Origin: Deltaproteobacteria bacterium
GTDB taxonomy: Bacteria > Myxococcota_A > Polyangia > JAAYKL01
Assembly: GCA_030595125.1 (NCBI GenBank)
Contig: JAUVDV010000001.1
Coordinates: 43,861 to 107,860, forward strand
DNA: 64,000 bases
Direction of reading: 5' to 3'
This document shows, piece after piece, positions 1 through 64,000 of this stretch (the first letter of the stretch is position 1; the number at the start of each line of letters is the position of its first letter). Below the pieces are notes generated by a model, which worked only from the letters and a program-made list of their open reading frames with translations, searched no databases and was not told the DNA's origin. The position numbers were made by a program, and so were the translations under genes.

Positions 1-1
1 G

Positions 2-979
2 TTGCCCCAGGACGCGTCGAATCGAAGGTATCACCGAGTGGTGTGCGGGCCGGACATGAGCCCGGCGCGGCTGATGATAATGGAGTTGCCCGACGATGCC
101 CTCGCGAGTGACGAGGTGACGGCGGGGGATGCGCCCGTCGAGTTGCCGTTCCTCAACCTCCAGCGCTACATGGCGGACGCAGGCCTGCCCGTGCCCGAGA
201 TCTATCTGGACGCGGTGAGCGACGGCGCGGTCCTGCTGGAAGATCTGGGTGACGAGTCGTTTGTCTCAAGGATCGAAAAGGTTTCCGCAGAAGCGATGGA
301 GGCCTGGTACGGCGCCGCAGTGGATCTGATGGTCCACATGCACGATCGGATGTGGCCCGTGCCGGAGGGTTGCCTGGCGTCGACCCGGGCGTTCGACTAC
401 GACCTGTTGCGGTGGGAGCTGGATCATTATCGGGAGTGGGGAGCGGAAGCGCGCAACGGACGAACCCTCGATCCGGACCTGCGTTCGATCCTCGACCGGG
501 TATTCAACGACCTGGCAAATGAGATCGACGCGTTGCCCCCGGGGTTTGTTCACCGCGACTACCAGTCGAGGAATTTGATGGTCACCGGAGACGCTCCCGT
601 TTTTCAAAGCCTCACCATCATCGATTTCCAGGACGCCCTCGTTGGACCCCGCGTCTACGACCTGGTTGCGTTGCTGAACGATTCCTATGTCGATGTGCCC
701 AGGGAAATGCAGACACGAATAATCTCCCGGTACGCAGTTGCGCGCGGCATCGATCCCGAGGAGCTCGAACGGGAGTTCGACCTGGTGACTATTCAGCGCA
801 AACTCAAGGACGGTGGACGGTTTGTCTTCATCGACCAGGTGAAGGGCAATCCCAAATTCCTCCCCTTCATCGAGACGTCGTTTCGTCGCGTTCGGTCGGC
901 GCTCGAACGCCTGCCCGGCCACGATGATCTGGGGGCGATTTTGGCAAAGGTGGACCCTGAGAATTTTGGTAGTATCTGA
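2..979 (+). CDS. Aminoglycoside phosphotransferase-family kinase, AmgK-like (N-acetylmuramate/GlcNAc 1-kinase); 5' end probably truncated by window
   Basis: DASNRRYHR, LLEDLGD, HRDYQSRNLM and IIDFQDAL motifs typical of the APH/AmgK family. Confidence 0.8.
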   Translation: MPQDASNRRYHRVVCGPDMSPARLMIMELPDDALASDEVTAGDAPVELPFLNLQRYMADAGLPVPEIYLDAVSDGAVLLEDLGDESFVSRIEKVSAEAMEAWYGAAVDLMVHMHDRMWPVPEGCLASTRAFDYDLLRWELDHYREWGAEARNGRTLDPDLRSILDRVFNDLANEIDALPPGFVHRDYQSRNLMVTGDAPVFQSLTIIDFQDALVGPRVYDLVALLNDSYVDVPREMQTRIISRYAVARGIDPEELEREFDLVTIQRKLKDGGRFVFIDQVKGNPKFLPFIETSFRRVRSALERLPGHDDLGAILAKVDPENFGSI

Positions 980-981
980 TC

Positions 982-2166
982 ATGATCAAAACATTCACTG
1001 TTGTCGGGCTGATGATTACCACCGCCCTTCTCACAGACTCATGCGGGAGCTCCGACGAAAGCACGACCCGAGATCCATCCACCGAAGAGCAGATAGTCAA
1101 GCGGTCCACGCAAGAATTGATCGTCGGCAAGTGGCAGATGATCGCTGAGGAGCCGGCCGACGGCAAGGGCGGCATCTTCAAACAGAAGAGGCGGCTGCTG
1201 GAACTGAAGGCCGATGGCACCTGTCATGTGGAGAACTACATGACAGCCCGGGACGACACCTGGAAGCTGGAGGGGGATACCCTGATGCTTCGCGAAGTTC
1301 GGGGGGAGATCGACAAGACCCGGCGCATTCAGGTGGAGAAGGTGGACGATGAGACGCTGGTGCTCGTGGAGGATCTGCCGGAAATCTACGTCAGGGACGG
1401 GCCGCAAAGGAAGGTGCGCAACACTTATCGTCGCGTCAGCGAATCTCCGCTTGGGCCCATGCTCGGAAAGAAGGTAGTGACCTCGATGCCGAACGCGGGT
1501 GCGTACACCGCGTCGTATAACTACAGCATGGACAAATTGCCCACCATGGAGATTTCAATAGGTCGTTCCATCAAGGGTCGGGCGAAGCTGGAGCTAAAGA
1601 AAGATGGCTCGGTGGAGGGTTGTCTGGGTGTGTCCAGTAACCGCAGTTTCTCCGAGAGCAAGTACTCGTCCTCAGACGGCAAGCACCATAACAGAGACAA
1701 TAATGATCGATGGCTCGTCGGGGTGCGCGGAAAGTGGGAGCGAAAGAAAGACACAGCGCTGGTGCGCTTGAGCAGGTCGTGGAGAAACACCTGCGATATC
1801 TCCAATGGTGAAGGTGGCATCATGGGCCCCATCGAGCTGGAGTGCACCGCAATTGCCCCCAACGAGAAGTTGCCCGTTACCACTCTGGCGTGCCGGATGA
1901 TAAAAGATCAGTACATGCTGAAGCAGGTGGCCATCAACCCGGCCGATACAGAGCGGGCGGGACCGTTCACCATGCAGCAGGAACCCAGGGGCCATGTCTC
2001 GACCGATAATGGCAAGCCCTGGCTGTTCCTTGGCGCCGCGCCCGGGCTGGAGGTGAAGTCCGAAGACGGTCGCCGAACCTCGACCCCTGTTGTTACATTC
2101 TCGTCCAACAAGATCGATTTTGTGGAGCGCAACTTCATCGCGAAAGAGCGAAAACCCGATCAGTAG
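982..2166 (+). CDS. Hypothetical lipoprotein (possible lipocalin-like domain)
   Basis: 394-aa ORF 2 bp after previous stop; signal peptide ending LTDSC; LIVGKW lipocalin-like start. Confidence 0.6.
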   Translation: MIKTFTVVGLMITTALLTDSCGSSDESTTRDPSTEEQIVKRSTQELIVGKWQMIAEEPADGKGGIFKQKRRLLELKADGTCHVENYMTARDDTWKLEGDTLMLREVRGEIDKTRRIQVEKVDDETLVLVEDLPEIYVRDGPQRKVRNTYRRVSESPLGPMLGKKVVTSMPNAGAYTASYNYSMDKLPTMEISIGRSIKGRAKLELKKDGSVEGCLGVSSNRSFSESKYSSSDGKHHNRDNNDRWLVGVRGKWERKKDTALVRLSRSWRNTCDISNGEGGIMGPIELECTAIAPNEKLPVTTLACRMIKDQYMLKQVAINPADTERAGPFTMQQEPRGHVSTDNGKPWLFLGAAPGLEVKSEDGRRTSTPVVTFSSNKIDFVERNFIAKERKPDQ

Positions 2167-2169
2167 CGC

Positions 2170-3579
2170 CTAGAGGTAGCTCTCGGAGAACGACTCCAGG
2201 GAATCGCGAAAATCGTCGAAGACAAGCTCGTTGATGTTTCCGTCGAAGGTCAATGCCGACGTTTCGAGATCAAGAGAAGAGCTCGGGAGTCCTTCCCAGT
2301 TCCATTCCTCGGGGAAGACGGGCACGGCAACCGTGTCCATGGGGGGATTCCATACTGAGGCGCCCCAGATATTTGCGTCGTCGCCGTCGGTGGCGCTCAC
2401 CGAGAAGGTTTTCGCGCCATCGGGCATGGTCACCTGCAGGGACGCGCCGTCGAAGGAGAGCTCGTCCGGCCAGCCGATCATGTCGTCAACGGTAAAGGTG
2501 GAGATCCCGGATGTCAGCGTCGGGTCGGCAATGATCCTGACGGTGGAGGGCCCGTCATCGTCATCCGCGAGGGCGCCGAAGATCATCAACTCCTTGTCCG
2601 CGCTCGCGAAGGGCTCGTCGTCGACCGGGGGGATGGCCAGAGAGATAGTATTTCCCGTGGTGGGGATGAAAGTAGGTACCCCGATAGCGCCGTCCTGCCC
2701 AAAGTCGTAGATGATCGATGCGCCCATCTCCTCCACCATCGAAGGTGTGTTCTCGACCGTGATTTCCACGGTGTCTTCGAGGGCGATGGAGAAGTCCAGC
2801 ACCGGCTCTTCGGTCAGATCAAGGGTGGGGTCGAAGCCCGTCTCGAGGGCGATGTGAGTTGCGGTGAACTCCTTGGTGCTCGGGTTGAACAGGCCGGCGT
2901 ACCCGTACAGGGCCCCGGTCACCTCGTAGGTTTCCAGGGTCCACGACAGAGATCCCATCGCCGGCGCCACCATGTTGACCGGAACGCCGCTTACCTCTTC
3001 CTGTTTAATTTCATCGTACTCGCCGGTGTACATCTCCTCGACGGGCAGGCCGTGCCAGATGGCCGCCATCTTGAACAAGCCGGGCCCGGGTGGATCAGGC
3101 ACATTCTCCAATTCGCCGATCGACCCCGCGATGGTGATGGTCGAGTGCTGCGGATCGTAATCGTTCTTCTGTCTCTCCAGTGTGATGTAGGCGGCGTTGA
3201 GTCCGTAAATGGAGCCGACCGGATAGTCCTGCGCGAGGAAGTGGACGTCGACGGGGCCCGTGAGTGATTCGTCCTCGAACACAACCCGCCCATCGGAGTC
3301 GGTCTCGCCGGTGAGAGCCGTCTCCGGGTTGTTGCCCACCATCACCCGCGTGCCAATGATCGGATCGCCGCTCGGATCGTCCACGAACCACATCACCAGG
3401 AGACCGCCCACGGGTCCACCAGTGGTGCCTCCTCCCTCGATGAAGTGTTGATCGTGGTCGGCGGGATCGTCGGTATTGGTTCCCCCGTCTCCGGCGTACG
3501 GCGGCTTCTCACTCGAGCACGCCATTACAAGAACGGCCATCGCCGCCATCACCATTGCCACACGCATTGCATTGAACAT
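2170..3579 (-). CDS. Hypothetical acidic lipoprotein with carboxypeptidase-regulatory-like (prealbumin-fold) N-terminal domain
   Basis: Lipobox VMAC; PIIGTRV...GETDSDG motif; GGGGGG RBS-like run upstream. Confidence 0.6.
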   Translation of the reverse strand: MFNAMRVAMVMAAMAVLVMACSSEKPPYAGDGGTNTDDPADHDQHFIEGGGTTGGPVGGLLVMWFVDDPSGDPIIGTRVMVGNNPETALTGETDSDGRVVFEDESLTGPVDVHFLAQDYPVGSIYGLNAAYITLERQKNDYDPQHSTITIAGSIGELENVPDPPGPGLFKMAAIWHGLPVEEMYTGEYDEIKQEEVSGVPVNMVAPAMGSLSWTLETYEVTGALYGYAGLFNPSTKEFTATHIALETGFDPTLDLTEEPVLDFSIALEDTVEITVENTPSMVEEMGASIIYDFGQDGAIGVPTFIPTTGNTISLAIPPVDDEPFASADKELMIFGALADDDDGPSTVRIIADPTLTSGISTFTVDDMIGWPDELSFDGASLQVTMPDGAKTFSVSATDGDDANIWGASVWNPPMDTVAVPVFPEEWNWEGLPSSSLDLETSALTFDGNINELVFDDFRDSLESFSESYL

Positions 3580-3676
3580 CTTGGCCCCCCTTTTTTATAG
3601 GTGACTGAATTCCAATCCTCATCTTGTAGGACACATGAGCCGTGGGTTGGTAGTTGAAAATATATGACATGTGCTC

Positions 3677-3693
3677 AAGGGGCTGACCCTTTT
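3677..3693. repeat. Short imperfect palindrome AAGGGGCTGACCCTTTT (REP-like) at edge of low-GC island
   Basis: Arms AAGGG(G)/CCCTT(TT) around a CTGA loop; same short-hairpin-with-A/T-tails style as the motif beside the transposase. Confidence 0.35.
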
Positions 3694-3719
3694 AGGCACC
3701 AAAGAACTCCTTTGGCCCA

Positions 3720-4013
3720 TTAATTCAGGATTGCCTCCACGTCTTGGGCACCACCGAGAACACGGACAATCTGGACTGGCGACGTATCCGCCAAGTAGAT
3801 TACCAAATACGAGTAAACAGGAAAAAAACGAACCGGCTTAGCTGTGAGATCGTCACGGTAATGACCGAGATCTGGATTTTCGCCTAAAATATTAAACACC
3901 TCGGTGAATCGCTCATGTACCTTGAGTGCTGAATCAATGCTGTCCACTGCAATATATTCGAGAATACTCAAGAGATCCGCGCGCGCCTCTGGAACGAGAA
4001 CAAATTTGGCCAT
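3720..4013 (-). CDS. parE: Type II toxin, ParE/RelE family
   Basis: 97 aa; EARADLLSILEYIAVDS, PDLGHYRDDL, YLVIY...IVRVL pattern; directly downstream of antitoxin. Confidence 0.85.
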   Translation of the reverse strand: MAKFVLVPEARADLLSILEYIAVDSIDSALKVHERFTEVFNILGENPDLGHYRDDLTAKPVRFFPVYSYLVIYLADTSPVQIVRVLGGAQDVEAILN

Positions 4014-4014
4014 G

Positions 4015-4272
4015 CTAAGACTTTTGGTTCTTGATGAGAGTGCGTAGTTCGCTCATGACTTTATCACCGTCAAGAAACTCGCCGTTACAGGCCTGATCTA
4101 TTCCTTTCTCGATTTCGCTACGCAATGCCTGAAGCCGAGCTTCAAGCAACAATTCCTTCTCCTTGAGCAAGCGCAAACCATCGCGCACAACCTCGCTGAC
4201 GGAAGCGTAGTCGCCGGAAGCTACTTTGCGCTTAACGAACTCTTCAAAATCCCTGCCTACGGAAACATTCAT
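4015..4272 (-). CDS. parD: Type II antitoxin, ParD (CC2985-like RHH) family
   Basis: MNVSVG...FVKRKVASGDYASVSEVVRDGLRLL signature; GGAGG RBS before ATG at 4272. Confidence 0.85.
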   Translation of the reverse strand: MNVSVGRDFEEFVKRKVASGDYASVSEVVRDGLRLLKEKELLLEARLQALRSEIEKGIDQACNGEFLDGDKVMSELRTLIKNQKS

Positions 4273-4320
4273 GCTGGCAACCTCCATAGCTGCGATGACT
4301 TCACTATTATCATCGCACAG

Positions 4321-4356
4321 TGTCAAGAAATGTCAATATATAGCATATGCTGACAT
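4321..4356. promoter_or_regulatory. Putative parDE promoter/operator (two TGTCAA direct repeats plus ATGTCA...TGACAT inverted repeat)
   Basis: TGTCAA at 4321 and 4331 (TTGACA on minus strand); TGACAT at 4351; upstream of an RHH antitoxin, a class known to autoregulate. Confidence 0.45.
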
Positions 4357-4446
4357 CGCCAAAGAGTTGCCTATAATACTCTGGATTGTCTAACACTCAG
4401 CTTCAGTCGCTCTCTTTGCTGAGCCGAAAATTCGGCTGTCTCTCAT

Positions 4447-4489
4447 CTCATCTTAAGATATAGTACCTTCAGGAGGGGCAACTTTGTCG
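4447..4489 (+). promoter_or_regulatory. Conserved promoter/leader element, copy A
   Basis: 34/43 ungapped identity to 28398-28440; 21/22 to the minus-strand copy at 14556-14577; contains a -10-like TATAGT. Confidence 0.55.
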
Positions 4490-4577
4490 CCAATGATCCA
4501 TTGTGTCAAGAATGACATATCTTTATGCGTATGTGCAGTGGACCATCCATTCCAATCGGTTCAGACAGGCGGTCAAG

Positions 4578-5459
4578 ATGGGAAACTCGAATAAAATAGC
4601 CCCCAAATTGCTGGTATTTGTGTTTGCAACTGGATTGCTACCAGTTTGCTCAAGTTCAAAATCCAATCTCCCCAGATCTGGTGCAGCAGTCGCACCTTCG
4701 AATTTAACGTTGAGTGATACGGAAAAAGTTCACATTCCTTCATCTGTGTCAGAGTTTCTAGATATGCTCGGTGAGGGTGCTCCAATTTTTAACCAAGAAA
4801 ACCCACCGAGGATGGTTATTGCCGATCTCGACATGTCTGGCAGTCTTGAAATTGTCTTAGTTTTTCGAAATAGAATCGATTCTGAGGAATACAGTGCCAG
4901 CGCCGAGCCTGCAACCGATTGGTTGATAGTTTATCAATTCAAGGAAGAACGATGGAAAGAAATAGTACGTATTGATTTCGACGCGACTTATGATGGTGGG
5001 ACTTTAGATTATGAGCCTGGAATCTTGGATATTCGTGTAATGCAGTTTCCTGGAAAAACTCGAAAAGTGCTAACTTTTCACACCGAAACAGGTCAAGGCG
5101 GACATGATCCACGTTGGGCAGAGACTTCTGAAATTATCATAGTGTTTGAAGACAATGCGCTCGTTGTGCTGATGTGTCCGGTTGAAAGTGAAACCATTAG
5201 GGGCCCATGGAGAACTACTACTGATTCAATTGTAAGATCTCTAGATAAGCGTTGGGATGGAGATAGTCTTGTTGTTCGAGTAGATGAGACATCCAGGGAA
5301 TATGTTTTTGAACAAGGTCTCTACAATTCAGAAGAAAAAGTACCTGTTGCTGATAATGTGATCGAGAAACATCGTTCGACTCGATATATCTTTCAAAATG
5401 GCCTATTCGGCGAAGAGGGGTCGACTGAGATTTGCAGGACAAGAGTTGCTAGAAGGTAG
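4578..5459 (+). CDS. Hypothetical exported protein/lipoprotein, low GC (start uncertain; ORF open from 4503)
   Basis: Long ORF with hydrophobic leader ending LPVC; AT-rich codon usage unlike flanks. Confidence 0.55.
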   Translation: MGNSNKIAPKLLVFVFATGLLPVCSSSKSNLPRSGAAVAPSNLTLSDTEKVHIPSSVSEFLDMLGEGAPIFNQENPPRMVIADLDMSGSLEIVLVFRNRIDSEEYSASAEPATDWLIVYQFKEERWKEIVRIDFDATYDGGTLDYEPGILDIRVMQFPGKTRKVLTFHTETGQGGHDPRWAETSEIIIVFEDNALVVLMCPVESETIRGPWRTTTDSIVRSLDKRWDGDSLVVRVDETSREYVFEQGLYNSEEKVPVADNVIEKHRSTRYIFQNGLFGEEGSTEICRTRVARR

Positions 5460-5698
5460 TGTCGGTGAAAGAAAGATCAGTGTATAAACGGTGGCCACGG
5501 TCAACGCGCCCGGTTCGACCTTCTCCTCCGCGATGACGCAGGCCGCCCCACACGAGTCCTGGTCATTGAAAATCCGCACTTGATATACGGATATTCAATG
5601 AAGCCTTCCCCTTGAGCGAAGCCATTACCGCAATTCCGGTGACAAAACTCAAAGCTGTTATACAAGGGTAACCGGCAAGAGTATCCAAAGGAGATCAC

Positions 5699-7876
5699 AT
5701 GAAAGTTCTGAATCGAATCACTGCGGTTTCAGTTGCGGCAATCATGATCATGATTTGCTGTGGATTGGCCCCGTCCTGCGGGGCGGGCGTGCAGGCCGTC
5801 CAGCCGGCGGCTACGGAGAGCGAAGAGATGAAATCAAACCCATTGCTAGGTGAATTCGGCACCCCGTTCGAAGTGCCGCCGTTTGACAAAATAGAGCTGC
5901 TCCACTTCAAGCCCGCCTACCTCGAGGGCATGAAAGTTGAGCAGGAGGAGATCGCAAAGATAGCCGCCCTGACCGATCCGCCCGCCTTCGCAAACACAAT
6001 CGAGGCATTCGATCGATCGGGGCTGCTGCTGGCCCGTGTGGATAATATCTTCCACAACCTGAACGCCTCAACCACCAGCGACGAGATGCAGGCCGTCGCC
6101 AAGGAGGTTGCCCCGTTGCTGGCCAAGCACGCCGACGACATTTATCTCAACCAGGAATTGTTCGCCCGGATCAAGACGATCCACGACGAGCGCGCAAAGC
6201 TGGACCTCAACTCCGAACAGGAGCGTCTGCTCGGTGAGATCTACAGGGGCTTCGTCCGCGGTGGCGCCAACCTTCCCGCAGAAAAAAAGGAGCGCTTCAG
6301 GGCCATCAACGAGGATCTTTCGGTTGTGACCCTGCAGTTCGGTGAGAACGTGCTCAACGAGGCGAAGGCCTTCAAGCTCGTGATCGAAAACAAGGATGAT
6401 CTCACCGGATTGCCCGACGCCCAGATCGACGCTGCGGCTACCACTGCGAAGGATGCAGACCTCGCCGGTAAATGGCTGTTCACCATCGACAAGTCTTCGC
6501 TGATCCCGTTCCTTCAGTTTTCGGCCAGGCGACAGCTTCGGGAGAAGATGTTCACGGCATACATCAACCAGGGGAACCACGGGGACAAGCTCGACAACAA
6601 GGAACTCATCACGAAGATAGTGTCCCTGCGCATCGAGCGTGCCGGCATGCTCGGCTTTCAGACACACGCCGATTTCGTGCTCGACGAGAACATGGCAAAG
6701 ACGCCCAAGAAGGTCTACGAGCTGCTGGATGAGGTCTGGAAGCCTGCCTCCAGGGTGGCGAAGCGCGAGGCGAAGGAGCTGTCCACGCTTGCAAAGAAAG
6801 AGGGCGGCAACTTCGAGTTGAAGCCCTGGGATTGGTGGTACTACGCGGAGAAGCTGCGCGAGGAAAAGTACGACCTGAAGGACGAGGAGTTGAGGCCGTA
6901 CTTCGAGCTGGAGAATGTGCGCAAGGGCGCCTTCGACGTGGCCACCAGGTTGTACGGAATAGAGTTCGTGGAGCGCAAAGATCTGCCGACGTACCACGAG
7001 GACGTGAGGAGCTTCGAGGTGCGCGAGGCGGACGGCGCCCACATCGGTATTTTCTACGTGGACTACTACACCCGCAGCGGCACCAAGCGCGGCGGAGCCT
7101 GGATGAGCGCGTTTCGCAAGCAATGGGGCACGGGCGACGGAAGGGTGAGCCCGGTGATCATAAACAACTGCAACTTCCAGAAACCGGCGCAGGGGAAGCC
7201 CTCACTGCTGAGCTTCGAGGAGGTGGAGACCCTGTTCCACGAATTCGGCCACGCGCTCCACGGCCTCCTGTCGAACAGCAACTACCGCTCCCTTTCCGGT
7301 ACGTCGGTGGCGCGGGACTTCGTGGAGTTGCCTTCGCAGATCATGGAAAACTGGGCGGGCGATCCGGAGGTGCTCGGGTTGTACGCGAAGCATCACGAGA
7401 CCGGGGCGCCCATGCCGGTGGAGCTCATCGAGAAGATCCAGAAGTCCACGCTGTTCAACCAGGGCTTCACGACGGTGGAGTACCTGGCTGCGTCATATCT
7501 GGACATGGACTGGCACACCCAAAAAGAGATGACGACGCTTGATCCCATGGCGTTCGAGGATGGTGCGCTGAACAGGATCGGCCTGATCCCCGAGATTGTC
7601 GTGCGCTACCGAAGCACTTACTTCCGCCACATCTTCTCCGGGGTAGTAGCCTACTCGTCAGGTTACTATAGCTACCTCTGGTCTCAGGTGCTCGACGCCG
7701 ACGCATTTGCCGCATTCAAGGAGACCGACGTTTTCGACCAGGAGAAGGCAAAGTCATTTAGGGATAACATCCTCGCGGCGGGAAACACGGCCGACCCCGC
7801 GGAATTGTACAGGCGCTTCCGCGGTAAAGAGCCTTCCATCGACGCCCTGCTGAAACGCAAGGGCATGGCGAAATAA
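5699..7876 (+). CDS. dcp: M3 family metallopeptidase (peptidyl-dipeptidase Dcp), probably exported
   Basis: LFHEFGHALH zinc motif, KRGGAWM, RDFVELPSQ, GYYSYLWS; N-terminal signal; AAGGAG RBS. Confidence 0.92.
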   Translation: MKVLNRITAVSVAAIMIMICCGLAPSCGAGVQAVQPAATESEEMKSNPLLGEFGTPFEVPPFDKIELLHFKPAYLEGMKVEQEEIAKIAALTDPPAFANTIEAFDRSGLLLARVDNIFHNLNASTTSDEMQAVAKEVAPLLAKHADDIYLNQELFARIKTIHDERAKLDLNSEQERLLGEIYRGFVRGGANLPAEKKERFRAINEDLSVVTLQFGENVLNEAKAFKLVIENKDDLTGLPDAQIDAAATTAKDADLAGKWLFTIDKSSLIPFLQFSARRQLREKMFTAYINQGNHGDKLDNKELITKIVSLRIERAGMLGFQTHADFVLDENMAKTPKKVYELLDEVWKPASRVAKREAKELSTLAKKEGGNFELKPWDWWYYAEKLREEKYDLKDEELRPYFELENVRKGAFDVATRLYGIEFVERKDLPTYHEDVRSFEVREADGAHIGIFYVDYYTRSGTKRGGAWMSAFRKQWGTGDGRVSPVIINNCNFQKPAQGKPSLLSFEEVETLFHEFGHALHGLLSNSNYRSLSGTSVARDFVELPSQIMENWAGDPEVLGLYAKHHETGAPMPVELIEKIQKSTLFNQGFTTVEYLAASYLDMDWHTQKEMTTLDPMAFEDGALNRIGLIPEIVVRYRSTYFRHIFSGVVAYSSGYYSYLWSQVLDADAFAAFKETDVFDQEKAKSFRDNILAAGNTADPAELYRRFRGKEPSIDALLKRKGMAK

Positions 7877-7877
7877 G

Positions 7878-8234
7878 ATGAGAGCATTCAGATTGATGAA
7901 CGCGTTCGACTGGGTAGCCGTGGCGCTCATCGCCATCCTCGCGCTGGGATTTCCAGTTATGGCGGGCTACGTTCGCCCGGTTTTCGTCATGATAATGGAG
8001 GACTTCGAAGCGACACTGCCGACGGTCACGAGGATCGTCTTTGCAGATTGGTTCGCCCCGGCGTGTCTATTAGGAATGTGTGGATTCATCGCCATAGCGC
8101 TCTTCGGAACTCGATCTCGTGCCGTCGCGCGAATCGTCATCGGACTCACTTTCTTCGCAGGGCTGGCGCTCATGGCGATCTACTGGTTTGCACTCTACGC
8201 GCCGATATTTGCCATTGCGGACGGTATTCAGTAG
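7878..8234 (+). CDS. Small membrane protein (three TM segments)
   Basis: Hydrophobic 118-aa ORF 1 bp after dcp; DFEATLPTVTRIV resembles a PilC/GspF loop segment. Confidence 0.5.
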   Translation: MRAFRLMNAFDWVAVALIAILALGFPVMAGYVRPVFVMIMEDFEATLPTVTRIVFADWFAPACLLGMCGFIAIALFGTRSRAVARIVIGLTFFAGLALMAIYWFALYAPIFAIADGIQ

Positions 8235-8311
8235 TGGATATACTCCACACGAAGAAGAAACGATGATCACACTTTCGAACCATCGGCACGACGCTGCCAA
8301 AATAAAACCCG

Positions 8312-8364
8312 GGCCCCGCTAGGGCTTCGGAAGGTTCGCTTTCCTTCGCCCGCTTCAAGGGGCC
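8312..8364. other. Extended stem-loop with UUCG tetraloop upstream of lysC
   Basis: GGCCCC..GGGC..GGAAGG-TTCG-CTTTCC..GCCC..GGGGCC nested pairing. Confidence 0.5.
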
Positions 8365-8437
8365 GTATCAGTAACATTCACATTTGTAACTTGTACCAGT
8401 CCGGGATTCCCGGATTTGAAGAAGGAAGAGGCCTGCG

Positions 8438-9841
8438 ATGATCATCATGAAGTTTGGTGGCTCGTCAGTGAAGGACGCGGCCGCGCTCGAACGGGTCGCG
8501 GGGATTATTCGGTCCCGACGCGACGATGCTCCGGTCGTCGTAGTCTCGGCGATAGGTGATTCCACCGACCGGCTCACGCAGATACTGGACCTCCTGGAAC
8601 GGGGACGAAAGGCGCAAGCCCGCGCAACAGCGAAGAGCCTGTCCGCGAATTACGACTCGATAGCGCGGAAAATTATCCCAAGGGGAGAGATTCTGAGTGA
8701 ACTCCGAGGGACCATACAATCCCACTTTGCGCGCATGGACGAACTCATCGAGGGGATGGCCTGCCTCGGCGAGGTAAGCCCTCGAAGTCGCGATGCGGTG
8801 CTTTCCGTAGGAGAAATTGCATCGTCATCGATGCTCGCGGCTTATTGTCGATCCGTAGATATACCGGCGGAGGCGATCGATCCGACGAAGCTCATACTGA
8901 CTGACGCCAGGTACACCGAGGCGACGCCGGATCCCGCAGGCACAAAAAGTCGTTGCGAGCAGTTTCTCTCCCCTGTCGTAGCGCGCATGGCCATCCCGGT
9001 GGTGGGCGGGTTCGTGGGCGCCGACGAGCGTGGGGTAACCACTACTCTGGGCCGGGGCGGTTCGGATCTCACAGCGTCGATCCTGGCCGGGGCGATGAAC
9101 GCATCCGCCCTCGAATACTGGAAAGACGTGGACGGTATCCTCAACGCCGATCCCCGGATAGTCCCGAAAGCGAAACCCGTGCCGTGTATAACCTTCCGAG
9201 AAGCGGCGGAGCTGGCAACACTGGGCGCGAAGATCCTCCACCCCGCCTCCATACAACCGGCAATTCTGGCGAACGTCCCGGTGAGGATTCTCAACTCCAA
9301 CGAACCTCTGTCGGGCGGTACGACGATCACCTCGGCGGCGGTGCCCGGCCGTGACTCCGACGATCGCTTCTATCCCGCAGTGTCATCGATCACGTTCAAA
9401 CGCGCTCAGACAATGATCAACATCTACTCGACCCGTATGCTCGGGACGAACGGGTTCTTGCGACGGGTCTTCGAGGTCTTTGATCGCCTGGGGATATCGG
9501 TCGATCACATTGCGACATCCGAGGTCAACGTAACCGTCACGGTGGGTCGCACGGACGCCCTCGAAGCGCTTCGGCTGGAGCTCGGCGAGATTGCAACCGT
9601 GAGCGTCGATGACAATGTCGGCGTGGTCAGTCTGGTCGGCGAGAAGCTACCGGCCACTCCCGGAGTGGCGTCCAGGATCTTTTCGGCGCTCACCGGCATC
9701 AACGTTTCGCTTATCACCTACGGCGGATCCGGTGTGAACCTGAGCGTCGTTGTGGGGAATGACAACGTCGACACTGCAGTGAGAAGACTTCATAAAGAAC
9801 TCTTCGAAACCAGCGAGGACGAGGATCATGATGATGTCTGA
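8438..9841 (+). CDS. lysC: Aspartate kinase (lysine-sensitive type)
   Basis: MKFGGSSV, TTTLGRGGSDLTA, KDVDGILNADPR, C-terminal ACT domains. Confidence 0.95.
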   Translation: MIIMKFGGSSVKDAAALERVAGIIRSRRDDAPVVVVSAIGDSTDRLTQILDLLERGRKAQARATAKSLSANYDSIARKIIPRGEILSELRGTIQSHFARMDELIEGMACLGEVSPRSRDAVLSVGEIASSSMLAAYCRSVDIPAEAIDPTKLILTDARYTEATPDPAGTKSRCEQFLSPVVARMAIPVVGGFVGADERGVTTTLGRGGSDLTASILAGAMNASALEYWKDVDGILNADPRIVPKAKPVPCITFREAAELATLGAKILHPASIQPAILANVPVRILNSNEPLSGGTTITSAAVPGRDSDDRFYPAVSSITFKRAQTMINIYSTRMLGTNGFLRRVFEVFDRLGISVDHIATSEVNVTVTVGRTDALEALRLELGEIATVSVDDNVGVVSLVGEKLPATPGVASRIFSALTGINVSLITYGGSGVNLSVVVGNDNVDTAVRRLHKELFETSEDEDHDDV

Positions 9842-11087
9842 ATTCAGAAGAATCGGCGGCGAGCTTCACTGTGAGGGCACACCGCTCGAAACCCTGGCAA
9901 GGCGCTTTGGCACGCCGCTTTACGTTTATAGCGAAAGCTCCATCAGAAAGAACTTCAAGCGTTTCGATAAGAGCTTCGAGGGCTCCGACCACCTGATCTG
10001 TTTCGCCGTGAAGGCCAACTCAAACCGGGCGGTATTGAGATCTCTGGGAGATCTTGGCGCAGGCGCGGACGTTGTGTCAGGCGGTGAAATCTACAGAGCT
10101 TCGCTCGCCGGGATCGACCCTGTCAGGATGGTGTACTCGGGAGTTGGTAAGAGCATCGCCGAGATGGAACAGGCCGTAGAAGCGAAGATCCTCATGTTCA
10201 ATATCGAGTCTTTCTCCGAACTGAAGGTTCTCGACGAAGTGGCCGGTCGGGCAGGGAAGCGCGCCAGGATCTCACTGAGGATCAATCCCGACGTTGATCC
10301 CCGGACTCACCCCTACGTCGCTACAGGCCTAAAAAACAGCAAGTTCGGCATTCGGATTGAAAGCGTACTGGAAGGCTACGAACGCGCGCGAGGACTAAAA
10401 AACATCGACGTCGTCGGCGTTGATTGCCACATCGGATCGCAACTCTCGTCGATCGACCCTTTCGTCGAGGCTGTCACCAGAGTAAAGGAGGTCGCCTCCA
10501 CACTCAGGGACCGTGGTTTCGATATTCGATACCTGGATCTCGGCGGAGGCCTGGGCATCACCTATGATCGCGAATCACCACCGCCGATTGAGGAGTTCGG
10601 CAGCGCGATGAGAGCCGTTCTGAAAGGGGAGCGCGCAAAGATAATCGTCGAACCCGGGAGGAGCATCGTCGGCAATGCGGGCGTCCTCCTGACGCGCGTG
10701 CTCTACACAAAAAAGGCGGAGGGGAAACGGTTCGCCATCGCCGACGCGGGGATGAACGATCTGATGCGGCCGAGCATCTACGGCTCGTTTCACGCGATCG
10801 AGCAGGTGGTTGAGAAGGGTCGCGAGCCAGAGATGACCGATGTCGTCGGCCCCGTCTGCGAAAGCGGTGACTTCCTGGCGAAGGACAGGGAAATGCCCGC
10901 GCTGCGTGCAGGAGATCTGATCGCCGTAATGAGCGCCGGCGCGTACGGTTTTTCGATGGCATCCACCTACAATTCGCGCCCACTAGCGGCGGAGGTGATG
11001 GTAAAGGGGGACCGCCACGCACTCGTCCGACAGCGTGGAAGCTACGAAGATCTTGTAAGAGGCGAGAGGGATCCGGAATTCAGCTGA
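9828..11087 (+). CDS. lysA: Diaminopimelate decarboxylase
   Basis: FAVKAN PLP lysine, HIGSQ, LDLGGG, EPGRSIV, GPVCESGD, GAYG. Confidence 0.96.
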   Translation: MMMSEFRRIGGELHCEGTPLETLARRFGTPLYVYSESSIRKNFKRFDKSFEGSDHLICFAVKANSNRAVLRSLGDLGAGADVVSGGEIYRASLAGIDPVRMVYSGVGKSIAEMEQAVEAKILMFNIESFSELKVLDEVAGRAGKRARISLRINPDVDPRTHPYVATGLKNSKFGIRIESVLEGYERARGLKNIDVVGVDCHIGSQLSSIDPFVEAVTRVKEVASTLRDRGFDIRYLDLGGGLGITYDRESPPPIEEFGSAMRAVLKGERAKIIVEPGRSIVGNAGVLLTRVLYTKKAEGKRFAIADAGMNDLMRPSIYGSFHAIEQVVEKGREPEMTDVVGPVCESGDFLAKDREMPALRAGDLIAVMSAGAYGFSMASTYNSRPLAAEVMVKGDRHALVRQRGSYEDLVRGERDPEFS

Positions 11088-11169
11088 GATTCGACATTCG
11101 TAAATGCTCTTTCGTTCGGTCGCATGACTGTATTACTCTTCGGCGGTAACCCAACCCCGGAGGTTTCTC

Positions 11170-12741
11170 ATGCGCGTGCTCTTTCTTTTTCCGATTCTGA
11201 CTTGTACGGTGTTACTCGCGTTGCCAAACGATGCGAACGCCTGCACGGTGATCACGGTGGGCAAGGACGCGTCCACCGACGGATCGGTCATGACGTCTCA
11301 CACGGTGGACAGCCACCGCACCTCCACTGATGTGCGGGTGATGCCGCGAAAGAAGCACAAGAAGGGCGCCACCATAAAGTTGTCGAAGCGCGCCGACGAC
11401 GACACCGGCCCCATGGAGCGATACGGCCGGGAGCCCATCGGCGAGATCCCCCAGGTTGCCGAAACCTACAAGTATCTGGCTCCGGCCTACGCCCCCATGA
11501 ACGAATTCCAGGTGGCCGTCGGGGAGTCGACCTTCGGTGGGCGCAAGGAGCTGCGCAGCGAGAAGGGTCTCCTCGATTGCGAGACGACCCAGGCGTTGAT
11601 GATGCAGCGGGCAAAGACAGCTCGCGAGGCAATACGCATCGGCGGCGCGCTCATAGAGAAATATGGCTGGATCGACGAGGGCGAGGCACTGACCGTGGTG
11701 GATGAGAACGAGGCATGGGTGATGGAGATAGTCGGTTCGGGCAAGGACGAGGTGGGGGCCATCTGGGTGGCGCAACGGGTGCCCGACGACCACGTGACCG
11801 TGAACGCAAACGCCTCGCGAATAATGGAGATCGATCTCGACGACCCGGACAACTTCATGGGATCGAAAGACGTCATCTCGGCGGCGGTGAAGAAGGGCTA
11901 CTGGGATCCCAAGGGGGGCCGACCGTTCCGGTTTGCCTACGCCTATAATCCCACCGGGCGCACCGGCTTCGTTTCCACACGGCGGGAATGGAGAGTCTTC
12001 GATCTGCTGGCCCCCTCCCTGAAGCTCGACCCCAACAGCAACGATTTCCCATTCTCCATCAAGCCGGAGGAGAAGGTGAGCGCACGCAGGATAATGGAGA
12101 TATTTCGCGACACCTACGAGGGCACCGACTTTGACCTGACAGACAAGTTCACGGTGACCGACGAAGAGACCGGCAAGACAATCAAGAGCCCGCTGGCCAA
12201 CCCCTTCATGTCATACGACGCCGACAAGCTGTTCAAGATGAACGGCGGCTGGGGCTGGCGGGGAGAGCGGACCATCGCGCGGTGGTACACAATGTACGTG
12301 GTGATCACCCAATCCCGATCGTGGTTGCCCGATCCGGTAGGCGGCATCGTGTGGTTCGGCTACGACAACACCGCCATGACCACCTACGTGCCGTTTTACA
12401 TCGGGATCACCGACGTGCCCGACGACTACAAGACCGACGGACGCACGACAGGCTTCTCGCGGGACAACGCCTGGTGGGCCTTCAATCGGGTGGGGACAAT
12501 CGCAGCCCACCGGTGGGGGGACATGCGAGCCGACGTGGCGCGAGTGCGGGATCCCATGCAAAAGCAGATGCTTGAGCAAATCGCGGAGCTGGACGAAACG
12601 GCAAAGAAGCTCCACGCGAAGAACCCGAAAGCCGCCGGCAGATATCTTACCAAATACGTCAAGAAGGCCTGCAAGACGGTGGTGGACACCTACTGGCGAC
12701 TCGGTGATCACCTCTGGAACAAGTACGACGAAAAATGGTAG
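11170..12741 (+). CDS. C69 family dipeptidase (Ntn hydrolase), exported
   Basis: Signal peptide followed by CTVITVGKDASTDGS N-terminal nucleophile; MNEFQVAVGESTF. Confidence 0.88.
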   Translation: MRVLFLFPILTCTVLLALPNDANACTVITVGKDASTDGSVMTSHTVDSHRTSTDVRVMPRKKHKKGATIKLSKRADDDTGPMERYGREPIGEIPQVAETYKYLAPAYAPMNEFQVAVGESTFGGRKELRSEKGLLDCETTQALMMQRAKTAREAIRIGGALIEKYGWIDEGEALTVVDENEAWVMEIVGSGKDEVGAIWVAQRVPDDHVTVNANASRIMEIDLDDPDNFMGSKDVISAAVKKGYWDPKGGRPFRFAYAYNPTGRTGFVSTRREWRVFDLLAPSLKLDPNSNDFPFSIKPEEKVSARRIMEIFRDTYEGTDFDLTDKFTVTDEETGKTIKSPLANPFMSYDADKLFKMNGGWGWRGERTIARWYTMYVVITQSRSWLPDPVGGIVWFGYDNTAMTTYVPFYIGITDVPDDYKTDGRTTGFSRDNAWWAFNRVGTIAAHRWGDMRADVARVRDPMQKQMLEQIAELDETAKKLHAKNPKAAGRYLTKYVKKACKTVVDTYWRLGDHLWNKYDEKW

Positions 12742-13439
12742 GCCACTCACCAGGAGCCAAGGGAATCGCACTTCCCGCCTGGATCTGGATCTTTATAGCC
12801 ATAGTCGGTGGTTCATTGTTTCATGTTGTAATCCATCATCACTACCACGGTGTGATCAACGTTCACCAGATTGCCCTGGCCTTCTTTCTGGTCCTGAATG
12901 TCTTGATTAACTTCTGGGAAATCGGACTCCTTGTCTGTCGCGACACGATTCGTAAGGAGTATGAAGCAACCCATGAGAGCTACAAGGGTCGGGAAACAGC
13001 CCGGGCTGACCAGCTGTTTTCGCGACGAATCCCCATACTCAAGCCATTGTTTTTTTCGCAATGGACAGGCATCTGGTCAACCTATGCGCTCTTTGATCCC
13101 GGTTACGTCCAGCGAAACTCATTTGGTTTTATTATCGACGTGGGCAACGGTGTCACGACACTGGTTCCCGCAGCGCTTTTCGCGTTCGGGATGACCTTCC
13201 CCATGATGCCTGCACGCGTTCTGGGCATCATAGGTGTGATGATGTTCTGGCAGATGTTCTACGGAACGATCTTGTACTTCTTTCAGTTCTTTTTCTCCAG
13301 ACGCCATGTCGGTCATTCCCGCAAGAACATTGTTCTCTTTGTCGGCGCCACAAATGGCATGTGGTTCATCTTTCCGATCTGGGGCATGATCGTGTCCGTC
13401 TGGATGATACTCCAGAATTCGTACACAATTTTCTCGTAG
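12735..13439 (+). CDS. Integral membrane protein, possibly EXPERA/emopamil-binding-protein-like
   Basis: Multiple TM helices; WSTYALFDPGY resembles the EBP-type WxxYxxxDxRY motif. Confidence 0.5.
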   Translation: MVGHSPGAKGIALPAWIWIFIAIVGGSLFHVVIHHHYHGVINVHQIALAFFLVLNVLINFWEIGLLVCRDTIRKEYEATHESYKGRETARADQLFSRRIPILKPLFFSQWTGIWSTYALFDPGYVQRNSFGFIIDVGNGVTTLVPAALFAFGMTFPMMPARVLGIIGVMMFWQMFYGTILYFFQFFFSRRHVGHSRKNIVLFVGATNGMWFIFPIWGMIVSVWMILQNSYTIFS

Positions 13440-13459
13440 GGGTCTGTGCCTTATCGAAG

Positions 13460-13525
13460 GCGACAGACTTATTTATCGAGTAACATCATGAAAACTTGGA
13501 AGAATAAAAGTGACTGGCACCGTTT
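13460..13525 (+). repeat. ~70-bp intergenic repeat, copy 1, ending in AAAAGTGACTGGCACCG
   Basis: Aligns to 16047-16113 (GCG.CAGAC..ATTT.TCGA.GTAACATCA.G........GAAGAATAAAAGTGACTGGCACCGTTT). Confidence 0.8.
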
Positions 13526-13533
13526 TTGGGGGT

Positions 13534-14550
13534 CTACCAGGTCCTCCCCTCCTCCCGGTCGGTCATCAGTATGCCGTTGATGTGGTCGTATTCGTGTAAC
13601 CACACCTTGGCGTCGAAGTCCTCGAGGTCATAGTTCTCGACATGGTCACCTTCGGGCGTGTCAAACTCCACTGCTATCCACGCCGGGCGGCCGACGAAAC
13701 TCGACACTCCATCTATCGAGAGGCACCCCTCTGCATAGCCGTAATACAGATCGTCCTGTGCCCAGTCGACGATCCTCGGGTTGACGAACACCCGCTGCTC
13801 GCTGTTCACGTCGGCGGCGAACATCCGTCTCCCCACCGCTACCTGGGGCGCCGCGAGCCCCACGGCGCCGAGCGGGAACTGGGAGTCCAGCAGCTTGAGC
13901 GCAAAAGCGCCCACCTCCGGGTCGTCAGGGCGCACCGGGATGGAGATATTGTAGAGCGTGCTGTCTGGATCGTCCCAGTCCTTGACCAGGTTCGACTCCA
14001 GGAACGCGTCTTCGCCCCCCGCGTGCATCGCCGCCAATTCCGACGTTGACAGATCTGCGGTGACCTCAGGATCGTACTCCTCGTCGAACGGCGTGTCGTC
14101 CACGGTGAAACCAAAAACGAAATCCTCGGCCAACCGGATCTCGGGATCGCCGGCCAGGGCCGCGCCGGCGACGATCGTTACCTCGTGCTGTTCGGCGGGA
14201 GCCCACACGGGGAAGGGTACAAAGCGGAACTCCCGGTTGCCCGCCTCATTAGTAAAATAGGGCCGAGCCCGAACCGGCTCCCCGTCGACGAGGACGACCA
14301 CCGTCTCCGGATCTACGTAGTCCTGCTCCGGGGGCGCCCCGGAGAAGAGAATATGGATCTTCTGGTTAATCTGAACCACCGCGCCGTCTTCGGGCTCGTG
14401 GGCTTCGACGAAGAGGCCATCCGTGTCGATTTCAGTCTCGGTATCGCCGCCGTCGACTGCGTCGCTTTCCCCCTCCTCGGCGCACGAGGACGCCCAGAAG
14501 ATCGCCAGGCAGCACAGGAAAGTCGTATAATCCGTATAACGATGTGTCAT
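13534..14550 (-). CDS. def: Lipoprotein: Ig-like (SbsA/Big_5-type) domain fused to peptide deformylase
   Basis: PDF motifs VGLAAPQV, EGCLS, HEYDHING; leader ending WASSC, acidic linker, then P-x-DGA...IHILFS Ig-like domain. Confidence 0.8.
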   Translation of the reverse strand: MTHRYTDYTTFLCCLAIFWASSCAEEGESDAVDGGDTETEIDTDGLFVEAHEPEDGAVVQINQKIHILFSGAPPEQDYVDPETVVVLVDGEPVRARPYFTNEAGNREFRFVPFPVWAPAEQHEVTIVAGAALAGDPEIRLAEDFVFGFTVDDTPFDEEYDPEVTADLSTSELAAMHAGGEDAFLESNLVKDWDDPDSTLYNISIPVRPDDPEVGAFALKLLDSQFPLGAVGLAAPQVAVGRRMFAADVNSEQRVFVNPRIVDWAQDDLYYGYAEGCLSIDGVSSFVGRPAWIAVEFDTPEGDHVENYDLEDFDAKVWLHEYDHINGILMTDREEGRTW

Positions 14551-14555
14551 AATTG

Positions 14556-14577
14556 AGGTATTATATCTTAAGATGAG
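14556..14577 (-). promoter_or_regulatory. Conserved promoter element, copy C, with TATAAT -10 (near-leaderless transcript of def lipoprotein)
   Basis: Minus strand reads CTCATCTTAAGATATAATACCT; ATG 9 nt after TATAAT. Confidence 0.55.
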
Positions 14578-14587
14578 GTTGGGAGTG

Positions 14588-15976
14588 ATGAAATCCGCAC
14601 AAATCAACTTTGGGCAAACCGAGGTCCTCATCCAATTGCCCGACGAAGTGGAAATCCTTTCCATGAAGTCGCCTGCGGTGTTGTCCGATCCTGCGCAGGC
14701 CATTCAAGACGCATTGCAGCATTGTATCGGCACCGCGAGCCTGGAAAGTATCATCACCTCTAAATTGCAGGCCAAGCCCGATGCAAATGCCGTAATCGTA
14801 ATCTCAGACAATACCCGGCCGGTCCCATACCGGGGAGAGAATGGGATTCTACGGCCAATCGTGGACAAGCTACTTGGAGCGGGAATCCCGCCAGACCGGA
14901 TTATGATTCTGGTAGCAACCGGAACGCACAATCCTGTTCCGGAAGCAATGTTGCGGGAAATGCTTGACCCAGGAATTTTCGAAAAGGGCATTACCATCAA
15001 GAACCACAACTGCGTGGACCAGAGTTCTCTCGTTCACCTTGGTAAAAGCGATTGCGGCAACAAGATGGTGGTGAACCGCGATTATGTGCGAGCCGACATC
15101 AAGATCATCACAGGGTTGGTCGAAAGTCATTTCATGGCCGGGGCCTCGGGGGGACGCAAGGCCATTTGCCCGGGGCTTATTGGCGAGGAAAGTACATTTG
15201 TATTCCATGGTGCCAGGATTCTGGATGATCCATTGTCACGCGATTTGGTTTTGGTCGGGAATCCCTGCCACGAAGAAGCTGTGCAAATAGCCGAAGCTGC
15301 CGGCTGTGATTTTTCAGTGAATGTAACGCTTAACGAAAAATACGAGTTGACGGGCGTTTTTGCCGGCGATTTGCTTGGGCCGCACCAGCATGCAGTCAAT
15401 AAAATCCGCGAATATGTCACGATCCCCATACAGGAAGAATACGATATCGTGATTTCACACGCGGGCTTTGTGGGTATCAATCATTACCAGGCAGCCAAGG
15501 CTGCCGTGGTGGCCATTCCTGCGATCAGGCGGGGCGGCAAGATGATTCTGGTGGCGAATACCACGGATGTGGATCCGGTAGGGAGCGGGCGGTATCGAAG
15601 CGTGCTCAAATTCCTCAAGCAACTGGGGCCGGAAAAATTCCGCCGGCTCATTTTGTCCGACACGTGGGAGTTTGTGCCCGATCAGTGGGAGGCGCAAATG
15701 TGGGCGCGTTTGTTTAGCAAGACACCGGCAGAGAATTTCGTGTTTTACGCGCCACAGCTGAAGGTCGAGGATTTCAGTATTCTCTCGGGGGTCGATGGGA
15801 ACGTTTTCCTTCCTGGCGAACGGCAATATCAAGACAGCCTGGAGAATATCCCTTTTGTTGTGGAACAGGCGCTTCGCAAGATCGTTGCGGACCTGCGGGG
15901 CCAAGGAGTGGCCAATCCGCGCATTGCTTTTCTGGTGGATGGGCCCTATGGGGTTCCGGTGAAAGTGGAAAGGTGA
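14588..15976 (+). CDS. larA: Nickel-pincer-dependent lactate racemase (LarA) family protein
   Basis: ISDNTRPVP, VATGTH, HFMAGASGGRKAICPG, GNPCHEE motifs. Confidence 0.85.
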   Translation: MKSAQINFGQTEVLIQLPDEVEILSMKSPAVLSDPAQAIQDALQHCIGTASLESIITSKLQAKPDANAVIVISDNTRPVPYRGENGILRPIVDKLLGAGIPPDRIMILVATGTHNPVPEAMLREMLDPGIFEKGITIKNHNCVDQSSLVHLGKSDCGNKMVVNRDYVRADIKIITGLVESHFMAGASGGRKAICPGLIGEESTFVFHGARILDDPLSRDLVLVGNPCHEEAVQIAEAAGCDFSVNVTLNEKYELTGVFAGDLLGPHQHAVNKIREYVTIPIQEEYDIVISHAGFVGINHYQAAKAAVVAIPAIRRGGKMILVANTTDVDPVGSGRYRSVLKFLKQLGPEKFRRLILSDTWEFVPDQWEAQMWARLFSKTPAENFVFYAPQLKVEDFSILSGVDGNVFLPGERQYQDSLENIPFVVEQALRKIVADLRGQGVANPRIAFLVDGPYGVPVKVER

Positions 15977-16046
15977 TGGGCGCGGGACGTGTGGGAACGA
16001 GCCGTAGTCTTTGAAGTGACCTTTGAAGTGATGTCTGCCGAAAGGA

Positions 16047-16113
16047 GCGCCAGACACATTTGTCGAAGTAACATCACGTAATAAAAGAAGAATAAAAGTG
16101 ACTGGCACCGTTT
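16047..16113 (+). repeat. ~70-bp intergenic repeat, copy 2
   Basis: Direct repeat of 13460-13525; the last 27 bp are identical. Confidence 0.8.
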
Positions 16114-16135
16114 CAGGGGGGGGGAACCTGATCGG

Positions 16136-16897
16136 TTAGTCGGGTTTAGAATAGGTCTGGTCCCTTTGCAGATCTTCAGGCAGGTCGGCGGCGTTCTTCT
16201 TGATTTCCTTGAAACCGCGGTGGCAAAGCTCCGCCAGACAGCAATCCTCCCCCCGGCGCTCCCTTGTCCCGTTGACGATCACGCGGATGGCGGTGATCTT
16301 GGCGGCGTGGTCCATCACCCTCTCGGTCAGCTTGCGGTACATCCCCCAACCAAGCTTCTCCACCCTGGGGATGATGAAAAACCGATCGATGGAGACCTTT
16401 ATCAGCGCGACCAGAGCGACAAATCCAGCCAACAAGATAATCGACTGGAGGCCTTTCTCTCCCAAATGGGCGATAGCTGTGACCACGAGAATGAGCGCAA
16501 CGGAGATCGCGATATCGATAAAAGATATGGCGAAAGACAAAAGTTCATACTTGCGGCCGGTGGCGGTTATGTGTTTGCGCACCCGGTTTCGCATGTCATC
16601 GAAGTATTTGTTGTACTCGAGTGGTCTGGGCTGAGCCCTGTCGGACTGCTCGGGCAAATGCTCGGAGAATTCCTTGAAGATACGGGAGGCGTCATTGAAC
16701 GCCCAGTGCAGGTCATGCTTGGCCCTATCTTCGTAGACCCCGTACAGGTCGCCGAAGATATCCCTGGAGCTATCGATGTACCCCTTTTTGGCCTCGAACA
16801 GTTCGTTCGAGTACGTGTCGGGGTATACCTCCTTCGCGAAAGATTTCATGGTGTTGTAGAACATCTTCACGCTCCCGCTATCGATTGATCCTGGCAC
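16136..16897 (-). CDS. Hypothetical membrane protein (two TM)
   Basis: 253-aa ORF with two hydrophobic segments; start uncertain. Confidence 0.55.
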   Translation of the reverse strand: MPGSIDSGSVKMFYNTMKSFAKEVYPDTYSNELFEAKKGYIDSSRDIFGDLYGVYEDRAKHDLHWAFNDASRIFKEFSEHLPEQSDRAQPRPLEYNKYFDDMRNRVRKHITATGRKYELLSFAISFIDIAISVALILVVTAIAHLGEKGLQSIILLAGFVALVALIKVSIDRFFIIPRVEKLGWGMYRKLTERVMDHAAKITAIRVIVNGTRERRGEDCCLAELCHRGFKEIKKNAADLPEDLQRDQTYSKPD

Positions 16898-16909
16898 TGA
16901 TTCGCGCCA

Positions 16910-17257
16910 CTAGGGCTCATTTTCAAAGATTGATATGTCTTTCATTACCTTTTTGAACCTGCGAACTCTGGGGACAGAAGCAAACAATCCGACAATTATG
17001 CCCACCAGCCCACCGGAAAAAGAGAAAGAAATGACTCTATTACGCATCAATACTTCAGAATAAGGTTGAACCACCGCCGAATTCAAATCATCCCCTCCTT
17101 CCAAACCCGCAGGAGCGCACGGACACATCTCTCTATTTTCCCAAAAGAAATACCAGTACGAGCCCATTCCTCCCAGGGATACCCCAAGAATGGCCATGAG
17201 CCCCAGTGACTTGATCCAATATGAAAGTCCACCTGTCATGGATACAGACATAACCAC
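16910..17257 (-). CDS. Hypothetical small membrane protein, low GC
   Basis: 115 aa, two hydrophobic segments; AT-rich. Confidence 0.45.
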   Translation of the reverse strand: MVMSVSMTGGLSYWIKSLGLMAILGVSLGGMGSYWYFFWENREMCPCAPAGLEGGDDLNSAVVQPYSEVLMRNRVISFSFSGGLVGIIVGLFASVPRVRRFKKVMKDISIFENEP

Positions 17258-17339
17258 TATTTTTCAAATTGCCTTCGTCGAAGCCAAAAGGGCCGTGAAT
17301 GCGCGGAAACGAGTCAGAGTCTGTTAAAAGAGGTGTTCT

Positions 17340-18137
17340 ATGCATGTGAGAGCGCTGATCATAGTCATCGGATTTTCTCTGGTCGTGCCGGTCATGGCCG
17401 GAGCGAGTGAAGAGGATGGAGACGACCCGCATTCGGTCGGCAGGAACGGATATTTTCTCCAGTTCGGCTGGGATGCCGGGGCGGATCTGTTTGCTGGCGT
17501 CGGCCAGATCGGGCTGCATCGCAGTCGAGCGGACGAGTTTTTCGGCATTTTCCAATTCGCTATCTGGCAGAGTTACGCAAGAAACTTCATTGGCCTTCTC
17601 CAGATCGGCGCCTGGAACGTGGAGCAGGACCTGTTCATCGGCGTACTCCAGCTCGGCGCGTACAACGAGGCACGCCGGGAGCTGTACGCCCTGGCCCAGG
17701 TGGGCGTTTACAACGAAGTAACTCGCGCCTATGTGGGAGGTCTGATGATCGGCGTGGTCAACCGTACCGGCGACGGGGACATTCTGGGTCCGAGCCAGTT
17801 TGGGGTGGTCAACATCGCCGACGATATCTACTCCATCCTCGGTCAGTACGGGGTCTACAACAAGGCCGGCGATAACTTCGTGGGCATTCTCCAGTTCGGG
17901 CTCTACAACTTCGCCGGGCGATTCATCGGCATTGCCCAGGTGGGAGTCGTCAATCGCTTCTACGAATACGGGGGGCTGTTGCAGGTTGGGGTGGTCAACT
18001 TCGCCAGCGAGATAAACGGGGCCCAGATCGGACTCGTCAACCACACCCTGGAGCTGCACGGTTTCCAGATCGGTCTGGTCAACCTGAGCCGCAAGGGTGG
18101 GCTTCCGTTCATGCCGTTCGTAAACGCCGGGTTTTAA
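17340..18137 (+). CDS. Exported repeat protein (LA_2272-like GxQxGxxN repeats)
   Basis: Signal peptide; ~16-aa repeats G-x-x-Q-x-G-x-x-N; C-terminal PFMPFVNAGF. Confidence 0.7.
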   Translation: MHVRALIIVIGFSLVVPVMAGASEEDGDDPHSVGRNGYFLQFGWDAGADLFAGVGQIGLHRSRADEFFGIFQFAIWQSYARNFIGLLQIGAWNVEQDLFIGVLQLGAYNEARRELYALAQVGVYNEVTRAYVGGLMIGVVNRTGDGDILGPSQFGVVNIADDIYSILGQYGVYNKAGDNFVGILQFGLYNFAGRFIGIAQVGVVNRFYEYGGLLQVGVVNFASEINGAQIGLVNHTLELHGFQIGLVNLSRKGGLPFMPFVNAGF

Positions 18138-18238
18138 AATTTGAGCCATGTTCCGCGCCCGTCGTCTCATCATGTAATGAGAAGTCCAAAAGGAAACTCG
18201 AGTGCAAAATTGCGCGCGAATCGAAAGGATCAGGAAAA

Positions 18239-19363
18239 ATGAGATTATTCGTTATGATTATCGTCTCGTTGCTCGTCGCGGCGGCGGCTCCGGGTTGTGG
18301 CGATTCGGACAGAGAAGATAACAGCGACGGCACAGACACGGACACGGACACAGACACAGACACGGACACGGACACAGACACGGACACGGACACCGACACA
18401 GACACAGACACGGACACAGACACGGACACCAACCCCGATGGCTGCGAGGGGGTCGACTTCCTTTTCATGGTCGACAACTCCATCTCTATGGAGGATGAGC
18501 AGCAGAACCTGATCGACAGTTTCCCCGGCCTGATCTCTGCTATCACCGAAACCCTTCAACTCGACGACTTCCACATCATGGTGGTGGATTCCGATTCCAT
18601 CTACACATCGCCGAGCGAGTGGGAGACCCACGCCTGCACCAGCGCCGGATGCTGCGCCACCTGGTGTGGCACGGTGCCGGACTATTACGACTGCACAGAG
18701 ACCGGCGTCGCTCCGTATTACTCCTGCGCCGAGTGGCTCCTGGGCGATACGACCTCACCCGACTGCGACTCATTGCTCGGGGCCGGTCACCTCGGCAGCA
18801 ACACCGGAACCACATGCGTGATCGATGGGGATAATCGCTACCTCATCGAAGGCCAGACCGATCTGAACGACGCGTTCGCCTGCATCGCGGACGTGGGCAC
18901 TGACGGCAATGGTAACGAGCGGATGATGGAGGCGATGGTCAACGCGGTCGGCGTATTCAACGAGCCCGACGGATGTAATGAGGCCTTCATCCGGGACGAG
19001 GCAGTGCTCGTCGTGACGTTCATCACCGATGAGGACGAGGCCTGCACCGCAATCGGCGAGGAGTGCTCACAGGGGAACGCAATGACCTGGAAGCAGGCGC
19101 TGGTCGATGCCAAGGGCGGCAACGAGGAGGCCGTCGTGCTGCTGGGAATATTTGGCGATATCGGGCAACCGGGGGAAATTTGCGATCCGCTCGATCCCTA
19201 CTCGGGGGCTGGCGCCGAGGCAGCGCCGTTGCTCAACGCCCTGGTCGATTCTTTCGGCGACAGGGGACACTTCTGCAGCGTCTGCCTGGCCGATTACACT
19301 GATTGCTTCCTCGAGGCGGTGAGCATCATCGAGATGGCATGCGATGACCTGGTAATCGAGTGA
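18239..19363 (+). CDS. Lipoprotein with (Asp-Thr)n linker and vWA-like domain
   Basis: Lipobox APGC; DT tract; VDFLFMVDNSISM MIDAS-like motif; LVVTFITDEDE. Confidence 0.75.
   Translation: MRLFVMIIVSLLVAAAAPGCGDSDREDNSDGTDTDTDTDTDTDTDTDTDTDTDTDTDTDTDTDTNPDGCEGVDFLFMVDNSISMEDEQQNLIDSFPGLISAITETLQLDDFHIMVVDSDSIYTSPSEWETHACTSAGCCATWCGTVPDYYDCTETGVAPYYSCAEWLLGDTTSPDCDSLLGAGHLGSNTGTTCVIDGDNRYLIEGQTDLNDAFACIADVGTDGNGNERMMEAMVNAVGVFNEPDGCNEAFIRDEAVLVVTFITDEDEACTAIGEECSQGNAMTWKQALVDAKGGNEEAVVLLGIFGDIGQPGEICDPLDPYSGAGAEAAPLLNALVDSFGDRGHFCSVCLADYTDCFLEAVSIIEMACDDLVIE
18332..18430 (+). repeat. Hexanucleotide tandem repeat (GACACN)n encoding Asp-Thr
   Basis: About 16 in-frame units of GACACG/GACACA/GACACC. 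Confidence 0.95.
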
Positions 19364-19542
19364 CTTTCTCAGAACAGCAAGATCCCGCCAGTTTCGAAGA
19401 AATGAAAACCGCACTCACCCTGATGAAACTCATTCATCAGAGCGAAGAAGCTGTTCAAAAAGGTGAAGTTACCAGCCAGGAAGACGTTTTCGAGGAACTG
19501 AAACAGCGACTCGAAAATCGATGTAAAAAACGTACGCGGTAA
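19360..19542 (+). pseudogene. Phd/YefM-type antitoxin remnant with internal deletion
   Basis: MTFSE joined almost directly to QDPASFEEM...LMKLIHQSEEAV; the N-terminal DNA-binding core is missing. Confidence 0.65.
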
Positions 19543-19712
19543 ACCGTGTTGTTCCCGAATTATCAAGACACGGAATTACCGCTTACAGAGAGCTCATTGT
19601 TTCTCCGTGGCGCGTAATATATAGAATTGTAGAGGAAAAGGTCTACATCAAGGTCGTAGTGGATGGTCGGCGAAATTTGGAGGACCTATTGTTCAGAAGA
19701 CTGATGCGATAA
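19521..19712 (+). pseudogene. RelE/ParE toxin pseudogene
   Basis: Reads M*KTYAVNRVVPELSRHGITAYRELIVSPWRVIYRI...VVDGRRNLEDLL; stop at codon 2 and central helices missing. Confidence 0.75.
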
Positions 19713-19747
19713 CAAGCAGTTTGGGGCGCATTACGCCGATTGATTTC

Positions 19748-21073
19748 CTACTCGGGCGGCTCGTACTCGCCCTCGCAAACGCCAACTTCGAGAATGACGT
19801 ACAACAGGGCCAGTTCCTGCGGGGTCAGGGTGGCGCTAGCGGCCTGCGAGGTCTCGTACACCGAGTAGAAGACCTTGCCGCAACCCCAGTTGAAGGTGAC
19901 CATCAACGGCGCTCCCGGGTAGGCCATGTTGTCGACCACCCAGGTGTAGGGCTTGACCCAGAAGTTATCCTCTTCGAGGCCCAAACCGTTGTCCACATCG
20001 ACGGTCTCTTCGATCTTCACGTAGCCGTCTGTGAACGGGAACGAGTTGACGTTCAGCCCGGTGACCCCGGACAGCCAGTCGCGCATCTCCGTATCTTGCA
20101 CGTTGCCCGTCGTTGTGTATGCCACCCAATCGACACGGCCCACGTCGAACACATCGGTGGGATCAGTGGTTCCCATGCCGCCGTAGAAGTCGATCGGTAC
20201 CGGGAACGTGGACTCCAGCCACAGGCTCGCGCAGCATGAGTTGTACATCTTGCCGCCGTTCTCCACGTAGGTCCGCACCTTCTCGGTCTGGTTGAGGACA
20301 AAAGGTACGCCGTTGGCGTTGGACTCGCACGGCATGAACAACATGTGATACGCGTCCAGATCATCCTGGGTGGTGAAGAGGGTGGCCGACAACGGATAGC
20401 CCCCAGTCTCCGCGTCGTCGTAGGCGTCAAACACCTCGGTGCCGTATTCGAGGTGCCCCTGGACATCCACGCTGCCCAATCCGAGCTTGGCCAGCAGGTC
20501 CTGGGTCCGGTCCCACACGGCGAGGATCACCGCATAGCGGGGTATTTGATCCAGTCCGTCGCCCGAGTTCGTTGCGGGCAGGGTGGTGTACTCCTCGGGG
20601 ATCTCCAGTTCATCCTCCCCGGTGATGGTGACCGTACGCTGCCGCTGGAAGAACCCTTTGCGCGTCACTATTGTCCACTCTCCATCGGGGACGTCCTCGA
20701 TGATCCAGGTACCGTCCGCGTTCGAGAGGGTCCAGTCCTTGCCGGTCATGTCGTCGCATTCGTAGCAGTAGGCTTCGGCCGGGATCACCGGGACATCTTC
20801 GGAGGTGAGGTAGATCAGCGCGCCGGAAATCGGGATATCCCCGGTGGGGGACATCACCGTACCATTGAGCACGGCGCCCTCTGTCGGATCATCCCCGGTA
20901 TCGGTATCCGAGCCGGTATCGGTATCCGTATCGGTATCGGTATCCGTGTCGCTACCCGCGTCTTCTATGGGGTCGTTCACATGCGTATCTTCAGCGCCCG
21001 TGCAACCGATAGCCAACACCAAGAAGCAAAGAGCTACCAGTCCGATGGCCATACGCGTAGTAATCTTATCCAT
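19748..21073 (-). CDS. Lipoprotein with DT linker and carboxypeptidase-regulatory-like domain
   Basis: Lipobox AIGC; AGGAGG RBS; GTVMSPTGDIPISGALIY; DT tract at ~20896-20953. Confidence 0.7.
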   Translation of the reverse strand: MDKITTRMAIGLVALCFLVLAIGCTGAEDTHVNDPIEDAGSDTDTDTDTDTDTGSDTDTGDDPTEGAVLNGTVMSPTGDIPISGALIYLTSEDVPVIPAEAYCYECDDMTGKDWTLSNADGTWIIEDVPDGEWTIVTRKGFFQRQRTVTITGEDELEIPEEYTTLPATNSGDGLDQIPRYAVILAVWDRTQDLLAKLGLGSVDVQGHLEYGTEVFDAYDDAETGGYPLSATLFTTQDDLDAYHMLFMPCESNANGVPFVLNQTEKVRTYVENGGKMYNSCCASLWLESTFPVPIDFYGGMGTTDPTDVFDVGRVDWVAYTTTGNVQDTEMRDWLSGVTGLNVNSFPFTDGYVKIEETVDVDNGLGLEEDNFWVKPYTWVVDNMAYPGAPLMVTFNWGCGKVFYSVYETSQAASATLTPQELALLYVILEVGVCEGEYEPPE

Positions 21074-21159
21074 TGTCAGTCCTCCTTTTAACGTGAGTTC
21101 CATTAAGGAAGAGGCCCGCGGATGACAAAGGAGGTCAAAAAAAAGCAGTAATGATCCTG

Positions 21160-22056
21160 TCAGAAATTGACGGTTTGATCGGCCATATCCATGAGGGTCT
21201 GCGCGTCGATCGAAGATATGCTCGCCGGCCAGTAGGTGACCGCGGTGAAATCTTCACCGGTGAGTAATGTAAAGAATACGCACGCGGCCAGATACGAGCC
21301 GTAGATGGAGGGATGGCTACCGTCGCTGTCATGGAGATCGATGGCCGGATATGCGGCGATAGTTGCCTCCCAGGCGTCTCCCACCGGCGCGAAGATTCCG
21401 CCCGTGTCGTTCGCGGCATTCGTGTACGCGGTCCTCAGGCCTGCCTGCATCGATGTCGGATCATAACCCGCCAGATCGGTGGAATAGAGTGTATTGCCGG
21501 CCTCCCTGGCCCATGTTTCGAAGAACACGGGCTGGGCTCCCGCTGTGGTGGCAGCGGCACCGAGGGCAATGGCCGCGTTGTAAAATGTGGTGTAGTCCAC
21601 GAGAGCCAGATAACTTTGTTCTTGAAGCACGACGTAATCCCATTCGCCGTTTGCGATGGTGTCCATGGTCGACGCCGTGTTCAAGTGATGTTGTAGCCAC
21701 ATCCCACCACCGGTGATCGTCTGAACCTCGACTTGCGGCGAGTATCCCGCAGAATCCGCAATGTCCTTGAAGAGTGTATGGAGCGAGTTCGCAGCAGTGT
21801 AGCTGTTGCCGATAAAGAGCACACGGTTGCTCGTGTCGCCGCCGTCCGGCCCGCCGTCGTCATCTGTGTCAGTATCCGAGTCGGTATCCGAATCGGTGTC
21901 CGAGTCAGTATCCGAATCGGTATCGCCGTCCGAATCCGAGTCGGTGTCAGTGTCGGTGGACGCGTCCAATCCGCCGTCGGAATCTCCATTCGAGCCGTTA
22001 GAACAAGCGGACGCTAAAAGCAGAGCAGTAACAACAATTAAAAGTGAATTGTTCAT
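21160..22056 (-). CDS. SGNH/GDSL hydrolase lipoprotein with DS/DT linker
   Basis: Lipobox ASAC; RVLFIGNSYT, WDYVVLQEQS, DGSHPS; linker at ~21860-21957. Confidence 0.8.
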   Translation of the reverse strand: MNNSLLIVVTALLLASACSNGSNGDSDGGLDASTDTDTDSDSDGDTDSDTDSDTDSDTDSDTDTDDDGGPDGGDTSNRVLFIGNSYTAANSLHTLFKDIADSAGYSPQVEVQTITGGGMWLQHHLNTASTMDTIANGEWDYVVLQEQSYLALVDYTTFYNAAIALGAAATTAGAQPVFFETWAREAGNTLYSTDLAGYDPTSMQAGLRTAYTNAANDTGGIFAPVGDAWEATIAAYPAIDLHDSDGSHPSIYGSYLAACVFFTLLTGEDFTAVTYWPASISSIDAQTLMDMADQTVNF

Positions 22057-22065
22057 GTGTTACCT

Positions 22066-23352
22066 CTAAAGGTCGTCGTAGGCCACGCGCGCAGAGATCA
22101 TTTCTCCGATTTCGCTCATGGCCGGTGACCAGTCGGCGTTGCAGATGGAAGTAACGTAACCGAGCTCACCGTACATCCCGGCCAGTTCGACCAGCCTGCG
22201 CGCTGGATATCCGTTATGGACGGCGGGAATGGAGCAGGCGGGCTCGAAGGTCCAGATATCGCTTGTATTCTGGGTCTCGACGAACTGCATGGCAGGATCG
22301 GCAAGGCAGTCCCCGGCGTCGAAGGTCGATCCCTGGCAGACGTCGATCTGCGGGACTCCGGTGATCGCTGCGAACAGCACTGCACCCTCCACCTGGTCCT
22401 TGATCGAGGCGAACGCATCGTGAAAGTGGCTGACAGTGTAGAGAAACTCCGGGTGATTGCCGCCGGCGAGCCAGACCCTGTTCTGGAAATCATCAGTTGC
22501 AAACAATCCGGGCCCGTCCTCGATCGAGCCCTCGTGGTCGTCCGTGAACACGATTATGGCCAGCAGCTTGTTATCGCGAACGAAGTCTGTCTGATCCGGA
22601 TTCGTGAGCGCCATTTTTGCCGACTGAAGCTGCTGCTTCCAGCTACAGCCATCGCCCACGTTGGCCAGGCAGGCCGCGTGCAGTGCCAGTTCGCCGCTCG
22701 TGGAGCCCGAAGTAGCGGGATCGATCCAGGAGTCGCCCGATCCGTAGAGGCTGACGGGACAGGCAAGGGAGGTTGCGTCTCCGCTCGGCGCGGCGCAGGC
22801 GCCGATTTCGTCCGTTCCAATGTCGGCACACGCCCAACCGGCTGGACACTGGACCTCTGATATATCGCAGGGAATCGCCTCGTCGATCAGCGTCACGTCG
22901 CCGTCTCTTGATTCCAGGACGAAGCGCCCCCAGTCGCCCGTCGATCCCCAACTCATGGCCAGATTCGGCGGGGCACCATTATCCTCTGTGCATGGGATAC
23001 CCGCCCATGAGTAGCTCAGATCGGTGGTAACCACGGCCAGGCGCAGGTCGTCGATCGAGTCGTACGCGCTTCCCGGCAGCGGGTCGACGATCTGTGTTAG
23101 CAGGGAAAAGAGCGAAGTGGCGTGCCGTACGCGCCAGATGTCGGGCGACAAGCCGCTCTCCACTACCAGCAGGATATCCACACCGTCGAGTTGATCCAAG
23201 GTGCCCGCGTCCGCGCCGCCGTCGACACCGGCATCTACTGTTGCCTTGTCAGCTTTCCCACAGCCGATCAGGGACGCGCACATCAGCAATGCAACTGTGG
23301 TCAAGACAAAACCCGATAACAGCCAACTGCCTTCAAATAGCGATTTCTTCAT
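22066..23352 (-). CDS. Cys-rich vWA-like lipoprotein
   Basis: Lipobox LIGC; VDILLVV, LRLAVVTTDL, LAIIVFTDD; resembles 18239 ORF architecture. Confidence 0.6.
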   Translation of the reverse strand: MKKSLFEGSWLLSGFVLTTVALLMCASLIGCGKADKATVDAGVDGGADAGTLDQLDGVDILLVVESGLSPDIWRVRHATSLFSLLTQIVDPLPGSAYDSIDDLRLAVVTTDLSYSWAGIPCTEDNGAPPNLAMSWGSTGDWGRFVLESRDGDVTLIDEAIPCDISEVQCPAGWACADIGTDEIGACAAPSGDATSLACPVSLYGSGDSWIDPATSGSTSGELALHAACLANVGDGCSWKQQLQSAKMALTNPDQTDFVRDNKLLAIIVFTDDHEGSIEDGPGLFATDDFQNRVWLAGGNHPEFLYTVSHFHDAFASIKDQVEGAVLFAAITGVPQIDVCQGSTFDAGDCLADPAMQFVETQNTSDIWTFEPACSIPAVHNGYPARRLVELAGMYGELGYVTSICNADWSPAMSEIGEMISARVAYDDL

Positions 23353-23472
23353 CCACCTGCTCCTACATGCGCATGCCACAATGATTTACCTTATCTACAT
23401 ATAGTAAGTCTTCGGCCACAAGATTGCCGGATTTTTTTTTGTATTGTCTTCATTAAAAAAGCCGTTGGCTAA

Positions 23473-23488
23473 ATATAATTAATTATAT
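23473..23488. promoter_or_regulatory. Perfect 16-bp palindrome ATATAATTAATTATAT abutting a TTGACT -35 box
   Basis: Palindrome read directly; TTGACT at 23491-23496; upstream of HTH-containing gene. Confidence 0.55.
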
Positions 23489-23540
23489 AGTTGACTTTAT
23501 TTATATTGCGATCAATTATATGGCAATACTTGGGGAAAGG

Positions 23541-23915
23541 ATGAAACAAATGTCCAAACTGGTTACACAATGTCCCGCATGCAAGGACAAGCTCCTGGTG
23601 ACGCGTCTGAGCTGTACGAGTTGCGATCTACAGCTCGAGGGTCAGTTCGAGATACCCGGATTGCTGAGTCTGGACCCCGGCGATCTCGATTTTGTTCTCA
23701 AATTCGTCAGGGCGTCGGGTAGCCTCAAGGAGATGGCGAGCATCGAGGGGCAGAGTTACCCGACGATCCGCGCCCGGCTCAACGATATCATCGCCCGGCT
23801 CGACGACGCTCCCAACCCGGCGGAGATGAGGCAACACGAGATCCTCGACGCCATCGCCTCCGGATCGATGACGGCCGCTCAGGGAGCAGCCAGATTGAAG
23901 GAGGTGAAGCGATGA
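23541..23915 (+). CDS. DUF2089-family protein (Zn ribbon + HTH)
   Basis: CPAC...LSCTSC, FVRASGSLKEMA...SYPTIRARL signature. Confidence 0.8.
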   Translation: MKQMSKLVTQCPACKDKLLVTRLSCTSCDLQLEGQFEIPGLLSLDPGDLDFVLKFVRASGSLKEMASIEGQSYPTIRARLNDIIARLDDAPNPAEMRQHEILDAIASGSMTAAQGAARLKEVKR

Positions 23916-24598
23916 ACGACGCAAAGAGAAAGGTGCTCGACATGGTCGAGCAGGGCAAGATCTCGCCCGGCGAGGGGGACTCCCTCCTTTGCGCCATGAG
24001 TGACAAAAAGCGGTTTGGTTTCAAGACTCTATTCAATCCCTACGAGCGCGTTGGAACCCTGCCCGGCATCATTGTGGGGCTTGTTGTGGCGGCAGCTTCG
24101 GTGGGCGTGGCCATGTACATGAACGTGCGGTACGACGGCTTCATGGATATCCATATGGGCGCGGGTCGGGTTGCGGTCGGGGTGGCAATTGTCGACCAGC
24201 TGATTGTGTGGCCTGTATCAGCATTGATACTCTGGTTGGTAGCGCTGCCATTCGCACGAAAGAGCCGGTTCGTCGATTTTTTGGCAGTGCTGGGAATTGC
24301 CCGGGTGCTCCAGTTGATCGGCGGCCTCACGCTGCCGCCGTTGACCCCCGACCTTGAAGTGATGGCGCGAATGGCGTCGGATCCCATATCAGCTGCGGGG
24401 GAGATAACTGGAATGATCCCCATGATCATCGTGGCGGTGGTGATTATCTCATGGTTCATCGCTACTCTGGTGTTCGCCTTCCGCCACGCCTCGGGGCTGC
24501 GGGGAGGCAAACTGGCCATCGCATTCATCATCGGCATTTTCGTTGCCGAGGCCGTCTCAAAGTTACTTCTTAACTTCGCCGCCGTTTTGGACGTTTAA
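23912..24598 (+). CDS. Membrane protein, SHOCT-like N-terminus with Yip1-like TM region
   Basis: KVLDMVEQGKISPGEGDSLL; five TM segments; 4-bp overlap with previous gene. Confidence 0.6.
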   Translation: MNDAKRKVLDMVEQGKISPGEGDSLLCAMSDKKRFGFKTLFNPYERVGTLPGIIVGLVVAAASVGVAMYMNVRYDGFMDIHMGAGRVAVGVAIVDQLIVWPVSALILWLVALPFARKSRFVDFLAVLGIARVLQLIGGLTLPPLTPDLEVMARMASDPISAAGEITGMIPMIIVAVVIISWFIATLVFAFRHASGLRGGKLAIAFIIGIFVAEAVSKLLLNFAAVLDV

Positions 24599-24663
24599 TC
24601 ATCGGTGGAAAAATCCCCTTTTCCCGGCCTCATTTTGAGGTATAACTTGTGAAGGGGGGAAAT

Positions 24664-25029
24664 ATGGGAGTCACCTACAAGATAGATACCGCCAAGAATA
24701 TGATCCGTGTAATCGTGTCGGGTAAGACGGATGCGTCCGATTGGATCAACTGTTTTACAGAACTCAGAGACCACGAACTCAAAAAAGATGACATGAACAT
24801 GCTCCTCGATGCCAGGGAACACGAAAGTGTCGTTGATACCAAGACCGTTCTTGCCGTGACAAATTTGAGCACCATCAGGGCGACGCCGATCAAGTTGGCC
24901 TTTCTGGTTTCAAGAGTTGTGTCCGTGGGAATGGCGAATATGGCCTCCTCCCATCTGGAAAAAAAGAACATCCATACCAGGATTTTCGAGGACGAGAAGG
25001 AAGCCGAGGATTGGTTGCAGGGGGATTAG
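24664..25029 (+). CDS. Hypothetical STAS/SpoIIAA-like small protein
   Basis: MLLDARE...KLAFLV...IFEDEKEAEDWL C-terminal pattern. Confidence 0.55.
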   Translation: MGVTYKIDTAKNMIRVIVSGKTDASDWINCFTELRDHELKKDDMNMLLDAREHESVVDTKTVLAVTNLSTIRATPIKLAFLVSRVVSVGMANMASSHLEKKNIHTRIFEDEKEAEDWLQGD

Positions 25030-25047
25030 AGGAGGCCGACTCCGGGT

Positions 25048-26220
25048 TCATTTGTCCATCAGGAACCCGGCCACTGCCAGCAACTGACTGATCTGCTTTC
25101 CCGCCCGACCGGTAAGGGCGAGTTTTTTGGGCGTCAGGTTCTCGAAGCGCACGACCTCTTGCAGATGACCGCACTTGCCCCGGGTCACGTTGGTGTAGAT
25201 CGCCTTGAGGAAGAAGCCCACCGGCTCACCTCCGACAGTTCGTGAGAAGAGGTCCAGGGTGCTGCGATTCCATGTGATCAATAGATGATCGGGGTTCGCA
25301 AACCGCCGCCAGTCTTTTTTGAAATTCTCGAGATCAACCGCACGGTGAAATTGCTCGCGGCCAAGCCCCATCAGCTCCAGGCGATCCGCGGTGAAAGTTG
25401 CGCCCGGGGGGGGAACGATGAACCGCTCGAATACCTCACCGTCGTCAATGCGGACGGCCGCCCACGACACGAGCGCCCGGCCGACTCCCGGATGTGGCAC
25501 CGACTCACCGTATGCGATGATCACTCGCTTGAGCCCGCCGCGCAGGCCGGCCGGAATCGACTGATCTTCTCGTTGCCGGGGCCTCTTTTCTCTTCTGCTC
25601 GTGGGATCCTTGCTGCGGGACAGGCAATATTCCACCTGTTCGTCGATCATCGAGTCGAAGACATCGATGAGGGATTCGAGGCCCTGGGTCTCCGGCTCCA
25701 GTATTTGAAGCGATTGCACGATGGCTTCGATAGTGGAGACTGACTCCGTGCTCGGCTCGGCCCTTATCCGGTACCTGCTCGGCGCCGTGGGGCTCAGCGA
25801 GTATCGGGGAAGTTTCCCCAGCCAGGGGTTGTCTCGCAGAAGATGCCTCGCGTCGGACCAGGAGCCGTCGAGCACTACCAGCTGATCGGGTCGTTCGTCT
25901 TCGCAAACCTGCGATAAATCCCGCGCATCCTCGCCGGGGTATAGCAATCCGGCTCTTCTGAGGGGAATGGGGGCGCAGGTGAACCGGCCGTTTTCATCCG
26001 GCAACACCACCCGCAGATTCACACGGTCCAGGCCGAGGACGGCGATACGCGCCGTGCCGACAGGATGCAGGTGCTCGCACTTGTGCTGGAGGATGAGAAC
26101 CTCCGTCTTGTTTTTTACCCGGACCAGGTTTTCGCAGATGCATACGACTTTCGGTTTGAAGCAACGGTAGCAGACCTCGCGTGTTTCGATGCCGTCATGT
26201 ATGCCGTCCTTCGCGTTCAT
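25048..26220 (-). CDS. DTW-domain tRNA aminocarboxypropyltransferase-like protein with extra C-terminal domain
   Basis: CYRCFKPKVVCIC, ILQH, LLYP, VVLDGSW, YRIR, STIEA motifs; ~170 extra C-terminal residues. Confidence 0.8.
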   Translation of the reverse strand: MNAKDGIHDGIETREVCYRCFKPKVVCICENLVRVKNKTEVLILQHKCEHLHPVGTARIAVLGLDRVNLRVVLPDENGRFTCAPIPLRRAGLLYPGEDARDLSQVCEDERPDQLVVLDGSWSDARHLLRDNPWLGKLPRYSLSPTAPSRYRIRAEPSTESVSTIEAIVQSLQILEPETQGLESLIDVFDSMIDEQVEYCLSRSKDPTSRREKRPRQREDQSIPAGLRGGLKRVIIAYGESVPHPGVGRALVSWAAVRIDDGEVFERFIVPPPGATFTADRLELMGLGREQFHRAVDLENFKKDWRRFANPDHLLITWNRSTLDLFSRTVGGEPVGFFLKAIYTNVTRGKCGHLQEVVRFENLTPKKLALTGRAGKQISQLLAVAGFLMDK

Positions 26221-26327
26221 GATGAGAGCATTACCACGGTTGCGCAGCGCCGTGGAAATGCATATTGGAGCTGTTGATAGTTGTGCGCATTCCTCCGATC
26301 GGCGAAAATAGATGTACGGAGGAACAA

Positions 26328-28322
26328 ATGAAACGAATTATCCCTTTCTCGGTATTGATCATTTGCTGGGGCTGCAGCAACCCCGCGCCGGACCCTTTCC
26401 AGAACGTGGATGGAGGAACGGACACAGATACCGACACGGATACCGACGTTGACACTGATGTAGACACGGACACGGACACGGACACCGACACGGACACGGA
26501 TACCGACACGGATACCGACACGGACACCGACACGGACACAGATACCGACACGGACACCTGCGTGGATCAGAGTTATCAGCAATGCGGCGCGGACGGCGAC
26601 GTACACTGGTATGACTCGTGCGATGTCGAGGGCACTGTCGCCGACGATTGTCACGACACCAACGGTTTTTGCGTGGACCTCACCACCGCGACGGCGGAGT
26701 GTCAGTGCGAGGGGAACTGGGACATCACGACGGGTTGCACCAGCTGCGAGGACCAATGGATCGATGCGGGCGACGACTGCGGCACGTGTCCTCCCAACTG
26801 GGACGTGTCATCGGGTTGCACCGGTTGTCTCCCCGGATGGGCGGAGGTGGATTGCGAGACCTGCGTGCGCTACGTCAATCTCGGATCCACAGTGGGCAGC
26901 CCCGACGGCACGACATGGGCTCTGGCGTTCACCGAAGTGCAGGCGGGCATCGACGCTGCTGCTGCTGCCGTGTCGTCCAGCGTGGATATAGACGACTGTG
27001 AAGTCTGGGTGGCGCAAGGGGTTTACTACACCTACTCATCGGCGGTAGCCGACACGGTCGCCATGGCTTCAAATGTTCATATATACGGCGGTTTTCTGGG
27101 GGGTGAGACGCGCAAGTCCCAGCGGGATTTCGAGGTGAACGAAACCGTCCTGAGCGGCTGCGACGATCTATCCTGCGCAGATCGTGTCGTTCACGTGGTG
27201 ACGGGGGCGGACGACGCGACGCTGGACGGCTTCATCGTAGCCGATGGAGATGCGGGGGGCGCCCATGGGGGTGGGATGTTCAACATAGGGGTATCACCTT
27301 CGGTTGCCAACTGCGTATTCGCTCAAAACCTCGCGGACAACCGCGGTGGCGCAGTTTACAGCGAGAACTCTTCGCTGAGCTTCACCAACTGCATCTTCGC
27401 CGGCAACATAAGCAACGAGGGGGGCGCGGTTCAGAACCGCATTGACGGCACCCCCACCTTCTCGGATTGCGTTTTTTCGGGGAACACCGGGGGACGCGCA
27501 GGGGCGGTCTACAACAGGGATAATGTCGTCTCCACTTTCGATAACATCATTTTCGCGGGTAACTTCGTGGACGACAGGAGTGGCGGACTCTACAGCGAGG
27601 ACAATTGCACAACTGTCGTGACGAACGCCGTCTTCACGGGCAACGTGGGGCAAGAAGGCGGCGGTGTCCAGTACAGGGGAGGCGGTGACAACACCTTCGC
27701 CAACTGCACCTTCACGGGAAACTGGTCGAACAACAACGGTGGAGCCATCCATTACCGGGACGCCGCCACGAACGTAACCGTGACCAATTCAATCTTTTGG
27801 AACGACATCCCCGCGGAGCTTTTCGACGACAACGGCGGGGTGATGACGATGACCTACAGCGACTTCGACGGCGGGTACACGGGCGTCGGCAACGTCGATG
27901 TCGATCCCGATTTCGTGGGGGATGTCCTCGACTCGGGTACATGGCTCACCGTTACGTACGTTGCCGGTGACTACAAGACCGAGCTTCATGATTCGTCAGC
28001 CTCGTGGCCTCCCGGAGAGCTCGACGGCCTCTTCGTCCTTCCCAAGACGGGGGAATACGTGCGGCTCTGGATCGTGAACAACACCATCGACACCATTTAT
28101 CTGTGGGGGGACATGACCTCGTTCGTCGGGGGCGGTGATTCCTACGAGATCTACGACCTGCACCTCGACGCAGGGTCGGGATGCATCGATATTGCGAACG
28201 GGGACGCGGCGCCCACGCTGGATATCGACGGCAACCCCCGCGTCGACGATCCGGCCACTACCGCTGTCGGAGCAGGCACCCCCGCATACACCGACATGGG
28301 CGCCTTCGAGTATCAGATCTAG
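26328..28322 (+). CDS. Lipoprotein: DT linker, Cys-rich EGF-like region and right-handed beta-helix (Pmp-like GGA/FxxN repeats)
   Basis: Lipobox CWGC; GGAGG RBS; repeated GGAV/FxGN; C-terminal DMGAFEY. Confidence 0.8.
   Translation: MKRIIPFSVLIICWGCSNPAPDPFQNVDGGTDTDTDTDTDVDTDVDTDTDTDTDTDTDTDTDTDTDTDTDTDTDTDTCVDQSYQQCGADGDVHWYDSCDVEGTVADDCHDTNGFCVDLTTATAECQCEGNWDITTGCTSCEDQWIDAGDDCGTCPPNWDVSSGCTGCLPGWAEVDCETCVRYVNLGSTVGSPDGTTWALAFTEVQAGIDAAAAAVSSSVDIDDCEVWVAQGVYYTYSSAVADTVAMASNVHIYGGFLGGETRKSQRDFEVNETVLSGCDDLSCADRVVHVVTGADDATLDGFIVADGDAGGAHGGGMFNIGVSPSVANCVFAQNLADNRGGAVYSENSSLSFTNCIFAGNISNEGGAVQNRIDGTPTFSDCVFSGNTGGRAGAVYNRDNVVSTFDNIIFAGNFVDDRSGGLYSEDNCTTVVTNAVFTGNVGQEGGGVQYRGGGDNTFANCTFTGNWSNNNGGAIHYRDAATNVTVTNSIFWNDIPAELFDDNGGVMTMTYSDFDGGYTGVGNVDVDPDFVGDVLDSGTWLTVTYVAGDYKTELHDSSASWPPGELDGLFVLPKTGEYVRLWIVNNTIDTIYLWGDMTSFVGGGDSYEIYDLHLDAGSGCIDIANGDAAPTLDIDGNPRVDDPATTAVGAGTPAYTDMGAFEYQI
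26418..26558 (+). repeat. Tandem Asp-Thr-encoding repeat
   Basis: About 23 hexamer units GAC/GAT-ACN. Confidence 0.95.
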
Positions 28323-28397
28323 TGCCATTTCCATTACTGAAGTGGAAACCGAATTAATCCGCAGGTCTCTTTGGCGGATAAATCCATTTTCTGTTAC

Positions 28398-28440
28398 CTC
28401 ATTTGACGATACAATGTCTTCTGGAGGGGCAAATTTGTCG
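28398..28440 (+). promoter_or_regulatory. Conserved promoter/leader element, copy B (TACAAT -10)
   Basis: 34/43 identity with 4447-4489. Confidence 0.55.
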
Positions 28441-28481
28441 TCGTTCACCGTCGCACCACCGCCATTCGTGAGGAGTTCGCC

Positions 28482-29255
28482 ATGAAGGTAACGCTGTATA
28501 TATCATTGGCACTCGTTGTTTTGTCGTTGAGCAGTATGGCGAAAGCGCAGCCGGCCAAGGTTGTATACATACCCATCGAGGATGAACAGCCGGTGGAGCC
28601 TGAGGAAGATGTTCCCTCCGAAACCGATTCCAAGGACACGGAGAAAAAAGAGCCCAAGGCGCAAAGCGAAACCAAAGCAGAGGCGGAGACCGAGCCAGCG
28701 GTCGAGCCGGCGCCCGTCCATGAGCTGGAACCCGTTGCCGAGCCGGTTGAGCCCAAAAGAGTTGATAAGGTCGCCGATTCCGAGCCGAAACCCGAGGTTT
28801 TGTTTACACCGGTAGCTGGAGAGGAAGTTGTGGACAGGCCATCGGCATGGTCCCCGGGTGAACCTCTTCCGGGTACAACGGCGTCGTGCGATCCTTATGA
28901 CAACGTGGCTTTCTATCTCGGTGATTCGCCAAAGCTGAAAATTCAATACAATGAGTATATTCGGGAAAACGGTAGTCCGGATGGATTCGCCCTGGCGCTT
29001 CAGAGAAAATTTCGCCGTAAACGGGCCGGAGGAACCGTTCTGATGATACCGGCTGTTGCTCTGATGCTCGGTTCGTTTGCTCTGGGATTCATGTATGGCT
29101 TGACCGAAGAGTTGGAGTTTCTCGCGATCGGTGTCGGGGTCGAGCTGGTAGGAGTGGCCTTTCTCATTCCTGGGATCATCAATCTTGTTAAGGGAAAGAG
29201 GGGCGTCAAACGTATTGAACAGGCACTTGATCGTCAGTGTAGCAATGGTGAATAG
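28482..29255 (+). CDS. Hypothetical exported protein with Glu/Pro-rich linker and C-terminal TM pair
   Basis: AGGAG RBS; signal peptide AKA-Q; low-complexity E/P region. Confidence 0.6.
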   Translation: MKVTLYISLALVVLSLSSMAKAQPAKVVYIPIEDEQPVEPEEDVPSETDSKDTEKKEPKAQSETKAEAETEPAVEPAPVHELEPVAEPVEPKRVDKVADSEPKPEVLFTPVAGEEVVDRPSAWSPGEPLPGTTASCDPYDNVAFYLGDSPKLKIQYNEYIRENGSPDGFALALQRKFRRKRAGGTVLMIPAVALMLGSFALGFMYGLTEELEFLAIGVGVELVGVAFLIPGIINLVKGKRGVKRIEQALDRQCSNGE

Positions 29256-29270
29256 CGAAAGGGAATTTTC

Positions 29271-29912
29271 ATGAGTGCAATTGTATGTGAACACGAGAAT
29301 CAGAGGAGTTTCAGGATTTTCATCAGATGTTTGAACGTTGTGATGGCAGCCCTCCTGCTAGGAGGCAACCTGCTCCTGCTCGGCGGATGTGGATCTGGAC
29401 TTGACGTATCGAAGCTCTCGACGACACCGATGCCCCAGACGCCGCCAAGCGCTAATCAAGCGCGCATAGTATTTGTACGTCCCGTGCAGCGGGCCGGCCC
29501 CGGTGGGTATGCTGTTTCAGTGTGGGCAGATGGTAGTTTGGTGGCGTTTGTTCGCGCGGGGAAAAGGGCGTTTGTCGATCTGCCTGCGGGAAAGCACCTC
29601 TTGTTGGCAGTTGCGGCAAACGGCGATGTGCTCGAGGCGGATTTGGCTCCGGGGAAAACCTACTTCGTTCACACTCGATTGGTGTCCTACTACATGGGCA
29701 GCTCGGTCTTTATCGACCCAATGTACCAGGGGCATGAAAATTGGTCTCAGTTGCAGGAATGGCTCGACAATACCCAGCTTACAGAGCTGATCCCGGCCGA
29801 AGCCGACGAATGGACTCGCCGGCATGCCAGTGACAATGCCAGACGTCTTGAACGTTATGAGTCTCGTCCAATGGCCGATCGCAAATTCATTCGACCGGAA
29901 TTCGGTATCTAA
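29271..29912 (+). CDS. Lipoprotein, DUF2846-like
   Basis: Lipobox LGGC; ARIVFVRP...DLPAGKH...LAPGKTYFV pattern. Confidence 0.6.
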   Translation: MSAIVCEHENQRSFRIFIRCLNVVMAALLLGGNLLLLGGCGSGLDVSKLSTTPMPQTPPSANQARIVFVRPVQRAGPGGYAVSVWADGSLVAFVRAGKRAFVDLPAGKHLLLAVAANGDVLEADLAPGKTYFVHTRLVSYYMGSSVFIDPMYQGHENWSQLQEWLDNTQLTELIPAEADEWTRRHASDNARRLERYESRPMADRKFIRPEFGI

Positions 29913-29952
29913 AATAGACACAAGTCGGGTCTTTTGATGGTATTCTTGTTGA

Positions 29953-30639
29953 ATGAATATGAGTACCGGATTCACAAGAACCGCATTGGTTTCGATGGGG
30001 ACGCTGGTGCTTACCCTCCTCCTCGTCTCTGCATGCTGCAATGGGGGCTCCATAAGCCTCGGGAGGATCTCGGCTTTTTTATCCGGGGTGTTCGAGGTGA
30101 CATTCGAACTGGAGATAGACGGATCTTTCACCTCCAATTACGACGGTGACCCCGGGGGCTGGGCGCAGATTCCGGCGCTCGACGACACGAGAATAGAGAC
30201 CGATCTTTCCGCAACCACGTTTTCCGAGAGCCTGGTCAATTACGACGTCGACCTGGATGTAATAGATGAGCCCCTCAAGATTCTTCTGGTGCAGGATACG
30301 TCCGAAGTCTTTTTCATTCAATGGAGTGGAGACGCATACACGGCGGACAAGGGGGTCTGCTACCTGGGCTGGCACGAGTTCGGCGCAGTGAAGATCGCTG
30401 CGTCGCATTGTGACGACGAGGTCGGGGTCATGTACTGCAGGATGAACCAGGGAAGCGACGGGCCGGCCACTTGTATAGGTTGTTATGCTGACGAACCATG
30501 TGTGCCCTGTGACATGAAGGAAAGCCTGGGCAAGTGTTTGCCCAGCAGCTCCTCCGGATCTTCTGTGGATCTGGACGTCGACATAGACATTGACATTGAT
30601 ATCGACATGGATGTCGACCTCGACCCGGAGCTCGGATGA
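29953..30639 (+). CDS. Hypothetical Cys-rich lipoprotein with C-terminal (Asp-hydrophobic)n tail
   Basis: Lipobox VSAC; ends VDLDVDIDIDIDIDMDVDLD. Confidence 0.55.
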   Translation: MNMSTGFTRTALVSMGTLVLTLLLVSACCNGGSISLGRISAFLSGVFEVTFELEIDGSFTSNYDGDPGGWAQIPALDDTRIETDLSATTFSESLVNYDVDLDVIDEPLKILLVQDTSEVFFIQWSGDAYTADKGVCYLGWHEFGAVKIAASHCDDEVGVMYCRMNQGSDGPATCIGCYADEPCVPCDMKESLGKCLPSSSSGSSVDLDVDIDIDIDIDMDVDLDPELG

Positions 30640-31385
30640 CTTTCAGTATCAAAATTCGCCTTCTTGCCCCTACGATCTTGATCCTCCTGTTGTTCCCGAC
30701 AGTGGTGTCCGGGCAGGGCGTCGCGCCGGATCCGACTCTCATGTCGTCGCCCCCGCCGGTGAAGGATCCCGTCGAAGATCCGGTAGACCTCGGCGACCCC
30801 GATGAAGACTTCGAAGAAGAAGGCTATGAGGAGGACCACGAGGGATTGTTTTTCCGGTTTGTTCTGGGGCTGGGATGGGGCTGGGTGGAGGGTGATGGCA
30901 CCATGCCGCCCTCCAAGGGGATCGAGTTAATAAGCGATCCCTCCCACCACTCGCCGGTCTTCAATATGGCCATGAGCCTTGGAGCTGGTTTCCTCAACTT
31001 TGCTGTGCATCTCGGCGTGGTAATGGAGCGGATGATCATGCGGGCGGACGATCCCACCTCAATGGGGTACACGCTGTGGGGGATTGGCGGTGGGCTTACA
31101 TACTACTTCACCGACCATGATTTCTTTGTCACAGCACAGATGCGCTACATGGCGATGCTGCTGTTCATGAAGGGCGTCATCTGCACCGATTACAACGAGG
31201 ACAAGTACGAATGGTACAAGGGACCGGGCATCGCCGCCACCCTGGGCAAGGAGTGGTACAAGGAAGGCAAGGACGGGGGTGTGGGGATCGGGCTGCAGTT
31301 CAACTACGCCCGCCTGAAACACGACGGGGGCTTCTCATTCGATTACATGAGTGTTTTGCTGCTTCTCACCCTCACCCATTTTTAG
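30636..31385 (+). CDS. Putative small outer-membrane beta-barrel protein
   Basis: Signal peptide, alternating amphipathic strands (GGGLTYYF, TLGKEW), terminal Phe; overlaps previous stop. Confidence 0.6.
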   Translation: MTFSIKIRLLAPTILILLLFPTVVSGQGVAPDPTLMSSPPPVKDPVEDPVDLGDPDEDFEEEGYEEDHEGLFFRFVLGLGWGWVEGDGTMPPSKGIELISDPSHHSPVFNMAMSLGAGFLNFAVHLGVVMERMIMRADDPTSMGYTLWGIGGGLTYYFTDHDFFVTAQMRYMAMLLFMKGVICTDYNEDKYEWYKGPGIAATLGKEWYKEGKDGGVGIGLQFNYARLKHDGGFSFDYMSVLLLLTLTHF

Positions 31386-32158
31386 CCTGCATAATTCGCC
31401 AATAGACCGGCCAGCGCCTTTGCGCCGTCCACGGCTTTTGCCTGGAAGTGGTTGTTGAAAAAGACGAGCACCTTGTCCACCTTGTTTTCCAGGTCCAGTA
31501 TTTTAGGCACCCATTCCTTCAACTCGCTGGTCGCGTAACGGTAGTCGTAGCGTTCATGGGGTTGGTTGTGCTCGTACCACTTGGCGGCGTTGCGGCCGTG
31601 AAAGCGAACATAGGCCGGGGAGGCAGTGGCGTCCGCGATGGGCGGCATCAGACCCTTCACTTTCGGCTCGTCAACGCAGCAGTACCCCACGTCGATCTTG
31701 GCGAGCCAGCTTCTTATGGGATCTGCGGCCCACTCCTGTCGCCTCAGCTCCACAACAAGAGGCGGCCCGATGCGATCCGCCATGCGCTTGAGATAGGAGC
31801 GGTTCTCCTGATTTTGATTGAAGGAGTAGGGAAACTGGGCCAGCACGGCTCCGAGCATGCCCGCCTCCCTCAAAGGAGAGATCGCGTCCGTGAACTCCTT
31901 GTAATCGAGTTCGCCGGCCGTGCGATCGTGGGTCATGGAGCGATGGGTCTTTATGGAGAACTCCACCTTTCCGTCCGTGCGCTCGATCATCGAGTTGATC
32001 TGACGGGAAGAGGGCATGCGGTAGTAGCTGAAGTTGAGTTCCAGGGCCTTGAATTGATGTGCGTAGTAGGTGAGGAACTCGGATTTTGGAAGATCGTCCG
32101 GGTAGAAAAAGCCGCGCCAGTCGTCGTAGTCGAACCCGCTCGTACCGATGGAGATCAC
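31382..32158 (-). CDS. DUF72-family protein
   Basis: IGTSGF.Y.DW...YP, LELNFSYY, QFPYSF, YVRFHGRN, RYDYRY, FFNNH. Confidence 0.9.
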   Translation of the reverse strand: MISIGTSGFDYDDWRGFFYPDDLPKSEFLTYYAHQFKALELNFSYYRMPSSRQINSMIERTDGKVEFSIKTHRSMTHDRTAGELDYKEFTDAISPLREAGMLGAVLAQFPYSFNQNQENRSYLKRMADRIGPPLVVELRRQEWAADPIRSWLAKIDVGYCCVDEPKVKGLMPPIADATASPAYVRFHGRNAAKWYEHNQPHERYDYRYATSELKEWVPKILDLENKVDKVLVFFNNHFQAKAVDGAKALAGLLANYAG

Positions 32159-33381
32159 GGGGTGAGAGTGTCCGGGTCCGGCGGGGTGAACGAGCTGTCG
32201 TTGGTTATATAGACATAGCCGATAATGGGATAGTTACTGCCGTCGTAGGTGTCGCCGAAGAGAGAGAAAGTGTGAGTTCCCGGCCCCAGATCCCAGGTCC
32301 ATGGGGAGCTCGGGGCGTCAACCACCAGGGTCCAGGAGTAGCCCGTGGTCGTTGGAATGGGGGTGCTGTCGTCGATGTCCCAGATATCCGGGTTGTCCCA
32401 GTCGATGAGGTCCATGGTCAGGCCGAAAGAGTGACCCGTGTTCGAGGTGTTCGTGAGACCCCACACGTACCATGTGTCCAGGCACGGCAGGTCGAAGGAA
32501 TGGATAGCGTATCCCTGGTAGGCCGAGTGGGTGTGGAGCCAGTCCATCCCGACGTAGGAGCTCGAGTCGTGGTTGAACATGGGATCCTGGACGATGTCCG
32601 CGTCGTCCCAGTGGAAGTACAGATCATGATTGGAGGTGCATGACGAAACCGTCGATCCGTCGTAGCAGATGCCCGACTGCGGGTTGGAGATGGTCATATC
32701 CAGAGTGAATGGTCCCTGGCCGCTCGCGGAGGTGTAGAACGAGTCGACGATCACGTAATGCCAGCCGTTCGCCGTGGCCTCCCACGAGAAGTGTTCCTCC
32801 CCGGGGCCCGAGTCATTGTCCACGCACGCGGCCACGGTTTTGCTTTCGCAGGTTAGTCCCGAGGAGACGCCGTCGTAAACGAGGGCCAGGGACAAATCCG
32901 CAGCGGCGGCGTTCATCGAGGCGTTTAAAATCTCCCCGGCGTGCAGGTACACCCGGTACACAACGTCGTTGCCGTTCTGGGGGAATGTGCTGCAGGTGAG
33001 GGTAACGTCTGCGGCGAATGAGGTGTTGTTTCCGTTGATGGTTGTCGCCATTTCATCCCGGCCGATTTTCATGGCGTTGGCGCAGATTTCCGCAGCCTCG
33101 GTGCCGGAGCTGCATATGTCTTCGCCGGTATCCGTATCGGTATCCGAGTCGGTGTCCGAGTCGGTGTCCGAGTCGGTATCCGAGTCGGTGTCCGAATCGG
33201 TGTCCGAGTCGGTGTCCGAGTCGGTGTCCGAATCAGTGTCCGAATCGGCGTCCGAATCGGTGTCCGAATCCGAGTCTGAATCCGAGTCCCCACTTGCGTC
33301 CGGGTCCTGGAAAGGGGTCGGCGCGTAGTTGGTGCATCCCAGGCAAATTATCCATACCGATAAAAGGAAAATGCGTTTCAT
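32155..33381 (-). CDS. Lipoprotein with DS/DT linker and PPC-like/carbohydrate-binding passenger domains
   Basis: Lipobox CLGC; GGAGG RBS; GNDVVYRV...HYVIVDSF PPC-like motif. Confidence 0.7.
   Translation of the reverse strand: MKRIFLLSVWIICLGCTNYAPTPFQDPDASGDSDSDSDSDTDSDADSDTDSDTDSDTDSDTDSDTDSDTDSDTDSDTDSDTDTDTGEDICSSGTEAAEICANAMKIGRDEMATTINGNNTSFAADVTLTCSTFPQNGNDVVYRVYLHAGEILNASMNAAAADLSLALVYDGVSSGLTCESKTVAACVDNDSGPGEEHFSWEATANGWHYVIVDSFYTSASGQGPFTLDMTISNPQSGICYDGSTVSSCTSNHDLYFHWDDADIVQDPMFNHDSSSYVGMDWLHTHSAYQGYAIHSFDLPCLDTWYVWGLTNTSNTGHSFGLTMDLIDWDNPDIWDIDDSTPIPTTTGYSWTLVVDAPSSPWTWDLGPGTHTFSLFGDTYDGSNYPIIGYVYITNDSSFTPPDPDTLTP
33127..33288 (-). repeat. Tandem (Asp-Thr-Asp-Ser)n-encoding repeat
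   Basis: 12-bp units such as GACACCGACTCG on the minus strand. Confidence 0.95.
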
Positions 33382-33503
33382 CTGAACCTCCGTACATTCA
33401 TTTTCACCGATCAAGCAGATCTGCACAACTGTCAAAAGCACGGTCGAGTTGTTCCTGCCCTTGACGGTTTCAGTATAGACTTGCGTGCAGGGAGGAGCAT
33501 TGG

Positions 33504-34688
33504 ATGAAGTGGTTACTCGGAATAATGTTGAACGTATTGGCGGCCGTGTCGATCATGGCTTGCGACCCGCCGGTTTCCGACGATACCTGGATTCCGCCGT
33601 TCCAGAGCTGCCAGATCTTCGATCCCGTTACTGCTGACATAGTCTTGGCGGAGGACGGAGCGTTCGTCATTGAGGGCGTCGAGATCATCCCCCACGGCAT
33701 CAACAGCTATCCGCTGCTACAGCACGTGGGAAATGGTGACCTCGAGAGCCTCCACGACATTTTCGGCCAGACCGTATCGCTGGGGCGATCCGTGCTGCGA
33801 ACAAATGCCTTCATGGACGGAGGCGAAAACCCGGCGAGAATTCGAGACCAAGACGGTACGATCAGGGAGGAGGGACTTGCTGCGTTGGACCGGGTCGTGG
33901 CCGAGGCGGCGGACGCAGGCGTGAGACTGGTCCTGTTGCTGACCAATAACTGGGAGGACTTCGGTGGCGCGCAGGCGGTGGTGGACGCTGTCGCCCCCGG
34001 TGAAGGGCTACCCAAGGACGCGTTCTGGTCCGAACCAAGAGCGGTCGAGGCTCAGCTTGAGTACATCCAGACGATCGTGAGCAGGACAAACAGCATCACC
34101 AGCCATGTGTACTCAGATGATCCGACCGTCTTCGCCTGGGAACTGGTCAACGAGGCGCGTTGTGACGCCCCTGATTGGTGCGACTCCGAAACACTTGTGA
34201 ACTGGGCGAACGAGATGTCCAACGCGGTGCGACAGGCTGGTGCGATTGCGCCGGTGTTCTGGGGCGGTGCCGGCTATCTCGGGGAGCATGGTGAGGACTT
34301 GCGGAAGATTGGCGAGCACGGCGGTGTCGATGTATTGACGCTGCATCTCTACCTGAATCACAGCCATCCATACCTCTGGTATTATCCCCCGTCGCAACGC
34401 GTGCAGGAGGCCATCGACATCGGCGCGCAGATCATCCGCAGCCGAGTGGATGTCGCGCTTGAAGTGGGTCTTCCTCTCGTGATCGAGGAGTTGGGTTGGA
34501 GCGCACCCCAGGGCGTGGATCGTGACGCAGAGCGCGCGGCGGTTTTTGAGGGATGGTTATCCGTTGCCCACGATGAGGGTGTCGCCACCATGCCCTGGAT
34601 GATCGGCGAGACAGACCGTGAAGACTATGACGGACTGCTCATCCGCCCGGACGACCTGAAAACGTGGGAAGTCATATCGTGTCATTAG
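33504..34688 (+). CDS. Glycoside hydrolase family 5 lipoprotein (beta-mannanase-like)
   Basis: LTNNWEDFGG, FAWELVNEAR acid/base and LVIEELG nucleophile; lipobox IMAC. Confidence 0.85.
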   Translation: MKWLLGIMLNVLAAVSIMACDPPVSDDTWIPPFQSCQIFDPVTADIVLAEDGAFVIEGVEIIPHGINSYPLLQHVGNGDLESLHDIFGQTVSLGRSVLRTNAFMDGGENPARIRDQDGTIREEGLAALDRVVAEAADAGVRLVLLLTNNWEDFGGAQAVVDAVAPGEGLPKDAFWSEPRAVEAQLEYIQTIVSRTNSITSHVYSDDPTVFAWELVNEARCDAPDWCDSETLVNWANEMSNAVRQAGAIAPVFWGGAGYLGEHGEDLRKIGEHGGVDVLTLHLYLNHSHPYLWYYPPSQRVQEAIDIGAQIIRSRVDVALEVGLPLVIEELGWSAPQGVDRDAERAAVFEGWLSVAHDEGVATMPWMIGETDREDYDGLLIRPDDLKTWEVISCH

Positions 34689-34781
34689 CGGGGGGAGGGC
34701 ACCTTTTGCGCGAAGAACAAACCTGCTATTATTTCAGAACACGTCATTAATGTCGGATCACTGACCCAGGGGGATAACCGG

Positions 34782-35891
34782 ATGATCGCCGAGAACACAA
34801 AGCACATTTTGCTGTTGGTTGCGATTTCGCTGGCGGTGTCGTTGATCGTAACCGGGTCAGTACACGCACAGGAAAGCAGGGTGAGGGTTGAGGTTCTGGA
34901 TCTGCAGAATTCGGCATCTATCAAGGACCAGGAAATAGAGGTTCTCTCAAAAGTAGTACGTTCGGTGTTCGCCGAGTTGCCGCGCGAGCGCTTCGTTACA
35001 TCTTCAGCCGAACCCATCGACGATCCGGTTTGTGAAGATGAGTGCCAGTTGGAAGCCAGTCGACAACGTTTGATGGAGATGGTCGTACTCGGTTCGGTCA
35101 GTATCTTCGGCGAGGGATATTTGGCATCGTTACAGTTATACGACTTATCAGACGGGCAGCTACTCGCCAGTTCGACCACCGATTCCAGGGCTTCGCTGGA
35201 GGAGATGATCGATACACTGAGAACTGCAGCAATAGAGTTGAGGGAAAAACTCGAACCAGAGGCGGCGCAGCAACCATCGCATCTGATCGCCCCTATCGTG
35301 AATACTCCGGAACCTCAACCCCAGCCGTTACTGCCGCAGCGTTCTGTTGTGCCCGTGGGCATCGCGGTTGGAAAGCTGAAGGTTACGTCATCTCCTTCTG
35401 GAGCGCGTGTTTTCATTCATAGAAAGTACTCCGGCATTACTCCGCTGGAGATAGAACTGGCCACACTTTCGTACAGATTAGAAGTCCGGATGGCCAAACA
35501 CAAATCAGTGCACAGGAGAGTGCGCATCGATCCCGGGAGGACCGAAAAACGCCACGTTATCTTACAGCGCATCTACCCGATGAACCCGTACAAGAAAGCG
35601 GGTCACGCATTTTTCTGGCCCGGCGCCCTTACGACTGCTTTTGGTTTCATCTCAATGAGTATGGCCATGGAAAACGCAGATGAGTACCAGTATGACCTTG
35701 ATTCCGAGGCAGAGCGTAGTGCCAGAGTCTGGACCGGCGCAATGTGGGGCGGCTTTTCAGTGGGTGCAATATTTATCGTTACTGCCATCGTGTGCTGGTC
35801 CAGGTCGCCCGGTGACAAGGAGTATTTCGAACTCCACGGCTCAGCGGCTGCGCTTCGTCTGGGTGAACGTGGTATGATAGTGACTTTCTAG
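34782..35891 (+). CDS. PEGA-domain exported protein
   Basis: LKVTSSPSGARVFI...GITPL PEGA motif; signal peptide; C-terminal TM pair. Confidence 0.75.
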   Translation: MIAENTKHILLLVAISLAVSLIVTGSVHAQESRVRVEVLDLQNSASIKDQEIEVLSKVVRSVFAELPRERFVTSSAEPIDDPVCEDECQLEASRQRLMEMVVLGSVSIFGEGYLASLQLYDLSDGQLLASSTTDSRASLEEMIDTLRTAAIELREKLEPEAAQQPSHLIAPIVNTPEPQPQPLLPQRSVVPVGIAVGKLKVTSSPSGARVFIHRKYSGITPLEIELATLSYRLEVRMAKHKSVHRRVRIDPGRTEKRHVILQRIYPMNPYKKAGHAFFWPGALTTAFGFISMSMAMENADEYQYDLDSEAERSARVWTGAMWGGFSVGAIFIVTAIVCWSRSPGDKEYFELHGSAAALRLGERGMIVTF

Positions 35892-35903
35892 GGGAGGTCT
35901 TCG

Positions 35904-36800
35904 ATGAGATGGAACAGTCTGTTCGTGTCTATACTGGCGACCGTTCTTCTGCCCTGTTGCGACGTCTTTCTATCGGACATCGGAGGACTGAATGAACAGT
36001 GTGCCGGCAACGGCGACTGCATGGACGACCTGGTATGCAACTTCGGCAATTGCGGAGAACCGCAAGGATTGGATGAAACCTGCGACGAAAAGGCCCAACA
36101 TATTGGCCCGGTCTGCAAAGACGGGCTGGCGTGCATCAACGGCGCTTGTGTTCCAGCAGGCCAAGAAGGCGAGCCCTGTATGCCGGCGTATGCATGGATC
36201 GGAGATCAGATATGTGAAGGGGACCTGCACTGCATCGATGGGATCTGCAGCGAGGCAGGTGGCGAGGGTGAGCCGTGTATAGATGATGACGACTATGCCG
36301 AGACCGGCACCTGCGACGCAGGGCTCAGGTGTGTCGATGAGATCTGCACCCCTTCCGCGCCGGACGAGGTAGCCCAGCCGAATTCCCAGCTTTCGTGGCT
36401 CAGGTGTGCGATCGGGTCTGTTTGGGATGGATGGGAGTGCGATTACGTCGATGGTTTAGCTGAGACATATTACAACTGGGATGAAGTCAAGATCGCCTGC
36501 CCTAGCGGGTTCAGATTGCCGAGCCGACAGGAGATGATCAACTTACTCGACGATTGCGATAGCTCGGTATTATCCGGCGATCAAGGTTCCTGTTCTTCCT
36601 GTTACGAGAGTGAAGTTTGCAACGCGATGTTCGGAAACGCGATGAGCAGCGAGCGCGATTATTGGACCTCAGCAATCGACTACGGTTCCTCCTCCTCGTC
36701 CTATGACGACAGGCACTGGATTGTTTCTTTCTATGACGGCGAAGTGAAATTGCAGTACCCATCGCAGGCACAGACAGATCGCGTTCGCTGCGTACATTAG
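35904..36800 (+). CDS. Cys-rich lipoprotein with C-terminal DUF1566/Lcl-like domain
   Basis: Repeated C-x5-C modules; WLRCAIG, FRLPSRQEM, YWTS, VRCV motifs. Confidence 0.7.
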   Translation: MRWNSLFVSILATVLLPCCDVFLSDIGGLNEQCAGNGDCMDDLVCNFGNCGEPQGLDETCDEKAQHIGPVCKDGLACINGACVPAGQEGEPCMPAYAWIGDQICEGDLHCIDGICSEAGGEGEPCIDDDDYAETGTCDAGLRCVDEICTPSAPDEVAQPNSQLSWLRCAIGSVWDGWECDYVDGLAETYYNWDEVKIACPSGFRLPSRQEMINLLDDCDSSVLSGDQGSCSSCYESEVCNAMFGNAMSSERDYWTSAIDYGSSSSSYDDRHWIVSFYDGEVKLQYPSQAQTDRVRCVH

Positions 36801-36822
36801 CTACACCGCTTTTCCCTATATT

Positions 36823-37800
36823 TCACACCGGAAGCTGGTCGAGGAGGTGGGAGAATGCTTCGGCGTCGACGGCTTCTCCGAGTCGTTTTCGAAAAGCGGC
36901 GGCTCCGTCGAAGCCCCTAAGATACCAGCAGGCGTGCTTTCTCATCTCCAGTACGGCGCGCTGTTCGCCGGACCACTCGATGTACAGATCCAGATGCCTG
37001 CGGCACGTTTCCACCCTGCCCGCAAGGTCGGGAGCGCCCTCGCCTCCTGCTAGCTCTCTGAAAATCCACGGGTTGCCCTTTGCGCCCTGACCTACCGCCA
37101 CACGGGCGCATCCGGATTGTGCGATCATTTCCGTTGCGTCGGCCGGTCCCGCGATTCCGCCGTTTCCGACAACCGGGATATTCACCGCGTCCACTATCTC
37201 GGCAAGCAGCGCAAAATCCACGGGACCGCTGTGCCCCTGATCCTTCGTGCGAGCGTGGATGGTGATAAGCGATACGCCGCTATCCTCCAGGATTTTTGCT
37301 ATCTGCACACCGTTGCGGTCATCGGCCGAATAGCCCAGTCGTGTCTTGGCGGTCACCGGAACGCGCACGGAGTCCACCACCTGCGCGGTGATCTCGCCGA
37401 GGGTTTGCGGATCGCGCATCAACGCCGCGCCGCATCCAAGTCCGTTTTTGACAACCTTGCGCGCGGGGCAACCGAAATTGAGATCTATGATGTCCGCTCC
37501 ATCCGCCTCGACGATGCGAGCCGCCTGCGCCATCACCTCCGGATCCCGGCCGTAGAGCTGCACTACGAAAGGCGACTCCCCGGGGAACTTGTCCATCAGC
37601 GCGAGGGTCTTCGATCCGTGCTTGCGCTTCCGATTCCCGGACTTCTTGTCCAGATAAACCACGGCGTGACAGGAGACCAGCTCCGTGACCGCCAGGATCG
37701 CTCCCAGCTCGTGACACAGTCGCCGAAAGGGTGGATTGGTGATCCCCGCCATGGGCGCAAGCACGGCTCCGCGGCCGATCTCGTACGGACCCAGTTTCAC
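36823..37800 (-). CDS. dusB: tRNA-dihydrouridine synthase B
   Basis: LAPMAGIT, IDLNFGCP, TIHART, VGNGGI, MRKHACWY. Confidence 0.92.
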   Translation of the reverse strand: MKLGPYEIGRGAVLAPMAGITNPPFRRLCHELGAILAVTELVSCHAVVYLDKKSGNRKRKHGSKTLALMDKFPGESPFVVQLYGRDPEVMAQAARIVEADGADIIDLNFGCPARKVVKNGLGCGAALMRDPQTLGEITAQVVDSVRVPVTAKTRLGYSADDRNGVQIAKILEDSGVSLITIHARTKDQGHSGPVDFALLAEIVDAVNIPVVGNGGIAGPADATEMIAQSGCARVAVGQGAKGNPWIFRELAGGEGAPDLAGRVETCRRHLDLYIEWSGEQRAVLEMRKHACWYLRGFDGAAAFRKRLGEAVDAEAFSHLLDQLPV

Positions 37801-37806
37801 GAGTGA

Positions 37807-39309
37807 CTAGTCATTCTTGGGAAACGGTATATTCAGAGGGGTGAATTGCTCTTTGAAATCCTCGCCTGCCCACAGGAACTCGCCCATCTGATCTTGCTTG
37901 TACCTGTCCGCGTAATCCCTCCAGTCCCTTCCTATGGTATCCAGGGCGTCCAGCAGGAAGTCCAGATCCTCCGCGCTGGTGGCGGGGGACAGGGAGATCC
38001 TCACCCATCCGGGCTTGGACCACAAATCGCCGTCGTCGAGGGCCCGGCGGATTTCCTCGGAGTCCTCCTGTTCTATCCCCAGAAGCTCGTGGCCGTATGT
38101 TCCCGCGCACATGCACCCGGCGCGCACCTGGATGCCGAATCGATCGTTGAGCAGGCGAACGGCCAGGTTGTGGTGTAGCTCGCCGTCGTGGAAGATGATG
38201 GAGAACACCCCCAGCCTGTCCACCTCCGGGTTTCCCAGGAGAGTGATGGCGTCGTTGGCCAGAAGTCGTGTCGTCGCGTGTTTGACGAGCGCGTGCTCGG
38301 TCCTGTCGAGGAGTTCTTCGCCAAGGTATCTCTTGAGTTCGAAGACCAGCCCCGCGCGGATGATCTGCACGATGGGCGGTGTGCCCCCCATCTCCCGTGA
38401 CCGGAGATCCCCGAGGTACTGATGATCCCACTGGGAAGTGTACAGGACTGTGCCGCCGCCTGGCTCCACAGGAACACTGCTGGTGAACAATTTTTTGGAG
38501 GCCGCCAGGATTCCGGGGGTCTGGGGTCCGCCGGTGAACTTGTGAGTGGAGATGAACAGCGCGTCCCTTCTCTTCCCTTCTCCTTCGCCGGGGTGCATGT
38601 CGATGGGCACGTAGGGCGCCGCCGCCGCATAGTCGAATAACGCGACTCCTTCGTGCTCGTGCATGACCTCGCAAAGGGCGTCCACGTCGTTGAGGATGCC
38701 GGTGACGTTGGAAGCGGCGGAGAAGGTGCCGATCTTCTGAGCGCGTTCCCGCACTTCCGGCAGCTTGAGCCTGCGCTCAAGATCCCGCCAGTCGATGCGA
38801 CCGGCCTTGTCGAAGCCCACGAACATTGTGTGGCCCACGGTTTCCCGCCAGGCGATATCGTTGGAGTGGTGCTCCATCATGGACCGAAAGATGATCGGCC
38901 GACACTCTTGCGGCAGCTTGTCGCCGCAGCCGCAAACGGCGGATATCTGTTCGGGGATTCGTAAACCCATCGCCAGGATCAGCTTGTTGATCGCGGAGGT
39001 GGAGCCCGCGCCTGTGAAGATTATTACGTCGTCATCGGTGGCGCCGATGGCATCGGACACGCTCTGATAAGCCCGATCCACGAGGTAGGTCATCTGCCGC
39101 CCGGAGAAGTTGCTCTCCGCGTGGGTGTTCGCCATGTGGGGCAAGACCTTACTGGTGATCAGGTCTTCTATTGGCTCGAAGGGCAGACCGGCGGCGATGT
39201 AGTCGAAGTAGATCCGCCGTTTTTCGCCGAACGGTGTTGCGATGGTCGTGTTGCCGCCCATCAGGTTTTCTCTCAGGTAGCGCAGGCGCCTGTCGTCGAG
39301 GATATCCAT
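37807..39309 (-). CDS. Class V PLP-dependent aminotransferase/cysteine desulfurase-like protein
   Basis: EHHSN, SAASNVTG, DYAAAAPY, STHKF PLP lysine, RAGCMCAG. Confidence 0.88.
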   Translation of the reverse strand: MDILDDRRLRYLRENLMGGNTTIATPFGEKRRIYFDYIAAGLPFEPIEDLITSKVLPHMANTHAESNFSGRQMTYLVDRAYQSVSDAIGATDDDVIIFTGAGSTSAINKLILAMGLRIPEQISAVCGCGDKLPQECRPIIFRSMMEHHSNDIAWRETVGHTMFVGFDKAGRIDWRDLERRLKLPEVRERAQKIGTFSAASNVTGILNDVDALCEVMHEHEGVALFDYAAAAPYVPIDMHPGEGEGKRRDALFISTHKFTGGPQTPGILAASKKLFTSSVPVEPGGGTVLYTSQWDHQYLGDLRSREMGGTPPIVQIIRAGLVFELKRYLGEELLDRTEHALVKHATTRLLANDAITLLGNPEVDRLGVFSIIFHDGELHHNLAVRLLNDRFGIQVRAGCMCAGTYGHELLGIEQEDSEEIRRALDDGDLWSKPGWVRISLSPATSAEDLDFLLDALDTIGRDWRDYADRYKQDQMGEFLWAGEDFKEQFTPLNIPFPKND

Positions 39310-39375
39310 GGAACTCCCGTTTGCGATCCCGGCAACAAGACGGCGGGTCGCAGTAGTAGTAATCCGGCGATGAGT

Positions 39376-40722
39376 TTAGCGACGGCGGTGAGGATTGTCG
39401 ATATTGAGCTTCTTCATTTTTCGCCAGAGGGTCGTTGGCGAGAGACCGAGTGTATCGGCAGCCTGGTCGGTGGTGTCGTTGTGAACCAGGGCCGCCCGGA
39501 TGGCCTGGCGTTCCGCTGCGGCGACGATATCCTCCAGGGTCTGGTTGTCGGGTATTCCACCGTCACCGGGTTCGAGCAGGTCTACTATTTGCATTTCGCC
39601 GCCCACTGTGAGAGCGACGCCCTGTTCCATAAGGTTCTCGAGTTCGCGTACGTTCCCCGGGAAGTTGTAGGCGGTCAACCGCTCCAGCGCTCCCTTGCCG
39701 AGCCGTACGGGGCGGTCCATCTTTTTCGAGTACTTGTTTATGAAGTGCTCCACCAGTAACGGAATATCCTCGGGGCGCTCTTTCAGGGGAGGGATCCAGA
39801 AGCGCGCCACCGCGAGACGGTAGTATAGATCCTGGCGAAAACGCTTTTCGTTGATGGCCGTTTGCAGATCCTGGTTGGTGGCGGCGATGAGGCGGATGTC
39901 CACAGAAATGGACTTGTTGTCGCCCACCCGGCGGATCTCCTTTTCCTGGATGGCTCTCAGGAGTTTGGCCTGAAGGGCCGGCGAGGTTTCGCTGATCTCG
40001 TCGAAGAAGAACGTGCCGCCCTCGGCCTCCTCGAACAGGCCCCTGCGAGTGCTTACCGCTCCTGTGAACGCCCCCCGGGTGTGGCCGAATAGTTCGCTCT
40101 CCAGGAGCGTTTCGCTTATGGCGGCGCAGTTGACCGGGACGAAGGGCCGGTTCGAGCGCGAGGAGTTGGCGTGAATGGCCTTGGCGATGAGCTCCTTGCC
40201 GGTACCGCTTTCACCGGTGATGAGCACGGTGGTGTCAGTGGGTGCGATCTTGATGATGCGGGTGAGTATTTCCCTCATGGACTGGGATCGTCCGATGATA
40301 TTTTCGAACTTGTAGCGCTCCTTGAACTCCTGAGTGAGCAAGGAGACCTCCCCGGAGAGCCAGCGCCGCTCGAGCGCCTTGCCCACCTTGATGGTGAGTT
40401 CATCTTCGGAGAAAGGCTTTTGAATGTAGTCCCACGCGCCCAGTCTCATGGCCTCCACCGCGGTCTCGATGGTGCCATACGCGGTCATCACAATTGACTC
40501 GGTGAGGGGTGAAACCTCGCGGATGTGCCGAAGCACAGCTATCCCGTCCAGCTTTCCCATCCGAAGATCGGTGATAACCAGATCGTATGCTTCGTCGTCG
40601 ATGGCTTCACAGGCTTCAGAGCCGTCCTTGGCCTCCGCCACGTCGTGTCCCAAGCTGCGCAACATGATGGACAGCGTGGTGCGCATGTTTTTTTGATCGT
40701 CGACGATGAGAATGTGCGCCAC
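39376..40722 (-). CDS. Sigma54-dependent response regulator (NtrC/AtoC family)
   Basis: Receiver domain, GESGTGKE, ELFGH, GAFTGA, FPGNVREL, C-terminal Fis HTH. Confidence 0.93.
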   Translation of the reverse strand: MAHILIVDDQKNMRTTLSIMLRSLGHDVAEAKDGSEACEAIDDEAYDLVITDLRMGKLDGIAVLRHIREVSPLTESIVMTAYGTIETAVEAMRLGAWDYIQKPFSEDELTIKVGKALERRWLSGEVSLLTQEFKERYKFENIIGRSQSMREILTRIIKIAPTDTTVLITGESGTGKELIAKAIHANSSRSNRPFVPVNCAAISETLLESELFGHTRGAFTGAVSTRRGLFEEAEGGTFFFDEISETSPALQAKLLRAIQEKEIRRVGDNKSISVDIRLIAATNQDLQTAINEKRFRQDLYYRLAVARFWIPPLKERPEDIPLLVEHFINKYSKKMDRPVRLGKGALERLTAYNFPGNVRELENLMEQGVALTVGGEMQIVDLLEPGDGGIPDNQTLEDIVAAAERQAIRAALVHNDTTDQAADTLGLSPTTLWRKMKKLNIDNPHRRR

Positions 40723-40827
40723 TTTGCACTCCTCTGAAGAAATAAAAATTTGGTGACTTCATCCTGTATACCAGCCGGATCGATAGGCCACAACCCGAGC
40801 TATTTTTTCATTAGAGGATAGCGTTAC

Positions 40828-40855
40828 TTGACTTGCATTCAGCCGTGGATACATT
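40828..40855 (+). promoter_or_regulatory. Putative sigma70-type promoter of dnaK
   Basis: TTGACT-N16-TACATT upstream of AGGAGG RBS. Confidence 0.45.
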
Positions 40856-40909
40856 GAGGCCACTTCAGGAGGGGCGAAAGGCCTTTTCGGGGTTCTTAGG
40901 AGGAGCAAA

Positions 40910-42832
40910 ATGGGCAAGACAATAGGAATCGATCTTGGAACGACAAACAGTGTTGTTGCGGTCATCGAGGGCAAGGATCCGGTGATCATCTCCAATGAGG
41001 AGGGCGGGCGCACCACACCGTCGGTTGTGGCCTGGGACGACCAGGGCGAGATCCTCGTCGGCCAGATCGCCAAGCGACAGGCGATCACCAACCCCGAAAA
41101 CACGGTTTATTCCATCAAGCGTTTCATGGGTCGCAAGCAAGCCGAGGTCGGCGAAGAGATGTCCATGGTCCCCTACGACGTGACAAAGACGGCCAACGGG
41201 GATGCACACGTAAAAATCAAGGATCGGGACTATGCCCCGCCCGAGATCGCCGCCCGTATTCTCATGAAGCTCAAGAAAGCGGCTGAGGAGTACCTGGGCG
41301 AGCCGGTGACCGATGCGGTGCTCACCGTACCGGCCTACTTCAACGACTCCCAGCGTCAGGCCACCAAGGACGCGGGCAAGATCGCCGGCCTGGAGATCAA
41401 GCGCATAGTGAACGAGCCCACCGCGGCAGCGCTCGCCTACGGCCTCGACAAGAAGGCCGATGAAATCATCATTGTGTACGATTTCGGCGGCGGCACCTTC
41501 GATGTTTCCGTCCTGGAGGTCGGGGACAACGTGGTGCAGGTCATCTCCACCAACGGAGACACCCACCTGGGCGGCGACAATATCGATCAGATAATCATCG
41601 AGTACCTGGTGGCGGAGTTTAAAAAGGATCAGGGCATTGATGTGTCCGGGGACAAGATGGTATTGCAGCGGCTCAAGGAAGCCGCTGAGAAGGCAAAGAT
41701 CGACCTGAGCTCCCTGATGGAGACGCAGATCAATCTCCCCTTCCTCACCGCCGACGCCTCCGGGCCCAAACACCTCAACCTGCGTCTTTCCAGAGCCAAA
41801 TTCGAGTCGATGATCGGCGACGTTGTGGAGCGAACCCTCGCGCCGTGCCGCAGGGCCCTCGAGGACGGCAACAAACGGCCCGGAGATATAGATCAAGTGG
41901 TGCTCGTGGGCGGCTCAACGCGCATCCCGCTGGTGCAGCAGGCGGTGACCAAGTTCTTCGGCAAGGATCCCCACAAGGGTGTCAACCCGGACGAGGTGGT
42001 CGCCCTTGGTGCGGCAATCCAGGCCGGCGTGCTCTCCGGAGACGTCAAAGATCTGCTTTTGCTGGATGTGACGCCCCTGTCCCTAGGCGTGGAGACTCTC
42101 GGCGGGGTAATGACAACCATGATCACGCGCAACACCACCATCCCCGCAAAGAAGTCGGAGGTCTACTCTACCGCGGCGGACAGCCAGACCTCCGTGGAGA
42201 TTCACGTCCTCCAGGGGGAGCGGAGCATGGCCAAGGACAACAGGACCCTCGGGCGCTTTCACCTGGAGGGCATCATGCCGGCTCCACGGGGAGTCCCAAA
42301 GGTCGAGGTTACCTTCGATATCGACGCCAATGGGATTGTCAACGTTTCGGCCAAGGATATGGCCACGGGCAAGGAGCAGAAGATCACAATCACGGCCTCC
42401 TCGGGCCTGAAAGACGGGGAGATCGATAACATGGTCCAGGACGCCGAGAAGTACAAGGCGGAGGACGAGCAGCGCAAGAAGGATATCGAAACCAGGAACA
42501 AGGCCGAGCAGCTCGCCTACGCCACCGAGAAGACCCTCGAGGAGCACAGGGACAAGCTCCCGCAAGAGGAAGTGGCGAAGGTCGAGGGGGCCATCAAATC
42601 CCTGCGGGAGGTCATCGATTCCAACGACGCGTCGCGGATAGAGTCGGAAATGGAGAACCTCACCAAGGCGTCTCACAAGCTCGCGGAGCTGATGTATCAG
42701 GCGGCGGGAGCGAGCGTCGCCCCCGGAGCGGATCCCACGGACGGCGCCCCGGATCCGGGAGCTCCCGATCAGGCTGAAGAAGAGGGTGACAGCGACGTCA
42801 TCGACGCCGAGTTCGAGGAGAACAAACAGTAG
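40910..42832 (+). CDS. dnaK: Chaperone DnaK (Hsp70)
   Basis: [38 protein letters not shown]-terminal DVIDAEFEE. Confidence 0.98.
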
Positions 42833-42852
42833 CCCGCAGCATCCCCTGCCCG
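42782..42852 (+). repeat. 71-bp direct repeat, left copy (last 16 codons, stop and trailer of dnaK)
   Basis: 69/71 identical to 45049-45119. Confidence 0.95.
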
Positions 42853-42899
42853 TACTTCAAAAGAACCCCCCAATAATTCCGGTGAGTCGTTCTGATAAA

Positions 42900-42916
42900 A
42901 AAAGTGACTGGCACCG
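42900..42916 (+). repeat. AAAAGTGACTGGCACCG motif, copy 3 of 4
   Basis: Exact 17-mer also at 13506, 16094 and 45024. Confidence 0.9.
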
Positions 42917-42930
42917 AAAATGAAGAGAAA

Positions 42931-43941
42931 ATGGGGGAAATGGTAGATCCTAACGTTGAAAGAATGTTCGACGCGTTTTCAGTGCTGATCCTGGTTTCCG
43001 TGCTGTGTACCTTCGGATGTGCCAGTAAGGGCGCCGACGATGACTCCGACAGTGGGACTTCAGACAGTGATTCGGATACGGGCGATGTGCCTCCAAAGCG
43101 TATAGTCGCAATCGGCGACAATCACGCCGATCTTTCCCAGGCGCTCAAGGCTTTGCAAATAGGTGGAGTTATCGACCAGTCTCTCAACTGGATAGGTGGA
43201 GACACTATCGTGGTTCAGACAGGCGATATTCTAGATCGCGGCGTTGAGGAGTGGGAAGTCATCGATTTCTACGAGAACCTGAGACCCGAGGCCGAGGCGG
43301 CCGGCGGGCAAGTTGTCAATATGAACGGAAACCACGAGATCATGACCGCCTACGAGGATTATCGCTACTTTCAGGAAGAGGCGTGCGCAGCGTTCTCCGA
43401 TCTTACCGGCCTCGATACCAGCAACCCGGCGTTCGACGAGTTCACTGATGAAAATTGCAAATTGCGTGCGGCTGCATTCTGGCCCGGAGGCCCATACGCA
43501 CAGATAATAGCCAACTGGCTCATGGTTGCGGTGGTTCAGGACACGGTCTTCGTTCACGGCGGGGTTCACCAGAAGCACCTCGACTATGGAATCGATGAGA
43601 TCAACGCCATGACCAGGGCCTGGCTGATGGGGGAGGGAAATCTGGATTACAACCAAGTCGGCGGGGGTCCGGATGTGTTCTCGGTGGACTGGGACCGCAC
43701 CTACAGCGATGACGAAATTCCTCCGACAGCGGACCAATGCGACGATCTTGCCAGTGTTCTTGAGCAATTAGGAGTTGTGCGCATGGTCGTCGGTCACACG
43801 GTTCAGAGTCATATCAACACTGTCTGCGACGATATGGCGTGGCGCATCGATACGGGCATGGCCGTGTACTACGGTGGCGTGGTCGAGGTCATTGAAATTC
43901 TGGACGGAAACGTCAACGTATTGGTCGATTTGGCAGAATAG
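42931..43941 (+). CDS. Metallophosphoesterase lipoprotein (Shewanella-like phosphatase type); start uncertain
   Basis: AIGDNHAD, QTGDILDRG, GNHE, FVHGG, VVGHTVQ, RIDTGM; lipobox TFGC with short DS linker. Confidence 0.85.
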   Translation: MGEMVDPNVERMFDAFSVLILVSVLCTFGCASKGADDDSDSGTSDSDSDTGDVPPKRIVAIGDNHADLSQALKALQIGGVIDQSLNWIGGDTIVVQTGDILDRGVEEWEVIDFYENLRPEAEAAGGQVVNMNGNHEIMTAYEDYRYFQEEACAAFSDLTGLDTSNPAFDEFTDENCKLRAAAFWPGGPYAQIIANWLMVAVVQDTVFVHGGVHQKHLDYGIDEINAMTRAWLMGEGNLDYNQVGGGPDVFSVDWDRTYSDDEIPPTADQCDDLASVLEQLGVVRMVVGHTVQSHINTVCDDMAWRIDTGMAVYYGGVVEVIEILDGNVNVLVDLAE

Positions 43942-44018
43942 TTTTTACGCAATTGTGAATTGGCCTGATTGCTCCGAGATCTCCACGGTGCGAAGAAGTT
44001 TGTTATTGAGTGACTTAC

Positions 44019-44032
44019 GACCGCCGGCGGTC
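44019..44032. repeat. Perfect 14-bp palindrome GACCGCCGGCGGTC at transposase stop
   Basis: Read directly; subterminal hairpins are typical of HUH elements. Confidence 0.6.
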
Positions 44033-44966
44033 AGGCCGCGAGCTTGAATTTCGTGACAAGCGGCGGCCGGAACGTGCCCGGCGGGAACTCCACATCAAAA
44101 CATCCAGATCGAAAAGCCGCTGACGCTATGCGATGGGCCTTCACGATCTCCTTGTATTCCGCCTCGTACGCCTTGTAATCCTCTACTGTGTCAGCGTGAC
44201 AAAGAGGTTGGGGTGTCCGCTCCCGGGGAAGGATCGGCTTTGAGAATGGGCTCTCCTTTTCGATTCGCGCCATTCCTTTGATGTTCGTTATCCCCTCTGC
44301 CCTACGCTCTTTACGCGCCAGTTCTTCGTGATTGCGCACGATGTCGCGAAACCGCGCATGACGCGCGTCCTGGGAGAGATCCGTCCAACCGGGCAGCGGG
44401 TGAAGAACAACCTCTGTGTTCTTTGTGTATTTCGACGGGTCGATATCGTGGCGGTCAGCGCCGTTTTTCCACCAGAGGGTCCGGTCCACGTACTTGAACA
44501 CGAGTCGGCCTCCGCGAGAGAGCACCTCGGTCGTTGAGAAACCCTTCCACTGGTTCGCCTTTTCCACGAGGCCGTCCTTGACCACGTTGCACGCTCCGTA
44601 ACCGAGCAGTTTCTCCGCCTTGTTGTCGCTTGTTATCTCCTCGACCCGTACACGGCCTGCCCAGAAGTGCCCCTCTCGTCCGTAGAACCGGTTGAGATCT
44701 CTGGCCGCGCGCCCGGCGAACTCGCGTAAAAACGGGCTGACGTTGTCGGCCTGTCCCTCTCCGATGGAGAAGATGAGTTCCAGGTGGTTGATGTTGGTGG
44801 TTGCGCTATGCAGCAGGATCGGGTGCAGCTTCAGGGCCCTTCCCAGGCTCGAACCTATGATGTTGTTGACCTTTTTCGACGGCTTCAGGAGAAACATTCT
44901 GTCTGCGCAATTGAGTGTTGCGTGATACATTCCATTTTCTTTCCAGATTCTGATTCTTCGCGCCAT
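44031..44966 (-). CDS. HUH/Y1 (IS200/RAYT-like) transposase
   Basis: MARRIR..., YHATLNC, NH-L-E at the HUH position, REGHFWAGR, Y-x3-N-VVKDGLV, C-terminal FPPGTF. Confidence 0.8.
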   Translation of the reverse strand: MARRIRIWKENGMYHATLNCADRMFLLKPSKKVNNIIGSSLGRALKLHPILLHSATTNINHLELIFSIGEGQADNVSPFLREFAGRAARDLNRFYGREGHFWAGRVRVEEITSDNKAEKLLGYGACNVVKDGLVEKANQWKGFSTTEVLSRGGRLVFKYVDRTLWWKNGADRHDIDPSKYTKNTEVVLHPLPGWTDLSQDARHARFRDIVRNHEELARKERRAEGITNIKGMARIEKESPFSKPILPRERTPQPLCHADTVEDYKAYEAEYKEIVKAHRIASAAFRSGCFDVEFPPGTFRPPLVTKFKLAA

Positions 44967-45023
44967 ACTCCCTTAATCGGTCGCTCGACGGAAAAGTTGC
45001 CGAAATTCGTCCGCCGAGTGAAA

Positions 45024-45040
45024 AAAAGTGACTGGCACCG
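45024..45040 (+). repeat. AAAAGTGACTGGCACCG motif, copy 4 of 4
   Basis: Upstream of transposase start, 8 bp before the second dnaK-end copy. Confidence 0.9.
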
Positions 45041-45048
45041 AAAAAGGG

Positions 45049-45119
45049 GAGGGTGACAGCGACGTCATCGACGCCGAGTTCGAGGAGAATAAACAGTAGC
45101 CCGCAACATCCCCTGCCCG
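45049..45119 (+). repeat. 71-bp direct repeat, right copy (orphan dnaK 3' end)
   Basis: Encodes [16 protein letters not shown]; two substitutions relative to left copy. Confidence 0.95.
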
Positions 45120-45126
45120 CGTGAGC

Positions 45127-45564
45127 CTACCAGGTAATGGGTCCTCCACCGTGGCAACTCATTCCGGTGCAGGTCTGAGTTGAGGTGTCGTAGCTTCCGC
45201 TCCCTCCTGGAGCGATGTCCGGATTCTCATCCGTATGGGCCGTCTGGTCGGTTATCGAACCGGAACTGTCTACCATCGTATGACAGGTACTACAGCCCAT
45301 GGAGTGATCGCTATGGGAACCCGTATTGGGTGGATTTCCGTGACATGAATCACAGCCCAGATCGGTATCAGTGTCCGTATCAGTGTCCGTATCCGAATCG
45401 GTATCGCTGTCCGAATCGCTGTCTGAATCCGAGTCACCGTCCGAATCGGAGTCGCTGTCCGAATCGGTATCGCTGATGATGTCATCATCATCTCCACAAC
45501 CGGGTACAAAAACCAATCCAGGTGCCAGTAGTGTGGCCACAAATATGATCATCCATTTTCCCAT
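45127..45564 (-). CDS. Small c-type cytochrome lipoprotein with DS/DT linker (CxxCH x2, CxxxxCH x1)
   Basis: Lipobox VPGC; CDSCH, CSTCH, CTGMSCH; AAGGAGG RBS. Confidence 0.8.
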   Translation of the reverse strand: MGKWMIIFVATLLAPGLVFVPGCGDDDDIISDTDSDSDSDSDGDSDSDSDSDSDTDSDTDTDTDTDTDLGCDSCHGNPPNTGSHSDHSMGCSTCHTMVDSSGSITDQTAHTDENPDIAPGGSGSYDTSTQTCTGMSCHGGGPITW

Positions 45565-45654
45565 GAGAGCCTCCTTGAGACTATAAAAGAAGTAGACATT
45601 GCATTATTGCACAGTTTTTGGGGTTTGCAAGCCGAGCAAGCGCGATGGCGAGAT

Positions 45655-46428
45655 CTATATTTTCGAAAAGGAAGCTTCGATGATCTCTGCGAGTTGTTCC
45701 GTGGATTCCCACTGGGGCATGTGTCCAACCCCGGGAAGGACAACCAGGCGGGCTCCTCGGATCTCCCTGGCAAGTTCCTTGCCTTTGTCAATAGAGGCAA
45801 CCCGGTCTTCCGATCCGTGGACCACGGTGCAGGGACAGGAGATCTCGTGCAGTCTGGAACCAAAGTCGAAGCGTCCACACGCAGCACGTTGACCGGCAAT
45901 TCCTCGGCCCGTCGCCCGCCGTTCGATCCGTTCCGCGACAAGTGTCTCAAAATCATCTGCGCGATCCGAGCAGAAATACTCACCAACGCATACGGCGAGA
46001 GTCTCGCGAACGATTTCCTCAACCGGGCCTCTCGTGCGCCCCATGGCTGCAATCGCGTCCGGAGTTGATCCCAGGGCGTCGGATCGCCCGCCGCGCGCGG
46101 TACTCAGGAGGAGGAGCCCACTAACGGCTTCGGGGAAATCCGCAGCGATTTGCAACGCGATCAGCCCGCCCATGGAGTGTCCCACAACCCCAAATCGATC
46201 CATGTGGAGGGCTCTCGCCAGTCCAATGGTATCCGCAGCCATTTTCTCGATAGTGTACGGACCGTCGGGGGCGTCGCTCTTGCCGGAACCCCGGTTGTCC
46301 ACCAACACGCATGTAAACCGATCCCGAAGGAGCGTCGCGAGCGGGTTCCAGACGGTCAGGTCCAATCCCAGTCCGGCCAGGAAAATCAAAGGTGGTCCGT
46401 TACCGCTCACCTCGTGGTTGATCGTCAA
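45655..46428 (-). CDS. Alpha/beta hydrolase
   Basis: DNRGSGKSD, GHSMGG nucleophile elbow, HGSEDR, GVGH. Confidence 0.9.
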   Translation of the reverse strand: MTINHEVSGNGPPLIFLAGLGLDLTVWNPLATLLRDRFTCVLVDNRGSGKSDAPDGPYTIEKMAADTIGLARALHMDRFGVVGHSMGGLIALQIAADFPEAVSGLLLLSTARGGRSDALGSTPDAIAAMGRTRGPVEEIVRETLAVCVGEYFCSDRADDFETLVAERIERRATGRGIAGQRAACGRFDFGSRLHEISCPCTVVHGSEDRVASIDKGKELAREIRGARLVVLPGVGHMPQWESTEQLAEIIEASFSKI

Positions 46429-47262
46429 CTAGTGACCACTTCGCAAGTTCCGCAGCAGTCTGCCGAGGGGTCGAGAACGCAAGGGGCGTTCGAGGATCTC
46501 CGATGCGCCGCTCCCCTTTGCCGCGCGAACCACCTCCGGGGCCATGGTCAGGCTGGTGGCGACCACCTCGGTGGCGCTGGTGGCTTCGCTGGTGGTGAGG
46601 CTGCGGACAGCCGCGAATCCGTCAGCCTGACCCATGAAGAGGTCCAGGATGACGAGCCGGGGATGGAGCTGGCCGGCAACTATCAGAGCCTCCGGAATGG
46701 AGCGCGCCACGACACCGGCGATGCCGGTTCCCTCTCCGGAGAGGTTGGTGAAGACGTCTATGGTGGTGTCGTCGTCGTCCGCGAGCAATACCACTACGTC
46801 GCGGCCGTCCTCGGTCAGTCGGCGGGAGGAAGAGCCCCGCCTGAACAACCGCTCGTGCTTGAGCGCAGTACGCCTCGCGACTCTAGCCTCGGATCCGTCA
46901 GACGACACCAGGGTCATTGACTGACCGTTGGCCGGAAGGACGAGCTGCTCGCCAATGAAGCGCACGAACTCTCTCTCCTTGGACATGAGCTCCAGAGCCT
47001 CGCTCGCTGTCAGGTAGCCGGCGGCCACGTGTGACAGCACCGATATGTCGATGCCGAGGGACAGGGATAGGGCGAGAAGCCGGGCCGCGTCGTTGACCGC
47101 GATCTGACCGTGCTTCCAGCGACTCGTTCTGGCGCTCTCAAGTCCGATCATCCTTCCGAGTTCGGCGTCGCTCATCTTTTCGGATGTATCCAGATCGTCC
47201 GCCACGGTCCGCACCAGGAGAAACAGCTCCAGACTGCTCGGAAATAGTGGGATCTTGCTCAA
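46429..47262 (-). CDS. XRE-type HTH protein with C-terminal receiver domain
   Basis: SDAELGRMIGLESARTSRWKHG HTH; LLADDD...VILDLFM receiver; TTG start. Confidence 0.7.
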   Translation of the reverse strand: MSKIPLFPSSLELFLLVRTVADDLDTSEKMSDAELGRMIGLESARTSRWKHGQIAVNDAARLLALSLSLGIDISVLSHVAAGYLTASEALELMSKEREFVRFIGEQLVLPANGQSMTLVSSDGSEARVARRTALKHERLFRRGSSSRRLTEDGRDVVVLLADDDDTTIDVFTNLSGEGTGIAGVVARSIPEALIVAGQLHPRLVILDLFMGQADGFAAVRSLTTSEATSATEVVATSLTMAPEVVRAAKGSGASEILERPLRSRPLGRLLRNLRSGH

Positions 47263-47389
47263 CGGGTGCTCCTAAAAAAAGGTTACGTCGATGTTAAGGG
47301 TTCTAGAAGAACTATTTACTGTTGCAAAGTGGAAAATTAAAAGCGAGAAAGAGCCGGCGAGGGCTTTATTGTCGTAGAGGAACAAACCT

Positions 47390-48526
47390 ATGGCCGGCCG
47401 CAAGCGTGTAGCTGAAACAACAGAGGTTCTCCTTCAGGGCAACGTGGCCGTGGCGGAAGCCGCCATTGCCGTGGGATGCCGGTTCTTCGGCGGTTATCCG
47501 ATCACTCCTTCGAGCGAGATCATGGTTCGCATGGCCGAGTTGTTGCGCGCTGATGACGGCGTGTTCATACAAATGGAGGACGAGCTGGCCTCCATCTGCG
47601 CCGTGATCGGAGCTTCATGGAGCGGCGCAAAGTCGATGACAGCCACCTCCGGACCGGGCTTGAGCCTGATGCAGGAGGCCCTCGGCTACGCCTACTTCAC
47701 CGAAACCCCGCTTGTGTTGGTGGATATCCAGCGAGCCGGGCCCGCCACGGGACAGGCGACCCACGTGGGCCAGGGCGATATGATGCAGTTCAAGTACGGA
47801 TCCCACGGAGATGTGTTCCCCGTGGCTCTGGTCCCCTGGTCGGTGCAGGAGTGCTACGATCTCACCATCCGCGCGTTTAATCTCTCGGAGAAGTTCAGGG
47901 TGCCCGTCTTCCTCGCAGCCGACGAGGCCGTGGGACACCTGCGTGAGAACGTGGTGTTGCACAGGAATTTCGAGGTTGTGGATAGGATAAAAGAAGGAGC
48001 GGGCGATCCGTTCGGCTCACCGTTGCCGGATGGAGTTCCGATCATGCCGGCTTTTGGGGATGGCGGGCGCCTGATGGTGACCGGCTCAACCCATGACGGT
48101 CGGGGATTTCGAAAAGTGGACGATCCGGAAATACACGACACTCTCGTAACACGGTTGATGCGAAAGACTCTGGATCACGTGGACGAGATCGTGGAGGTCG
48201 AGGAATACATGCTCGACGATGCCGAGATTGCCTTTTTCGCGTACGGAGTCTCCGCCCGATCGGCGTTGGCGGCGGCGAAACGACTGCGCTCGAAGGGTGT
48301 CAAGGCCGGGCTGTTGCGGGCTCTGACCATCTGGCCGTTCCCGGAGAAACAGGTGACACAGCTCGGTGCGAGGGTGAAGACCATCGTGGTTCCAGAGCTG
48401 AACAAGGGTATGATAACCGGGGTGGCCCGGGGGTTCACCGGCACGCCGGTGCACGCTTTTGCGCAGACCAACGGGAAAATCATAGAGCCCGATAGCCTGG
48501 TGAAATTCGTGGAAGGGCTTCCATGA
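47390..48526 (+). CDS. korA: 2-oxoacid:ferredoxin oxidoreductase alpha subunit
   Basis: GYPITPSSEI, QMEDELAS, ATSGPGLSLM, QRAGPATG. Confidence 0.9.
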   Translation: MAGRKRVAETTEVLLQGNVAVAEAAIAVGCRFFGGYPITPSSEIMVRMAELLRADDGVFIQMEDELASICAVIGASWSGAKSMTATSGPGLSLMQEALGYAYFTETPLVLVDIQRAGPATGQATHVGQGDMMQFKYGSHGDVFPVALVPWSVQECYDLTIRAFNLSEKFRVPVFLAADEAVGHLRENVVLHRNFEVVDRIKEGAGDPFGSPLPDGVPIMPAFGDGGRLMVTGSTHDGRGFRKVDDPEIHDTLVTRLMRKTLDHVDEIVEVEEYMLDDAEIAFFAYGVSARSALAAAKRLRSKGVKAGLLRALTIWPFPEKQVTQLGARVKTIVVPELNKGMITGVARGFTGTPVHAFAQTNGKIIEPDSLVKFVEGLP

Positions 48527-49281
48527 CGCGCGATATGAACAAGTACCTGCGCGACGGGTTGCCCGGAACGCGCTTCTGTCCGGGGTGTGGGCATGGAATT
48601 CTCATGGGCGCGATCCTCAGGGCGGTCGACCGACTCGACGTGGCTCTGGACGATCTGCTGTTTGTCTCCGGAATCGGGTGCGCGGCGTGGATCCCCAGCC
48701 CCAACATAGGAACCGATACGCTCCATACGTTGCACGGGCGTGCGCTGGCTTTTGCCACCGGCGCCAAGCTCGCCAACCCGAAATTGACCACAATAGTTGC
48801 GTCGGGGGACGGGGATCTGACATCCATCGGGGGGAACCACCTTATTCACTCCGCGCGGCGCAACCTGGACGTCACCGTCATCTGCGCGAACAATCTGATC
48901 TACGGAATGACCGGCGGTCAAACAGCGTCAACCACACCGGTGGGAGCGCGCACATCCACCGATCCCGACGGGAACAATTTTCGGCCCTTTGATATCTGCA
49001 ACCTGGTGATGGCGTCCGGAGCCAGGTACGCCGCTCGTTTCCCGGTGACTCGCCCGAAGCAACTGATCGACGCCATCGAGAAGGCTCTGCGAATCGAGGG
49101 CTTCACCTTCGTAGAGGCGGTGAGTCCGTGTCCGACCCAGTTCGGACGCCGTAACTCGACGGCGGAAATCTCCGCGTTGTACGACAGCGTGGATTCCCAG
49201 TGTATCTCCCGGGCGGAGGCACAGACCATGGATGAGGACGAGCGATTGCGCCATTTCGTCGTTGGAGAGTTCGAACCATGA
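48523..49281 (+). CDS. korB: 2-oxoacid:ferredoxin oxidoreductase beta subunit
   Basis: FCPGCGHG, SGIGC, GDGD TPP motif, NNLIYGMTGGQ. Confidence 0.9.
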   Translation: MTRDMNKYLRDGLPGTRFCPGCGHGILMGAILRAVDRLDVALDDLLFVSGIGCAAWIPSPNIGTDTLHTLHGRALAFATGAKLANPKLTTIVASGDGDLTSIGGNHLIHSARRNLDVTVICANNLIYGMTGGQTASTTPVGARTSTDPDGNNFRPFDICNLVMASGARYAARFPVTRPKQLIDAIEKALRIEGFTFVEAVSPCPTQFGRRNSTAEISALYDSVDSQCISRAEAQTMDEDERLRHFVVGEFEP

Positions 49282-49838
49282 ACCACGCCATGAACAGATC
49301 TCCGGTTCAGGTGCGCATTGGCGGCGAGGCGGGCCAGGGCGTGATTCTCGCCGGCGTCATGCTGGCACAGGCGGCCATCGGGGATGGTCGCAAAGTGGCT
49401 CAATCCGCGCGTTACGGCGCAGCGGTTCGCGGTGGTGAGGCGACTGCGGATCTGGTTATCTCCGATACGCCTATCGATTATCCCCACGTGGAGACTCCGG
49501 ACATCCTAGTGGTCTTTTCCCAGCAGACTTACGACAAATTCGCGCCGGCCGGGACCGGAGATACAAAAGTGTTCTACGATCCGTTTTTCGTCACGCCGTC
49601 GAAGACCGCCGGGGGCAGCCTCTGGGAGATCTCCGCCACCGAGATGGCCATCGAGAAGTTCGGCAAGAGCACCTCTTCCAATCTGATCGTCCTGGGTTTC
49701 ATCGCACAGCTCACGGAGGTGGTATCGGAGGAAAGCCTGCTCGCCGCTATCGAGCAAAACCTCCCGTCCAGGCACCGCGCTGCGGGTCTCGAGGCGCTTG
49801 CGATGGGAAAAAAGGCGGCTGTGGAGGCAGGTGCATGA
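49278..49838 (+). CDS. korC: 2-oxoacid:ferredoxin oxidoreductase gamma subunit
   Basis: IGGEAGQGVILAG, YGAAVRGG, NLIVLG. Confidence 0.88.
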   Translation: MNHAMNRSPVQVRIGGEAGQGVILAGVMLAQAAIGDGRKVAQSARYGAAVRGGEATADLVISDTPIDYPHVETPDILVVFSQQTYDKFAPAGTGDTKVFYDPFFVTPSKTAGGSLWEISATEMAIEKFGKSTSSNLIVLGFIAQLTEVVSEESLLAAIEQNLPSRHRAAGLEALAMGKKAAVEAGA

Positions 49839-51190
49839 GCGGCGGCAGGACCCACAGGCCACAACGCGATTCGGCCAAATGCATGGTCTGCGGCGGGTGC
49901 ACGTGGCAGTGCCCGGCAACGGTTTTTCCCAGCCTGAGGAGCGAGGAGGGATCTCTGAGGGGTGAGATCTACAGCTCAAAAGAGTTTCCCGGCGAGATGG
50001 CCGACCGTCCTCCCTGCGTGATGGCGTGCCCCCTGGGTCAGGATGTCCCGGGATATATCAGCGCCATAGCGCGGAATGACGTGGACGAGGCTGCAATTAT
50101 TGTTCGCAGGACCAACGCCCTGCCATCCGTGTGCGGCCGTGTCTGCATCGCCTCCTGCATGAGGGCCTGCACAAGGGCGAGAATCGACATGGGCGTGGAC
50201 ATTCGCTCGCTGAAACGCTTTGCCGTGCACGTGGCCGCGGAGGCGCAAGTTGAAACGAATGTCGGGGCCGGCTCGGTGGCGATTATCGGATCCGGCCCGG
50301 CAGGTCTGGCGGCGGCCCACAGATTGAACCAGCTGGGTGTTCGATCGGTGGTGTTCGATGCGGGCTCGACTCCGGGTGGTTCAATGACGGACACGGTGCC
50401 GCGATTCGTTCTGCCCCGTGAGATGGTGGCAAAGGACGCGGCCCGCCTGGTACGGATGGGTGTCGATATTCGTTCGGGAACTCGCATCGGGGAGGACATA
50501 TCCTTTTGCGACCTGGAGTCTTCATATGAGGCCGTGCTGGTAGCTACCGGGGCGCGACGGGATCTGGCGGCTGCGTTTCGAGGATCAGAGCTGAAGAATA
50601 TTGTCGGCGCTGCGGAGTACTGCCGAAACGAACGGAAGATGGACGGCGTGGTGGTTGTGAACGGTGGTGGTCCGTCGGCGGTGCAGGCGGCCCGATTGGC
50701 CGTGCGGCTCGGCGCCCGGAGCGTATCAGTGATCCACCCTGCGCCCCTGGAACAGTGGCCGGCGGGGGATCACGCCCTTGGGCTTGCGCGCGAAGAAGGT
50801 GTTGAGGTTCGCCCCACGCATCGAATAGTGGAAGCGCAGGGTCAAGACGGGATCCTCACGGCGGTGATGGTGAAGGCCGTCAAGGCCGATAACGCGGACG
50901 AGGTTGGCAGGTACAAGCTCGCTTCCCGCGGCGCGGTCGAGCAGCTGGAGGCGGGGCTCCTGATCGTGGCCGGCGAGCGGAGATCATCGACCGAGGACCT
51001 GCCCGATCTCGACGGCATTACACGCGGGGTACTCGGTAATCTACTGATCGACGAAGAGTATCGCCTCGGGCGGGAGCGCTGGTACGCGGCCGGCGAGTGT
51101 GCGACCGGAGCAGCCACGGTGGTCGATTCAATGGCCACCGGGAGGCTTGCGGCCGAGACTATTCATCGCGATCTCGAGTTGGGAAAGTAA
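49835..51190 (+). CDS. GltD/SudA-like FAD/Fe-S oxidoreductase with extra N-terminal ferredoxin motif
   Basis: CMVCGGCTWQCP; PPCVMACP; CGRVCIASCMRAC; IIGSGPAGLAAA. Confidence 0.8.
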   Translation: MSGGRTHRPQRDSAKCMVCGGCTWQCPATVFPSLRSEEGSLRGEIYSSKEFPGEMADRPPCVMACPLGQDVPGYISAIARNDVDEAAIIVRRTNALPSVCGRVCIASCMRACTRARIDMGVDIRSLKRFAVHVAAEAQVETNVGAGSVAIIGSGPAGLAAAHRLNQLGVRSVVFDAGSTPGGSMTDTVPRFVLPREMVAKDAARLVRMGVDIRSGTRIGEDISFCDLESSYEAVLVATGARRDLAAAFRGSELKNIVGAAEYCRNERKMDGVVVVNGGGPSAVQAARLAVRLGARSVSVIHPAPLEQWPAGDHALGLAREEGVEVRPTHRIVEAQGQDGILTAVMVKAVKADNADEVGRYKLASRGAVEQLEAGLLIVAGERRSSTEDLPDLDGITRGVLGNLLIDEEYRLGRERWYAAGECATGAATVVDSMATGRLAAETIHRDLELGK

Positions 51191-51193
51191 CCG

Positions 51194-51973
51194 ATGGCCA
51201 TTTCACTCACCATAGACGGCGAACAGGTAACGGCGAAAGAGGGACAGAGCCTTCTTGCCGTTGCCCGGGCAGCCGGGGCCATGATCCCGTCCCTGTGTGC
51301 CCATCCCCATCTCAAGCCTTACGGCGCCTGCCGCATGTGCCTGGTGGAGGTGACGAGGAACGGGCGGACTCGGATCACCACATCGTGTAATTACGAAGTG
51401 CTCGACGGGATAGAGGTGAGAACCGACACGGAGGAAGTCCGGCGACATCGGAAGATGGTGCTTCGCCTGTTGCTCGGCATTGCGCCACAGGCCTCCGCGA
51501 TCGTGGGGATGGCGAAAGCCAACGGTGTCGATGAGTCGACATTCACACCTTGGGAGCCGCCGGCGGGACGGGAAAACTGCATACTGTGCGGATTGTGCGC
51601 CCGCGTCTGTGAGGAGGTGGTGGGAGCTTGCGCCCTGACCCTGAGTGGTCGGGGCGACAGGAGAGGGTTGGAGGTGCCGTACGCGCAGCGGGTGGCGGAG
51701 TCGTGCATCGGATGCGGAGCCTGCGCTGCGGTTTGCCCCACGGGCGCGGTGGAGGAGGAGAGCATCAAGGTGGAGGTGCTGCGAAAACGTCCTGCCACGG
51801 AAAGAAAGTGCCGGTACAACATGATGGGCCTGATGCCCGGCGCCCTGTGTCCAAATAACTACGACTGCGCCGCCTGTGAAGTTGATCAACGGTTTGTCGA
51901 GGCGTGTCGCCCACACCACCCGATATTCGCCGCGAAGGGCCTCATTTCTCCGAAGGGTTGGGAGAGTAAATGA
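51194..51973 (+). CDS. NuoG/HoxU-like 2Fe-2S + 2x4Fe-4S protein with Cys-rich tail
   Basis: IPSLC...GACRMC...SC; CILCGLCARVC; CIGCGACAAVCP; CPNNYDCAAC. Confidence 0.8.
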   Translation: MAISLTIDGEQVTAKEGQSLLAVARAAGAMIPSLCAHPHLKPYGACRMCLVEVTRNGRTRITTSCNYEVLDGIEVRTDTEEVRRHRKMVLRLLLGIAPQASAIVGMAKANGVDESTFTPWEPPAGRENCILCGLCARVCEEVVGACALTLSGRGDRRGLEVPYAQRVAESCIGCGACAAVCPTGAVEEESIKVEVLRKRPATERKCRYNMMGLMPGALCPNNYDCAACEVDQRFVEACRPHHPIFAAKGLISPKGWESK

Positions 51974-52293
51974 CTACGCGTTCTGACGTATGCACGGTGA
52001 AGGGGGAAAAACGCGTAAGCCCGGCGATGGCGAGCGGAGCGCAACGTGTAAAGAGCTTCGACGAGGTGGAGCCGACCCTGACCCTGGCCGAGGCATCCTA
52101 CGAAGCGCTTCGATGCACCGTATCGAGCCCGTGCCTGTACTGTGACGTCTGTCAGCTCATGTGCCCTGATCTGGCCATCACCCGCGATCCCAAATCGGGA
52201 GAGATCATTATTGATCTGGATTTCTGCAAGGGCTGCGGATTGTGCGCCCACTACTGCCCGCGCGGGGCCATCGACATGGTCCTGGACGAATAA
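51970..52293 (+). CDS. 4Fe-4S dicluster ferredoxin (delta-subunit-like) with GltD C-terminal-like leader
   Basis: CLYCDVCQLMCPD; FCKGCGLCAHYCP; SFDEVEPTLT...EALRC. Confidence 0.8.
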   Translation: MTTRSDVCTVKGEKRVSPAMASGAQRVKSFDEVEPTLTLAEASYEALRCTVSSPCLYCDVCQLMCPDLAITRDPKSGEIIIDLDFCKGCGLCAHYCPRGAIDMVLDE

Positions 52294-52303
52294 CCTGCCA
52301 AAG

Positions 52304-52717
52304 TTACGCGGCCTTCACTAACACCTTCCTGGGTTTGAGGGCGTCCGCCTTTGGTAGCCGCACGGTGAGAACGCCGTTCACGAGTTTCGCTTCGATCCCG
52401 CTCTGGTCGATCTTGTCGCTCAGGGTAAACCGCCGGGTGTACCCGCCGATGCCGTACTCCCGATATCGGAGCTTCCAGTCGGAGTCCGGCTCGTCCACTT
52501 TGCCCGTGACGGTGAGGACCGAGTCCTCGAGATCCACGTTCAAATCTCCGGGCGCCACCCCGGGCATGTCCGCGACGATGACAAGATCCTCTTCGGTCTG
52601 GAAGATATCAACAGCCGGTGAATAGAAGACACCCGGACGGGTGGGCTCTCCCGCTTGGCTGGAGATGGGCTGTTTCTCTTTTGGAACCAATTCCGTTTTT
52701 TCTTTTCGCCTGGTCAT
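52304..52717 (-). CDS. Small heat-shock protein Hsp20
   Basis: PAVDIFQT...ADMPGV...YTRRFTL...NGVLTVRLPK. Confidence 0.92.
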   Translation of the reverse strand: MTRRKEKTELVPKEKQPISSQAGEPTRPGVFYSPAVDIFQTEEDLVIVADMPGVAPGDLNVDLEDSVLTVTGKVDEPDSDWKLRYREYGIGGYTRRFTLSDKIDQSGIEAKLVNGVLTVRLPKADALKPRKVLVKAA

Positions 52718-52738
52718 ATCGATTCTCCTTCCACGATG

Positions 52739-53176
52739 TCAGTTCTTGACGGTGATCTGCCTGGGCAAGGCATGTGCGGCCCTGGGCAAGACGATTTCCA
52801 GGACACCGTTCTCGAACCGGGCGTCAATCTTGTCCGGGTCGATGGGCTGTCCCAGATCGATGGTGCGGTTGAAGCTTCCGTGATCTCGCTCTGCACGATG
52901 ATAGCTTCTGTCGGCGATATCGTTGTTGGGACTTCGTTCACCTTTCAGGGTCAGCTGCGTCGCCGTGGCGGTGATGTCCAGATCGTCCAGAGAGATCCCC
53001 GGGATCTCGGCTAGGACGATGTACGATTCGCCGTTGTCGTAGGTGTTGATCGGCGGAAAGACACCGCAGGCGTTTTTTGAATAGTCCCGCTCGCCGAACA
53101 GGTCGCCCATGTGTTGTTGCCACCGGTTCATCTCCTGCCAGATGTCGTTGAAACGATGTGTTCTCAAAACTGTCAT
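52739..53176 (-). CDS. Small heat-shock protein Hsp20
   Basis: FPPINTY...AEIPGI...ERDHGSFNRTI...NGVLEIVLP; GGAGG RBS before 53176. Confidence 0.92.
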   Translation of the reverse strand: MTVLRTHRFNDIWQEMNRWQQHMGDLFGERDYSKNACGVFPPINTYDNGESYIVLAEIPGISLDDLDITATATQLTLKGERSPNNDIADRSYHRAERDHGSFNRTIDLGQPIDPDKIDARFENGVLEIVLPRAAHALPRQITVKN

Positions 53177-53230
53177 TGCTCGCCTCCAAATCTTTGCCGG
53201 GGTTTTCGTCCCCGGGTTTTCTCTTCGCAA

Positions 53231-53246
53231 TGCAATGTGGGCACCG
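53231..53246 (-). promoter_or_regulatory. Possible sigma54 promoter of hsp20 pair
   Basis: Minus strand CGGTGCCCACATTGCA has GG-N10-GC spacing and TTGCA -12. Confidence 0.4.
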
Positions 53247-53365
53247 TTTTTGTGCGGTAAAGCCCGGGTTGTGTTTTTTTTGGGAGGGAAAAAACCGATC
53301 ATGGAAAGGACGTTTTATAGTGTCGTCGATCACAAGCGGGGTAAAATGGTGTTCAGGAGGACGCC

Positions 53366-53833
53366 GTGAAGAGAATCTCAATATTGACGATATGCATTGG
53401 CGTGTTGGCTGTGACATTCACCTGGAGTGGCTGTGACGACGAGGGCGGCACGGACGAGTTTTCGGAAGCACGCCAGAGGTGCGTGCAGAAGATCAATGAT
53501 TTTCGCGCCACCGAGGGGATACCTGCCCTGGCCCGCTGGTACAGCGGAGAACCCTGCGCCGACGACGAGGCAAAGCAGGACGCCCAGGCGGGGCAGTCTC
53601 ACAGCGCTTTTGGACAGTGCGGCGAGGCGGCCCAGAACGAGTGCCCGAGCTGGCCCTCGGTGGACGACATCATCGACGGATGCCTCCAGAGCATGTGGGA
53701 CGAGGGACCGGGCGCTGACTACAGCGTTCACGGACACTATATCAACATGAGCAGCACCAGTTACGAAAAGGTAGCCTGCGGGTTCTACAGGACGTCCGCC
53801 GGTGACATCTGGTCTGTGCAGAATTTCAAATAG
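53366..53833 (+). CDS. CAP/SCP-domain lipoprotein
   Basis: Lipobox WSGC; INDFRA, AQNE, GHYINM...VACGF...VQNF. Confidence 0.8.
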   Translation: MKRISILTICIGVLAVTFTWSGCDDEGGTDEFSEARQRCVQKINDFRATEGIPALARWYSGEPCADDEAKQDAQAGQSHSAFGQCGEAAQNECPSWPSVDDIIDGCLQSMWDEGPGADYSVHGHYINMSSTSYEKVACGFYRTSAGDIWSVQNFK

Positions 53834-53850
53834 TCCCCAAAAAGACAGGT

Positions 53851-54774
53851 GTGAGATTGCGACACGATAAACCGTCCCGCAGAAAGTTTTTCGGCGATTG
53901 CGCCGTCGCGGTGGCCGCCGTCGGGGTGGGCGCGGCAGTGGGTTGTGCGGGGGAGACCGACCGGGCAAAAGCGGAGGCTCCGGGGACCCATCACGAGCCG
54001 GGTGAATGGTGGACCGAGGGCCGTTACGTGGTTCACCGAACGGTCGATGCATCCAGGCTCAATGATGGTCTGTTGAGAGCCAGAATCGACGGCTCCTGGC
54101 GTGACGTATCGGTGGTGAACCTTCCGGACAGGTTTGTGCGATGGAGTTTCGAGGAGAGGATAGCCCGCCTTGCAAAGCTGGCCGCCGTGGGGTTCGATAC
54201 CAGAGATCTGGACGGGCCCCACAACGCGTGCGTGGCCACATACGGAGGCTGGAGTCGCGACTCGGCGTTCTCCCTCAACACAGCCTACAAGGGGATGGGG
54301 TTCACGCCTACCGAGGAGAGGCTTCCGGGCACTCTCGACGAACTTGGGGAAGAGTCGGAGCGGATCCGCAGGGCGTCCAGGGGCGATTTCATGGCCGACA
54401 TGCGTGAGAAGATCAAGTTTCTGGCCGGTCTCTACAACGACGCGAGCCGCTTCGATATGACCAGGCAGGTCTCCCTCGAGCTCTTTACGGAGCCGGGATA
54501 TGCCACGCACACTTTTCTGAACATGATGGCCAACCCCATCGTCTCCGCGTCGTTCCTGGCCTATCCGACCTTTGAGATACGGGCGGTTCCGCAGCTCCTG
54601 CACCCGGAAAACCCCGCGCTCACGCCTCACGAGCGGAACGTTGTTCGCTACACGAACGCGATTCACGATTTCGTTCACGGTGGTACGGGGGATCGGATGA
54701 CCTGCATCTACCACATTTGCGAGGTGTTCGACGACACGCCTAACAAGGGTGGAGCGGGCACGCGGCTTGTCTGA
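53851..54774 (+). CDS. Tat-signal (lipo)protein, probable FMN-binding split-barrel family
   Basis: SRRKFF twin-arginine, AVGC lipobox; HNACVAT...LNTAYKGMG...SLELF...HTFLN...FDDTP pattern. Confidence 0.55.
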   Translation: MRLRHDKPSRRKFFGDCAVAVAAVGVGAAVGCAGETDRAKAEAPGTHHEPGEWWTEGRYVVHRTVDASRLNDGLLRARIDGSWRDVSVVNLPDRFVRWSFEERIARLAKLAAVGFDTRDLDGPHNACVATYGGWSRDSAFSLNTAYKGMGFTPTEERLPGTLDELGEESERIRRASRGDFMADMREKIKFLAGLYNDASRFDMTRQVSLELFTEPGYATHTFLNMMANPIVSASFLAYPTFEIRAVPQLLHPENPALTPHERNVVRYTNAIHDFVHGGTGDRMTCIYHICEVFDDTPNKGGAGTRLV

Positions 54775-54804
54775 CGTCATGTGACAAGTGATGGGTATTG
54801 ACCC
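54719..54804 (+). repeat. 86-bp direct repeat, left copy (3' end and trailer of 53851 gene)
   Basis: 82/86 identical to 56417-56502. Confidence 0.95.
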
Positions 54805-54836
54805 CTTTCCTTTCCGGATAGAAGCGGGTTACTAAT

Positions 54837-56357
54837 TCAGGGATCTCTGCGTCCATTCAGTTTCATCATTGCCAAATGAGCGGCCCTGAACCACCGGGGG
54901 GTTCTTAAGTGGGCTTCGCGGATGGAGGGTGTTGTCAGAAACGACTTATCGATGAAGTTTCGAGCTTCTTCCCGGGGAGAGATACCGCCGCATGTAAAAG
55001 GGCGATACAAATGAATGACGTCTTCGTTGCCGGGATAGTCTCCCATCATTATCTCAAATTCTTCGGCCCGTTGTGCAAGTTCGCAGTACTTGGGAAGGTT
55101 GAACAACGACAGGTTCATGAAATCCACATCGGAGGAGTTGCTTTCAATGAGATCGAGAGTCGCTTGCCGGTGCTCAGACGTTTCGCCCGGTAAGCCGAAC
55201 AAAAGATACAGATAAGTACGGATACCCGCGGCTGCAGCTTGTCGAATTGTTTCTGCCGATTCTTTTGCGCGTAGCCCTTTATCGAAACGGTCGAGCAAAT
55301 TGTCGCTTCCACCCTCTACACCCAATTGCAGCATCAACAATCCGGCCTCAGCGGCATCTTCGAGCAGCCCGTCTCGCGTGAGTTCTTCAGAGGGCCGAGC
55401 GAATCCGTAGAACTTTACTCCGTACTCACGGGCCGCAGGAAGAAATTGTCGTAGTCTTTTGGGGGGAATTGCCGAGTCCAGCAAATGAACGATGGGTCTG
55501 CGTTCAATAATGTCATTGGGTATGGAACTCAGGAATTGTGTGTACGATGATTCGGGCACTTTGACGAAGGGCATCTCCCTGTCCGGGCAAAAAAGGCAGC
55601 GGCGCCAGTAACAACCAGTGGACAGGGTGAATGGAACAACGGGGTGGGCACTCAGGTAGGGCAGACTGCTTACAAGCGTAGGCCAGGAGATTCTATCCCA
55701 AAAACCCAGTTCGTTTTGATTGGGGATCAGTGATGCCCCGTTGGACAAATCGATTGTTCCAAGTACTTTATGAAGCGCATCGAGTCCATGCCCGGTCGTA
55801 GCGAGGCTGCGAGGGAGTGATCCTCCAATTATGGGTTCAATACCTCTCTGTTTGAGAAATGAAACCAAGTCGATTGTTGAAGCCAGCTGTGACAGATATG
55901 CCAATGAGATAAGAACATGTTTGGGCTTTATCTCATTGAGCACTGGTTCCAGGCGTTCCTCCCATAGTTGTGAAAATGGGTTGGCACCGTTGGAAAGCCG
56001 GTCGGCTAGTGCAGACGGATCGTGTACGTGTTCCGGCGAAGTAATGTCCATGAAAGTGAGTTTCCAGCCGGAATTGATGTTCGAATACTGTTTGAGTTGC
56101 TTGTGCAATGAGCCGGCTGCGGTTCTGTGCCGCATCGGGTCGTATCCGGTTTTCATGTTCAGCAGATACTGCACCGAGTTTTCAACAGCCGCAGTTTTTA
56201 TTTCGGGATGATCGAGGGTTTGATGAAAGAACTCCAGCGAGAGATCAAAAAGGCCGGCGTCATAGCCGTTTCCGGTCAAACCCGCTGCCAGTATGAAAGC
56301 TCCGGAAGGGGGTTCTGCCGGAGTGCACACAGGTCCGGAGAGTACAAGATACTCCAT
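54837..56357 (-). CDS. Radical SAM protein with B12-binding-like N-terminus
   Basis: GCYWRRCLFC (CxxxCxxC), LQLGVEGGS, YLLFGLPGET; lower GC than flanks. Confidence 0.85.
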   Translation of the reverse strand: MEYLVLSGPVCTPAEPPSGAFILAAGLTGNGYDAGLFDLSLEFFHQTLDHPEIKTAAVENSVQYLLNMKTGYDPMRHRTAAGSLHKQLKQYSNINSGWKLTFMDITSPEHVHDPSALADRLSNGANPFSQLWEERLEPVLNEIKPKHVLISLAYLSQLASTIDLVSFLKQRGIEPIIGGSLPRSLATTGHGLDALHKVLGTIDLSNGASLIPNQNELGFWDRISWPTLVSSLPYLSAHPVVPFTLSTGCYWRRCLFCPDREMPFVKVPESSYTQFLSSIPNDIIERRPIVHLLDSAIPPKRLRQFLPAAREYGVKFYGFARPSEELTRDGLLEDAAEAGLLMLQLGVEGGSDNLLDRFDKGLRAKESAETIRQAAAAGIRTYLYLLFGLPGETSEHRQATLDLIESNSSDVDFMNLSLFNLPKYCELAQRAEEFEIMMGDYPGNEDVIHLYRPFTCGGISPREEARNFIDKSFLTTPSIREAHLRTPRWFRAAHLAMMKLNGRRDP

Positions 56358-56416
56358 TTGGGGAAACTACATTGCCTGCACAAGGTGCTCAACAATAATT
56401 CTCATCCTTAGAAAAA

Positions 56417-56502
56417 GCGAGGTGTTCGACGACACGCCTAACAAGGGTGGAGCTGGCACGCGGCTCGTCTGACGTTATGTGACAAGTGATGAGTATTGAC
56501 CC
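56417..56502 (+). repeat. 86-bp direct repeat, right copy
   Basis: Encodes EVFDDTPNKGGAGTRLV*; both coding-part substitutions are synonymous. Confidence 0.95.
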
Positions 56503-56514
56503 TGTGGTCCTGTA

Positions 56515-56982
56515 ATGCGGCCTATGTGCTTTCCGCAGACTGAGGAGGGTTTTTTGGAAACTTCGTCTTTGCCAAAAGACAGAGCCTTTGCGCACAACGG
56601 CGTATTGCTCGCGATGTTTTCCGCCTCATCAGTCATGATCTGGGTGGCGGCTGTGATGAATTTCATCCAGCACAAACAGTTCCTCCCCTACTTCTTGATC
56701 GCGGTTGCATTGCTCCAGACCATTATAGTCTTCTTCTACGCGAGTGCCCCTGTCGTGCGCATCGAATCGGGCATTTTAAAGTATCGACCAGCTCTTCTGC
56801 GCTACGCCCAGATCGGTGATCTGAGCAAGATTACCAGCTTGGACGTGCGAAAGAATAAGGTGATAGTCCAGTTTCAATCCGGTCAAACCATAAAGATCGA
56901 CTTCTTCGGATTGAGCAAATTCGATCGACCGGCCTTGATAGAACTACTATACCAATGGAAATATGGGACGTTGTTAACTTGA
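56515..56982 (+). CDS. Hypothetical membrane protein (two TM + PH-like tail); start uncertain
   Basis: Two hydrophobic helices followed by a beta-rich domain. Confidence 0.5.
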   Translation: MRPMCFPQTEEGFLETSSLPKDRAFAHNGVLLAMFSASSVMIWVAAVMNFIQHKQFLPYFLIAVALLQTIIVFFYASAPVVRIESGILKYRPALLRYAQIGDLSKITSLDVRKNKVIVQFQSGQTIKIDFFGLSKFDRPALIELLYQWKYGTLLT

Positions 56983-57113
56983 TGAACTTGATCGTTGGAA
57001 CGAAAAGCGCGTCGGCGGATGACATATCTTAATGCCTGTGCGTTTTCGCATGCGCACGAGCCAACACACTCATAGTGATCGCAGCAGCACAGTAACAGAA
57101 AGCTTCGAAGGGC

Positions 57114-57443
57114 TCACCAGGTCTCGCTCTGGTCGTATCCGCATACGGCGTAGGTGTCGTCGTTGTCGTCTCTTTTTTCAACGCATGTTTTGTCGATGTC
57201 GGCGCAGTCGTAGTCCTCTTCCGGATAGGAACCGTTCCCGTTCACCGTATCGATGAAGTCCAGGAGATCGCAGAAGAAACCACAGCTGTCATCGTAGTCG
57301 TCTTCCCAGTAATCATCGTCATCGCTGACACATAGAATGATCACATCACCATCGCACCAGGTCTCACCGACGTCGCATCCGCTGTCGCATCCGCCGGCCG
57401 TGAACATCCCCAATACAAGGAGTTTGACGGCCAGGAATTTCAT
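57114..57443 (-). CDS. Small acidic Cys-rich lipoprotein
   Basis: MKFLAVKLLVLGMFTAGGC lipobox; start overlaps the alr stop (ATGA). Confidence 0.65.
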   Translation of the reverse strand: MKFLAVKLLVLGMFTAGGCDSGCDVGETWCDGDVIILCVSDDDDYWEDDYDDSCGFFCDLLDFIDTVNGNGSYPEEDYDCADIDKTCVEKRDDNDDTYAVCGYDQSETW

Positions 57444-58585
57444 GGGACGAGGATCCTCGGTGAACCCGGCGCCGCCCGGGTGACGATTTCGTAGTTGATG
57501 GTGTCCGCGAGTCGGGCCAGATCTTCCGCGCTGACGGACTCGTCCCCCACAGATCCGAGGAGGACGACCTCGTCGCCCGCGCGGGCCTGCGCGACATCGG
57601 TGACATCCACCATGGTGAGGTTCATGCAAATACGCCCCACCACGGGAGCACGAGTCCCGCGCACCAGGGTGTGAGCGCCGCCGGACAGTTTTCGATCGTA
57701 GCCATCTGCGTACCCCACCGGGAGAACCGCTATGCGTGTGGGACGGGTCGCGCGGAATGTCCGCCCGTAGCCGACATACTCTCCCGTGGGAACGTCCTTG
57801 ATCTGTGCGATGCGGGTCTTCCAGGTCATGACGGGTCGAAGATCCAGGTCGTTGCGCTCCAGTGCGGCCGCCGAGACCTGGGTCTCCCTGGAGGGCCACA
57901 ACCCGAACAGGCCGATGCCAACCCGGACCATTTGAAAGTGCGTGTCCGAAAAAAGGATTGTCGCTGCGGTACAGGCAGTGTGTGGAATGGGTACGGTCAC
58001 GTCCATCTGTTCGAGGAGCGCTGTGAACCGGTCGATCTGGCCGGCGGCGAAGATGTGATCGGTGGTGTCTTCGATATCCGCGAAGTGGGTGTACGCGCCC
58101 TCGATAGTCACGCCGCCGCCCGCGAGGAGCGAGACGGCTTGCGGCAGCTGGGCGCCTACCAGTCCCTGTCGATTTGTTCCGGTCTCCAGTTTCAGATGCA
58201 CCGGGACCCGGGCGCATGAGGGATGGTCCAGAAGATCTTTCACCCCCCTTGTAGACATGATCGACAACCTCAAACCCGCCTCGACGGCGCAGTCGATCTG
58301 ATCTCGAGAGGTGGCTCCGAGGACCAGGATCGGAACGGTGATTCCCGCTTCGCGAAGGGCCAGTCCCTCGGCCGCCGTGAAGACCCCAAACCAATCGGCG
58401 CAGGATTCTTCGATGGTTTTGGCCACCGGAAGCATGCCGTGTCCGTAGGCGTTCGCCTTGACCACCGCCATGAACGCGAGGTCACGCCCGATGAGTCGGC
58501 GAAACAGGGTCGCGTTGTGAAGGAGGGCCGAACTGGACAACTCGATCCAGTTGTTTGCCTGTTCAATGTCGCGATGGTCGGTCAT
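57440..58585 (-). CDS. alr: Alanine racemase
   Basis: AVVKANAYGHG, VHLKLETG, YTHFA, VRVGIGLFG, GYADG, GRICM, TINYE. Confidence 0.95.
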   Translation of the reverse strand: MTDHRDIEQANNWIELSSSALLHNATLFRRLIGRDLAFMAVVKANAYGHGMLPVAKTIEESCADWFGVFTAAEGLALREAGITVPILVLGATSRDQIDCAVEAGLRLSIMSTRGVKDLLDHPSCARVPVHLKLETGTNRQGLVGAQLPQAVSLLAGGGVTIEGAYTHFADIEDTTDHIFAAGQIDRFTALLEQMDVTVPIPHTACTAATILFSDTHFQMVRVGIGLFGLWPSRETQVSAAALERNDLDLRPVMTWKTRIAQIKDVPTGEYVGYGRTFRATRPTRIAVLPVGYADGYDRKLSGGAHTLVRGTRAPVVGRICMNLTMVDVTDVAQARAGDEVVLLGSVGDESVSAEDLARLADTINYEIVTRAAPGSPRILVP

Positions 58586-58653
58586 CTCAGTTTGATGCAG
58601 TACGTAGTTTGGAGTTTTCAGTCAATAAAGAGCAACGATCGATCGACCCGGGA

Positions 58654-59610
58654 TTATTCCGGATCCTTGCAGCACCGGAAGCCGGCAAAGAGGCTGGTCC
58701 AACCGGCGGTATAACCGCACTGCAGGCGCGAATCCGGGCCCGCGCAGTTGAACGCGCCTCCGCGGATTTCCCAGGATGTTGATGTCAGGGCGATTTCCCA
58801 TACGTTTCCACCGATGTCAAAGGTACCCAGGGTATTGGTGCACTGGGGAAAGTCACCCGTCGGGAGGATCTCGTAGCAGCCATAGGTATAGCCGCAGTTG
58901 TAGCTCAAGTCGCAGCTGCCCATGGGTATGCTGTGGCTCAAGCACCACTCATCGCACAGGGCGCCGACGCTGTTACAGAGGTTTTGATCGAAAGCATTGC
59001 CGAATACATACACGAAATCGCTCTCGCCGGAGCACGCCTCGAACCATTCCTCGGATTGGCAGAGCCGTTTGCCCGCCGCAGCACACGCCGCCTGGAAAGT
59101 ACCGACGTGGGTGGTGTTGATGGGATTGTTCCACCAGGGTTGTTTCCCCGGAACGGAGTGGGCGATGCTGGTGGCAATGCCCTGACTCGTGCTGGTGGCG
59201 TCGTCTCGTGACGCCTCGTATTTGTCGATGCAATACGATTGATAAACCCCCGGCACCGAAGCAGAAGAAACGAAGACCATATCCGACGGGCATCCTCCGT
59301 CCAGGAACGGATCCCCACCGTCCACGGATCCCGCGTCCACCTCGGCGCCGGTGCCGGTATCGGTGACGCTGCCCGTGTCCGTGCAGCCGCCCTCATCTTC
59401 GGTTTCGCTGTCCGTATCCGAATCGGAATCGGAATCCGCGTCCGTGTCGGAATCGGAATCCGTGTCCGTGTCGGAATCGGAATCCGTGTCGCCATCGGCC
59501 CCGGCGTCCATGTCCAGCGAGGCCCAGTAGTCGTAAGTGTCAGGAGAGCAGGCGATCGCAAGGATCACCACAAAAAAGCACAGAATAGGGCAAAGGTTTT
59601 GATGAAGCAT
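58654..59610 (-). CDS. FGE-sulfatase (SUMF1-like) domain lipoprotein with DS/DT linker
   Basis: Lipobox AIAC; CIDKYEAS, GKRLC...EW, DIGGNVWE, GFRCC. Confidence 0.8.
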   Translation of the reverse strand: MLHQNLCPILCFFVVILAIACSPDTYDYWASLDMDAGADGDTDSDSDTDTDSDSDTDADSDSDSDTDSETEDEGGCTDTGSVTDTGTGAEVDAGSVDGGDPFLDGGCPSDMVFVSSASVPGVYQSYCIDKYEASRDDATSTSQGIATSIAHSVPGKQPWWNNPINTTHVGTFQAACAAAGKRLCQSEEWFEACSGESDFVYVFGNAFDQNLCNSVGALCDEWCLSHSIPMGSCDLSYNCGYTYGCYEILPTGDFPQCTNTLGTFDIGGNVWEIALTSTSWEIRGGAFNCAGPDSRLQCGYTAGWTSLFAGFRCCKDPE

Positions 59611-59678
59611 CTCATCACTATGATAACCGCGAACAATGTAAAATGGAGAAAAAATAATAGGCGTTATGATATAGAGCC

Positions 59679-61013
59679 ATGATGTGCGTTCGGGTCACTT
59701 TTCTGGCTTTCGTGGCTGTAATTTCTTTCGGTTGTGACGAACCGGAAGAGATTTCCGTAAGAGTGGATGCGGGGCCGGGTTTGAAAGAACCTGACGCATC
59801 GGCGATTTTGGCACCGCTTTCCAACCCTTCAAAACCCCAGGATGATCCCGACGGGGTTGTGAAAATGCTGGACACTGCCCGGCCGCCGTCCAACAAGAAG
59901 AGCGAGCCCATGCTCGAGCGACCATCGTTCCCGATGCCCGCCGCCGGCACTTCTATCAAAATCCCGGGTGGAACCCTGTCACGGGGCAGCGCGCCGAATG
60001 ATCCGCTGAGAGATCAATATGCTGAGAACGACAATGTCCCCACCACCATAACGCCTTTCGAGATCGATGCTCTTCCATTTCCCAACGATCCGGCCCTTCC
60101 ATTCCTCACTGGTTTGATCCGTGCAGATGCGGAAGCTAAATGCGCCGAGCAGGGAAAGAGATTGTGTACGGAGGTGGAGTGGGAGTGGGCTTGTCGAGGT
60201 GATGACGGTTGTCGTTATCCCGGCGGAAACAAATACCACGATTCGGAATATGCCTCGTCAGATCCGATCTCGCCGCCATCGCCATTCGGTGTTTTTGCCA
60301 TGGGAAGGGTCCTGGAGTGGACCGCGAGTCGATGGGGCTCGGACGCGGATCAAGTAGAGCGGAGTGCGGTGCGCGGATATTCAAAGGGAGAGCTTTCTGC
60401 GGGCAAGCTTCTGTCGGAGCGAAATGGAAGGCGCTGCGCCAAGCGCTGGCATCGCATGCCCGAAACCTCGGCGGCAAACCTGAGCTTCAGGTGCTGCAGC
60501 GGGAAGGTTAACGAAGGCGTTTGCTTCATAGAGGGAACCCGACCCGCCGTAAGCATCTACAACAACATGAAGCCCGACAAATTCGCTGAAGTCATCAAGA
60601 GTATCCCCGAGATCTCAATGATCCACGACAACCCTCACATGTTCAGCGACGCGGATGTGAGAGCAGTTCTGGCCCGGCGAACCAGCGACCGCAAGGAGCT
60701 GGCGCGGCAGGGGATACATTTTCGCTGGAAGCCGTTGCGCTGGATTCCGCGACAGGGGATGGAGCTATGGGTTGCCGTCGGACGTTCCAACCGCCACTCG
60801 TTCGTGGTCGCCTTTCACGAGATAGAGGACAACGAAAAATACGTGTATGCGTCTAGCGTAATCCTGTGGAATCAACCGATACCACTCGCCCTGGTATACC
60901 GAGAGGGTCACAGAGATCAGCTCTTCTGGGCGCCCTGCTGGGGGTGTCGCGATGGGGGCACCGTCGAATTTGATGACAAGAAGAACGAGATCATAATCAC
61001 GTACAAATGGTAG
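59679..61013 (+). CDS. FGE-sulfatase domain lipoprotein with C-terminal extension
   Basis: Lipobox SFGC; GKRLCTEVEWEWACRG, SPFGV, EWT, SFRCC. Confidence 0.75.
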   Translation: MMCVRVTFLAFVAVISFGCDEPEEISVRVDAGPGLKEPDASAILAPLSNPSKPQDDPDGVVKMLDTARPPSNKKSEPMLERPSFPMPAAGTSIKIPGGTLSRGSAPNDPLRDQYAENDNVPTTITPFEIDALPFPNDPALPFLTGLIRADAEAKCAEQGKRLCTEVEWEWACRGDDGCRYPGGNKYHDSEYASSDPISPPSPFGVFAMGRVLEWTASRWGSDADQVERSAVRGYSKGELSAGKLLSERNGRRCAKRWHRMPETSAANLSFRCCSGKVNEGVCFIEGTRPAVSIYNNMKPDKFAEVIKSIPEISMIHDNPHMFSDADVRAVLARRTSDRKELARQGIHFRWKPLRWIPRQGMELWVAVGRSNRHSFVVAFHEIEDNEKYVYASSVILWNQPIPLALVYREGHRDQLFWAPCWGCRDGGTVEFDDKKNEIIITYKW

Positions 61014-61058
61014 CGTCCCGCAAGACTGAAATAAAAGGAAACTATGGAGGGGGGGTTG

Positions 61059-61238
61059 CTAGCGAAGCTCGGCGAGGCGCCGATCGAGATCGTTGAGGCG
61101 TGCCACGAACTGACGGGTCCGTTGTGCTGCCCTGCGTTTTCTGAGATGATCGAGTATTCCGTCGTCCTTCATTTCAGATTCCTCACCCAGGAATAACCGT
61201 TTTTGAAAATCAGAGACGATGTTGTTCAACCAGTTCAT
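61059..61238 (-). CDS. Small hypothetical protein (59 aa)
   Basis: AAGGAGG RBS before ATG at 61238; sigma54-like promoter upstream. Confidence 0.55.
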   Translation of the reverse strand: MNWLNNIVSDFQKRLFLGEESEMKDDGILDHLRKRRAAQRTRQFVARLNDLDRRLAELR

Positions 61239-61267
61239 GCGAACCTCCTTGCCCCACCCTGGATACG

Positions 61268-61283
61268 TGCAAATGTCTTGCCA
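61268..61283 (-). promoter_or_regulatory. Sigma54 (-24/-12) promoter
   Basis: Minus strand TGGCAAGACATTTGCA matches TGGCAC-N5-TTGCA with one mismatch. Confidence 0.6.
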
Positions 61284-61590
61284 AATTGCCACAATTCACT
61301 GATTGTCGTTTGTTTTCCTATATTTAAGTGGGGATATCCGGATTGTCGAAAAGGGGGTAGCGCGAAGCTGATCACCCGGTTTTGCAGCATAATCAGGCTA
61401 ATCCAGTGTCGCCAGGCCAGTCAAATGCAATAGTTTCGGGCAGATAAGTTGGTGCGATTTGTTTTTCGCACCATATTGGCTCCGATCCTGCGAAAGTAGC
61501 GAAAACAATTTGGCGGTTTTCCTATAGTGGCTGTGTGGACTATAATTCGATGCCACTTGAGGTCGTGCAAATTCAAGGAGGAGGATCGGG

Positions 61591-62478
61591 ATGAAGATTT
61601 CCATTGGATACATGCTTATGTCGTTGTTTGTTTTTGTGTTTGCCGCAGGCTGCGGAGGCGCGTCCCCGGGCTCGGCAATAAATGACTCGAGTTCCGTGCG
61701 TGGCGACGCGGTGGAGTTGTGGGCCACTTCGGGCGGTGAAGAGTTGTCCATCTACAGGGTGGAAGGACGCAACTACCTCCTGGGGAGGATGGGTAACGAG
61801 TATCAAATCTGGGTAGCCAATCGCACAGAGGCGCGAATAGAAGTGGTGATCTCGGTGGACGGACGTGATGTCATCTCTGGAAGAAGCGCTAATTACGTGG
61901 AAGACAGGGGATACGTGTTGTCGCCCGGGGAGGAGATTCGCGTGGAGGGGTTCAGGAAGAGCCTGCGGCAGGTGGCGGCGTTCGAGTTTTCGTCGGTGGA
62001 GGAATCATACGGCGCGCGGATGGGTGACGAATTGAGTGTCGGCGTCATCGGCCTTGCGGTGTTCGATGAGGAAGAGGGGGGAGACTACGACAGGCCTGTA
62101 CCAATAGCATCCGGAGATGACCCTCGCGACTACGAGGAGTCGGAGATGCCCTCTGGCCGTCCGGCGGCCTCGCCACATGGAAAGAGCGTGGCCATGCAGC
62201 CGATGGACGATCAGTCATCCCCGGGGTTGGGTACGAAATACGGAGACGAGAAAAGCTCGCAGGCTGAGATCGTTCCCTTCAGGCGTCGGGATCCGGACAG
62301 GCCCATGGGTTTGATGGCTCTGTACTACGATGATCGCGAAGGGCTGGAGCGAATGGGCGTGGTCTTCCCCGAGGATCCTCCCGTGGATGATTTCTGTTCC
62401 GGACCCAATCCCTTTCCCGGTGTGGAGTGCGATAGTACATACGCCCCGCCGCCGCCGCCCCTGAAACAAGGTCGGTAA
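61591..62478 (+). CDS. Hypothetical lipoprotein
   Basis: AAGGAGG RBS; lipobox AAGC; VISVDGRDVISG...GFR...AAFEF...VGVIGLAVF...GLGTKYG. Confidence 0.7.
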   Translation: MKISIGYMLMSLFVFVFAAGCGGASPGSAINDSSSVRGDAVELWATSGGEELSIYRVEGRNYLLGRMGNEYQIWVANRTEARIEVVISVDGRDVISGRSANYVEDRGYVLSPGEEIRVEGFRKSLRQVAAFEFSSVEESYGARMGDELSVGVIGLAVFDEEEGGDYDRPVPIASGDDPRDYEESEMPSGRPAASPHGKSVAMQPMDDQSSPGLGTKYGDEKSSQAEIVPFRRRDPDRPMGLMALYYDDREGLERMGVVFPEDPPVDDFCSGPNPFPGVECDSTYAPPPPPLKQGR

Positions 62479-62515
62479 AATTTTGTCGCGAAAAAAGGAT
62501 GAAAACCGCGCCAGT

Positions 62516-64000
62516 ATGATCGGTGACCCCGCAAAGATCGAGTACCGGGGCAAGACGCTGGACGTGGACAGGGGAACGACGGTCGAACAACTCATGAAGA
62601 TCCATCCCCACGAGGGAGATGATCAGATCGTCGCAGCTGTGATCAACAACCGCGTCGTGTCGCTATCCGCCCAGATCCTCAGATCCGGCACGGTTGAGCC
62701 GGTGTCGGTCAAGTCCCACTTCGGTGCTCGCATCTACCGGCGTCATGTGACGATGATGCTATACGAAGTGTTTCATCGTTTGTTTCCGAAGGCGCATATA
62801 TTCGTGGGGCAGGCCATCTCCGAGGGTTATTACTTCGAAGTGACCGGGGTCGAGGTAGACGACAAGTTTCTGAGTGAGATTACTCGAGAGATGAAGGTTC
62901 TTGTCGCAAAAAAGGATCCGTTCGTCTTCTACAGAACCCCGGTCGAGGAAGCTCGGCGCCTGTTCGCGCGGAAGGGAGAGTCGGTGAAGAGGTTGGTTCT
63001 GGATAGGTGGCAGTCCTCTCACGTGGGAATCATGAGCCTCGGGAAAACGGTGGATTTCTGCCTCGGACCGGTGGCTCCCCATACCGGGTATTTCGGTGAA
63101 TTCGAGTTGTTTCAGCTGGGTGACGATTTCGTCCTCCAGTTTCCAAACATGTTGCGCCCGGACATTGTGAGAAACGAGGGTCCCCAGACCAAGCTCTACC
63201 AGACCCACAAGGAGGCCAGGGAGTGGAGCCGGCGGCTCGGCGTGGCCCACGTGGCCGATCTGAACAACGCATGCATCGACGGGAGCATCCGCGAGATCAT
63301 CAAGGTGGTGGAGGGATTGCACGAGAAGCGCATCTCCGACATCGCAGATCTGATCGTCACGAACCGGGACCGCAAGTTGGTGTTCGTGTCCGGGCCTTCG
63401 TCGGCGGGAAAGACCACCTTCGCCAAGCGGATCTCCATTCAACTAAAGGTGGCGGGGATCCGCCCCACGGCGTTGTCCCTCGACAACTATTATGTCGATC
63501 GCCATCAGACGCCCAGGGACGATTCGGGGGAGTTCGATTTCGAGGCGCTCGAGGCCATCGATCTCGAGAGGTTCAACAGGGACCTTCGCAGCATCCTTGA
63601 TGGCCAGGAGGTGCTCACGCCGGTCTACAACTTCCAGAGCGGAAAGCGGGCGCACGAGGACAAGTGGATCCCCATAAAGCTCCACGACGACGAGGTATTG
63701 ATCATCGAGGGTATTCACGGACTGAATGATGCCCTCGCACCTGCCATTCCGGCATCGGAGAAGTTCCGAATCTACATCAACGCGCTCAACCCTCTGGCCA
63801 TAGACGAGCACAACAGACTACACACCTCCGACACCAGGCTCATCCGAAGGCTCGTTCGAGATCGCCATTATCGTGGATACTCTGCCGCGCAGACCATCAA
63901 GATCTGGCAGTCAGTGCGCAGGGGAGAGAGACGACATATCTTCCCGTTCCAGGAGTCGGCGGATGTCATCTTCGACACTTCGTTGATCTACGAGTTCTCG
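62516..64000 (+). CDS. Uridine/nucleoside kinase with TGS/ThrRS-like N-terminal region (runs off window end)
   Basis: Frame read manually from ATG 62516; SGPSSAGKTT P-loop, LSLDNYY, IIEGIHGLN, RRLVRD, PFQESAD. Confidence 0.85.
   Translation, partial: MIGDPAKIEYRGKTLDVDRGTTVEQLMKIHPHEGDDQIVAAVINNRVVSLSAQILRSGTVEPVSVKSHFGARIYRRHVTMMLYEVFHRLFPKAHIFVGQAISEGYYFEVTGVEVDDKFLSEITREMKVLVAKKDPFVFYRTPVEEARRLFARKGESVKRLVLDRWQSSHVGIMSLGKTVDFCLGPVAPHTGYFGEFELFQLGDDFVLQFPNMLRPDIVRNEGPQTKLYQTHKEAREWSRRLGVAHVADLNNACIDGSIREIIKVVEGLHEKRISDIADLIVTNRDRKLVFVSGPSSAGKTTFAKRISIQLKVAGIRPTALSLDNYYVDRHQTPRDDSGEFDFEALEAIDLERFNRDLRSILDGQEVLTPVYNFQSGKRAHEDKWIPIKLHDDEVLIIEGIHGLNDALAPAIPASEKFRIYINALNPLAIDEHNRLHTSDTRLIRRLVRDRHYRGYSAAQTIKIWQSVRRGERRHIFPFQESADVIFDTSLIYEFS

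Follow-up and report, generated by a model that had tools for sequence, protein, structure and literature searches.

How can a gene gain new neighbours behind its 3' end and stay undisrupted? The question is raised by two loci in the window (the whole stretch of 64,000 nucleotides analysed here), which belongs to the 5.39-Mb genome of an uncultured marine-sediment bacterium. An earlier note on this DNA had proposed a cassette system linked to a RAYT transposase and REP elements, a reading that is partly supported. Three things were merged in it: an IS-like unit, dispersed end motifs, and a set of insertions behind genes, 17 or more in number, with long target duplication. These insertions sit just behind genes, so that the resident gene is intact and an orphan copy of its tail lies beyond the insert. 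The first locus is that of dnaK, with the following features.

40910-42832, plus strand: dnaK, the resident gene with the duplicated tail (Pfam HSP70, E=3.8e-258)
42777-42852, plus strand: proximal copy (P) of the dnaK tail, repeat family D7
42853-42916, plus strand: spacer (45 nt) and motif copy M1 (17-mer at 42900-42916)
42904-43941, plus strand: metallophosphoesterase lipoprotein gene, PE (Pfam Metallophos, E=3e-11)
43986-45040, minus strand: RAYT-like IS unit, left end decayed, gene at 44031-44966
45044-45119, plus strand: distal orphan copy (D) of the dnaK tail, D7
45127-45564, minus strand: small lipoprotein-like ORF with an Asp/Ser-rich linker

In the repeat search, D7 is a pair of 76 nt with 95% identity (42777-42852 and 45044-45119, spacing 2267). 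Its first copy crosses the dnaK stop and comprises the final 56 nt of the coding sequence and 20 nt after it. The dnaK gene is 92-93% identical in the sister genomes G001 and G002, where the gene order is dnaK, a different gene, PE, 12 nt and a hydrolase gene. PE is thus resident in the neighbourhood and not simple foreign cargo. The M1 spacer contains a partial inverted arm, CGGTGAGTC, able to pair with the motif (single-stranded fold of -5.3 kcal/mol, z=-1.5, with 16 of 200 shuffles equally good), and in G002 a degenerate version of spacer and motif occupies the corresponding position 5' of the phosphoesterase gene. The distal copy begins 4 nt past the last base of the RAYT-like element, and the flank downstream of it, GAGCCTACCAGG..., resembles the sequence directly 3' of dnaK in G002. 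The slot that holds ORF 45127-45564 is variable, with different genes carried near dnaK in the sister genomes. The second locus is built in a similar way.

53851-54774, plus strand: TAT-signal protein gene with the duplicated tail (weak TAT-signal matches only)
54719-54804, plus strand: proximal copy of the TAT-gene tail, repeat family D5
54805-56416, minus strand: cargo with a radical SAM gene (54837-56357, 506 aa; Pfam Radical_SAM, E=2.8e-10)
56417-56502, plus strand: distal orphan copy of the TAT-gene tail, D5
56515-56982, plus strand: variable gene, ORF of 155 aa

D5 was found by the same search as 86 nt with 95% identity (54719-54804 and 56417-56502, spacing 1698), and its first copy crosses the stop of ORF 53851-54774 with 56 nt of coding sequence and a 30-nt tail after the stop. 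The TAT-signal gene is 91% identical in G001 and G002; the 30-nt tail is missing from the empty site of G002 and present after the gene in G001. Also missing from G002 are the radical SAM cargo and ORF 56515-56982, which has no family match. The radical SAM gene has weak NCBIfam matches to B12-binding and methyltransferase-type radical SAM families, and the distal end of its cargo, AATAATTCTCATCCTTAGAAAAA, resembles the third variant of the end motif (PWM score 6.3, p=0.010). In G001 the orphan copy of this gene tail is a separate, longer one (182 nt, C164:136-317), and its junction recurs in run X3. Both gene-end duplications around cargo, 76 nt at dnaK and 86 nt at the TAT gene, are found where the earlier note had placed them, and each pair has exactly two copies in a genome-wide check.

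Are the two pairs isolated cases? The genome-wide search goes beyond them, with 17 gene-tail pairs at 17 different target genes. The repeats are 48-114 nt long, the inserts measure 0.4-3.2 kb, and the right edge of the repeat falls 0-70 nt 3' of the stop codon in every case. The cargo is heterogeneous, and no recombinase or integrase domain was found in the cargo ORFs scanned. The gene content of the hotspots (dnaK, TAT-gene and C95 sites) differs between the genomes; at C52 it is the 'target' gene that is missing from both sister genomes. A strict motif lies at most 80 nt away in 5 of the 17 pairs; over 2000 permutations the mean was 0.25 pairs and the maximum 3. A PWM for the end motif, trained on sites outside the 17 pairs, gives p<=0.016 in 5/17 pairs for the 70-nt stretch that precedes the distal copy, where about 0.3 pairs would be expected. 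The proposed association with the motif thus holds for a part of the pairs, and 10-12 of the 17, with unrelated accessory genes as their cargo, have no motif at any junction.

What is the element that ends in this motif? Gene 44031-44966 on the minus strand encodes a protein of 311 aa, P0001, which has no Pfam match even at E<=10. It matches NCBIfam NF047646 with E=3.7e-9. Two observations count against a transposase: this match reaches 36.6 bits, below the family cut-off of 80, and the protein reads HLE where HUH is expected. On the other side, H61 and Y123 are invariant across 23 aligned homologues, and the profile of the homologue alignment matches TnpA-REP (PDB 4ER8) across both motifs with E=7.2e-5. 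The AF2 model (pLDDT 91.3) has 4er8_A as its best Foldseek match (TM 0.76), followed by ISDra2 and IS608 TnpA. Profile and fold show that the gene is RAYT-like, a Y1 (HUH-type) transposase of the RAYT clade with a conserved C-terminal extension, and the transposase named in the earlier note is confirmed.

The unit in the window has a length of 1.06 kb; intact units have about 1.2 kb. Its right end is an A-run followed by GTGACTGGCACC (M2, 17-mer at 45024-45040), as in intact copies, which have an inverted hairpin (GTGCCAGTCAC ... GGACTGGCA) at the left end. The hairpin is present in G001 and at L077, where another gene lies left of the unit, and is deleted in the window copy. So of the two motifs said to flank the transposase, M2 is the element end and M1 is not. 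The REP-like hairpin is real at the left end of intact units, while solo motifs do not form hairpins. The window, G001 and G002 each carry the unit at a locus of their own, with 88-90% identity for the copies of the sister genomes, and it is also found on metagenome contigs. It is multi-copy, with matches in 16 of 21 family genomes (up to 11 per genome, many at contig ends), and its 77 homologues are all metagenomic, often on contigs of 1-1.7 kb. Element copies are 86-93% alike; therefore no event is recent and their histories are layered.

The unit itself is flanked by gene-tail duplications, of 76 nt in the window, 94 nt in G001, 25 nt in G002, 111 nt at L078 and 93 nt at L080, the last with the same target gene as G002. 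Such duplications of 25-111 nt accompany it at 4 of 6 independent sites, and at those 4 the distal copy begins 0-13 nt past the ...TGGCACC end of the unit. The link between duplications and the transposase clade is thus seen in the close subfamily, 2/6 of whose sites have no flanking repeat; across the family, no flanking repeat of at least 12 nt was found at 14 of 18 RAYT-like loci. An empty site is provided by contig C134 of the window genome, which carries the G002 target once, reading CTTGGCACC before the boundary and GCTCTCAAGAACGGTTGA after it. The target therefore natively ends in the last 7 nt of the element, TGGCACC. This is clear at only one target (G002/L080), and the dnaK, G001 and L078 targets have a weak likeness to the motif at the boundary. 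Many right ends show junction 'stutters', with tandem copies of end and flank.

The 17-mer AAAAGTGACTGGCACCG occurs at 13506, 16094, 42900 and 45024, all on the plus strand, which verifies the four identical motifs of the earlier note. Genome-wide there are 18 exact copies, and the end motif as a whole has about 100 dispersed copies, solo or tandem, in three sequence variants with about 40 intergenic copies each. A copy of the right flank of at least 25 nt within 4 kb lies upstream at 4 of 99 motif sites and downstream at 0. On C174, a 59-nt repeat beginning with TGGCACC flanks a 59-nt insert built of two motif copies.

How might such insertions arise? We give nearly an even chance to transposase-driven insertion as the explanation of the motif-linked third of events, both window pairs included. 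What has been observed is the anatomy of the insertions, the empty site, the motif enrichment and the protein fold; from these we infer a nick position, a strand transfer and a copying step. The transposase would nick single-stranded DNA after ...TGGCACC at the right end of the element, make a second nick at a TGGCACC look-alike within the gene tail, and join them. On the left, the transferred segment would have no fixed border, running past the left hairpin into neighbouring DNA or starting from a solo motif, and the joint there would land just 3' of the resident stop codon. With one joint in the gene tail and the other just after the stop, the stretch between them would be present on both sides. 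Segments that have only the motif at their end might be taken along as well, namely the radical SAM gene, the C80, C186 and C3 inserts and, possibly, M1-PE-RAYT. HUH nicking with rolling-circle copying, as first proposed, may underlie these steps. Y1 transposases, IS200/IS605 included, are not known to make a target duplication, which counts against this model.

A second explanation does not involve the transposase and has a substantial chance of being right, though one clearly below even. It takes the events as generic insertions with long target duplication, for which RAYT units and motifs are mere frequent residents of hotspots. DNA of a related lineage, with cargo already behind the same gene, would integrate through homology with that gene on one side, while the other side would be joined non-homologously, or a circle would integrate Campbell-style, inside the gene tail. 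Nobusato et al. 2000 reportedly deals with such insertion; it is reference 37 of Furuta, Abe & Kobayashi (2010, NAR, PMC2853133). According to sections of the latter paper, the event type is known and its mechanism not established. Its cases there resemble ours in being gene units of a few kb between unique direct repeats of variable length (>30 bp), with the repeat single in a related genome and in some cases overlapping the 3' end of a neighbour gene, and with no mobility gene in the insert. The cases in these sections (PMC2853133) are restriction-modification genes, few per species and mostly in naturally competent species, whereas here 17 gene-tail cases with varied cargo are found in one genome, about a third of them end in a transposon terminal motif, and the transposon shows the same footprint. 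For the motif-less majority the route is probably the one described for restriction-modification genes, whatever its mechanism.

Several results speak for generic insertion throughout: the mixed cargo without recombinase, the lack of the motif in most pairs, the change of hotspot genes from genome to genome, and the right edges of the repeats, which lie where between-lineage synteny would end. At 3 sites the orphan copy in G001 equals the window-genome orthologue where the functional copy differs. Differences between P and D copies at codon positions 1:2:3 number 17:6:22 (11:2:15 minus the first 10 nt), which would agree with a foreign allele brought in through homologous recombination; by a rough estimate this bias weakens to p~0.1 once GC per codon position is allowed for. 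However, generic insertion does not account for the position of the distal copy, 0-13 nt past the precise final base of the element at 4 sites, for the enrichment of the motif directly in front of that copy, for the TGGCACC that the empty target carries natively, or for the motif-only insert on C174.

A like picture is produced by elements whose integration into a gene 3' end restores that end. Might a site-specific integrase of the tyrosine or serine type have inserted small islands here, the repeats being attL/attR, as at tRNA genes or icd? This is very unlikely for 17 different target genes, repeats of such varied length, no integrase domain in the scanned cargo ORFs and inserts of at most 3.2 kb. 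The integron-like accretion of the earlier note survives as hotspot accretion. Like integron cassettes, genes accrete at a fixed place behind an undisrupted resident feature and the arrays differ between relatives, whereas the scanned cargo has no integrase, a common attC-like site is lacking, and at each hotspot the repeated sequence is the tail of the gene resident there.

Even less probable than such an integrase is a metagenome assembly artefact, with two strain versions of one hotspot linked through the common gene tail. The genome is a MAG in 203 contigs with 2.3% contamination, and the ~5% divergence of the two copies is allele-like. Logan contigs at k=31 end inside an identical 40-nt core, so that they do not separate the integrated form from a 2.27-kb circle and phasing rests on the original assembly. 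However, the joints from cargo to distal copy are unique, with no common k-mer through which two contigs could be linked. In run X1, Logan contigs span 42793-45078, 45060-54748 and 54726-56446 with 0 differences and an even depth of 15-19, and a second sample, X2, yields the same junction-spanning contigs. Partial confirmation comes from another study, in which an X5 contig connects the first dnaK-tail copy through M1 to the phosphoesterase gene. The architecture is shared by G001, G002 and other assemblies, and run X3 repeats the G001-type junction. Every window junction is bridged by an independent assembler, and the duplications are not an artefact. Functional repeats, whether of a diversity-generating retroelement (template/variable repeats) or of a radical SAM precursor peptide, might be thought of from the covered gene 3' end and the radical SAM gene between one pair, but can hardly be entertained, as the window ORFs scanned have no reverse transcriptase domain, copy differences are not adenine-specific, and the distal copy lies outside every ORF of at least 80 aa with no in-frame start codon in the stretch inspected.

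Which known systems come near to the RAYT-like unit? One is the REPtron, a RAYT with REP/REPIN, reportedly a subject of Bertels & Rainey 2011. With that of E. coli (TnpA-REP, 4ER8) the unit shares the fold, the catalytic His/Tyr positions, a gene between inverted copies of a short, intergenically dispersed motif, and a REPIN-like hairpin at the left end. Unlike REPs, the solo motifs of the window genome are not palindromic, and the clade has about 170 extra C-terminal residues and HLE/HUQ variants of the HUH motif. If the transposase-driven model holds, it would recall the single-strand 'peel and paste' of IS200/IS605 (IS608, ISDra2) and the one-ended rolling-circle transposition of IS91/ISCR, with an HUH nick next to a short sequence common to element end and target and a variable second end that takes neighbour genes with it. 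IS200/IS605 TnpA has about 140-155 aa and acts on ends that are not inverted repeats; the IS91 enzyme is a two-tyrosine protein of another family. Neither is known for duplications of 25-111 nt. RAYTs are typically single-copy and vertically inherited according to sections of Bertels et al. (2017, PMC5581495), whereas the clade of the window gene is multi-copy and mobile as a whole unit; long duplications accompany it, and those sections mention none for REPINs. A literature search listed no paper on RAYT transposition combining RAYT, REPIN and target site duplication. Long-target-duplication insertions tied to a multi-copy RAYT-like element are thus a possible novelty, and the RAYT-type terminal motif at the end of about a third of events hints at, and does not prove, the enzyme responsible.

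A third bracketed gene pair had also been described, with these features.

13479-13532, plus strand: copy of a dispersed ~55-nt repeat, ending in the 17-mer (13506-13522)
13534-15976: def-like gene (minus) and larA-like gene (plus), by Pfam and NCBIfam
16067-16120, plus strand: second copy of the ~55-nt repeat (17-mer at 16094-16110)

The 54-nt repeats (D10, 83% identity in the repeat search) are present, and neither shows a hairpin fold (z=+0.6 at 13479-13532, z=+0.9 at 16067-16120). A local duplication was rejected for D10, the two being members of the dispersed ~55-nt family. The first sits in a variable segment, 12742-13534, with ORF 12735-13439, and the second inside a 1.3-kb segment, 15967-17314, with ORF 16136-16897, which is missing from G002. 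Nor are def and larA cargo: they are syntenic core genes of that sister genome, and their region is colinear with G002:C115 at 92%.

Two genes of the window have their 3' ends duplicated around other genes, as the earlier note had described. Both duplications (76 and 86 nt) were recovered, and its four identical motifs were confirmed as copies of one 17-mer, AAAAGTGACTGGCACCG. The features concerned are as follows.

42777-42852 and 45044-45119: dnaK-tail pair, 76 nt, 95% identical; the first copy is the final 56 nt of dnaK plus 20 nt past the stop
42904-43941 (+): PE, a metallophosphoesterase lipoprotein gene, inside the dnaK-tail pair
44031-44966 (-): ORF of the RAYT-like protein P0001, 311 aa, inside the dnaK-tail pair
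53851-54774 (+): ORF with a weak TAT-signal match, called the TAT gene
54719-54804 and 56417-56502: TAT-gene-tail pair, 86 nt, 95% identical; the first copy is the final 56 nt of ORF 53851-54774 plus 30 nt past the stop
between the copies of the TAT-gene-tail pair: one radical SAM gene, 506 aa
13479-13532 and 16067-16120: third pair, 54 nt, 83% identical
13506, 16094, 42900 and 45024 (all +): the 17-mer; the copies at 42900 and 45024 are called M1 and M2

The 76-nt and 86-nt repeats have two copies each in the whole source genome (G000, a MAG of 5.39 Mb in 203 contigs with 57.7% GC, of which the window is C173:43861-107860). Could they be artefacts of assembly? For the duplications of the window this is ruled out. 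Run X1 is the probable source, and its Logan contigs span 42000-42811, 42793-45078, 45060-54748, 54726-56446 and 56424 onward, and they break only within identical repeat cores. Four of the five match without a difference and the first has one, at depths of 15-19. A second sample (X2) gives identical contigs across the radical SAM insert. A run of another study (X5) has a contig leading from the first copy through M1 to PE with 23 differences, and a loose end at 54597 in run X3 matches the junction type of the sister genome G001 exactly. At the dnaK pair, k=31 contigs do not separate the integrated form from a 2.27-kb circle; the integrated form is favoured because of the even depth and the original assembly.

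The third pair had been taken for another cassette, with a gene pair bracketed by direct repeats. This reading is rejected, since the def-like and larA-like genes between the copies are colinear at 92% in the second sister genome, G002, and the segments that vary against G002 (12742-13534 and 15967-17314) lie outside them. The 54-nt pair consists of two members of a dispersed family of about 55 nt (...CTAACATC..GAAATAAATGAAGAATAAAAGTGACTGGCACCGTTTCAGGGGG). A diversity-generating retroelement and a RiPP precursor were also rejected as readings of the repeats.

Are gene-tail duplications limited to the two cases of the window, which the earlier note had named as a refuting outcome? They are not. 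Self-BLAST of the genome gave 332 nearby direct matches, and shorter duplications are left out of the count because of the settings (word size 16, hits of 40-400 nt). Pairs were listed if they had two copies of 40-200 nt, at least 86% identical and 250-12000 nt apart. In 16 of the 25 listed pairs the gene-side copy spans the stop of an ORF reading towards the insert; one three-copy case, on contig C198, also spans a stop codon, giving 17 gene-tail pairs in total. Repeat length ranges from 48 to 114 nt and identity from 87 to 98%, the inserts measure 0.4-3.2 kb, and the right edges lie 0-70 nt past the stop codon. Any microhomology at the distal joint is absorbed by the BLAST boundaries. Outside the window, genes were called by a crude procedure (longest ORF plus GC3-GC2); of the 17 flanking genes, 9 have Pfam support at E<=1e-4. 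The cargo is diverse and includes ORF6N, aquaporin, methyltransferase, DUF4926+DUF6883, ABC-F, AAA_21/AAA_15, AAA_14-DUF4143, flotillin and DHO_dh-like genes. Pfam found no recombinase among the cargo ORFs, and no integrase domain was found among the window and cargo ORFs scanned.

Some of these loci show further peculiarities. At C69:8155-9800, the distal copy is followed by a further repeat of the insert's last 110 nt or so and of the gene-tail start. This looks like an array of a 110-nt unit plus gene tail, perhaps from successive events. AAA_14-DUF4143 ATPase genes occur once as the apparent target (locus L066, C52:52800-56900; neither sister genome has this gene) and once as cargo (L069, on C69), and may themselves be mobile.

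What kind of protein is P0001? It has no Pfam match at E<=10, and its residues 4-141 match the NCBIfam model NF047646, 'REP-associated tyrosine transposase', with E=3.7e-9 and 36.6 bits, under the cut-off of 80. There are 77 homologues at E<=1e-5, all metagenomic and many on contigs of 1-1.7 kb; some are named RayT by JGI, and the distant homologues P0074 and P0079 contain PF01797. Across 23 aligned sequences neither Y123 nor H61, the first His of the HUH motif, varies; that motif is HLE in P0001 and HUQ or HUH in other members, and a C-terminal block is conserved (PQPLCH ... DVEFPPGTFRPP). The catalytic-tyrosine motif Y-x3-N-(P)-V-K-x-G-L is present, and Y123 aligns with the YIYINPVKHG segment of 4ER8. 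A single-sequence search against PDB sequences returned nothing relevant; the profile of the alignment finds E. coli TnpA-REP (4ER8) with E=7.2e-5. The AF2 model (pLDDT 91.3) has 4er8_A as its best fold match (E=2.8e-7, TM(target) 0.76, rmsd 2.5 over 154 columns), followed by the ISDra2 and IS608 transposases. P0001 is a RAYT-clade Y1 protein. The genome also has six ordinary IS200-type genes (on C7, C80, C162, C134, C198 and C91) with frames of 141 aa and PF01797 at 72-83 bits, which form no part of the 311-aa clade; the one on C91 is flanked by 60-65-nt direct repeats of a multi-copy family.

The gene of P0001 belongs to a mobile unit. Positions 43986-45040 have counterparts at different loci of G001 and G002, with 88-90% identity, and also on metagenome contigs. 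Intact units start with a hairpin, CAGTGCCAGTCAC-(AT-rich loop)-GGACTGGCA, and their right end is an A-run plus GTGACTGGCACC (right-end sequence ...AAAAAAAGTGACTGGCACC). Inverted ends were found in G001, G002, contigs C22 and C57, and loci L077-L084; the RAYT paralogues on C22 and C57, at 36-37% identity, have the ends GTGCCAGACACATTT ... AAATGTGTCTGGCAC. The left end of the G001 unit folds at -12.9 kcal/mol (z=-2.6, with 1 of 200 shuffles as good), and the right end has z=-1.0. The window copy has lost the left hairpin through a deletion and directly adjoins the stop codon of PE; of the two motifs said to flank the transposase, M2 is an element end and M1 is not. There are three full and two partial copies in G000. 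Of 21 genomes in the bacterial family, 16 have members of this element family, with at most 11 matches per genome, many at contig ends. The copies are 86-93% alike, therefore none is recent.

The dispersed motif is the end sequence of this unit in three variants, which occur in G000 40 times (GTGACTGGCAC), 39 times (GTGTCTGGCAC) and about 20 times ([AG]TGACT[CT]CCAC[TC]), often in tandem or 'stuttered'. REP-like hairpins had been supposed at the motifs, yet no fold is formed by the solo window copies (13470-13545, z=+0.6; 16058-16130, z=+0.9). A sigma-54 promoter reading of TGGCAC fails as well, the -12 GC element being absent at proper spacing in all four window copies. Short tandem duplications across the right end and its flank are seen at L038, L040, L048, L056, L057, L058, L059 and L080; C88:21168, C100:47853, C67:14429 and C145:10293 of G000 belong to the same set, which also includes partial tandem copies of the A-rich half of the motif. 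At the L080 joint, GCACCGCTCTCAAGG stands in three tandem copies. These stutters suggest repeated DNA processing at that joint.

Two other repeats were noted. One, of about 53 nt (..CTAACCTGCATAATTCGCCAGCCTGCCGGTAAAATCGCGTATCCCGCGCCGTC..), has at least six copies in G000 (C43:43168-43220, C115:10179-10230, C58:4082-4133, C179, C178:45800 and C15:9010) and occurs in G002 between a gene tail and a RAYT left end (L023); the C43 copy lies within an insert that is itself bracketed by a 54-nt gene-tail duplication. The other, at the start of contig C189 (1-240), comprises three tandem GC-rich units of about 73 nt with an internal palindrome (..CCGCCGCTTTGCGGCGAAGGTTAACGGCCGTGGGTGAACCACGGCCCTACG..); it has no visible spacers and is therefore unlike CRISPR.

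Is the unit connected with the duplications? Gene-tail duplication was found at four of six distinct sites of the close RAYT subfamily. The flanking duplication is 76 nt at the dnaK tail (window, L077 and L081), 94 nt with 95.7% identity at G001:C397, and 111 nt with 86.5% identity at L078. At one target gene common to G002:C125 and L080 it is 25 nt in the former and 93 nt in the latter; at L079 and L084 there is no flanking repeat. In every positive site the distal copy starts 0-13 nt past GGCACC. Contig C134 of G000 holds the empty allele of the G002 site, ...CTTGGCACC|GCTCTCAAGAACGGTTGA|TCCCGATCAGGGG, so the G002 target natively ends in the last seven bases of the element, TGGCACC. Among distant RAYT-like paralogues, 14 of 18 loci gave no flanking repeat, 12 of the 30 loci having been skipped for short flanks or partial genes.

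The link between the element and the duplications is significant, and it is partial. In 5 of the 17 pairs a strict motif is found no more than 80 nt from a repeat copy; 2000 permutations, drawn over 4283 crude gene ends, gave a mean of 0.25 and a maximum of 3. A PWM built solely from motif sites outside the pairs was run on the 70 nt before the distal copy and gave p<=0.016 in five pairs (C3, C80, dnaK, the radical SAM pair and C186); two more, C52 and C75, were borderline, and the other ten pairs showed nothing. A copy of the right flank of at least 25 nt was found within 4 kb upstream at 4 of 99 motif sites and downstream at none. On C174, a 59-nt insert of two motif copies sits between 59-nt repeats starting with TGGCACC, upstream of a gene start. 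The C3 insert has two ORFs, which were rejected as RAYT relatives (BLASTP E=0.059 and 1.6, no family matches). The repeated association of the RAYT unit and its end motif with gene-tail duplications is real, but extends to no more than roughly one third of the events. The cassette interpretation has partial support, and one of its three cassettes is lost.

There is a further question, where does the second copy come from? In a relative, the repeat is single and insert-free at the dnaK tail (G001 and G002), the TAT-gene site (G002) and the G002 RAYT site (C134), though single-copy hotspots in relatives are not always clean, as other genes are present there. Three more loci were rejected as clean empty-site tests: at C80 the flank is upstream of the gene in G002, at C52 the 'target' gene is missing from G001 and G002, and at C178 the sides lie on different G002 contigs with no G001 match. 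Both sister genomes have the order dnaK, a gene that differs between them, PE, 12 nt and a hydrolase, with a single dnaK tail. The window has dnaK, the proximal copy, 45 nt, M1, PE, RAYT, M2, the distal copy, a small ORF and the hydrolase. The flank of this distal copy resembles the post-dnaK sequence of G002, and L077 has the block from RAYT to hydrolase as in the window with another gene at its left. The arrangement may come from a local hop of M1-PE-RAYT, from import of RAYT, distal copy and following sequence anchored in the hydrolase gene, or from tandem duplication and later deletions. In G002 the TAT-gene site is empty (43 nt to 57114), and in G001 it carries its own 182-nt orphan copy and other cargo. 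The hotspots have layered histories, and their arrangements are not reduced to one event.

One copy may have come with the cargo from another lineage as an imported allele, or the duplication may be fresh. Differences between proximal and distal copies fall on codon positions 1:2:3 as 17:6:22 (45 in 961 coding nt, with 32 in 349 non-coding nt), which resembles divergence under purifying selection as expected for an imported copy; excluding the first 10 nt the split is 11:2:15. Once GC per codon position is allowed for, however, the bias falls to a rough chi-square p of about 0.1. At three sites the G001 orphan copy agrees with the G000 orthologue against the functional copy; dnaK shows the reverse pattern at one site. 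The possible import of an allele is the chief ground for a rival explanation, homology-anchored import.

How does this compare with known systems? RAYT-type transposases are abundant, and how they move DNA in cells is poorly understood. IS200/IS605 elements have no inverted ends, no target duplication and a TnpA of about 140-155 aa, whereas the RAYT unit has inverted motif ends, flanking repeats of 25-111 nt and a 311-aa protein. An integron works with IntI, attI and attC; RAYT-based accretion, if real, would do without integrase or attC sites. The REPtron, whose REP is an imperfect palindrome, likewise has inverted motif ends around the gene and a motif that is highly repeated in intergenic DNA; RAYTs proper are typically single-copy and vertically inherited, while the present RAYT is multi-copy and at different loci in three genomes. 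Insertions duplicating 50-400 bp of target have been known since 2000, and no enzyme is known to have been linked to them.

The underlying event type is already described, as insertion with long target duplication. Its description (Furuta 2010, PMC2853133) gives an insert below 20 kb, direct repeats above 30 bp that are unique in the genome, the repeat present once without insert in a related genome, and no other mobile element. The gene-tail pairs, those of the window among them, agree in insert size and, the three-copy C198 case apart, in repeat uniqueness; the single insert-free repeat in relatives agrees as well. Against the last feature, the dnaK insert holds a RAYT unit and 5 of the 17 pairs have the end motif; the other pairs agree with it as far as Pfam shows.

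One candidate for the driving enzyme is the RAYT protein. It would nick after a ...TGGCACC-like word in a gene tail and at its own right end, the second end of the moved segment would be loose, and neighbouring genes would be carried along. The same gene tails would be targeted in related genomes, the resident gene always being left intact. A nick-and-join mechanism can reasonably be inferred from three features: right-end joints that are exact, the TGGCACC target and the stutters. That this multi-copy Y1 transposase, with such nicking, loose ends and homing to gene tails, drives insertion with long target duplication in this lineage is a tentative proposal and, on balance, a doubtful one. What is gained is that one element family repeatedly shows the long-duplication footprint, each time with one end right at the joint, which offers one protein and two short DNA ends as concrete candidates. 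If true, this would be a gene-accretion system needing neither integrase nor attC sites, and the link would explain how accessory genes (lipoproteins, defence-like ATPases, methyltransferases, a radical SAM enzyme) pile up harmlessly behind conserved genes. If the link fails, the window is a clean, read-supported example of a known, unexplained event type, at an unusually dense 17 events in 5.4 Mb.

A few minor observations may be added. Exact terminal overlaps of 141 nt occur on contigs C159 (1-141 = 3259-3399) and C172 (1-141 = 3623-3763) of G000. Each of the two may be a circular molecule, of about 3.3 and 3.6 kb respectively, or a tandem repeat, and the overlap length hints at the assembler k-mer size. 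Low-complexity repeats of 12/18-nt period (GAxTCxGTxTCC and complement) at window positions 18275-18472, 20880-20970, 21842-22000, 26373-26582, 33100-33340, 45337-45499 and 59333-59530 encode Asp/Ser/Thr-rich linkers near the N-termini of many unrelated lipoprotein-like ORFs, and they account for most 'repeat families' of the window and many weak BLAST matches between loci. The window also has a ParE toxin and ParD antitoxin gene pair at 3720-4326 (-), with Pfam E=1.8e-12 and 4.3e-12.

Follow-up and report, generated by a model that had tools for sequence, protein, structure and literature searches.

Repeats that restore the end of a gene are typical of integrase att sites; an integrase-borne island rebuilds the 3′ end of its target gene through such a direct repeat. 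Insertion sequences of the IS200/IS605 family, which belong to the Y1 superfamily, carry subterminal hairpins but neither terminal inverted repeats nor target duplications, whereas IS91/ISCR elements, with a Y2 Rep protein, have one precise and one skippable end and likewise make no duplication. RAYT/TnpA-REP genes lie between inverted copies of a short repeat with GTAG-footed hairpins, further copies of which are dispersed over the genome; an excerpt of Bertels (2017; PMC5581495) describes RAYTs as genes that mostly occur in one copy and are inherited vertically. In Chlamydomonas reinhardtii, Replitron-1 and some Helitrons are presented in parts of Craig (2023; PMC10288648) as HUH elements with one “fuzzy” end, where additional sequence is found, and target-site duplications of variable length; those parts call the signature non-canonical, give its cause as unknown and include one case of a 2-bp duplication. 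As far as that account goes, these elements differ from the one described here in being eukaryotic, in having an HUH protein of the Rep class rather than the Y1 type, and in having terminal repeats that are direct, not inverted.

The window analyzed here, a stretch of 64,000 nucleotides, belongs to a 5.39-Mb draft genome of 203 contigs (G000), and two genomes of the same genus (G001 and G002) served for comparison. Within it, the 3′ end of an intact dnaK gene (40910..42832, plus strand; a 640-aa open reading frame) is the duplicated target. As far as the stop codon, the gene was 92–93% identical at the nucleotide level to its counterparts in G001 and G002; past this point the three trailers were all different. 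A 71-nt duplication of the dnaK end (69/71) had been reported in an earlier note on this DNA; a repeat search of the window recovered it and extended it to a direct repeat of 76 nt (42777-42852 and 45044-45119; 72/76, or 95%), the 71-nt core being 97.2% identical. The repeat contains the final 16 dnaK codons, the stop codon, and a 20-nt trailer, and only two copies of it were found in the whole genome. The left copy (DR-L, 42777..42852, plus strand) forms the functional end of dnaK, while the right copy (DR-R, 45044..45119, plus strand) is a dead dnaK end that continues into the native downstream gene. The latter (45127..45564, minus strand) encodes a cytochrome-like lipoprotein with CxxxxCH/CxxCH motifs (TIGR01904, E 3.3e-6, 26.8 bits against a cut-off of 27) and has its stop codon 7 nt past DR-R; it was probably the original convergent neighbor of dnaK. 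A search for a full-length homolog of this protein in G001 and G002 found none. The empty site that the note had led us to look for, with dnaK directly beside the cytochrome-like gene, was seen in no other genome, and nine dnaK loci of other genera had no such cytochrome-like gene within 1.5 kb. In addition, the 24-mer AAAAAAAGTGACTGGCACCGAAAA occurred exactly twice in the window (42897-42920 and 45021-45044), and none of 100 shuffles gave two matches. The two 17-mers already noticed, the second of them 8 nt before the repeat, proved to be part of this identical pair; the 17-nt core ends 8 nt ahead of the 71-nt repeat core.

Each repeat copy was spanned, with unique sequence on both sides, by a public metagenome contig: L075 (96% identical) extends from the RAYT gene through the phosphatase gene, the 24-mer, and the left repeat into the body of dnaK, and L071 (95%) from a hydrolase gene through the cytochrome-like gene, the right repeat, and the 24-mer into the RAYT gene. 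Contigs assembled at k = 31 from four runs of two studies together contained the junctions, although they broke within the 41-nt stretch where the repeat copies match exactly and by themselves did not fix the phase. Such breaks would permit either pairing, and the genome is a draft of 203 contigs, which would suit an artifact in which dnaK stands beside the cytochrome-like gene and a 2.27-kb circle exists separately, or in which two strains form a chimera. This explanation is most improbable, because L075 and L071 each carry one repeat copy between the expected flanks, the depth in run X1 was even (16–18x over three contigs), and 4 positions distinguish the two repeat copies. Thus, misassembly, a concern raised earlier, does not account for the structure, which is real and carried by independent assemblies.

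Between the repeats lie a gene for a phosphatase lipoprotein and a convergent open reading frame of the Y1 type, as had been read from the sequence before. The latter (44031..44966, minus strand) encodes 311 aa. Its residues 4-141 matched the NCBIfam model REP_Tyr_transpos (NF047646) with an E-value of 3.7e-9 and 36.6 bits, under the 80-bit cut-off, and a Pfam search gave no matches even at E<=10; the Pfam profile Y1_Tnp (PF01797) was matched by 6 of 27 aligned relatives, and JGI records label relatives as “REP element-mobilizing transposase RayT.” The family profile matched E. coli TnpA-REP (4er8) with an E-value of 1.7e-4, with both the HUH region and the tyrosine motif (Y..NPVK.G.V) in alignment. 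The core of the protein thus shows significant profile similarity to the Y1 superfamily, and RAYT/TnpA-REP is its best sequence relative. Residues H61 and Y123 were invariant in the 27 sequences, and Y123 aligned with the tyrosine motif of 4er8, whose tyrosine at this position we take to be the catalytic one. The HUH motif, however, reads H-L-E: close relatives have E at residue 63, and H occurs there only in part of the most distant sequences. The lack of the second histidine, which sets the protein apart from RAYTs, makes its catalytic activity uncertain. The protein also differs from RAYTs in its size (about 311 aa), which includes ~170 aa of a conserved C-terminal domain. The dN/dS values of the gene (0.11–0.17) indicated purifying selection. 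Judged by these alignments, the protein is a distant relative of RAYT/TnpA-REP and of the Y1 type; IS91/ISCR was considered only as an analogy for the imprecise right side of the element.

The gene is part of an insertion-sequence family of ~1.2 kb with REP-like inverted ends, which resembles IS200/IS605 in superfamily and in being a small one-gene element. One end (TIR-L) is the 24-mer and the other (TIR-R) is AAAATGTG(A/T)CTGGCACTGATCG; the inverted ends measure 17–24 nt and both contain a GTGACTGGCAC / GTGTCTGGCAC core. In the 5.39-Mb genome, the 13-nt core had 37 exact matches and 12 with a single mismatch, and the 17-mer was found in 49 copies at up to 2 mismatches. Inverted copies of the repeat thus border the gene, and further copies are dispersed over the genome, as in RAYT systems, in a number that is modest against classical REPs; the repeats are terminal inverted repeats and not GTAG-footed hairpins. 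Hairpins had been proposed at both element ends, but the end regions, folded as single-stranded DNA on both strands, showed no stability beyond that of shuffled sequence (z +0.32 to -0.78), which also distinguishes the element from IS200/IS605. At dnaK, TIR-L is the second 24-mer (M2, 45021..45044, plus strand), which abuts DR-R; homology between element copies stops here in six of the seven aligned copies, and in the seventh, from G002, at a CGGTGCC common to its target. The RAYT unit common to the G001 and G002 copies (43986..45044, minus strand) was 89.6% identical to L020 3159-4217 and 88.0% identical to L021 3171-4226, both at other loci. Its own TIR-R is gone: the unit breaks at an internal CGCACCG, whereas canonical copies run ~190 nt further to TIR-R.

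The other 24-mer (M1, 42897..42920, plus strand), an exact copy of 45021-45044 and thus of the TIR-L end, is joined to the native upstream region of the phosphatase gene via a common CCGAAAA; G002 has ...AACCGAAAATGAAGGG upstream of this gene, without the 17-mer. To its left, 42853..42896 (plus strand) reads as ~24 nt of “fuzzy” sequence followed by a degenerate inverted terminal-repeat copy (CCGGTGAGTCG at 42879-42889), which is the layout of the TIR-R side of the G001 and G002 copies and would mark the left boundary of the inserted block. Together with M1, it makes up a MITE-like doublet (fold of -6.2 kcal/mol, z -1.70; 10/200 shuffles fold equally well).

The phosphatase gene (42940..43941, plus strand; Pfam Metallophos, 3e-11) had been regarded as imported cargo. 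Its orthologs in G001 and G002, 90–92% identical, are located between dnaK and the same hydrolase gene, and their dS (0.20–0.34) is close to that of dnaK; from this comparison the phosphatase gene is a native neighbor now enclosed by the repeats. The presence of a RAYT unit without its own TIR-R and of a native gene between two element ends makes the block composite, and it looks like one that moved locally. A by-eye alignment with the phosphatase–hydrolase junction of G001 and G002 suggests that 43942..43985 (plus strand), with CGAGATCTCC at 43975-43984, is a remnant of a former convergent overlap of these two genes. Downstream, 45655..45690 (no strand assigned) may weakly be read as a scar marking where the block previously lay: CGAAAAGGAAG (45664-45674) is similar to the sequence upstream of the phosphatase gene, CGATGATCTC (45678-45687) is similar to 43975-43984, and the final ~6 native codons of the hydrolase gene are gone, with homology to G001 and G002 resuming at 45672; these resemblances are of only ~10 nt. 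Alternatively, the real insertion may be 43986-45671, consisting of the RAYT unit, 76 nt of “templated filler” copied from the nearby dnaK end, and the cytochrome-like gene, placed into the phosphatase–hydrolase junction, with dnaK and the phosphatase gene always adjacent except for a lost variable gene. Exactly 43937-45671 is extra relative to G001 and G002, where the phosphatase gene keeps its place and the cytochrome-like gene is absent; moreover, the short resemblances CGAGATCTCC / CGATGATCTC flank the segment, and fillers are known at other junctions of the element. We nevertheless consider this unlikely, given that both ends of 42853-45043 resemble canonical element ends, as at other duplicated loci, and that it would leave two separate events unexplained, namely the doublet at 42853-42920 and the disappearance of the variable gene.

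Copies of the element 88–90% identical to the unit at dnaK were found at other loci in G001 and G002, with at least five copies of the RAYT gene in G001. Since the gene occupies different loci in G000, G001, and G002, it is neither single-copy nor immobile as RAYTs mostly are, and empty sites were found in G000 for the insertions of G002/L073, L072, L074, and L071. The dS of the RAYT gene is like that of host genes, which suggests largely vertical inheritance with movement inside genomes; comparison of the loci thus supports a mobile element. The proposed inspection of the flanks of transposase homologs revealed similar duplications: six of the nine distinct subfamily loci had one of at least 61 nt in at least one genome, with 61–142 nt of local target, usually a gene 3′ end. 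Besides dnaK (76 nt, 95%), these were the C95 site (91 nt, 97%), the C134 site (L073, ~93 nt, 91%; G002, just 25 nt), the C166 site (at least 142 nt, 99% in G001), C26/C383 of G001 (61 nt, 100%), and the C198 site (111 nt, 86%). These long duplications separate the element from RAYTs and, along with its inverted ends, from IS200/IS605. Of the remaining three, C114 had no long duplication, only 10 nt or less that was not distinguishable from microhomology; C118 had none and lacked 4.7 kb that is present in G000; and at C398 of G001 the second repeat copy was not found in an assembly that is 86% complete. At the C166 site, L074 had a 75-nt filler and no duplication, where G001 has 142 nt, so duplications can be lost or can arise after insertion. 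A more distant element (G009, 40% protein identity) had a 17-nt repeat at the same position, and a family scan of 1.5-kb flanks found a repeat at the canonical position in only 4 of 31 loci, many of which are cut by contig ends. The junctions showed tandem stutter and microhomologies between element end and target (CCGAAAA, CGGTGCC, CTGATCGTTT). In the other duplicated loci the right repeat always continued into native downstream DNA. The target gene end was regenerated at dnaK, as claimed before, but not at every locus, as one has two codons in place of the last four.

These loci also bear on the reading of the repeats as att sites of an integrase island, or as the product of site-specific integration of a circle bearing the dnaK end. 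Once formed, repeats of at least ~60 nt could allow excision and re-integration by homologous recombination. However, the absence of an integrase gene noticed earlier held between the repeats, both flanks (40029-42832 and 45672-50000) were collinear with G001 and G002 and no larger island was seen, and elsewhere the element is bracketed by a different local repeat at every locus, hence there is no fixed target or att site. The att-site reading is therefore very improbable.

Whether the enzyme itself makes the duplications is a different matter. The Y1 enzyme might nick both target strands at GCACCG-like sites 20–140 nt apart and join the ends, gap filling then producing a true target-site duplication of long and variable length. 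In line with this, the repeat directly abuts TIR-L in the copies of G000, G001:C397, G002/L073, G001:C80, and L072, targets show GGC..G or CGGTGCC resemblances at this joint, the unit in G000 is broken at an internal CGCACCG resembling a cleavage site, and what was inserted is exactly the TIR-bounded element with another 13–64 nt. Yet 13 further gene-end duplications of 54–114 nt surround inserted genes in G000 without a RAYT gene or the 17-mer, an empty site being confirmed in a relative for one of them. The same footprint at these loci indicates that the duplication step is probably not Y1 chemistry. Furthermore, the TIR-R side is imprecise; stutter and filler at the junctions are typical of polymerase slippage; a paralogous element in G000 (C22, C57; 37% protein identity) with perfect 22-nt inverted ends had no flanking repeat within 8 kb; and the subfamily lacks the second HUH histidine. 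A duplication made by the Y1 enzyme thus seems improbable to us. The earlier idea of an HUH element with unusual duplications stands insofar as these recur with the element, whereas their attribution to it is weakened by the RAYT-free loci; the duplication step probably reflects a lineage-wide, microhomology-guided insertion route.

We give about an even chance to the reading that an insertion into a short convergent dnaK/cytochrome spacer left the 76-nt repeat as its footprint, a composite block having been integrated in a non-canonical way through template switching. The inserted block would measure 2.19 kb (42853-45043) and be bounded by the two ends of the ~1.2-kb element family, TIR-L abutting the repeat on the right, and the fuzzy stretch with the degenerate TIR-R following the repeat on the left. 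Most likely, the block would have hopped ~0.6 kb from the phosphatase–hydrolase junction to the dnaK end. Element ends would join the target at microhomologies, often with tandem stutter, and roughly 0–142 nt of target would be re-copied, possibly by replication-coupled switching of the template to a copy of the element and back again; such junctions do not fit “peel and paste,” the precise single-strand mode of IS200/IS605. Re-copying that includes a stop codon would leave the upstream gene intact, and such events would be retained by selection. The enzyme would probably only define and release the element at its ends, while the host route duplicates the target.

More tentatively, and with somewhat less confidence than in the footprint at dnaK, we suggest that this lineage has an undescribed insertion route that re-copies 50–140 nt of target and lands mostly in the spacer after a gene, the end of which is thereby duplicated and kept, and that RAYT-like elements ride it or drive it in trans and capture neighbors via a stray end. 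If true, RAYT relatives would be transposons that are active, can carry cargo, and leave a new insertion signature; the route would also explain how single accessory genes slip between conserved genes.

A repeat search identified a single long local direct repeat at the 3′ end of dnaK, with copies at 42777–42852 and 45044–45119 (76 nt, 95% identity). When the region was compared by BLAST with the complete draft genome (G000; 5.39 Mb in 203 contigs), the 71-nt core of this repeat was returned as two copies with 97.2% identity and nowhere else, which bears out the recurrence of the dnaK end described in the earlier note. The dnaK ORF (40910–42832) encodes 640 aa, and the left copy consists of its last 16 codons, the stop codon, and 20 nt of the trailer. 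The repeats enclose a Metallophos lipoprotein gene (hereafter, the phosphatase gene) and a convergent 311-aa ORF (44031–44966, reverse strand) related to the REP-associated tyrosine transposases (RAYTs). On the 3′ side of the right repeat lie a gene for a small CxxxxCH/CxxCH cytochrome-like lipoprotein (26.8 bits, with a cut-off of 27) and then an alpha/beta hydrolase gene. An identical 24-mer is present at 42897–42920 and 45021–45044 (0 of 100 shuffles had two matches), and its right copy continues directly into the right repeat. Short palindromes exist where terminal hairpins had been noticed; however, the single-stranded DNA folds were no stabler than dinucleotide shuffles (z from +0.32 to −0.78). 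The search of Rfam at E ≤ 0.1 gave no match in 42000–46500.

The evidence used here is entirely comparative, and the genomes are metagenome-derived drafts. Logan k=31 contigs from four runs of two studies together contain the junctions, and the depth in run X1 was even (16–18x); these contigs break off within the 41 nt over which the repeat copies are identical and, therefore, do not fix its phase. The assembly was settled by two public metagenome contigs. In L075 (96% identical), the RAYT gene, the phosphatase gene, the 24-mer, the left repeat, and the body of dnaK follow one another; in L071 (95%), the order is hydrolase gene, cytochrome gene, right repeat, 24-mer, and RAYT gene. Past the RAYT gene (L071 3426–4265), the latter contig contains a canonical copy of the inverted other end of the element (TIR-R), followed by DNA of the G000 contig segment C114:24149–23482. 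One element copy of the same-genus genome G001 has its other end at this same C114 locus. Thus, L071 represents either two element copies joined in a chimeric contig or a second copy in that strain.

Comparison with two same-genus genomes showed that dnaK is followed by a 587-aa secreted protein, the phosphatase, and a convergent hydrolase in G001, and by a 341-aa lipoprotein, the phosphatase, and a convergent hydrolase in G002. In G000, the phosphatase gene is followed by the reverse-strand RAYT gene, the copy of the dnaK end, and the reverse-strand cytochrome and hydrolase genes. Homology to both relatives reaches the dnaK stop codon and restarts at 45672, the phosphatase is 90–92% identical to its orthologs, and 43937–45671 is extra in G000 relative to both. 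From these gene orders and homology limits, it follows that the locus contains neither an island nor an integrase and that the phosphatase is the native neighbor. The earlier proposal that the element carried this gene as imported cargo is therefore probably incorrect. The slot between dnaK and the phosphatase gene is hypervariable within the genus (L018 6830–8593 in G001, L019 6722–7747 in G002, and 42853–42939 in the window): the Cys-rich 587-aa protein of G001 and the 341-aa lipoprotein of G002 that occupy it are unrelated, and in G000 it contains just a doublet of element ends, 68 nt long. No full-length homolog of the cytochrome gene was found in G001 or G002. An empty dnaK/cytochrome site was sought and not found, and full-length homologs of the cytochrome were located only in G005 and G003, away from dnaK; the other matches were to its signal peptide and Asp-Ser linker. 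Asp-Ser/Asp-Thr linker repeats (45270–45480 and 43040–43080 in the window) occur at more than 100 loci per genome, are found behind the signal peptide of lipoproteins in a great many genes across this bacterial family, and swamp DNA and protein searches.

The 311-aa ORF matched no Pfam family, even at E ≤ 10, and a phmmer search of the single sequence against PDB gave a chance match only. The NCBIfam model REP_Tyr_transpos matched residues 4–141 with an E-value of 3.7e-9, but the score did not reach the cut-off of the family. We retrieved 77 homologs of about 311 aa, most of them on contigs of 1.0–1.7 kb; JGI labels several of these as “REP element-mobilizing transposase RayT”. When 27 sequences were aligned, H61 and Y123 were invariant and a C-terminal domain (PLCH ... 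DVEFPPGTFRPP) was conserved; the second HUH position was Glu in close relatives, with His found solely in some of the most distant sequences. The profile of this alignment matched E. coli TnpA-REP (4er8) with an E-value of 1.7e-4 and both motifs aligned, and 6 of the 27 matched Pfam Y1_Tnp. TnpA-Y1 subclasses that lack REP association and have a large C-terminal domain have been described (Quentin 2018, PMC6006769). Between three same-genus copies of the RAYT-like gene, dN/dS was 0.11–0.17 and dS was 0.36–0.43, the dS of dnaK being 0.30–0.34. The gene is thus constrained by purifying selection and approximately as old as the split of the species.

The sequence 43986–45044 was found again at other loci of G001 and G002 with 88–90% identity; a scan of genome contigs for the element returned the same copies only. 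The homology of seven aligned copies stops at the 24-mer on the 5′ side of the gene (TIR-L), and its other limit in canonical copies lies about 190 nt beyond the stop codon, where a related motif stands in inverted orientation, AAAATGTG(A/T)CTGGCACTGATCG. The element is a defined unit, bounded by these ends, that has moved. The RAYT-like family is common in this bacterial family, with matches (E ≤ 1e-20) in 16 of 21 genomes and up to 11 in a single genome, often at contig ends. A paralogous element in G000 (C22:3395–4661 and C57:8629–9895; loci L002 and L003) is 1268 bp long, with 37% protein identity and 89% identity between its two copies; its inverted ends, CCCAAGCGTGCCAGACACATTT, are perfect over 22 nt and contain the variant core GTGTCTGGCAC. 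No flanking duplication was found within 8 kb of it.

The 17-mer core of the 24-mer, AAAAGTGACTGGCACCG, is a dispersed REP-like repeat with 49 sites in G000 at up to two mismatches; the window copies include 13506–13522 and 16094–16110. Its 13-nt core has 37 exact and 12 one-mismatch copies, and the two-mismatch class was no commoner than scrambled controls. Fourteen copies of the 17-mer lie in a conserved context of about 55 nt (TAACATCATGAAATAAATGAAGAAT, the 17-mer, and TTTCAGGGGG), and others form tandem arrays at 22–23-nt spacing or inverted doublets with the variant GTGTCTGGCAC; the 17-mer is also found singly. A sigma-54 promoter (TGGCAC) was considered for the 17-mer and dropped, since no TTGC occurs at the required spacing. 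An IS200-like TnpA with the canonical HVHVFV motif (C91:17080–17727) has copies of another REP-like repeat on either side (CCCGCGGGTGTAAAACCCGCGGCC core, 27 genomic copies of at least 35 nt), and a repeat of about 50 nt (TCCCCTTCCCCCTCGCAGGGGAAGG...) is highly multicopy in G000, G001, and G002, for example at L092 1427–1486 (C32 of G000) and dozens of other loci.

Nine distinct loci of this element subfamily were located (coordinates are those of G000 where the site is present), and many of the insertions are accompanied by long duplications of variable length. At the dnaK end, the duplication is 76 nt (G000 and L071/L075). At C95:14282–14376, the G001 copy is flanked by 91 nt (97%), covering the last ~30 codons and the stop codon of a gene. 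C134:32442–32523 is a clean empty site in G000, and the duplication there is about 93 nt in L073 and 25 nt plus diverged sequence in G002. At C166:7176/7181, G001 (C80/C150; L053 and L060) has 142 nt (99%) next to TIR-L, with the second copy at a contig end, and L074 (2410–2490) has no duplication and a 75-nt filler of 17-mer-like fragments. The 61-nt duplication (100%) at C26/C383 of G001 ends 4 codons short of a stop codon, so the gene acquires two new final codons. At C198:24135–24165, L072 has 111 nt (86%), and at C114:24149, the duplication in G001 and L071 does not exceed 10 nt, which match the tail of TIR-R. At C118, L077 has no duplication and lacks 4.7 kb relative to G000. At C398 of G001, the second copy was not found; a search for second copies of the TIR-L flank at G001 C398 and C435 gave none. 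The corresponding position of a distant element in G009 (40% protein identity) is taken by a repeat of 17 nt.

The junctions are marked by microhomology, stutter, and filler. TIR-L is usually abutted directly by the repeat, 13–64 nt of extra sequence lie outside TIR-R, and the element end and the target have 7–11 nt in common at the joint. Tandem stutters are frequent, one being the threefold CTTGAGAGCGGTGCC of L073. The “fuzzy” end of the G002 copy was checked for an origin from the parental flank; its outer edge carries a repeat of about 49 nt (ATTTTATTGGCAGGCTGGCGAATTATGCAGGCTAGGG) that is multicopy in G000.

A self-comparison of G000 for same-strand repeats of at least 40 nt and at least 85% identity, 150–6000 nt apart, yielded 64 pairs, from which tandem paralogs, Asp-Ser linker repeats, and multicopy REP-like units were set aside. 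Besides dnaK, 13 direct-repeat pairs of 54–114 nt remained, 12 of them strictly two-copy and one three-copy. One lies in the window (54719–54804/56417–56502, around a 506-aa ORF), and the others are C52:54305/55257, C55:36216/37302, C178:37714/39643, C71:26239/27173, C61:8324/10139, C80:58383/60013, C186:47919/49146, C69:8155/9497, C32:20929/21772, C75:20913/22665, C100:13877/15878, and C43:42518/43362. Each pair encloses one or two whole genes, mutually unrelated, and neither the 17-mer nor a RAYT lies within any of them. In most cases, the repeat extends over the 3′ end of a flanking gene, typically its last codons, stop codon, and trailer; this gene and the one past the insert are often in convergent orientation. 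The C32 locus has a clean empty site in G001; for the window locus (54219–57002), C80, C52, and C186, the flanks of the relatives were not collinear. The junctions of the 13 pairs showed no common motif. Ku (PF02735) was not found in the 95%-complete genome, which is weak negative evidence against NHEJ as the source of the duplications. Since the 13 pairs are free of the RAYT and the 17-mer, long gene-end duplication is not peculiar to the RAYT element, and the pairs look as if genes were inserted throughout this genome by a process that duplicates long stretches of the target. The interpretation first proposed is partly supported: a RAYT-like element that is mobile and carries a long duplication of a gene end is upheld by the copies and duplications at other loci, whereas a duplication specific to HUH elements is improbable. 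Alternatively, the Y1 enzyme itself may nick the target with a stagger and so produce the duplications beside the element.

Both borders of the block 42853–45043 look like element borders beside a duplication: the right one is TIR-L, and the left one has about 24 nt followed by a degenerate TIR-R (CCGGTGAGTCG). The RAYT unit at this locus lacks its own TIR-R and breaks at an internal CGCACCG. The first 24-mer meets the upstream region of the phosphatase gene via CCGAAAA, which is native in G002 without the 17-mer, and the phosphatase gene in G000 is followed by a piece of the old phosphatase/hydrolase overlap. In the simplest history, the order of events may have been as follows: a doublet of element ends was inserted upstream of the native phosphatase gene, the RAYT unit was then inserted at the phosphatase/hydrolase junction, and the stretch between the outer ends later moved about 0.6 kb into the dnaK/cytochrome spacer, with 76 nt duplicated. 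Faint resemblances at 45664–45687 could be a scar of the earlier position of the block. In another reading, the insertion would be 43986–45671, and the right repeat would be templated filler.

With regard to the mechanism, we suggest that the Y1 protein defines and releases the unit and that integration proceeds by a polymerase-based template switch, in which the new strand would copy the target up to a point, continue on the element, and return to the target at a microhomology. The return would often be upstream, so that a stretch is copied twice, and returns that delete the end of a neighboring gene would be eliminated by selection. Other single-stranded DNA could enter by the same route, which would account for the duplications without a RAYT. 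The composite history of the dnaK locus, taken together with template switching, seems to us evenly poised between right and wrong.

It is widely held that RAYTs are domesticated and do not move, and that HUH single-strand transposons leave the target unduplicated. The former are described as mostly single-copy and vertically inherited (Bertels 2017, PMC5581495), IS200/IS605 elements as having neither inverted ends nor larger target duplications (Nunvar 2010, PMC2817692), and HUH transposases as generally producing no duplication; the exceptions named, which are unexplained, are Replitron-1 and some Helitrons of Chlamydomonas, whose ends are fuzzy and whose duplications vary (Craig 2023, PMC10288648). 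We found no report in the open-access literature of a bacterial RAYT/IS200-type element with target duplications of variable length. By its sequence, the present element is of the Y1/RAYT type. It does not show the defining behavioral features of either RAYTs or IS200/IS605 elements, and in its insertion signature it behaves as Replitron-1 does.

In conclusion, a RAYT-like gene lies within a TIR-bounded unit that has moved repeatedly and is under purifying selection, and the unit is often flanked by long, variable duplications that leave the upstream gene intact. These results challenge two textbook statements on this enzyme class and indicate a testable, possibly lineage-wide, insertion route. 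If real, this route would be a bacterial counterpart of the unexplained insertions of some eukaryotic HUH elements that combine a fuzzy end with a duplication of variable length. It would make insertions beside essential genes such as dnaK tolerable and allow their later precise removal by recombination between the repeats, and it may account for the entry of single accessory genes into the spacers behind conserved genes in this lineage.

What the first reader, a model, noticed from the sequence alone, without database searches (positions are those of the whole stretch)
54719..56502. Second gene-3'-end duplication (86 bp) enclosing a lone radical SAM gene
Seen: the final 17 codons, stop and trailer of the Tat-protein gene recur 1.7 kb later (82/86), enclosing one lower-GC antisense gene and no recombinase. 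The left copy ends at a GGGT-ATTG-ACCC mini-palindrome, and the right copy is preceded by GAAAAA, as at dnaK. Geometry matches the dnaK case: minus-strand cargo with its 5' end by the downstream copy. Inference: a non-autonomous product of the same mechanism.
Basis: partly seen in the sequence, partly recalled or inferred. Interest (0 to 1): 0.75.

Follow-up and report, generated by a model that had tools for sequence, protein, structure and literature searches.

The report
Gene-end duplication flanking inserted radical SAM gene
The last 86 bases of a gene are truly repeated on the far side of an inserted radical SAM gene, one of about twenty such scars in this genome, and they look like a known kind of recombination-driven gene insertion, not a new mobile element.

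Summary
Bases 54719-54804 (last 17 codons, stop and 30-nt trailer of the Tat-signal gene) recur at 56417-56502 with 82 of 86 identical. They enclose one lower-GC, minus-strand class-B-like radical SAM gene and no recombinase.

The interpretation, a non-autonomous product of the dnaK-linked recombinase, is not supported. That gene is a REP-associated-transposase-like, IS-like unit. It sits elsewhere in two sister genomes and is single-copy here, and none of 16 comparable inserts holds a recombinase.

This cold-seep Myxococcota genome has 19 such gene-3'-end duplications among 45 low-copy local repeats. Sister species carry an empty site (G002) or different cargo behind a 182-nt copy (G001) at the same gene end. 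Conspecific strains carry the right-copy letters in the functional gene, next to the radical SAM gene. The two copies are therefore circulating alleles, not a fresh duplication that decayed.

Best reading (about 0.5): this is an 'insertion with long target duplication' at a variable hot spot. It was made by homologous recombination anchored in the conserved gene end, probably a single crossover with a circular anchor-plus-cargo DNA. Selection would explain the 3' bias. No excision was seen. This is a new member of a known kind, of moderate interest.

The parts
53851..54774 (+). Host (anchor) gene: 307-aa protein with a twin-arginine signal, function unknown
   Evidence: ORF. TIGR01409 17.8 bits against cut-off 16.7; PF10399 below cut-off. 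Orthologs 92-93% identical (aa) in G001 and G002, and 58-60% in four genomes of three other genera.
54719..54804 (+). Left copy: functional 3' end of the host gene (17 codons + stop) plus 30-nt trailer
   Evidence: Its 56 coding bases are identical to G002 and to the full gene of G001.
54837..56357 (-). Cargo: lone radical SAM gene (506 aa), class-B (B12-binding-type)-like, with an invariant C-x4-C-x2-C motif
   Evidence: Pfam PF04055. Weak NCBIfam hits to PhpK and RiPP C-methyltransferase families. Atlas neighbours are named B12-binding radical SAM. Orthologs 47-57% identical in 18 of 20 family genomes of other genera; none in G001 or G002. Motif from the alignment.
56394..56416 (.). 23-nt junction stretch between the cargo's upstream region and the right copy
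   Evidence: A strain in run X7 follows the window up to 56393 and then continues with other letters (loose end).
56417..56502 (+). Right copy: truncated 3' fragment of the host gene with no start or promoter of that gene, plus trailer
   Evidence: Its letters at 54756, 54768 and 54778 equivalents (T, C, T) are those found in the functional gene of strains in runs X5 and X7.
56515..56982 (+). ORF of 155 aa with no family: second, separate piece of the variable block
   Evidence: Absent from G002. No cover in X5 or X7. Not next to radical SAM orthologs elsewhere.
54775..57113 (.). Whole block absent from sister genome G002, whose gene stop is followed by 43 nt and then window 57114
57440..58585 (-). 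Conserved right flank: alanine racemase
   Evidence: Pfam. Aligned in G001 and G002.

Best explanation
The locus is a small gene islet inserted just behind a conserved gene at a variable hot spot. It belongs to the class described as 'insertion with long target duplication'. No dedicated recombinase is involved. Most likely, DNA carrying the last ~86 nt of the same gene from another strain, plus the radical SAM gene, recombined with the resident gene end through host homologous recombination. The probable form is a single (Campbell-type) crossover with a circular anchor-plus-cargo molecule. This leaves an intact gene, the cargo, and a truncated silent second copy of the gene end in front of the older downstream DNA (ORF 56515-56982). 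The duplication lies at a 3' end because only there can a 40-130-nt duplication plus an insert leave both neighbouring genes and their promoters intact. Shown: the repeat, the insertion relative to G002, different cargo at the same gene end in G001, about 19 similar loci, no recombinase in the inserts, and the two copies being different circulating alleles. Inferred: the crossover geometry, the circular intermediate, the role of RecA, and selection as the cause of the 3' bias.
For: (1) Hot spot. G002 has an empty site. G001 has the full gene plus the same trailer followed by a Y1-transposase element. On another contig G001 has a 182-nt partial copy, an LRR lipoprotein gene, a ~13-nt remnant of the gene end, and then the native downstream DNA. 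The copy lengths of 86, 182 and ~13 nt argue against one fixed att site.
(2) Alleles. The right-copy letters T, C, T are present in the functional gene, directly joined to the radical SAM gene, in contigs of runs X5 and X7. These come from other studies and are otherwise about 99% identical for X5. The left copy equals G002 and G001.
(3) Other loci. At C69 the sister genome carries the same cargo behind a gene end with the right-copy type of trailer. At C186 the left copy is nearest to G002 and the right copy nearest to G001. At C61 the right copy matches the orthologs at 3 sites where the left copy differs.
(4) The last 120 nt of the host gene show 0 (G002) and 1 (G001) differences, against about 3-6 per 60 nt elsewhere. 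Another relative has synonymous differences there. This points to recent exchange, not constraint.
(5) Genome-wide: 19 of 45 low-copy local direct repeats are 3'-type and 2 are 5'-type; both 5'-type pairs are long and 81-85% identical. In 17 of 19 the insert GC is lower than the host-gene side. Cargo is diverse and includes no recombinase.
(6) Precedent. Furuta et al. 2010 (PMC2853133, passages read) describe such insertions and note that the repeats often span a start or stop site. Kirchberger et al. 2017 (PMC5361080, passages read) describe anchor-mediated insertion that shifts old 3' ends downstream.
Against: No strictly clean empty site exists. G002 has only the first 56 of the 86 repeated bases, lacks the 30-nt trailer, and also lacks 56503-57113. 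At least two events are therefore needed, and the recipient haplotype (gene + trailer + ORF155) was not observed.
If the donor was X5-like, the crossover must lie in the last ~10 nt of the homology, at this locus and again at C69. That is unlikely for random crossovers. It is equally explained by a duplication of unknown origin followed by allelic replacement of the functional copy.
The X7 strain has the radical SAM gene behind the same host gene with different junctions on both sides, which the simple model does not predict.
No circle, empty-site joint or other excision joint was seen in four runs (contigs only).
No Ku gene was found, so end-joining circularisation lacks support.
The REP-like core is about 8-fold enriched in the 20 loci (4 hits against 0.53 expected, in 3 loci).
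The gene calls behind the 19-of-45 count come from a crude home-made caller.
Confidence: 0.5

Rival explanations
1. True long target-site duplication. An unknown break-and-fill process cut the target with a 40-130-nt stagger, the cargo was ligated in, and the two copies started identical and then diverged.
For: The geometry fits. At C80 and in the left part of C186 the two copies are each other's closest relatives. The literature leaves the mechanism of this class open in the passages I read.
Against: Three of the four differences between the copies are alleles found in the functional gene of other strains. At C61 and C186 the truncated copy is the ortholog-like one. G002 lacks the trailer that should be part of the target.
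Confidence: 0.15
2. Decayed or trans-mobilised site-specific integrative element. An integrase-bearing element whose attP mimicked the gene's 3' end integrated, and later lost its integrase, or uses one encoded elsewhere.
For: Integration into gene 3' ends with imperfect direct repeats is typical of tyrosine-integrase elements (established knowledge). The genome has a tRNA-Arg 3'-half repeat around a 6-kb island. It has 6 Phage_integrase-domain hits.
Against: No recombinase was found in this unit or in 16 comparable inserts. None of the 6 hits lies in such an insert. About 19 different target genes are involved. Copy lengths at the same gene end differ (86, 182, ~13 nt). Inserts are only 0.4-2.3 kb.
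Confidence: 0.12
3. RAYT/REP-linked cassette system. A Y1 HUH transposase acting on REP-like hairpins inserts cargo behind genes and duplicates their ends, and this unit is a non-autonomous member.
For: RAYT-like genes sit at two such hot spots: dnaK in this genome, and the Tat-gene end in G001. The REP-like core is enriched in the loci, with 4 hits against 0.53 expected. The right copy contains the 7-mer CTGGCAC, created by its T allele.
Against: 17 of 20 loci have no REP core, and this locus has none. The RAYT unit is single-copy here and occurs at other loci in sister genomes without gene-end copies. Y1 transposases are not known to make duplications (recalled knowledge). REP sequences live in intergenic DNA anyway, which can explain the enrichment.
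Confidence: 0.08
4. Assembly artefact. Two co-existing strain haplotypes (gene-radical SAM and gene-ORF155), or a chromosome plus a 1.7-kb circle, were stitched through the shared 37 nt.
For: Mixed strains are present in the samples (X3 holds a G001-like variant). Logan unitigs break exactly in the shared 37 nt.
Against: The junction of cargo upstream with the start of the truncated copy is real sequence in an independent sample (X2 contig 55454-56446). So a truncated copy beside the cargo exists in any case. Depths of the pieces are similar, 5.7-10.1. The assembly's contig of 124 kb runs through the locus.
Confidence: 0.05
5. Remnant of a tandem duplication of the upstream gene, or a template repeat of a diversity-generating retroelement.
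For: Both would give a second copy of a gene's 3' end nearby.
Against: The DNA between the copies is a foreign-looking radical SAM gene, not a copy of host DNA. No reverse transcriptase is present. The four mismatches are G/T, T/C, C/T and G/A, not adenine-specific, and two of them lie beyond the stop.
Confidence: 0.02

Closest known systems
Insertion with long target duplication (Nobusato et al. 2000, recalled from the reference list only; Furuta et al. 2010, PMC2853133, passages read)
   Same: Direct repeats of more than 30 bp, unique in the genome, flank a short insert without mobility genes. The repeats often span a stop site so that the target gene stays intact. The insert GC is deviant. 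An empty site exists in a relative.
   Different: It was described for restriction-modification genes, whereas the cargo here is a radical SAM gene, and other loci carry many unrelated genes. The script counts 19 such loci in one genome. The empty site in G002 holds only 56 of the 86 repeated bases. The two copies carry different circulating alleles.
Anchor-mediated displacement of 3' ends: orphan arrays at T6SS effector-immunity, Rhs and CDI loci, explained by homology-facilitated illegitimate recombination (Kirchberger et al. 2017, PMC5361080, passages read)
   Same: A conserved gene segment serves as homologous anchor. New DNA enters behind it and shifts the old 3' fragment and its downstream genes further away. 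Repeated events build arrays, as with the G001 182-nt and ~13-nt copies here and the three copies at C198.
   Different: There the variable part is the toxin end of the same gene plus its immunity gene. Here the anchor gene is unchanged and the cargo is unrelated. The allele pattern at this locus (cargo-linked alleles in the truncated copy) fits a circular single crossover better than one-ended illegitimate joining.
Integrase-borne genomic islands in the 3' ends of tRNA or protein genes
   Same: The 3' end of the target gene is duplicated as imperfect direct repeats. The gene stays intact. Tandem accretion occurs at one site.
   Different: There is no integrase, the inserts are tiny (0.4-2.3 kb), many different target genes are used, and the copy length varies at the same site.
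REP / RAYT (REPIN) systems
   Same: The genome has a REP-like motif in 82 copies, and a RAYT-like gene flanked by inverted copies of it (contig C57). RAYT-like genes sit in two of the hot spots.
   Different: This unit has no REP core and no RAYT gene. REP/RAYT systems are not known to carry cargo or to duplicate gene ends (recalled).

Membership tests
Insertion with long target duplication | Direct repeats longer than 30 bp flanking the insert, unique in the genome | tested here: met
   86 nt, 82 of 86 identical. Only these two places in the 5.39-Mb assembly.
Insertion with long target duplication | No integrase, transposase or other mobility gene inside the insert | tested here: met
   The single ORF is a radical SAM protein by Pfam and NCBIfam.
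[quoted passage not shown]
   G002 joins the gene end to window 57114. It holds only 56 of the 86 bases and also lacks 56503-57113.
Site-specific integrative element (attL/attR) | Integrase or other site-specific recombinase in the element | tested here: not met
   None in 54775-57113. None of the 6 PF00589 hits of the genome is on this contig.
Site-specific integrative element (attL/attR) | Same core and copy length in independent occupancies of the site | tested here: not met
   Copies of 86 nt (this genome), and 182 nt and ~13 nt (G001), at the same gene end.
REP/RAYT-linked element | REP-like motif at the unit's ends, or a RAYT gene in it | tested here: not met
   No GTGNCTGGCAC core in 54669-56552; only one 7-mer CTGGCAC, inside the right copy.
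Diversity-generating retroelement (template and variable repeat) | Reverse transcriptase nearby and adenine-specific mismatches | tested here: not met
   No such ORF. Mismatches are G/T, T/C, C/T and G/A, two of them beyond the stop.
Radical SAM superfamily (the cargo) | Radical_SAM domain above the Pfam threshold, with a three-cysteine cluster motif | tested here: met
   PF04055, 41 bits against cut-off 29.5. C249-x4-C254-x2-C257 is invariant in 11 of 11 orthologs. The spacing is x4, not the canonical x3.
Class B (B12-binding) radical SAM enzymes (the cargo) | N-terminal B12-binding domain (PF02310) | tested here: inconclusive
   Pfam gives no PF02310 hit at E <= 0.01. NCBIfam hits to B12-type families are all far below cut-off. 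Atlas neighbours are named B12-binding, but PF02310 is listed (13% of members) for only the first of the three shown.

The most novel reading that the evidence does not exclude
The ~19 gene-3'-end duplications are the work of one dedicated, undescribed cassette-insertion system of this Myxococcota lineage. It would be a trans-acting enzyme, possibly the RAYT-like Y1 transposases with their REP-like motif, or something not yet recognised. It would place promoter-bearing single-gene cassettes just behind stop codons and copy 40-130 nt of the target. The radical SAM unit would be one of its non-autonomous cassettes.
Probability: 0.1. Interest if true: 0.8.

Novelty: new member of a known kind. 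Interest (0 to 1): 0.4.

Why it matters
It shows how an uncultured cold-seep myxobacterium gains and shuffles single accessory genes without phage, plasmid or transposase genes. Conserved gene ends serve as landing pads, and the leftover truncated copies record the events. About twenty such scars in one 5.4-Mb genome offer more cases of 'insertion with long target duplication' than the handful per species listed in the paper I read. The mechanism of that class is left open in the passages I read. The allele pattern seen here, with cargo-linked alleles in the silent copy, gives a testable prediction for that mechanism. For annotation, such truncated copies should be read as scars, not as genes or att sites.

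Tried and rejected
Metagenome scan for the gene end (degenerate pattern): one short contig that ends at the stop. It was useful only for showing synonymous variation.

The search for related loci with the radical SAM protein alone found nothing. With an alignment it found 311 relatives and kept 80, the best 56% identical. They lie in Myxococcota/Polyangia/Bradymonadales MAGs, then Fermentibacteria/Aegiribacteria at 42-47%. No near-identical donor was found. I built no tree, because no species tree was at hand to compare it with.

Neighbours of the radical SAM orthologs differ from genus to genus, and ORF155 is not among them. There is no conserved operon to explain the cargo's function.

Excision: four runs laid as contigs gave no joint across the unit. 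This is no evidence against excision.

Contigs C159, C171 and C172 have 141-nt terminal overlaps. C159 and C172 proved to be members of repeated lipoprotein families, not excised cassettes; C171 was not compared.

The tRNA-Arg island, meant as a positive control for integrase islands, has no integrase itself.

Empty-site searches for C55, C61, C80 and C178 hit contig ends, or different DNA, right after the conserved gene in the sister genomes. These are hot spots, but not clean empty sites. My coordinates for the C61 divergence profile were off at both ends, and I dropped that row.

Ku was not found. ComEC is present, but also in 10 of 14 control genomes, so it is uninformative.

Paper searches for islets flanked by partial duplications and for Campbell-type integration gave nothing closer than the two papers cited. 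Supplements of Furuta et al. 2010 were not opened.
Full report
**1. What is there**

The window is contig C173:43861-107860 of a 5.39-Mb, 203-contig assembly, 95% complete. It comes from cold-seep metagenomes. Relatives named in public records are Myxococcota (Polyangia, Bradymonadales) MAGs.

The 86-nt direct repeat is real. The copies are 54719-54804 and 56417-56502, with 82 of 86 bases identical and a spacing of 1698. They occur nowhere else in the genome.

The left copy is the true end of a 307-aa gene with a twin-arginine signal (53851-54774). It holds 17 codons, the stop and 30 nt of trailer. The right copy has no start and no upstream part of that gene.

Between them lies one gene, 54837-56357 on the minus strand. 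It encodes a 506-aa radical SAM protein (PF04055). Its motif C-x4-C-x2-C is invariant in 11 orthologs. It has weak, far sub-threshold likeness to B12-dependent methyltransferase families and B12-type neighbours in the protein atlas.

GC falls from about 0.60 to about 0.50 at the stop codon and stays low until about 57300. The trailers do not fold better than shuffles, and no terminator-like site was found there.

**2. Is it an insertion?**

Two genomes of the same genus carry the host gene at 92-93% protein identity.

In G002 the stop codon is followed by 43 nt and then by the sequence of window 57114 onward. G002 therefore lacks the whole block 54775-57113: trailer, radical SAM gene, right copy and ORF 56515-56982.

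In G001 the full gene is followed by the same trailer and then by a Y1-transposase (IS200-like) gene flanked by inverted repeats. A second G001 contig starts with a 182-nt partial copy of the gene end. That copy is followed by an LRR lipoprotein gene, a ~13-nt remnant of the gene end, the native downstream DNA as in G002, and the alanine racemase flank.

So the end of this gene is a hot spot. It is empty in one species and filled with different cargo, separated by gene-end copies of different length, in two others.

The radical SAM gene has full-length orthologs at 47-57% identity in 18 of 20 genomes of other genera of the family, but none in G001 or G002. In the other genera it is never beside the host gene's ortholog; the two lie on different contigs in the four genomes that have both. 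Its neighbours differ from genus to genus.

**3. Assembly and strains**

The Logan contigs are k=31 unitigs made independently of the MAG.

- Run X2 (another sample of the same study): contigs tile 52800-58400 with no difference. They break only inside the 37 nt that the two copies share before their first difference. One contig (54726-55388) joins the left-type letters to the radical SAM 3' end. One (55454-56446) joins the radical SAM upstream region to the start of the truncated copy. One (56424-58400) joins the right-type letters to ORF155 and the racemase.
- These unitigs alone cannot exclude an 'empty chromosome plus 1.7-kb circle'. Depths are even, from 5.7 to 10.1. The MAG contig runs through the locus; three contigs with 141-nt terminal overlaps suggest k=141, which is my inference.
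- No joint across the unit was seen in any of the four runs.
- Runs X5 and X7 (other studies): contigs bridge the host gene into the radical SAM gene (54493-55015 and 54638-55389). In them the copy next to the cargo carries T, C and T at 54756, 54768 and 54778, which are the letters of this genome's right copy.
- X5 is otherwise about 99% identical. Neither run has cover over 56540-57100.
- X7 has a different trailer (54779-54812) and leaves the window's sequence after 56393.
- X3 also holds a G001-like variant; its loose end before 54597 matches the letters that precede G001's 182-nt partial copy.

**4. The dnaK case and the recombinase**

The 76-nt dnaK repeat (42777-42852 and 45044-45119) is real.

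- The 311-aa minus-strand ORF is REP-associated-tyrosine-transposase-like (NF047646, 36.6 bits against a cut-off of 80).
- It lies in a 1,059-nt unit (43986-45044) that occurs at other loci in G001 and G002 at 88-90% identity.
- That unit is single-copy here, with two paralogs at 36-37% identity elsewhere.
- The phosphoesterase gene between the dnaK copies is beside dnaK in G001 and G002 too. What differs is a lipoprotein gene and the order of the pieces.
- The 'GAAAAA' before the dnaK copy belongs to a 24-nt motif present on both sides of that block. Its core GTGNCTGGCAC occurs 82 times in the genome against 2.6 expected.
- The same core flanks a RAYT paralog as inverted repeats on contig C57. 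It is therefore a REP-like sequence.
- The third repeat of the window (13479 and 16067) is a pair of such REP-like elements.
- The Tat-gene unit has no such core.

**5. A genome-wide pattern**

A self-comparison of the assembly combined with a crude codon-usage gene caller (4,240 genes, 87% coding) gave 45 low-copy local direct repeats. The criteria were 30-300 nt, at least 80% identity, and spacing of 0.3-10 kb. The script classed them as follows:

- 19 are 3'-type: the outer copy holds the end of an intact gene and the truncated copy lies beyond an insert.
- 2 are 5'-type. Both are long and only 81-85% identical, which looks like paralog N-termini.
- 1 is mixed.
- 5 lie inside genes on both sides.
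- 18 are 'other'. These include three pairs at one locus (C198, three copies) that are 3'-type by eye.

Some of the 19 are marginal: C52, C67, C71 and C114 at 46505.

Copies are 38-198 nt and inserts 369-2,259 nt. In 17 of 19 the insert GC is below that of the host-gene side.

Pfam on 54 ORFs from 16 loci found no recombinase. The cargo is diverse: methyltransferases, AAA_14/DUF4143, ORF6N, ABC-F, AAA_21, FGE-sulfatase, flotillin, FG-GAP, DEAD helicase, DHO_dh-like, LRR and DUF6883.

The strict REP core occurs 4 times in 3 of 20 loci, against 0.53 expected. It is enriched but absent from 17 loci.

Where sister genomes could be read, results differ by locus. At five loci (C61, C80, C178, C186, dnaK) they carry different DNA right after the conserved gene's stop. 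At C69 G002 shares the cargo. At C55 the search hit only a contig end.

**6. What the alleles say**

If the duplication arose in place and the silent copy then decayed, the right copy's differences should be private to it. They are not.

- This locus: 3 of 4 differences are the letters of the functional gene in X5 and X7, linked to the cargo. The left copy equals G002 and G001.
- C69: G002 carries the cargo behind a gene end whose trailer is of the right-copy type.
- C186: the left copy, which has a 3-nt insertion and a premature stop, is nearest to G002. The right copy is nearest to G001.
- C61: the right copy matches the orthologs at three sites where the left copy differs.
- The last 120 nt of the host gene have 0 differences to G002 and 1 to G001, against about 3-6 per 60 nt elsewhere. 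A metagenome relative shows synonymous changes there.

All this points to exchange of gene-end alleles between lineages by homologous recombination at these anchors.

**7. Mechanism**

A circular DNA made of the gene end plus cargo from a strain like X5 could recombine once with the resident gene end. The product would be exactly what is seen: an intact gene with resident letters, the cargo, a truncated copy with donor letters, and then the resident's old downstream DNA.

One-ended homologous plus illegitimate recombination is the model proposed for displaced 3' ends at T6SS and Rhs loci (PMC5361080). It predicts the opposite allele pattern at this locus, though it fits C186 and C61 equally well.

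There are weak points.

- The crossover would have to lie in the last ~10 nt, both here and at C69.
- The assumed recipient haplotype was not seen.
- X7 has other junctions.
- No Ku gene was found.

An alternative that I cannot exclude is a duplication of unknown origin followed by allelic replacement of the functional copy.

The 3' bias needs no targeting. A 40-130-nt duplication with an insert leaves both neighbours and their promoters intact only at gene 3' ends. Furuta et al. make the same point.

**8. Comparison and verdict**

The closest described class is 'insertion with long target duplication' (PMC2853133, passages read). It has three features:

- repeats of more than 30 bp that are unique in the genome: met here;
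- no mobility genes in the insert: met here;
- an empty site in a relative: only partly met here, because G002 has 56 of the 86 bases.

It is not a member of the integrase-island, REP/RAYT or DGR families, because defining features were tested and not met.

It is a new member of a known kind. Its value lies in the number of cases in one genome and in the allele evidence. A dedicated cassette system remains possible at about 0.1.

Noticed in passing
window 42895-42920, 45020-45045, 13479-13532, 16067-16120; genome-wide: REP-like motif family. The core GTGNCTGGCAC occurs 82 times (2.6 expected), always behind an A-run and often in tandem arrays of 2-3. There are two subtypes...AATGTGTCTGGCACCCTTG... 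and a ~55-70-nt element ending ...GAATAAAAGTGACTGGCACCGTTT.... One RAYT paralog (contig C57:8727-9644) is flanked by inverted copies.
   Followed up: partly
window 43986-45044: RAYT-like (Y1 transposase-like) unit of 1,059 nt. It is single-copy here but lies at other loci in both sister genomes. Its HUH region reads H-L-E, so it may be inactive.
   Followed up: partly
window 40910-45672 (dnaK locus): Relative to G001 and G002, the pieces behind dnaK are reordered rather than simply inserted. The phosphoesterase gene is shared. A plus-strand DS-repeat lipoprotein gene of G002 is missing. A RAYT unit, a dnaK-end copy and a minus-strand DS-repeat lipoprotein gene are added.
   Followed up: partly
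window 54655-54774: The last 120 nt of the Tat-signal gene are nearly identical in three species (0 and 1 differences), while the rest of the gene differs by 6-8%. This is a sign of recent exchange at the anchor.
   Followed up: partly
window 54837-56357: The radical SAM family has an invariant C-x4-C-x2-C cluster motif instead of C-x3-C-x2-C. It occurs as a lone gene with changing neighbours in Myxococcota, Fermentibacteria and Aegiribacteria. Its function is unknown.
   Followed up: partly
L039 (G000:C80:58383-60102): Nested scar. The truncated copy is itself preceded by a second ~30-nt copy of the trailer, which suggests two successive events at one gene end.
   Followed up: no
L048 (G000:C198:55071-59079): Three copies of one gene's 3' end (62-88 nt, 86-93% identical) separate two inserts, one with an FG-GAP protein and one with a flotillin-like protein. 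Together they form a small array.
   Followed up: partly
L041 (G000:C186:47919-48006): The functional copy of a sulfatase-family gene ends 8 codons early, through a 3-nt insertion that makes a stop. The truncated copy keeps the ortholog-like end.
   Followed up: no
L061 (G000:C114:34473-40478): A 46-nt repeat of the 3' half of tRNA-Arg(ACG) brackets a 6-kb island holding a T5orf172/DUF4041 protein, an IS4-type DDE transposase and a Fic protein, but no integrase.
   Followed up: partly
G000 contigs C159, C171, C172: These contigs have identical 141-nt ends. C159 and C172 hold members of repeated lipoprotein families, so they are probably assembly cycles rather than plasmids.
   Followed up: partly
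window 18275-18472, 20880-22000, 26373-26582, 33100-33340, 45337-45499, 59333-59530: Many secreted or lipoprotein genes carry long Asp-Ser/Asp-Thr repeat linkers (12-nt and 18-nt periodic DNA repeats). These dominate the repeat tables.
   Followed up: no
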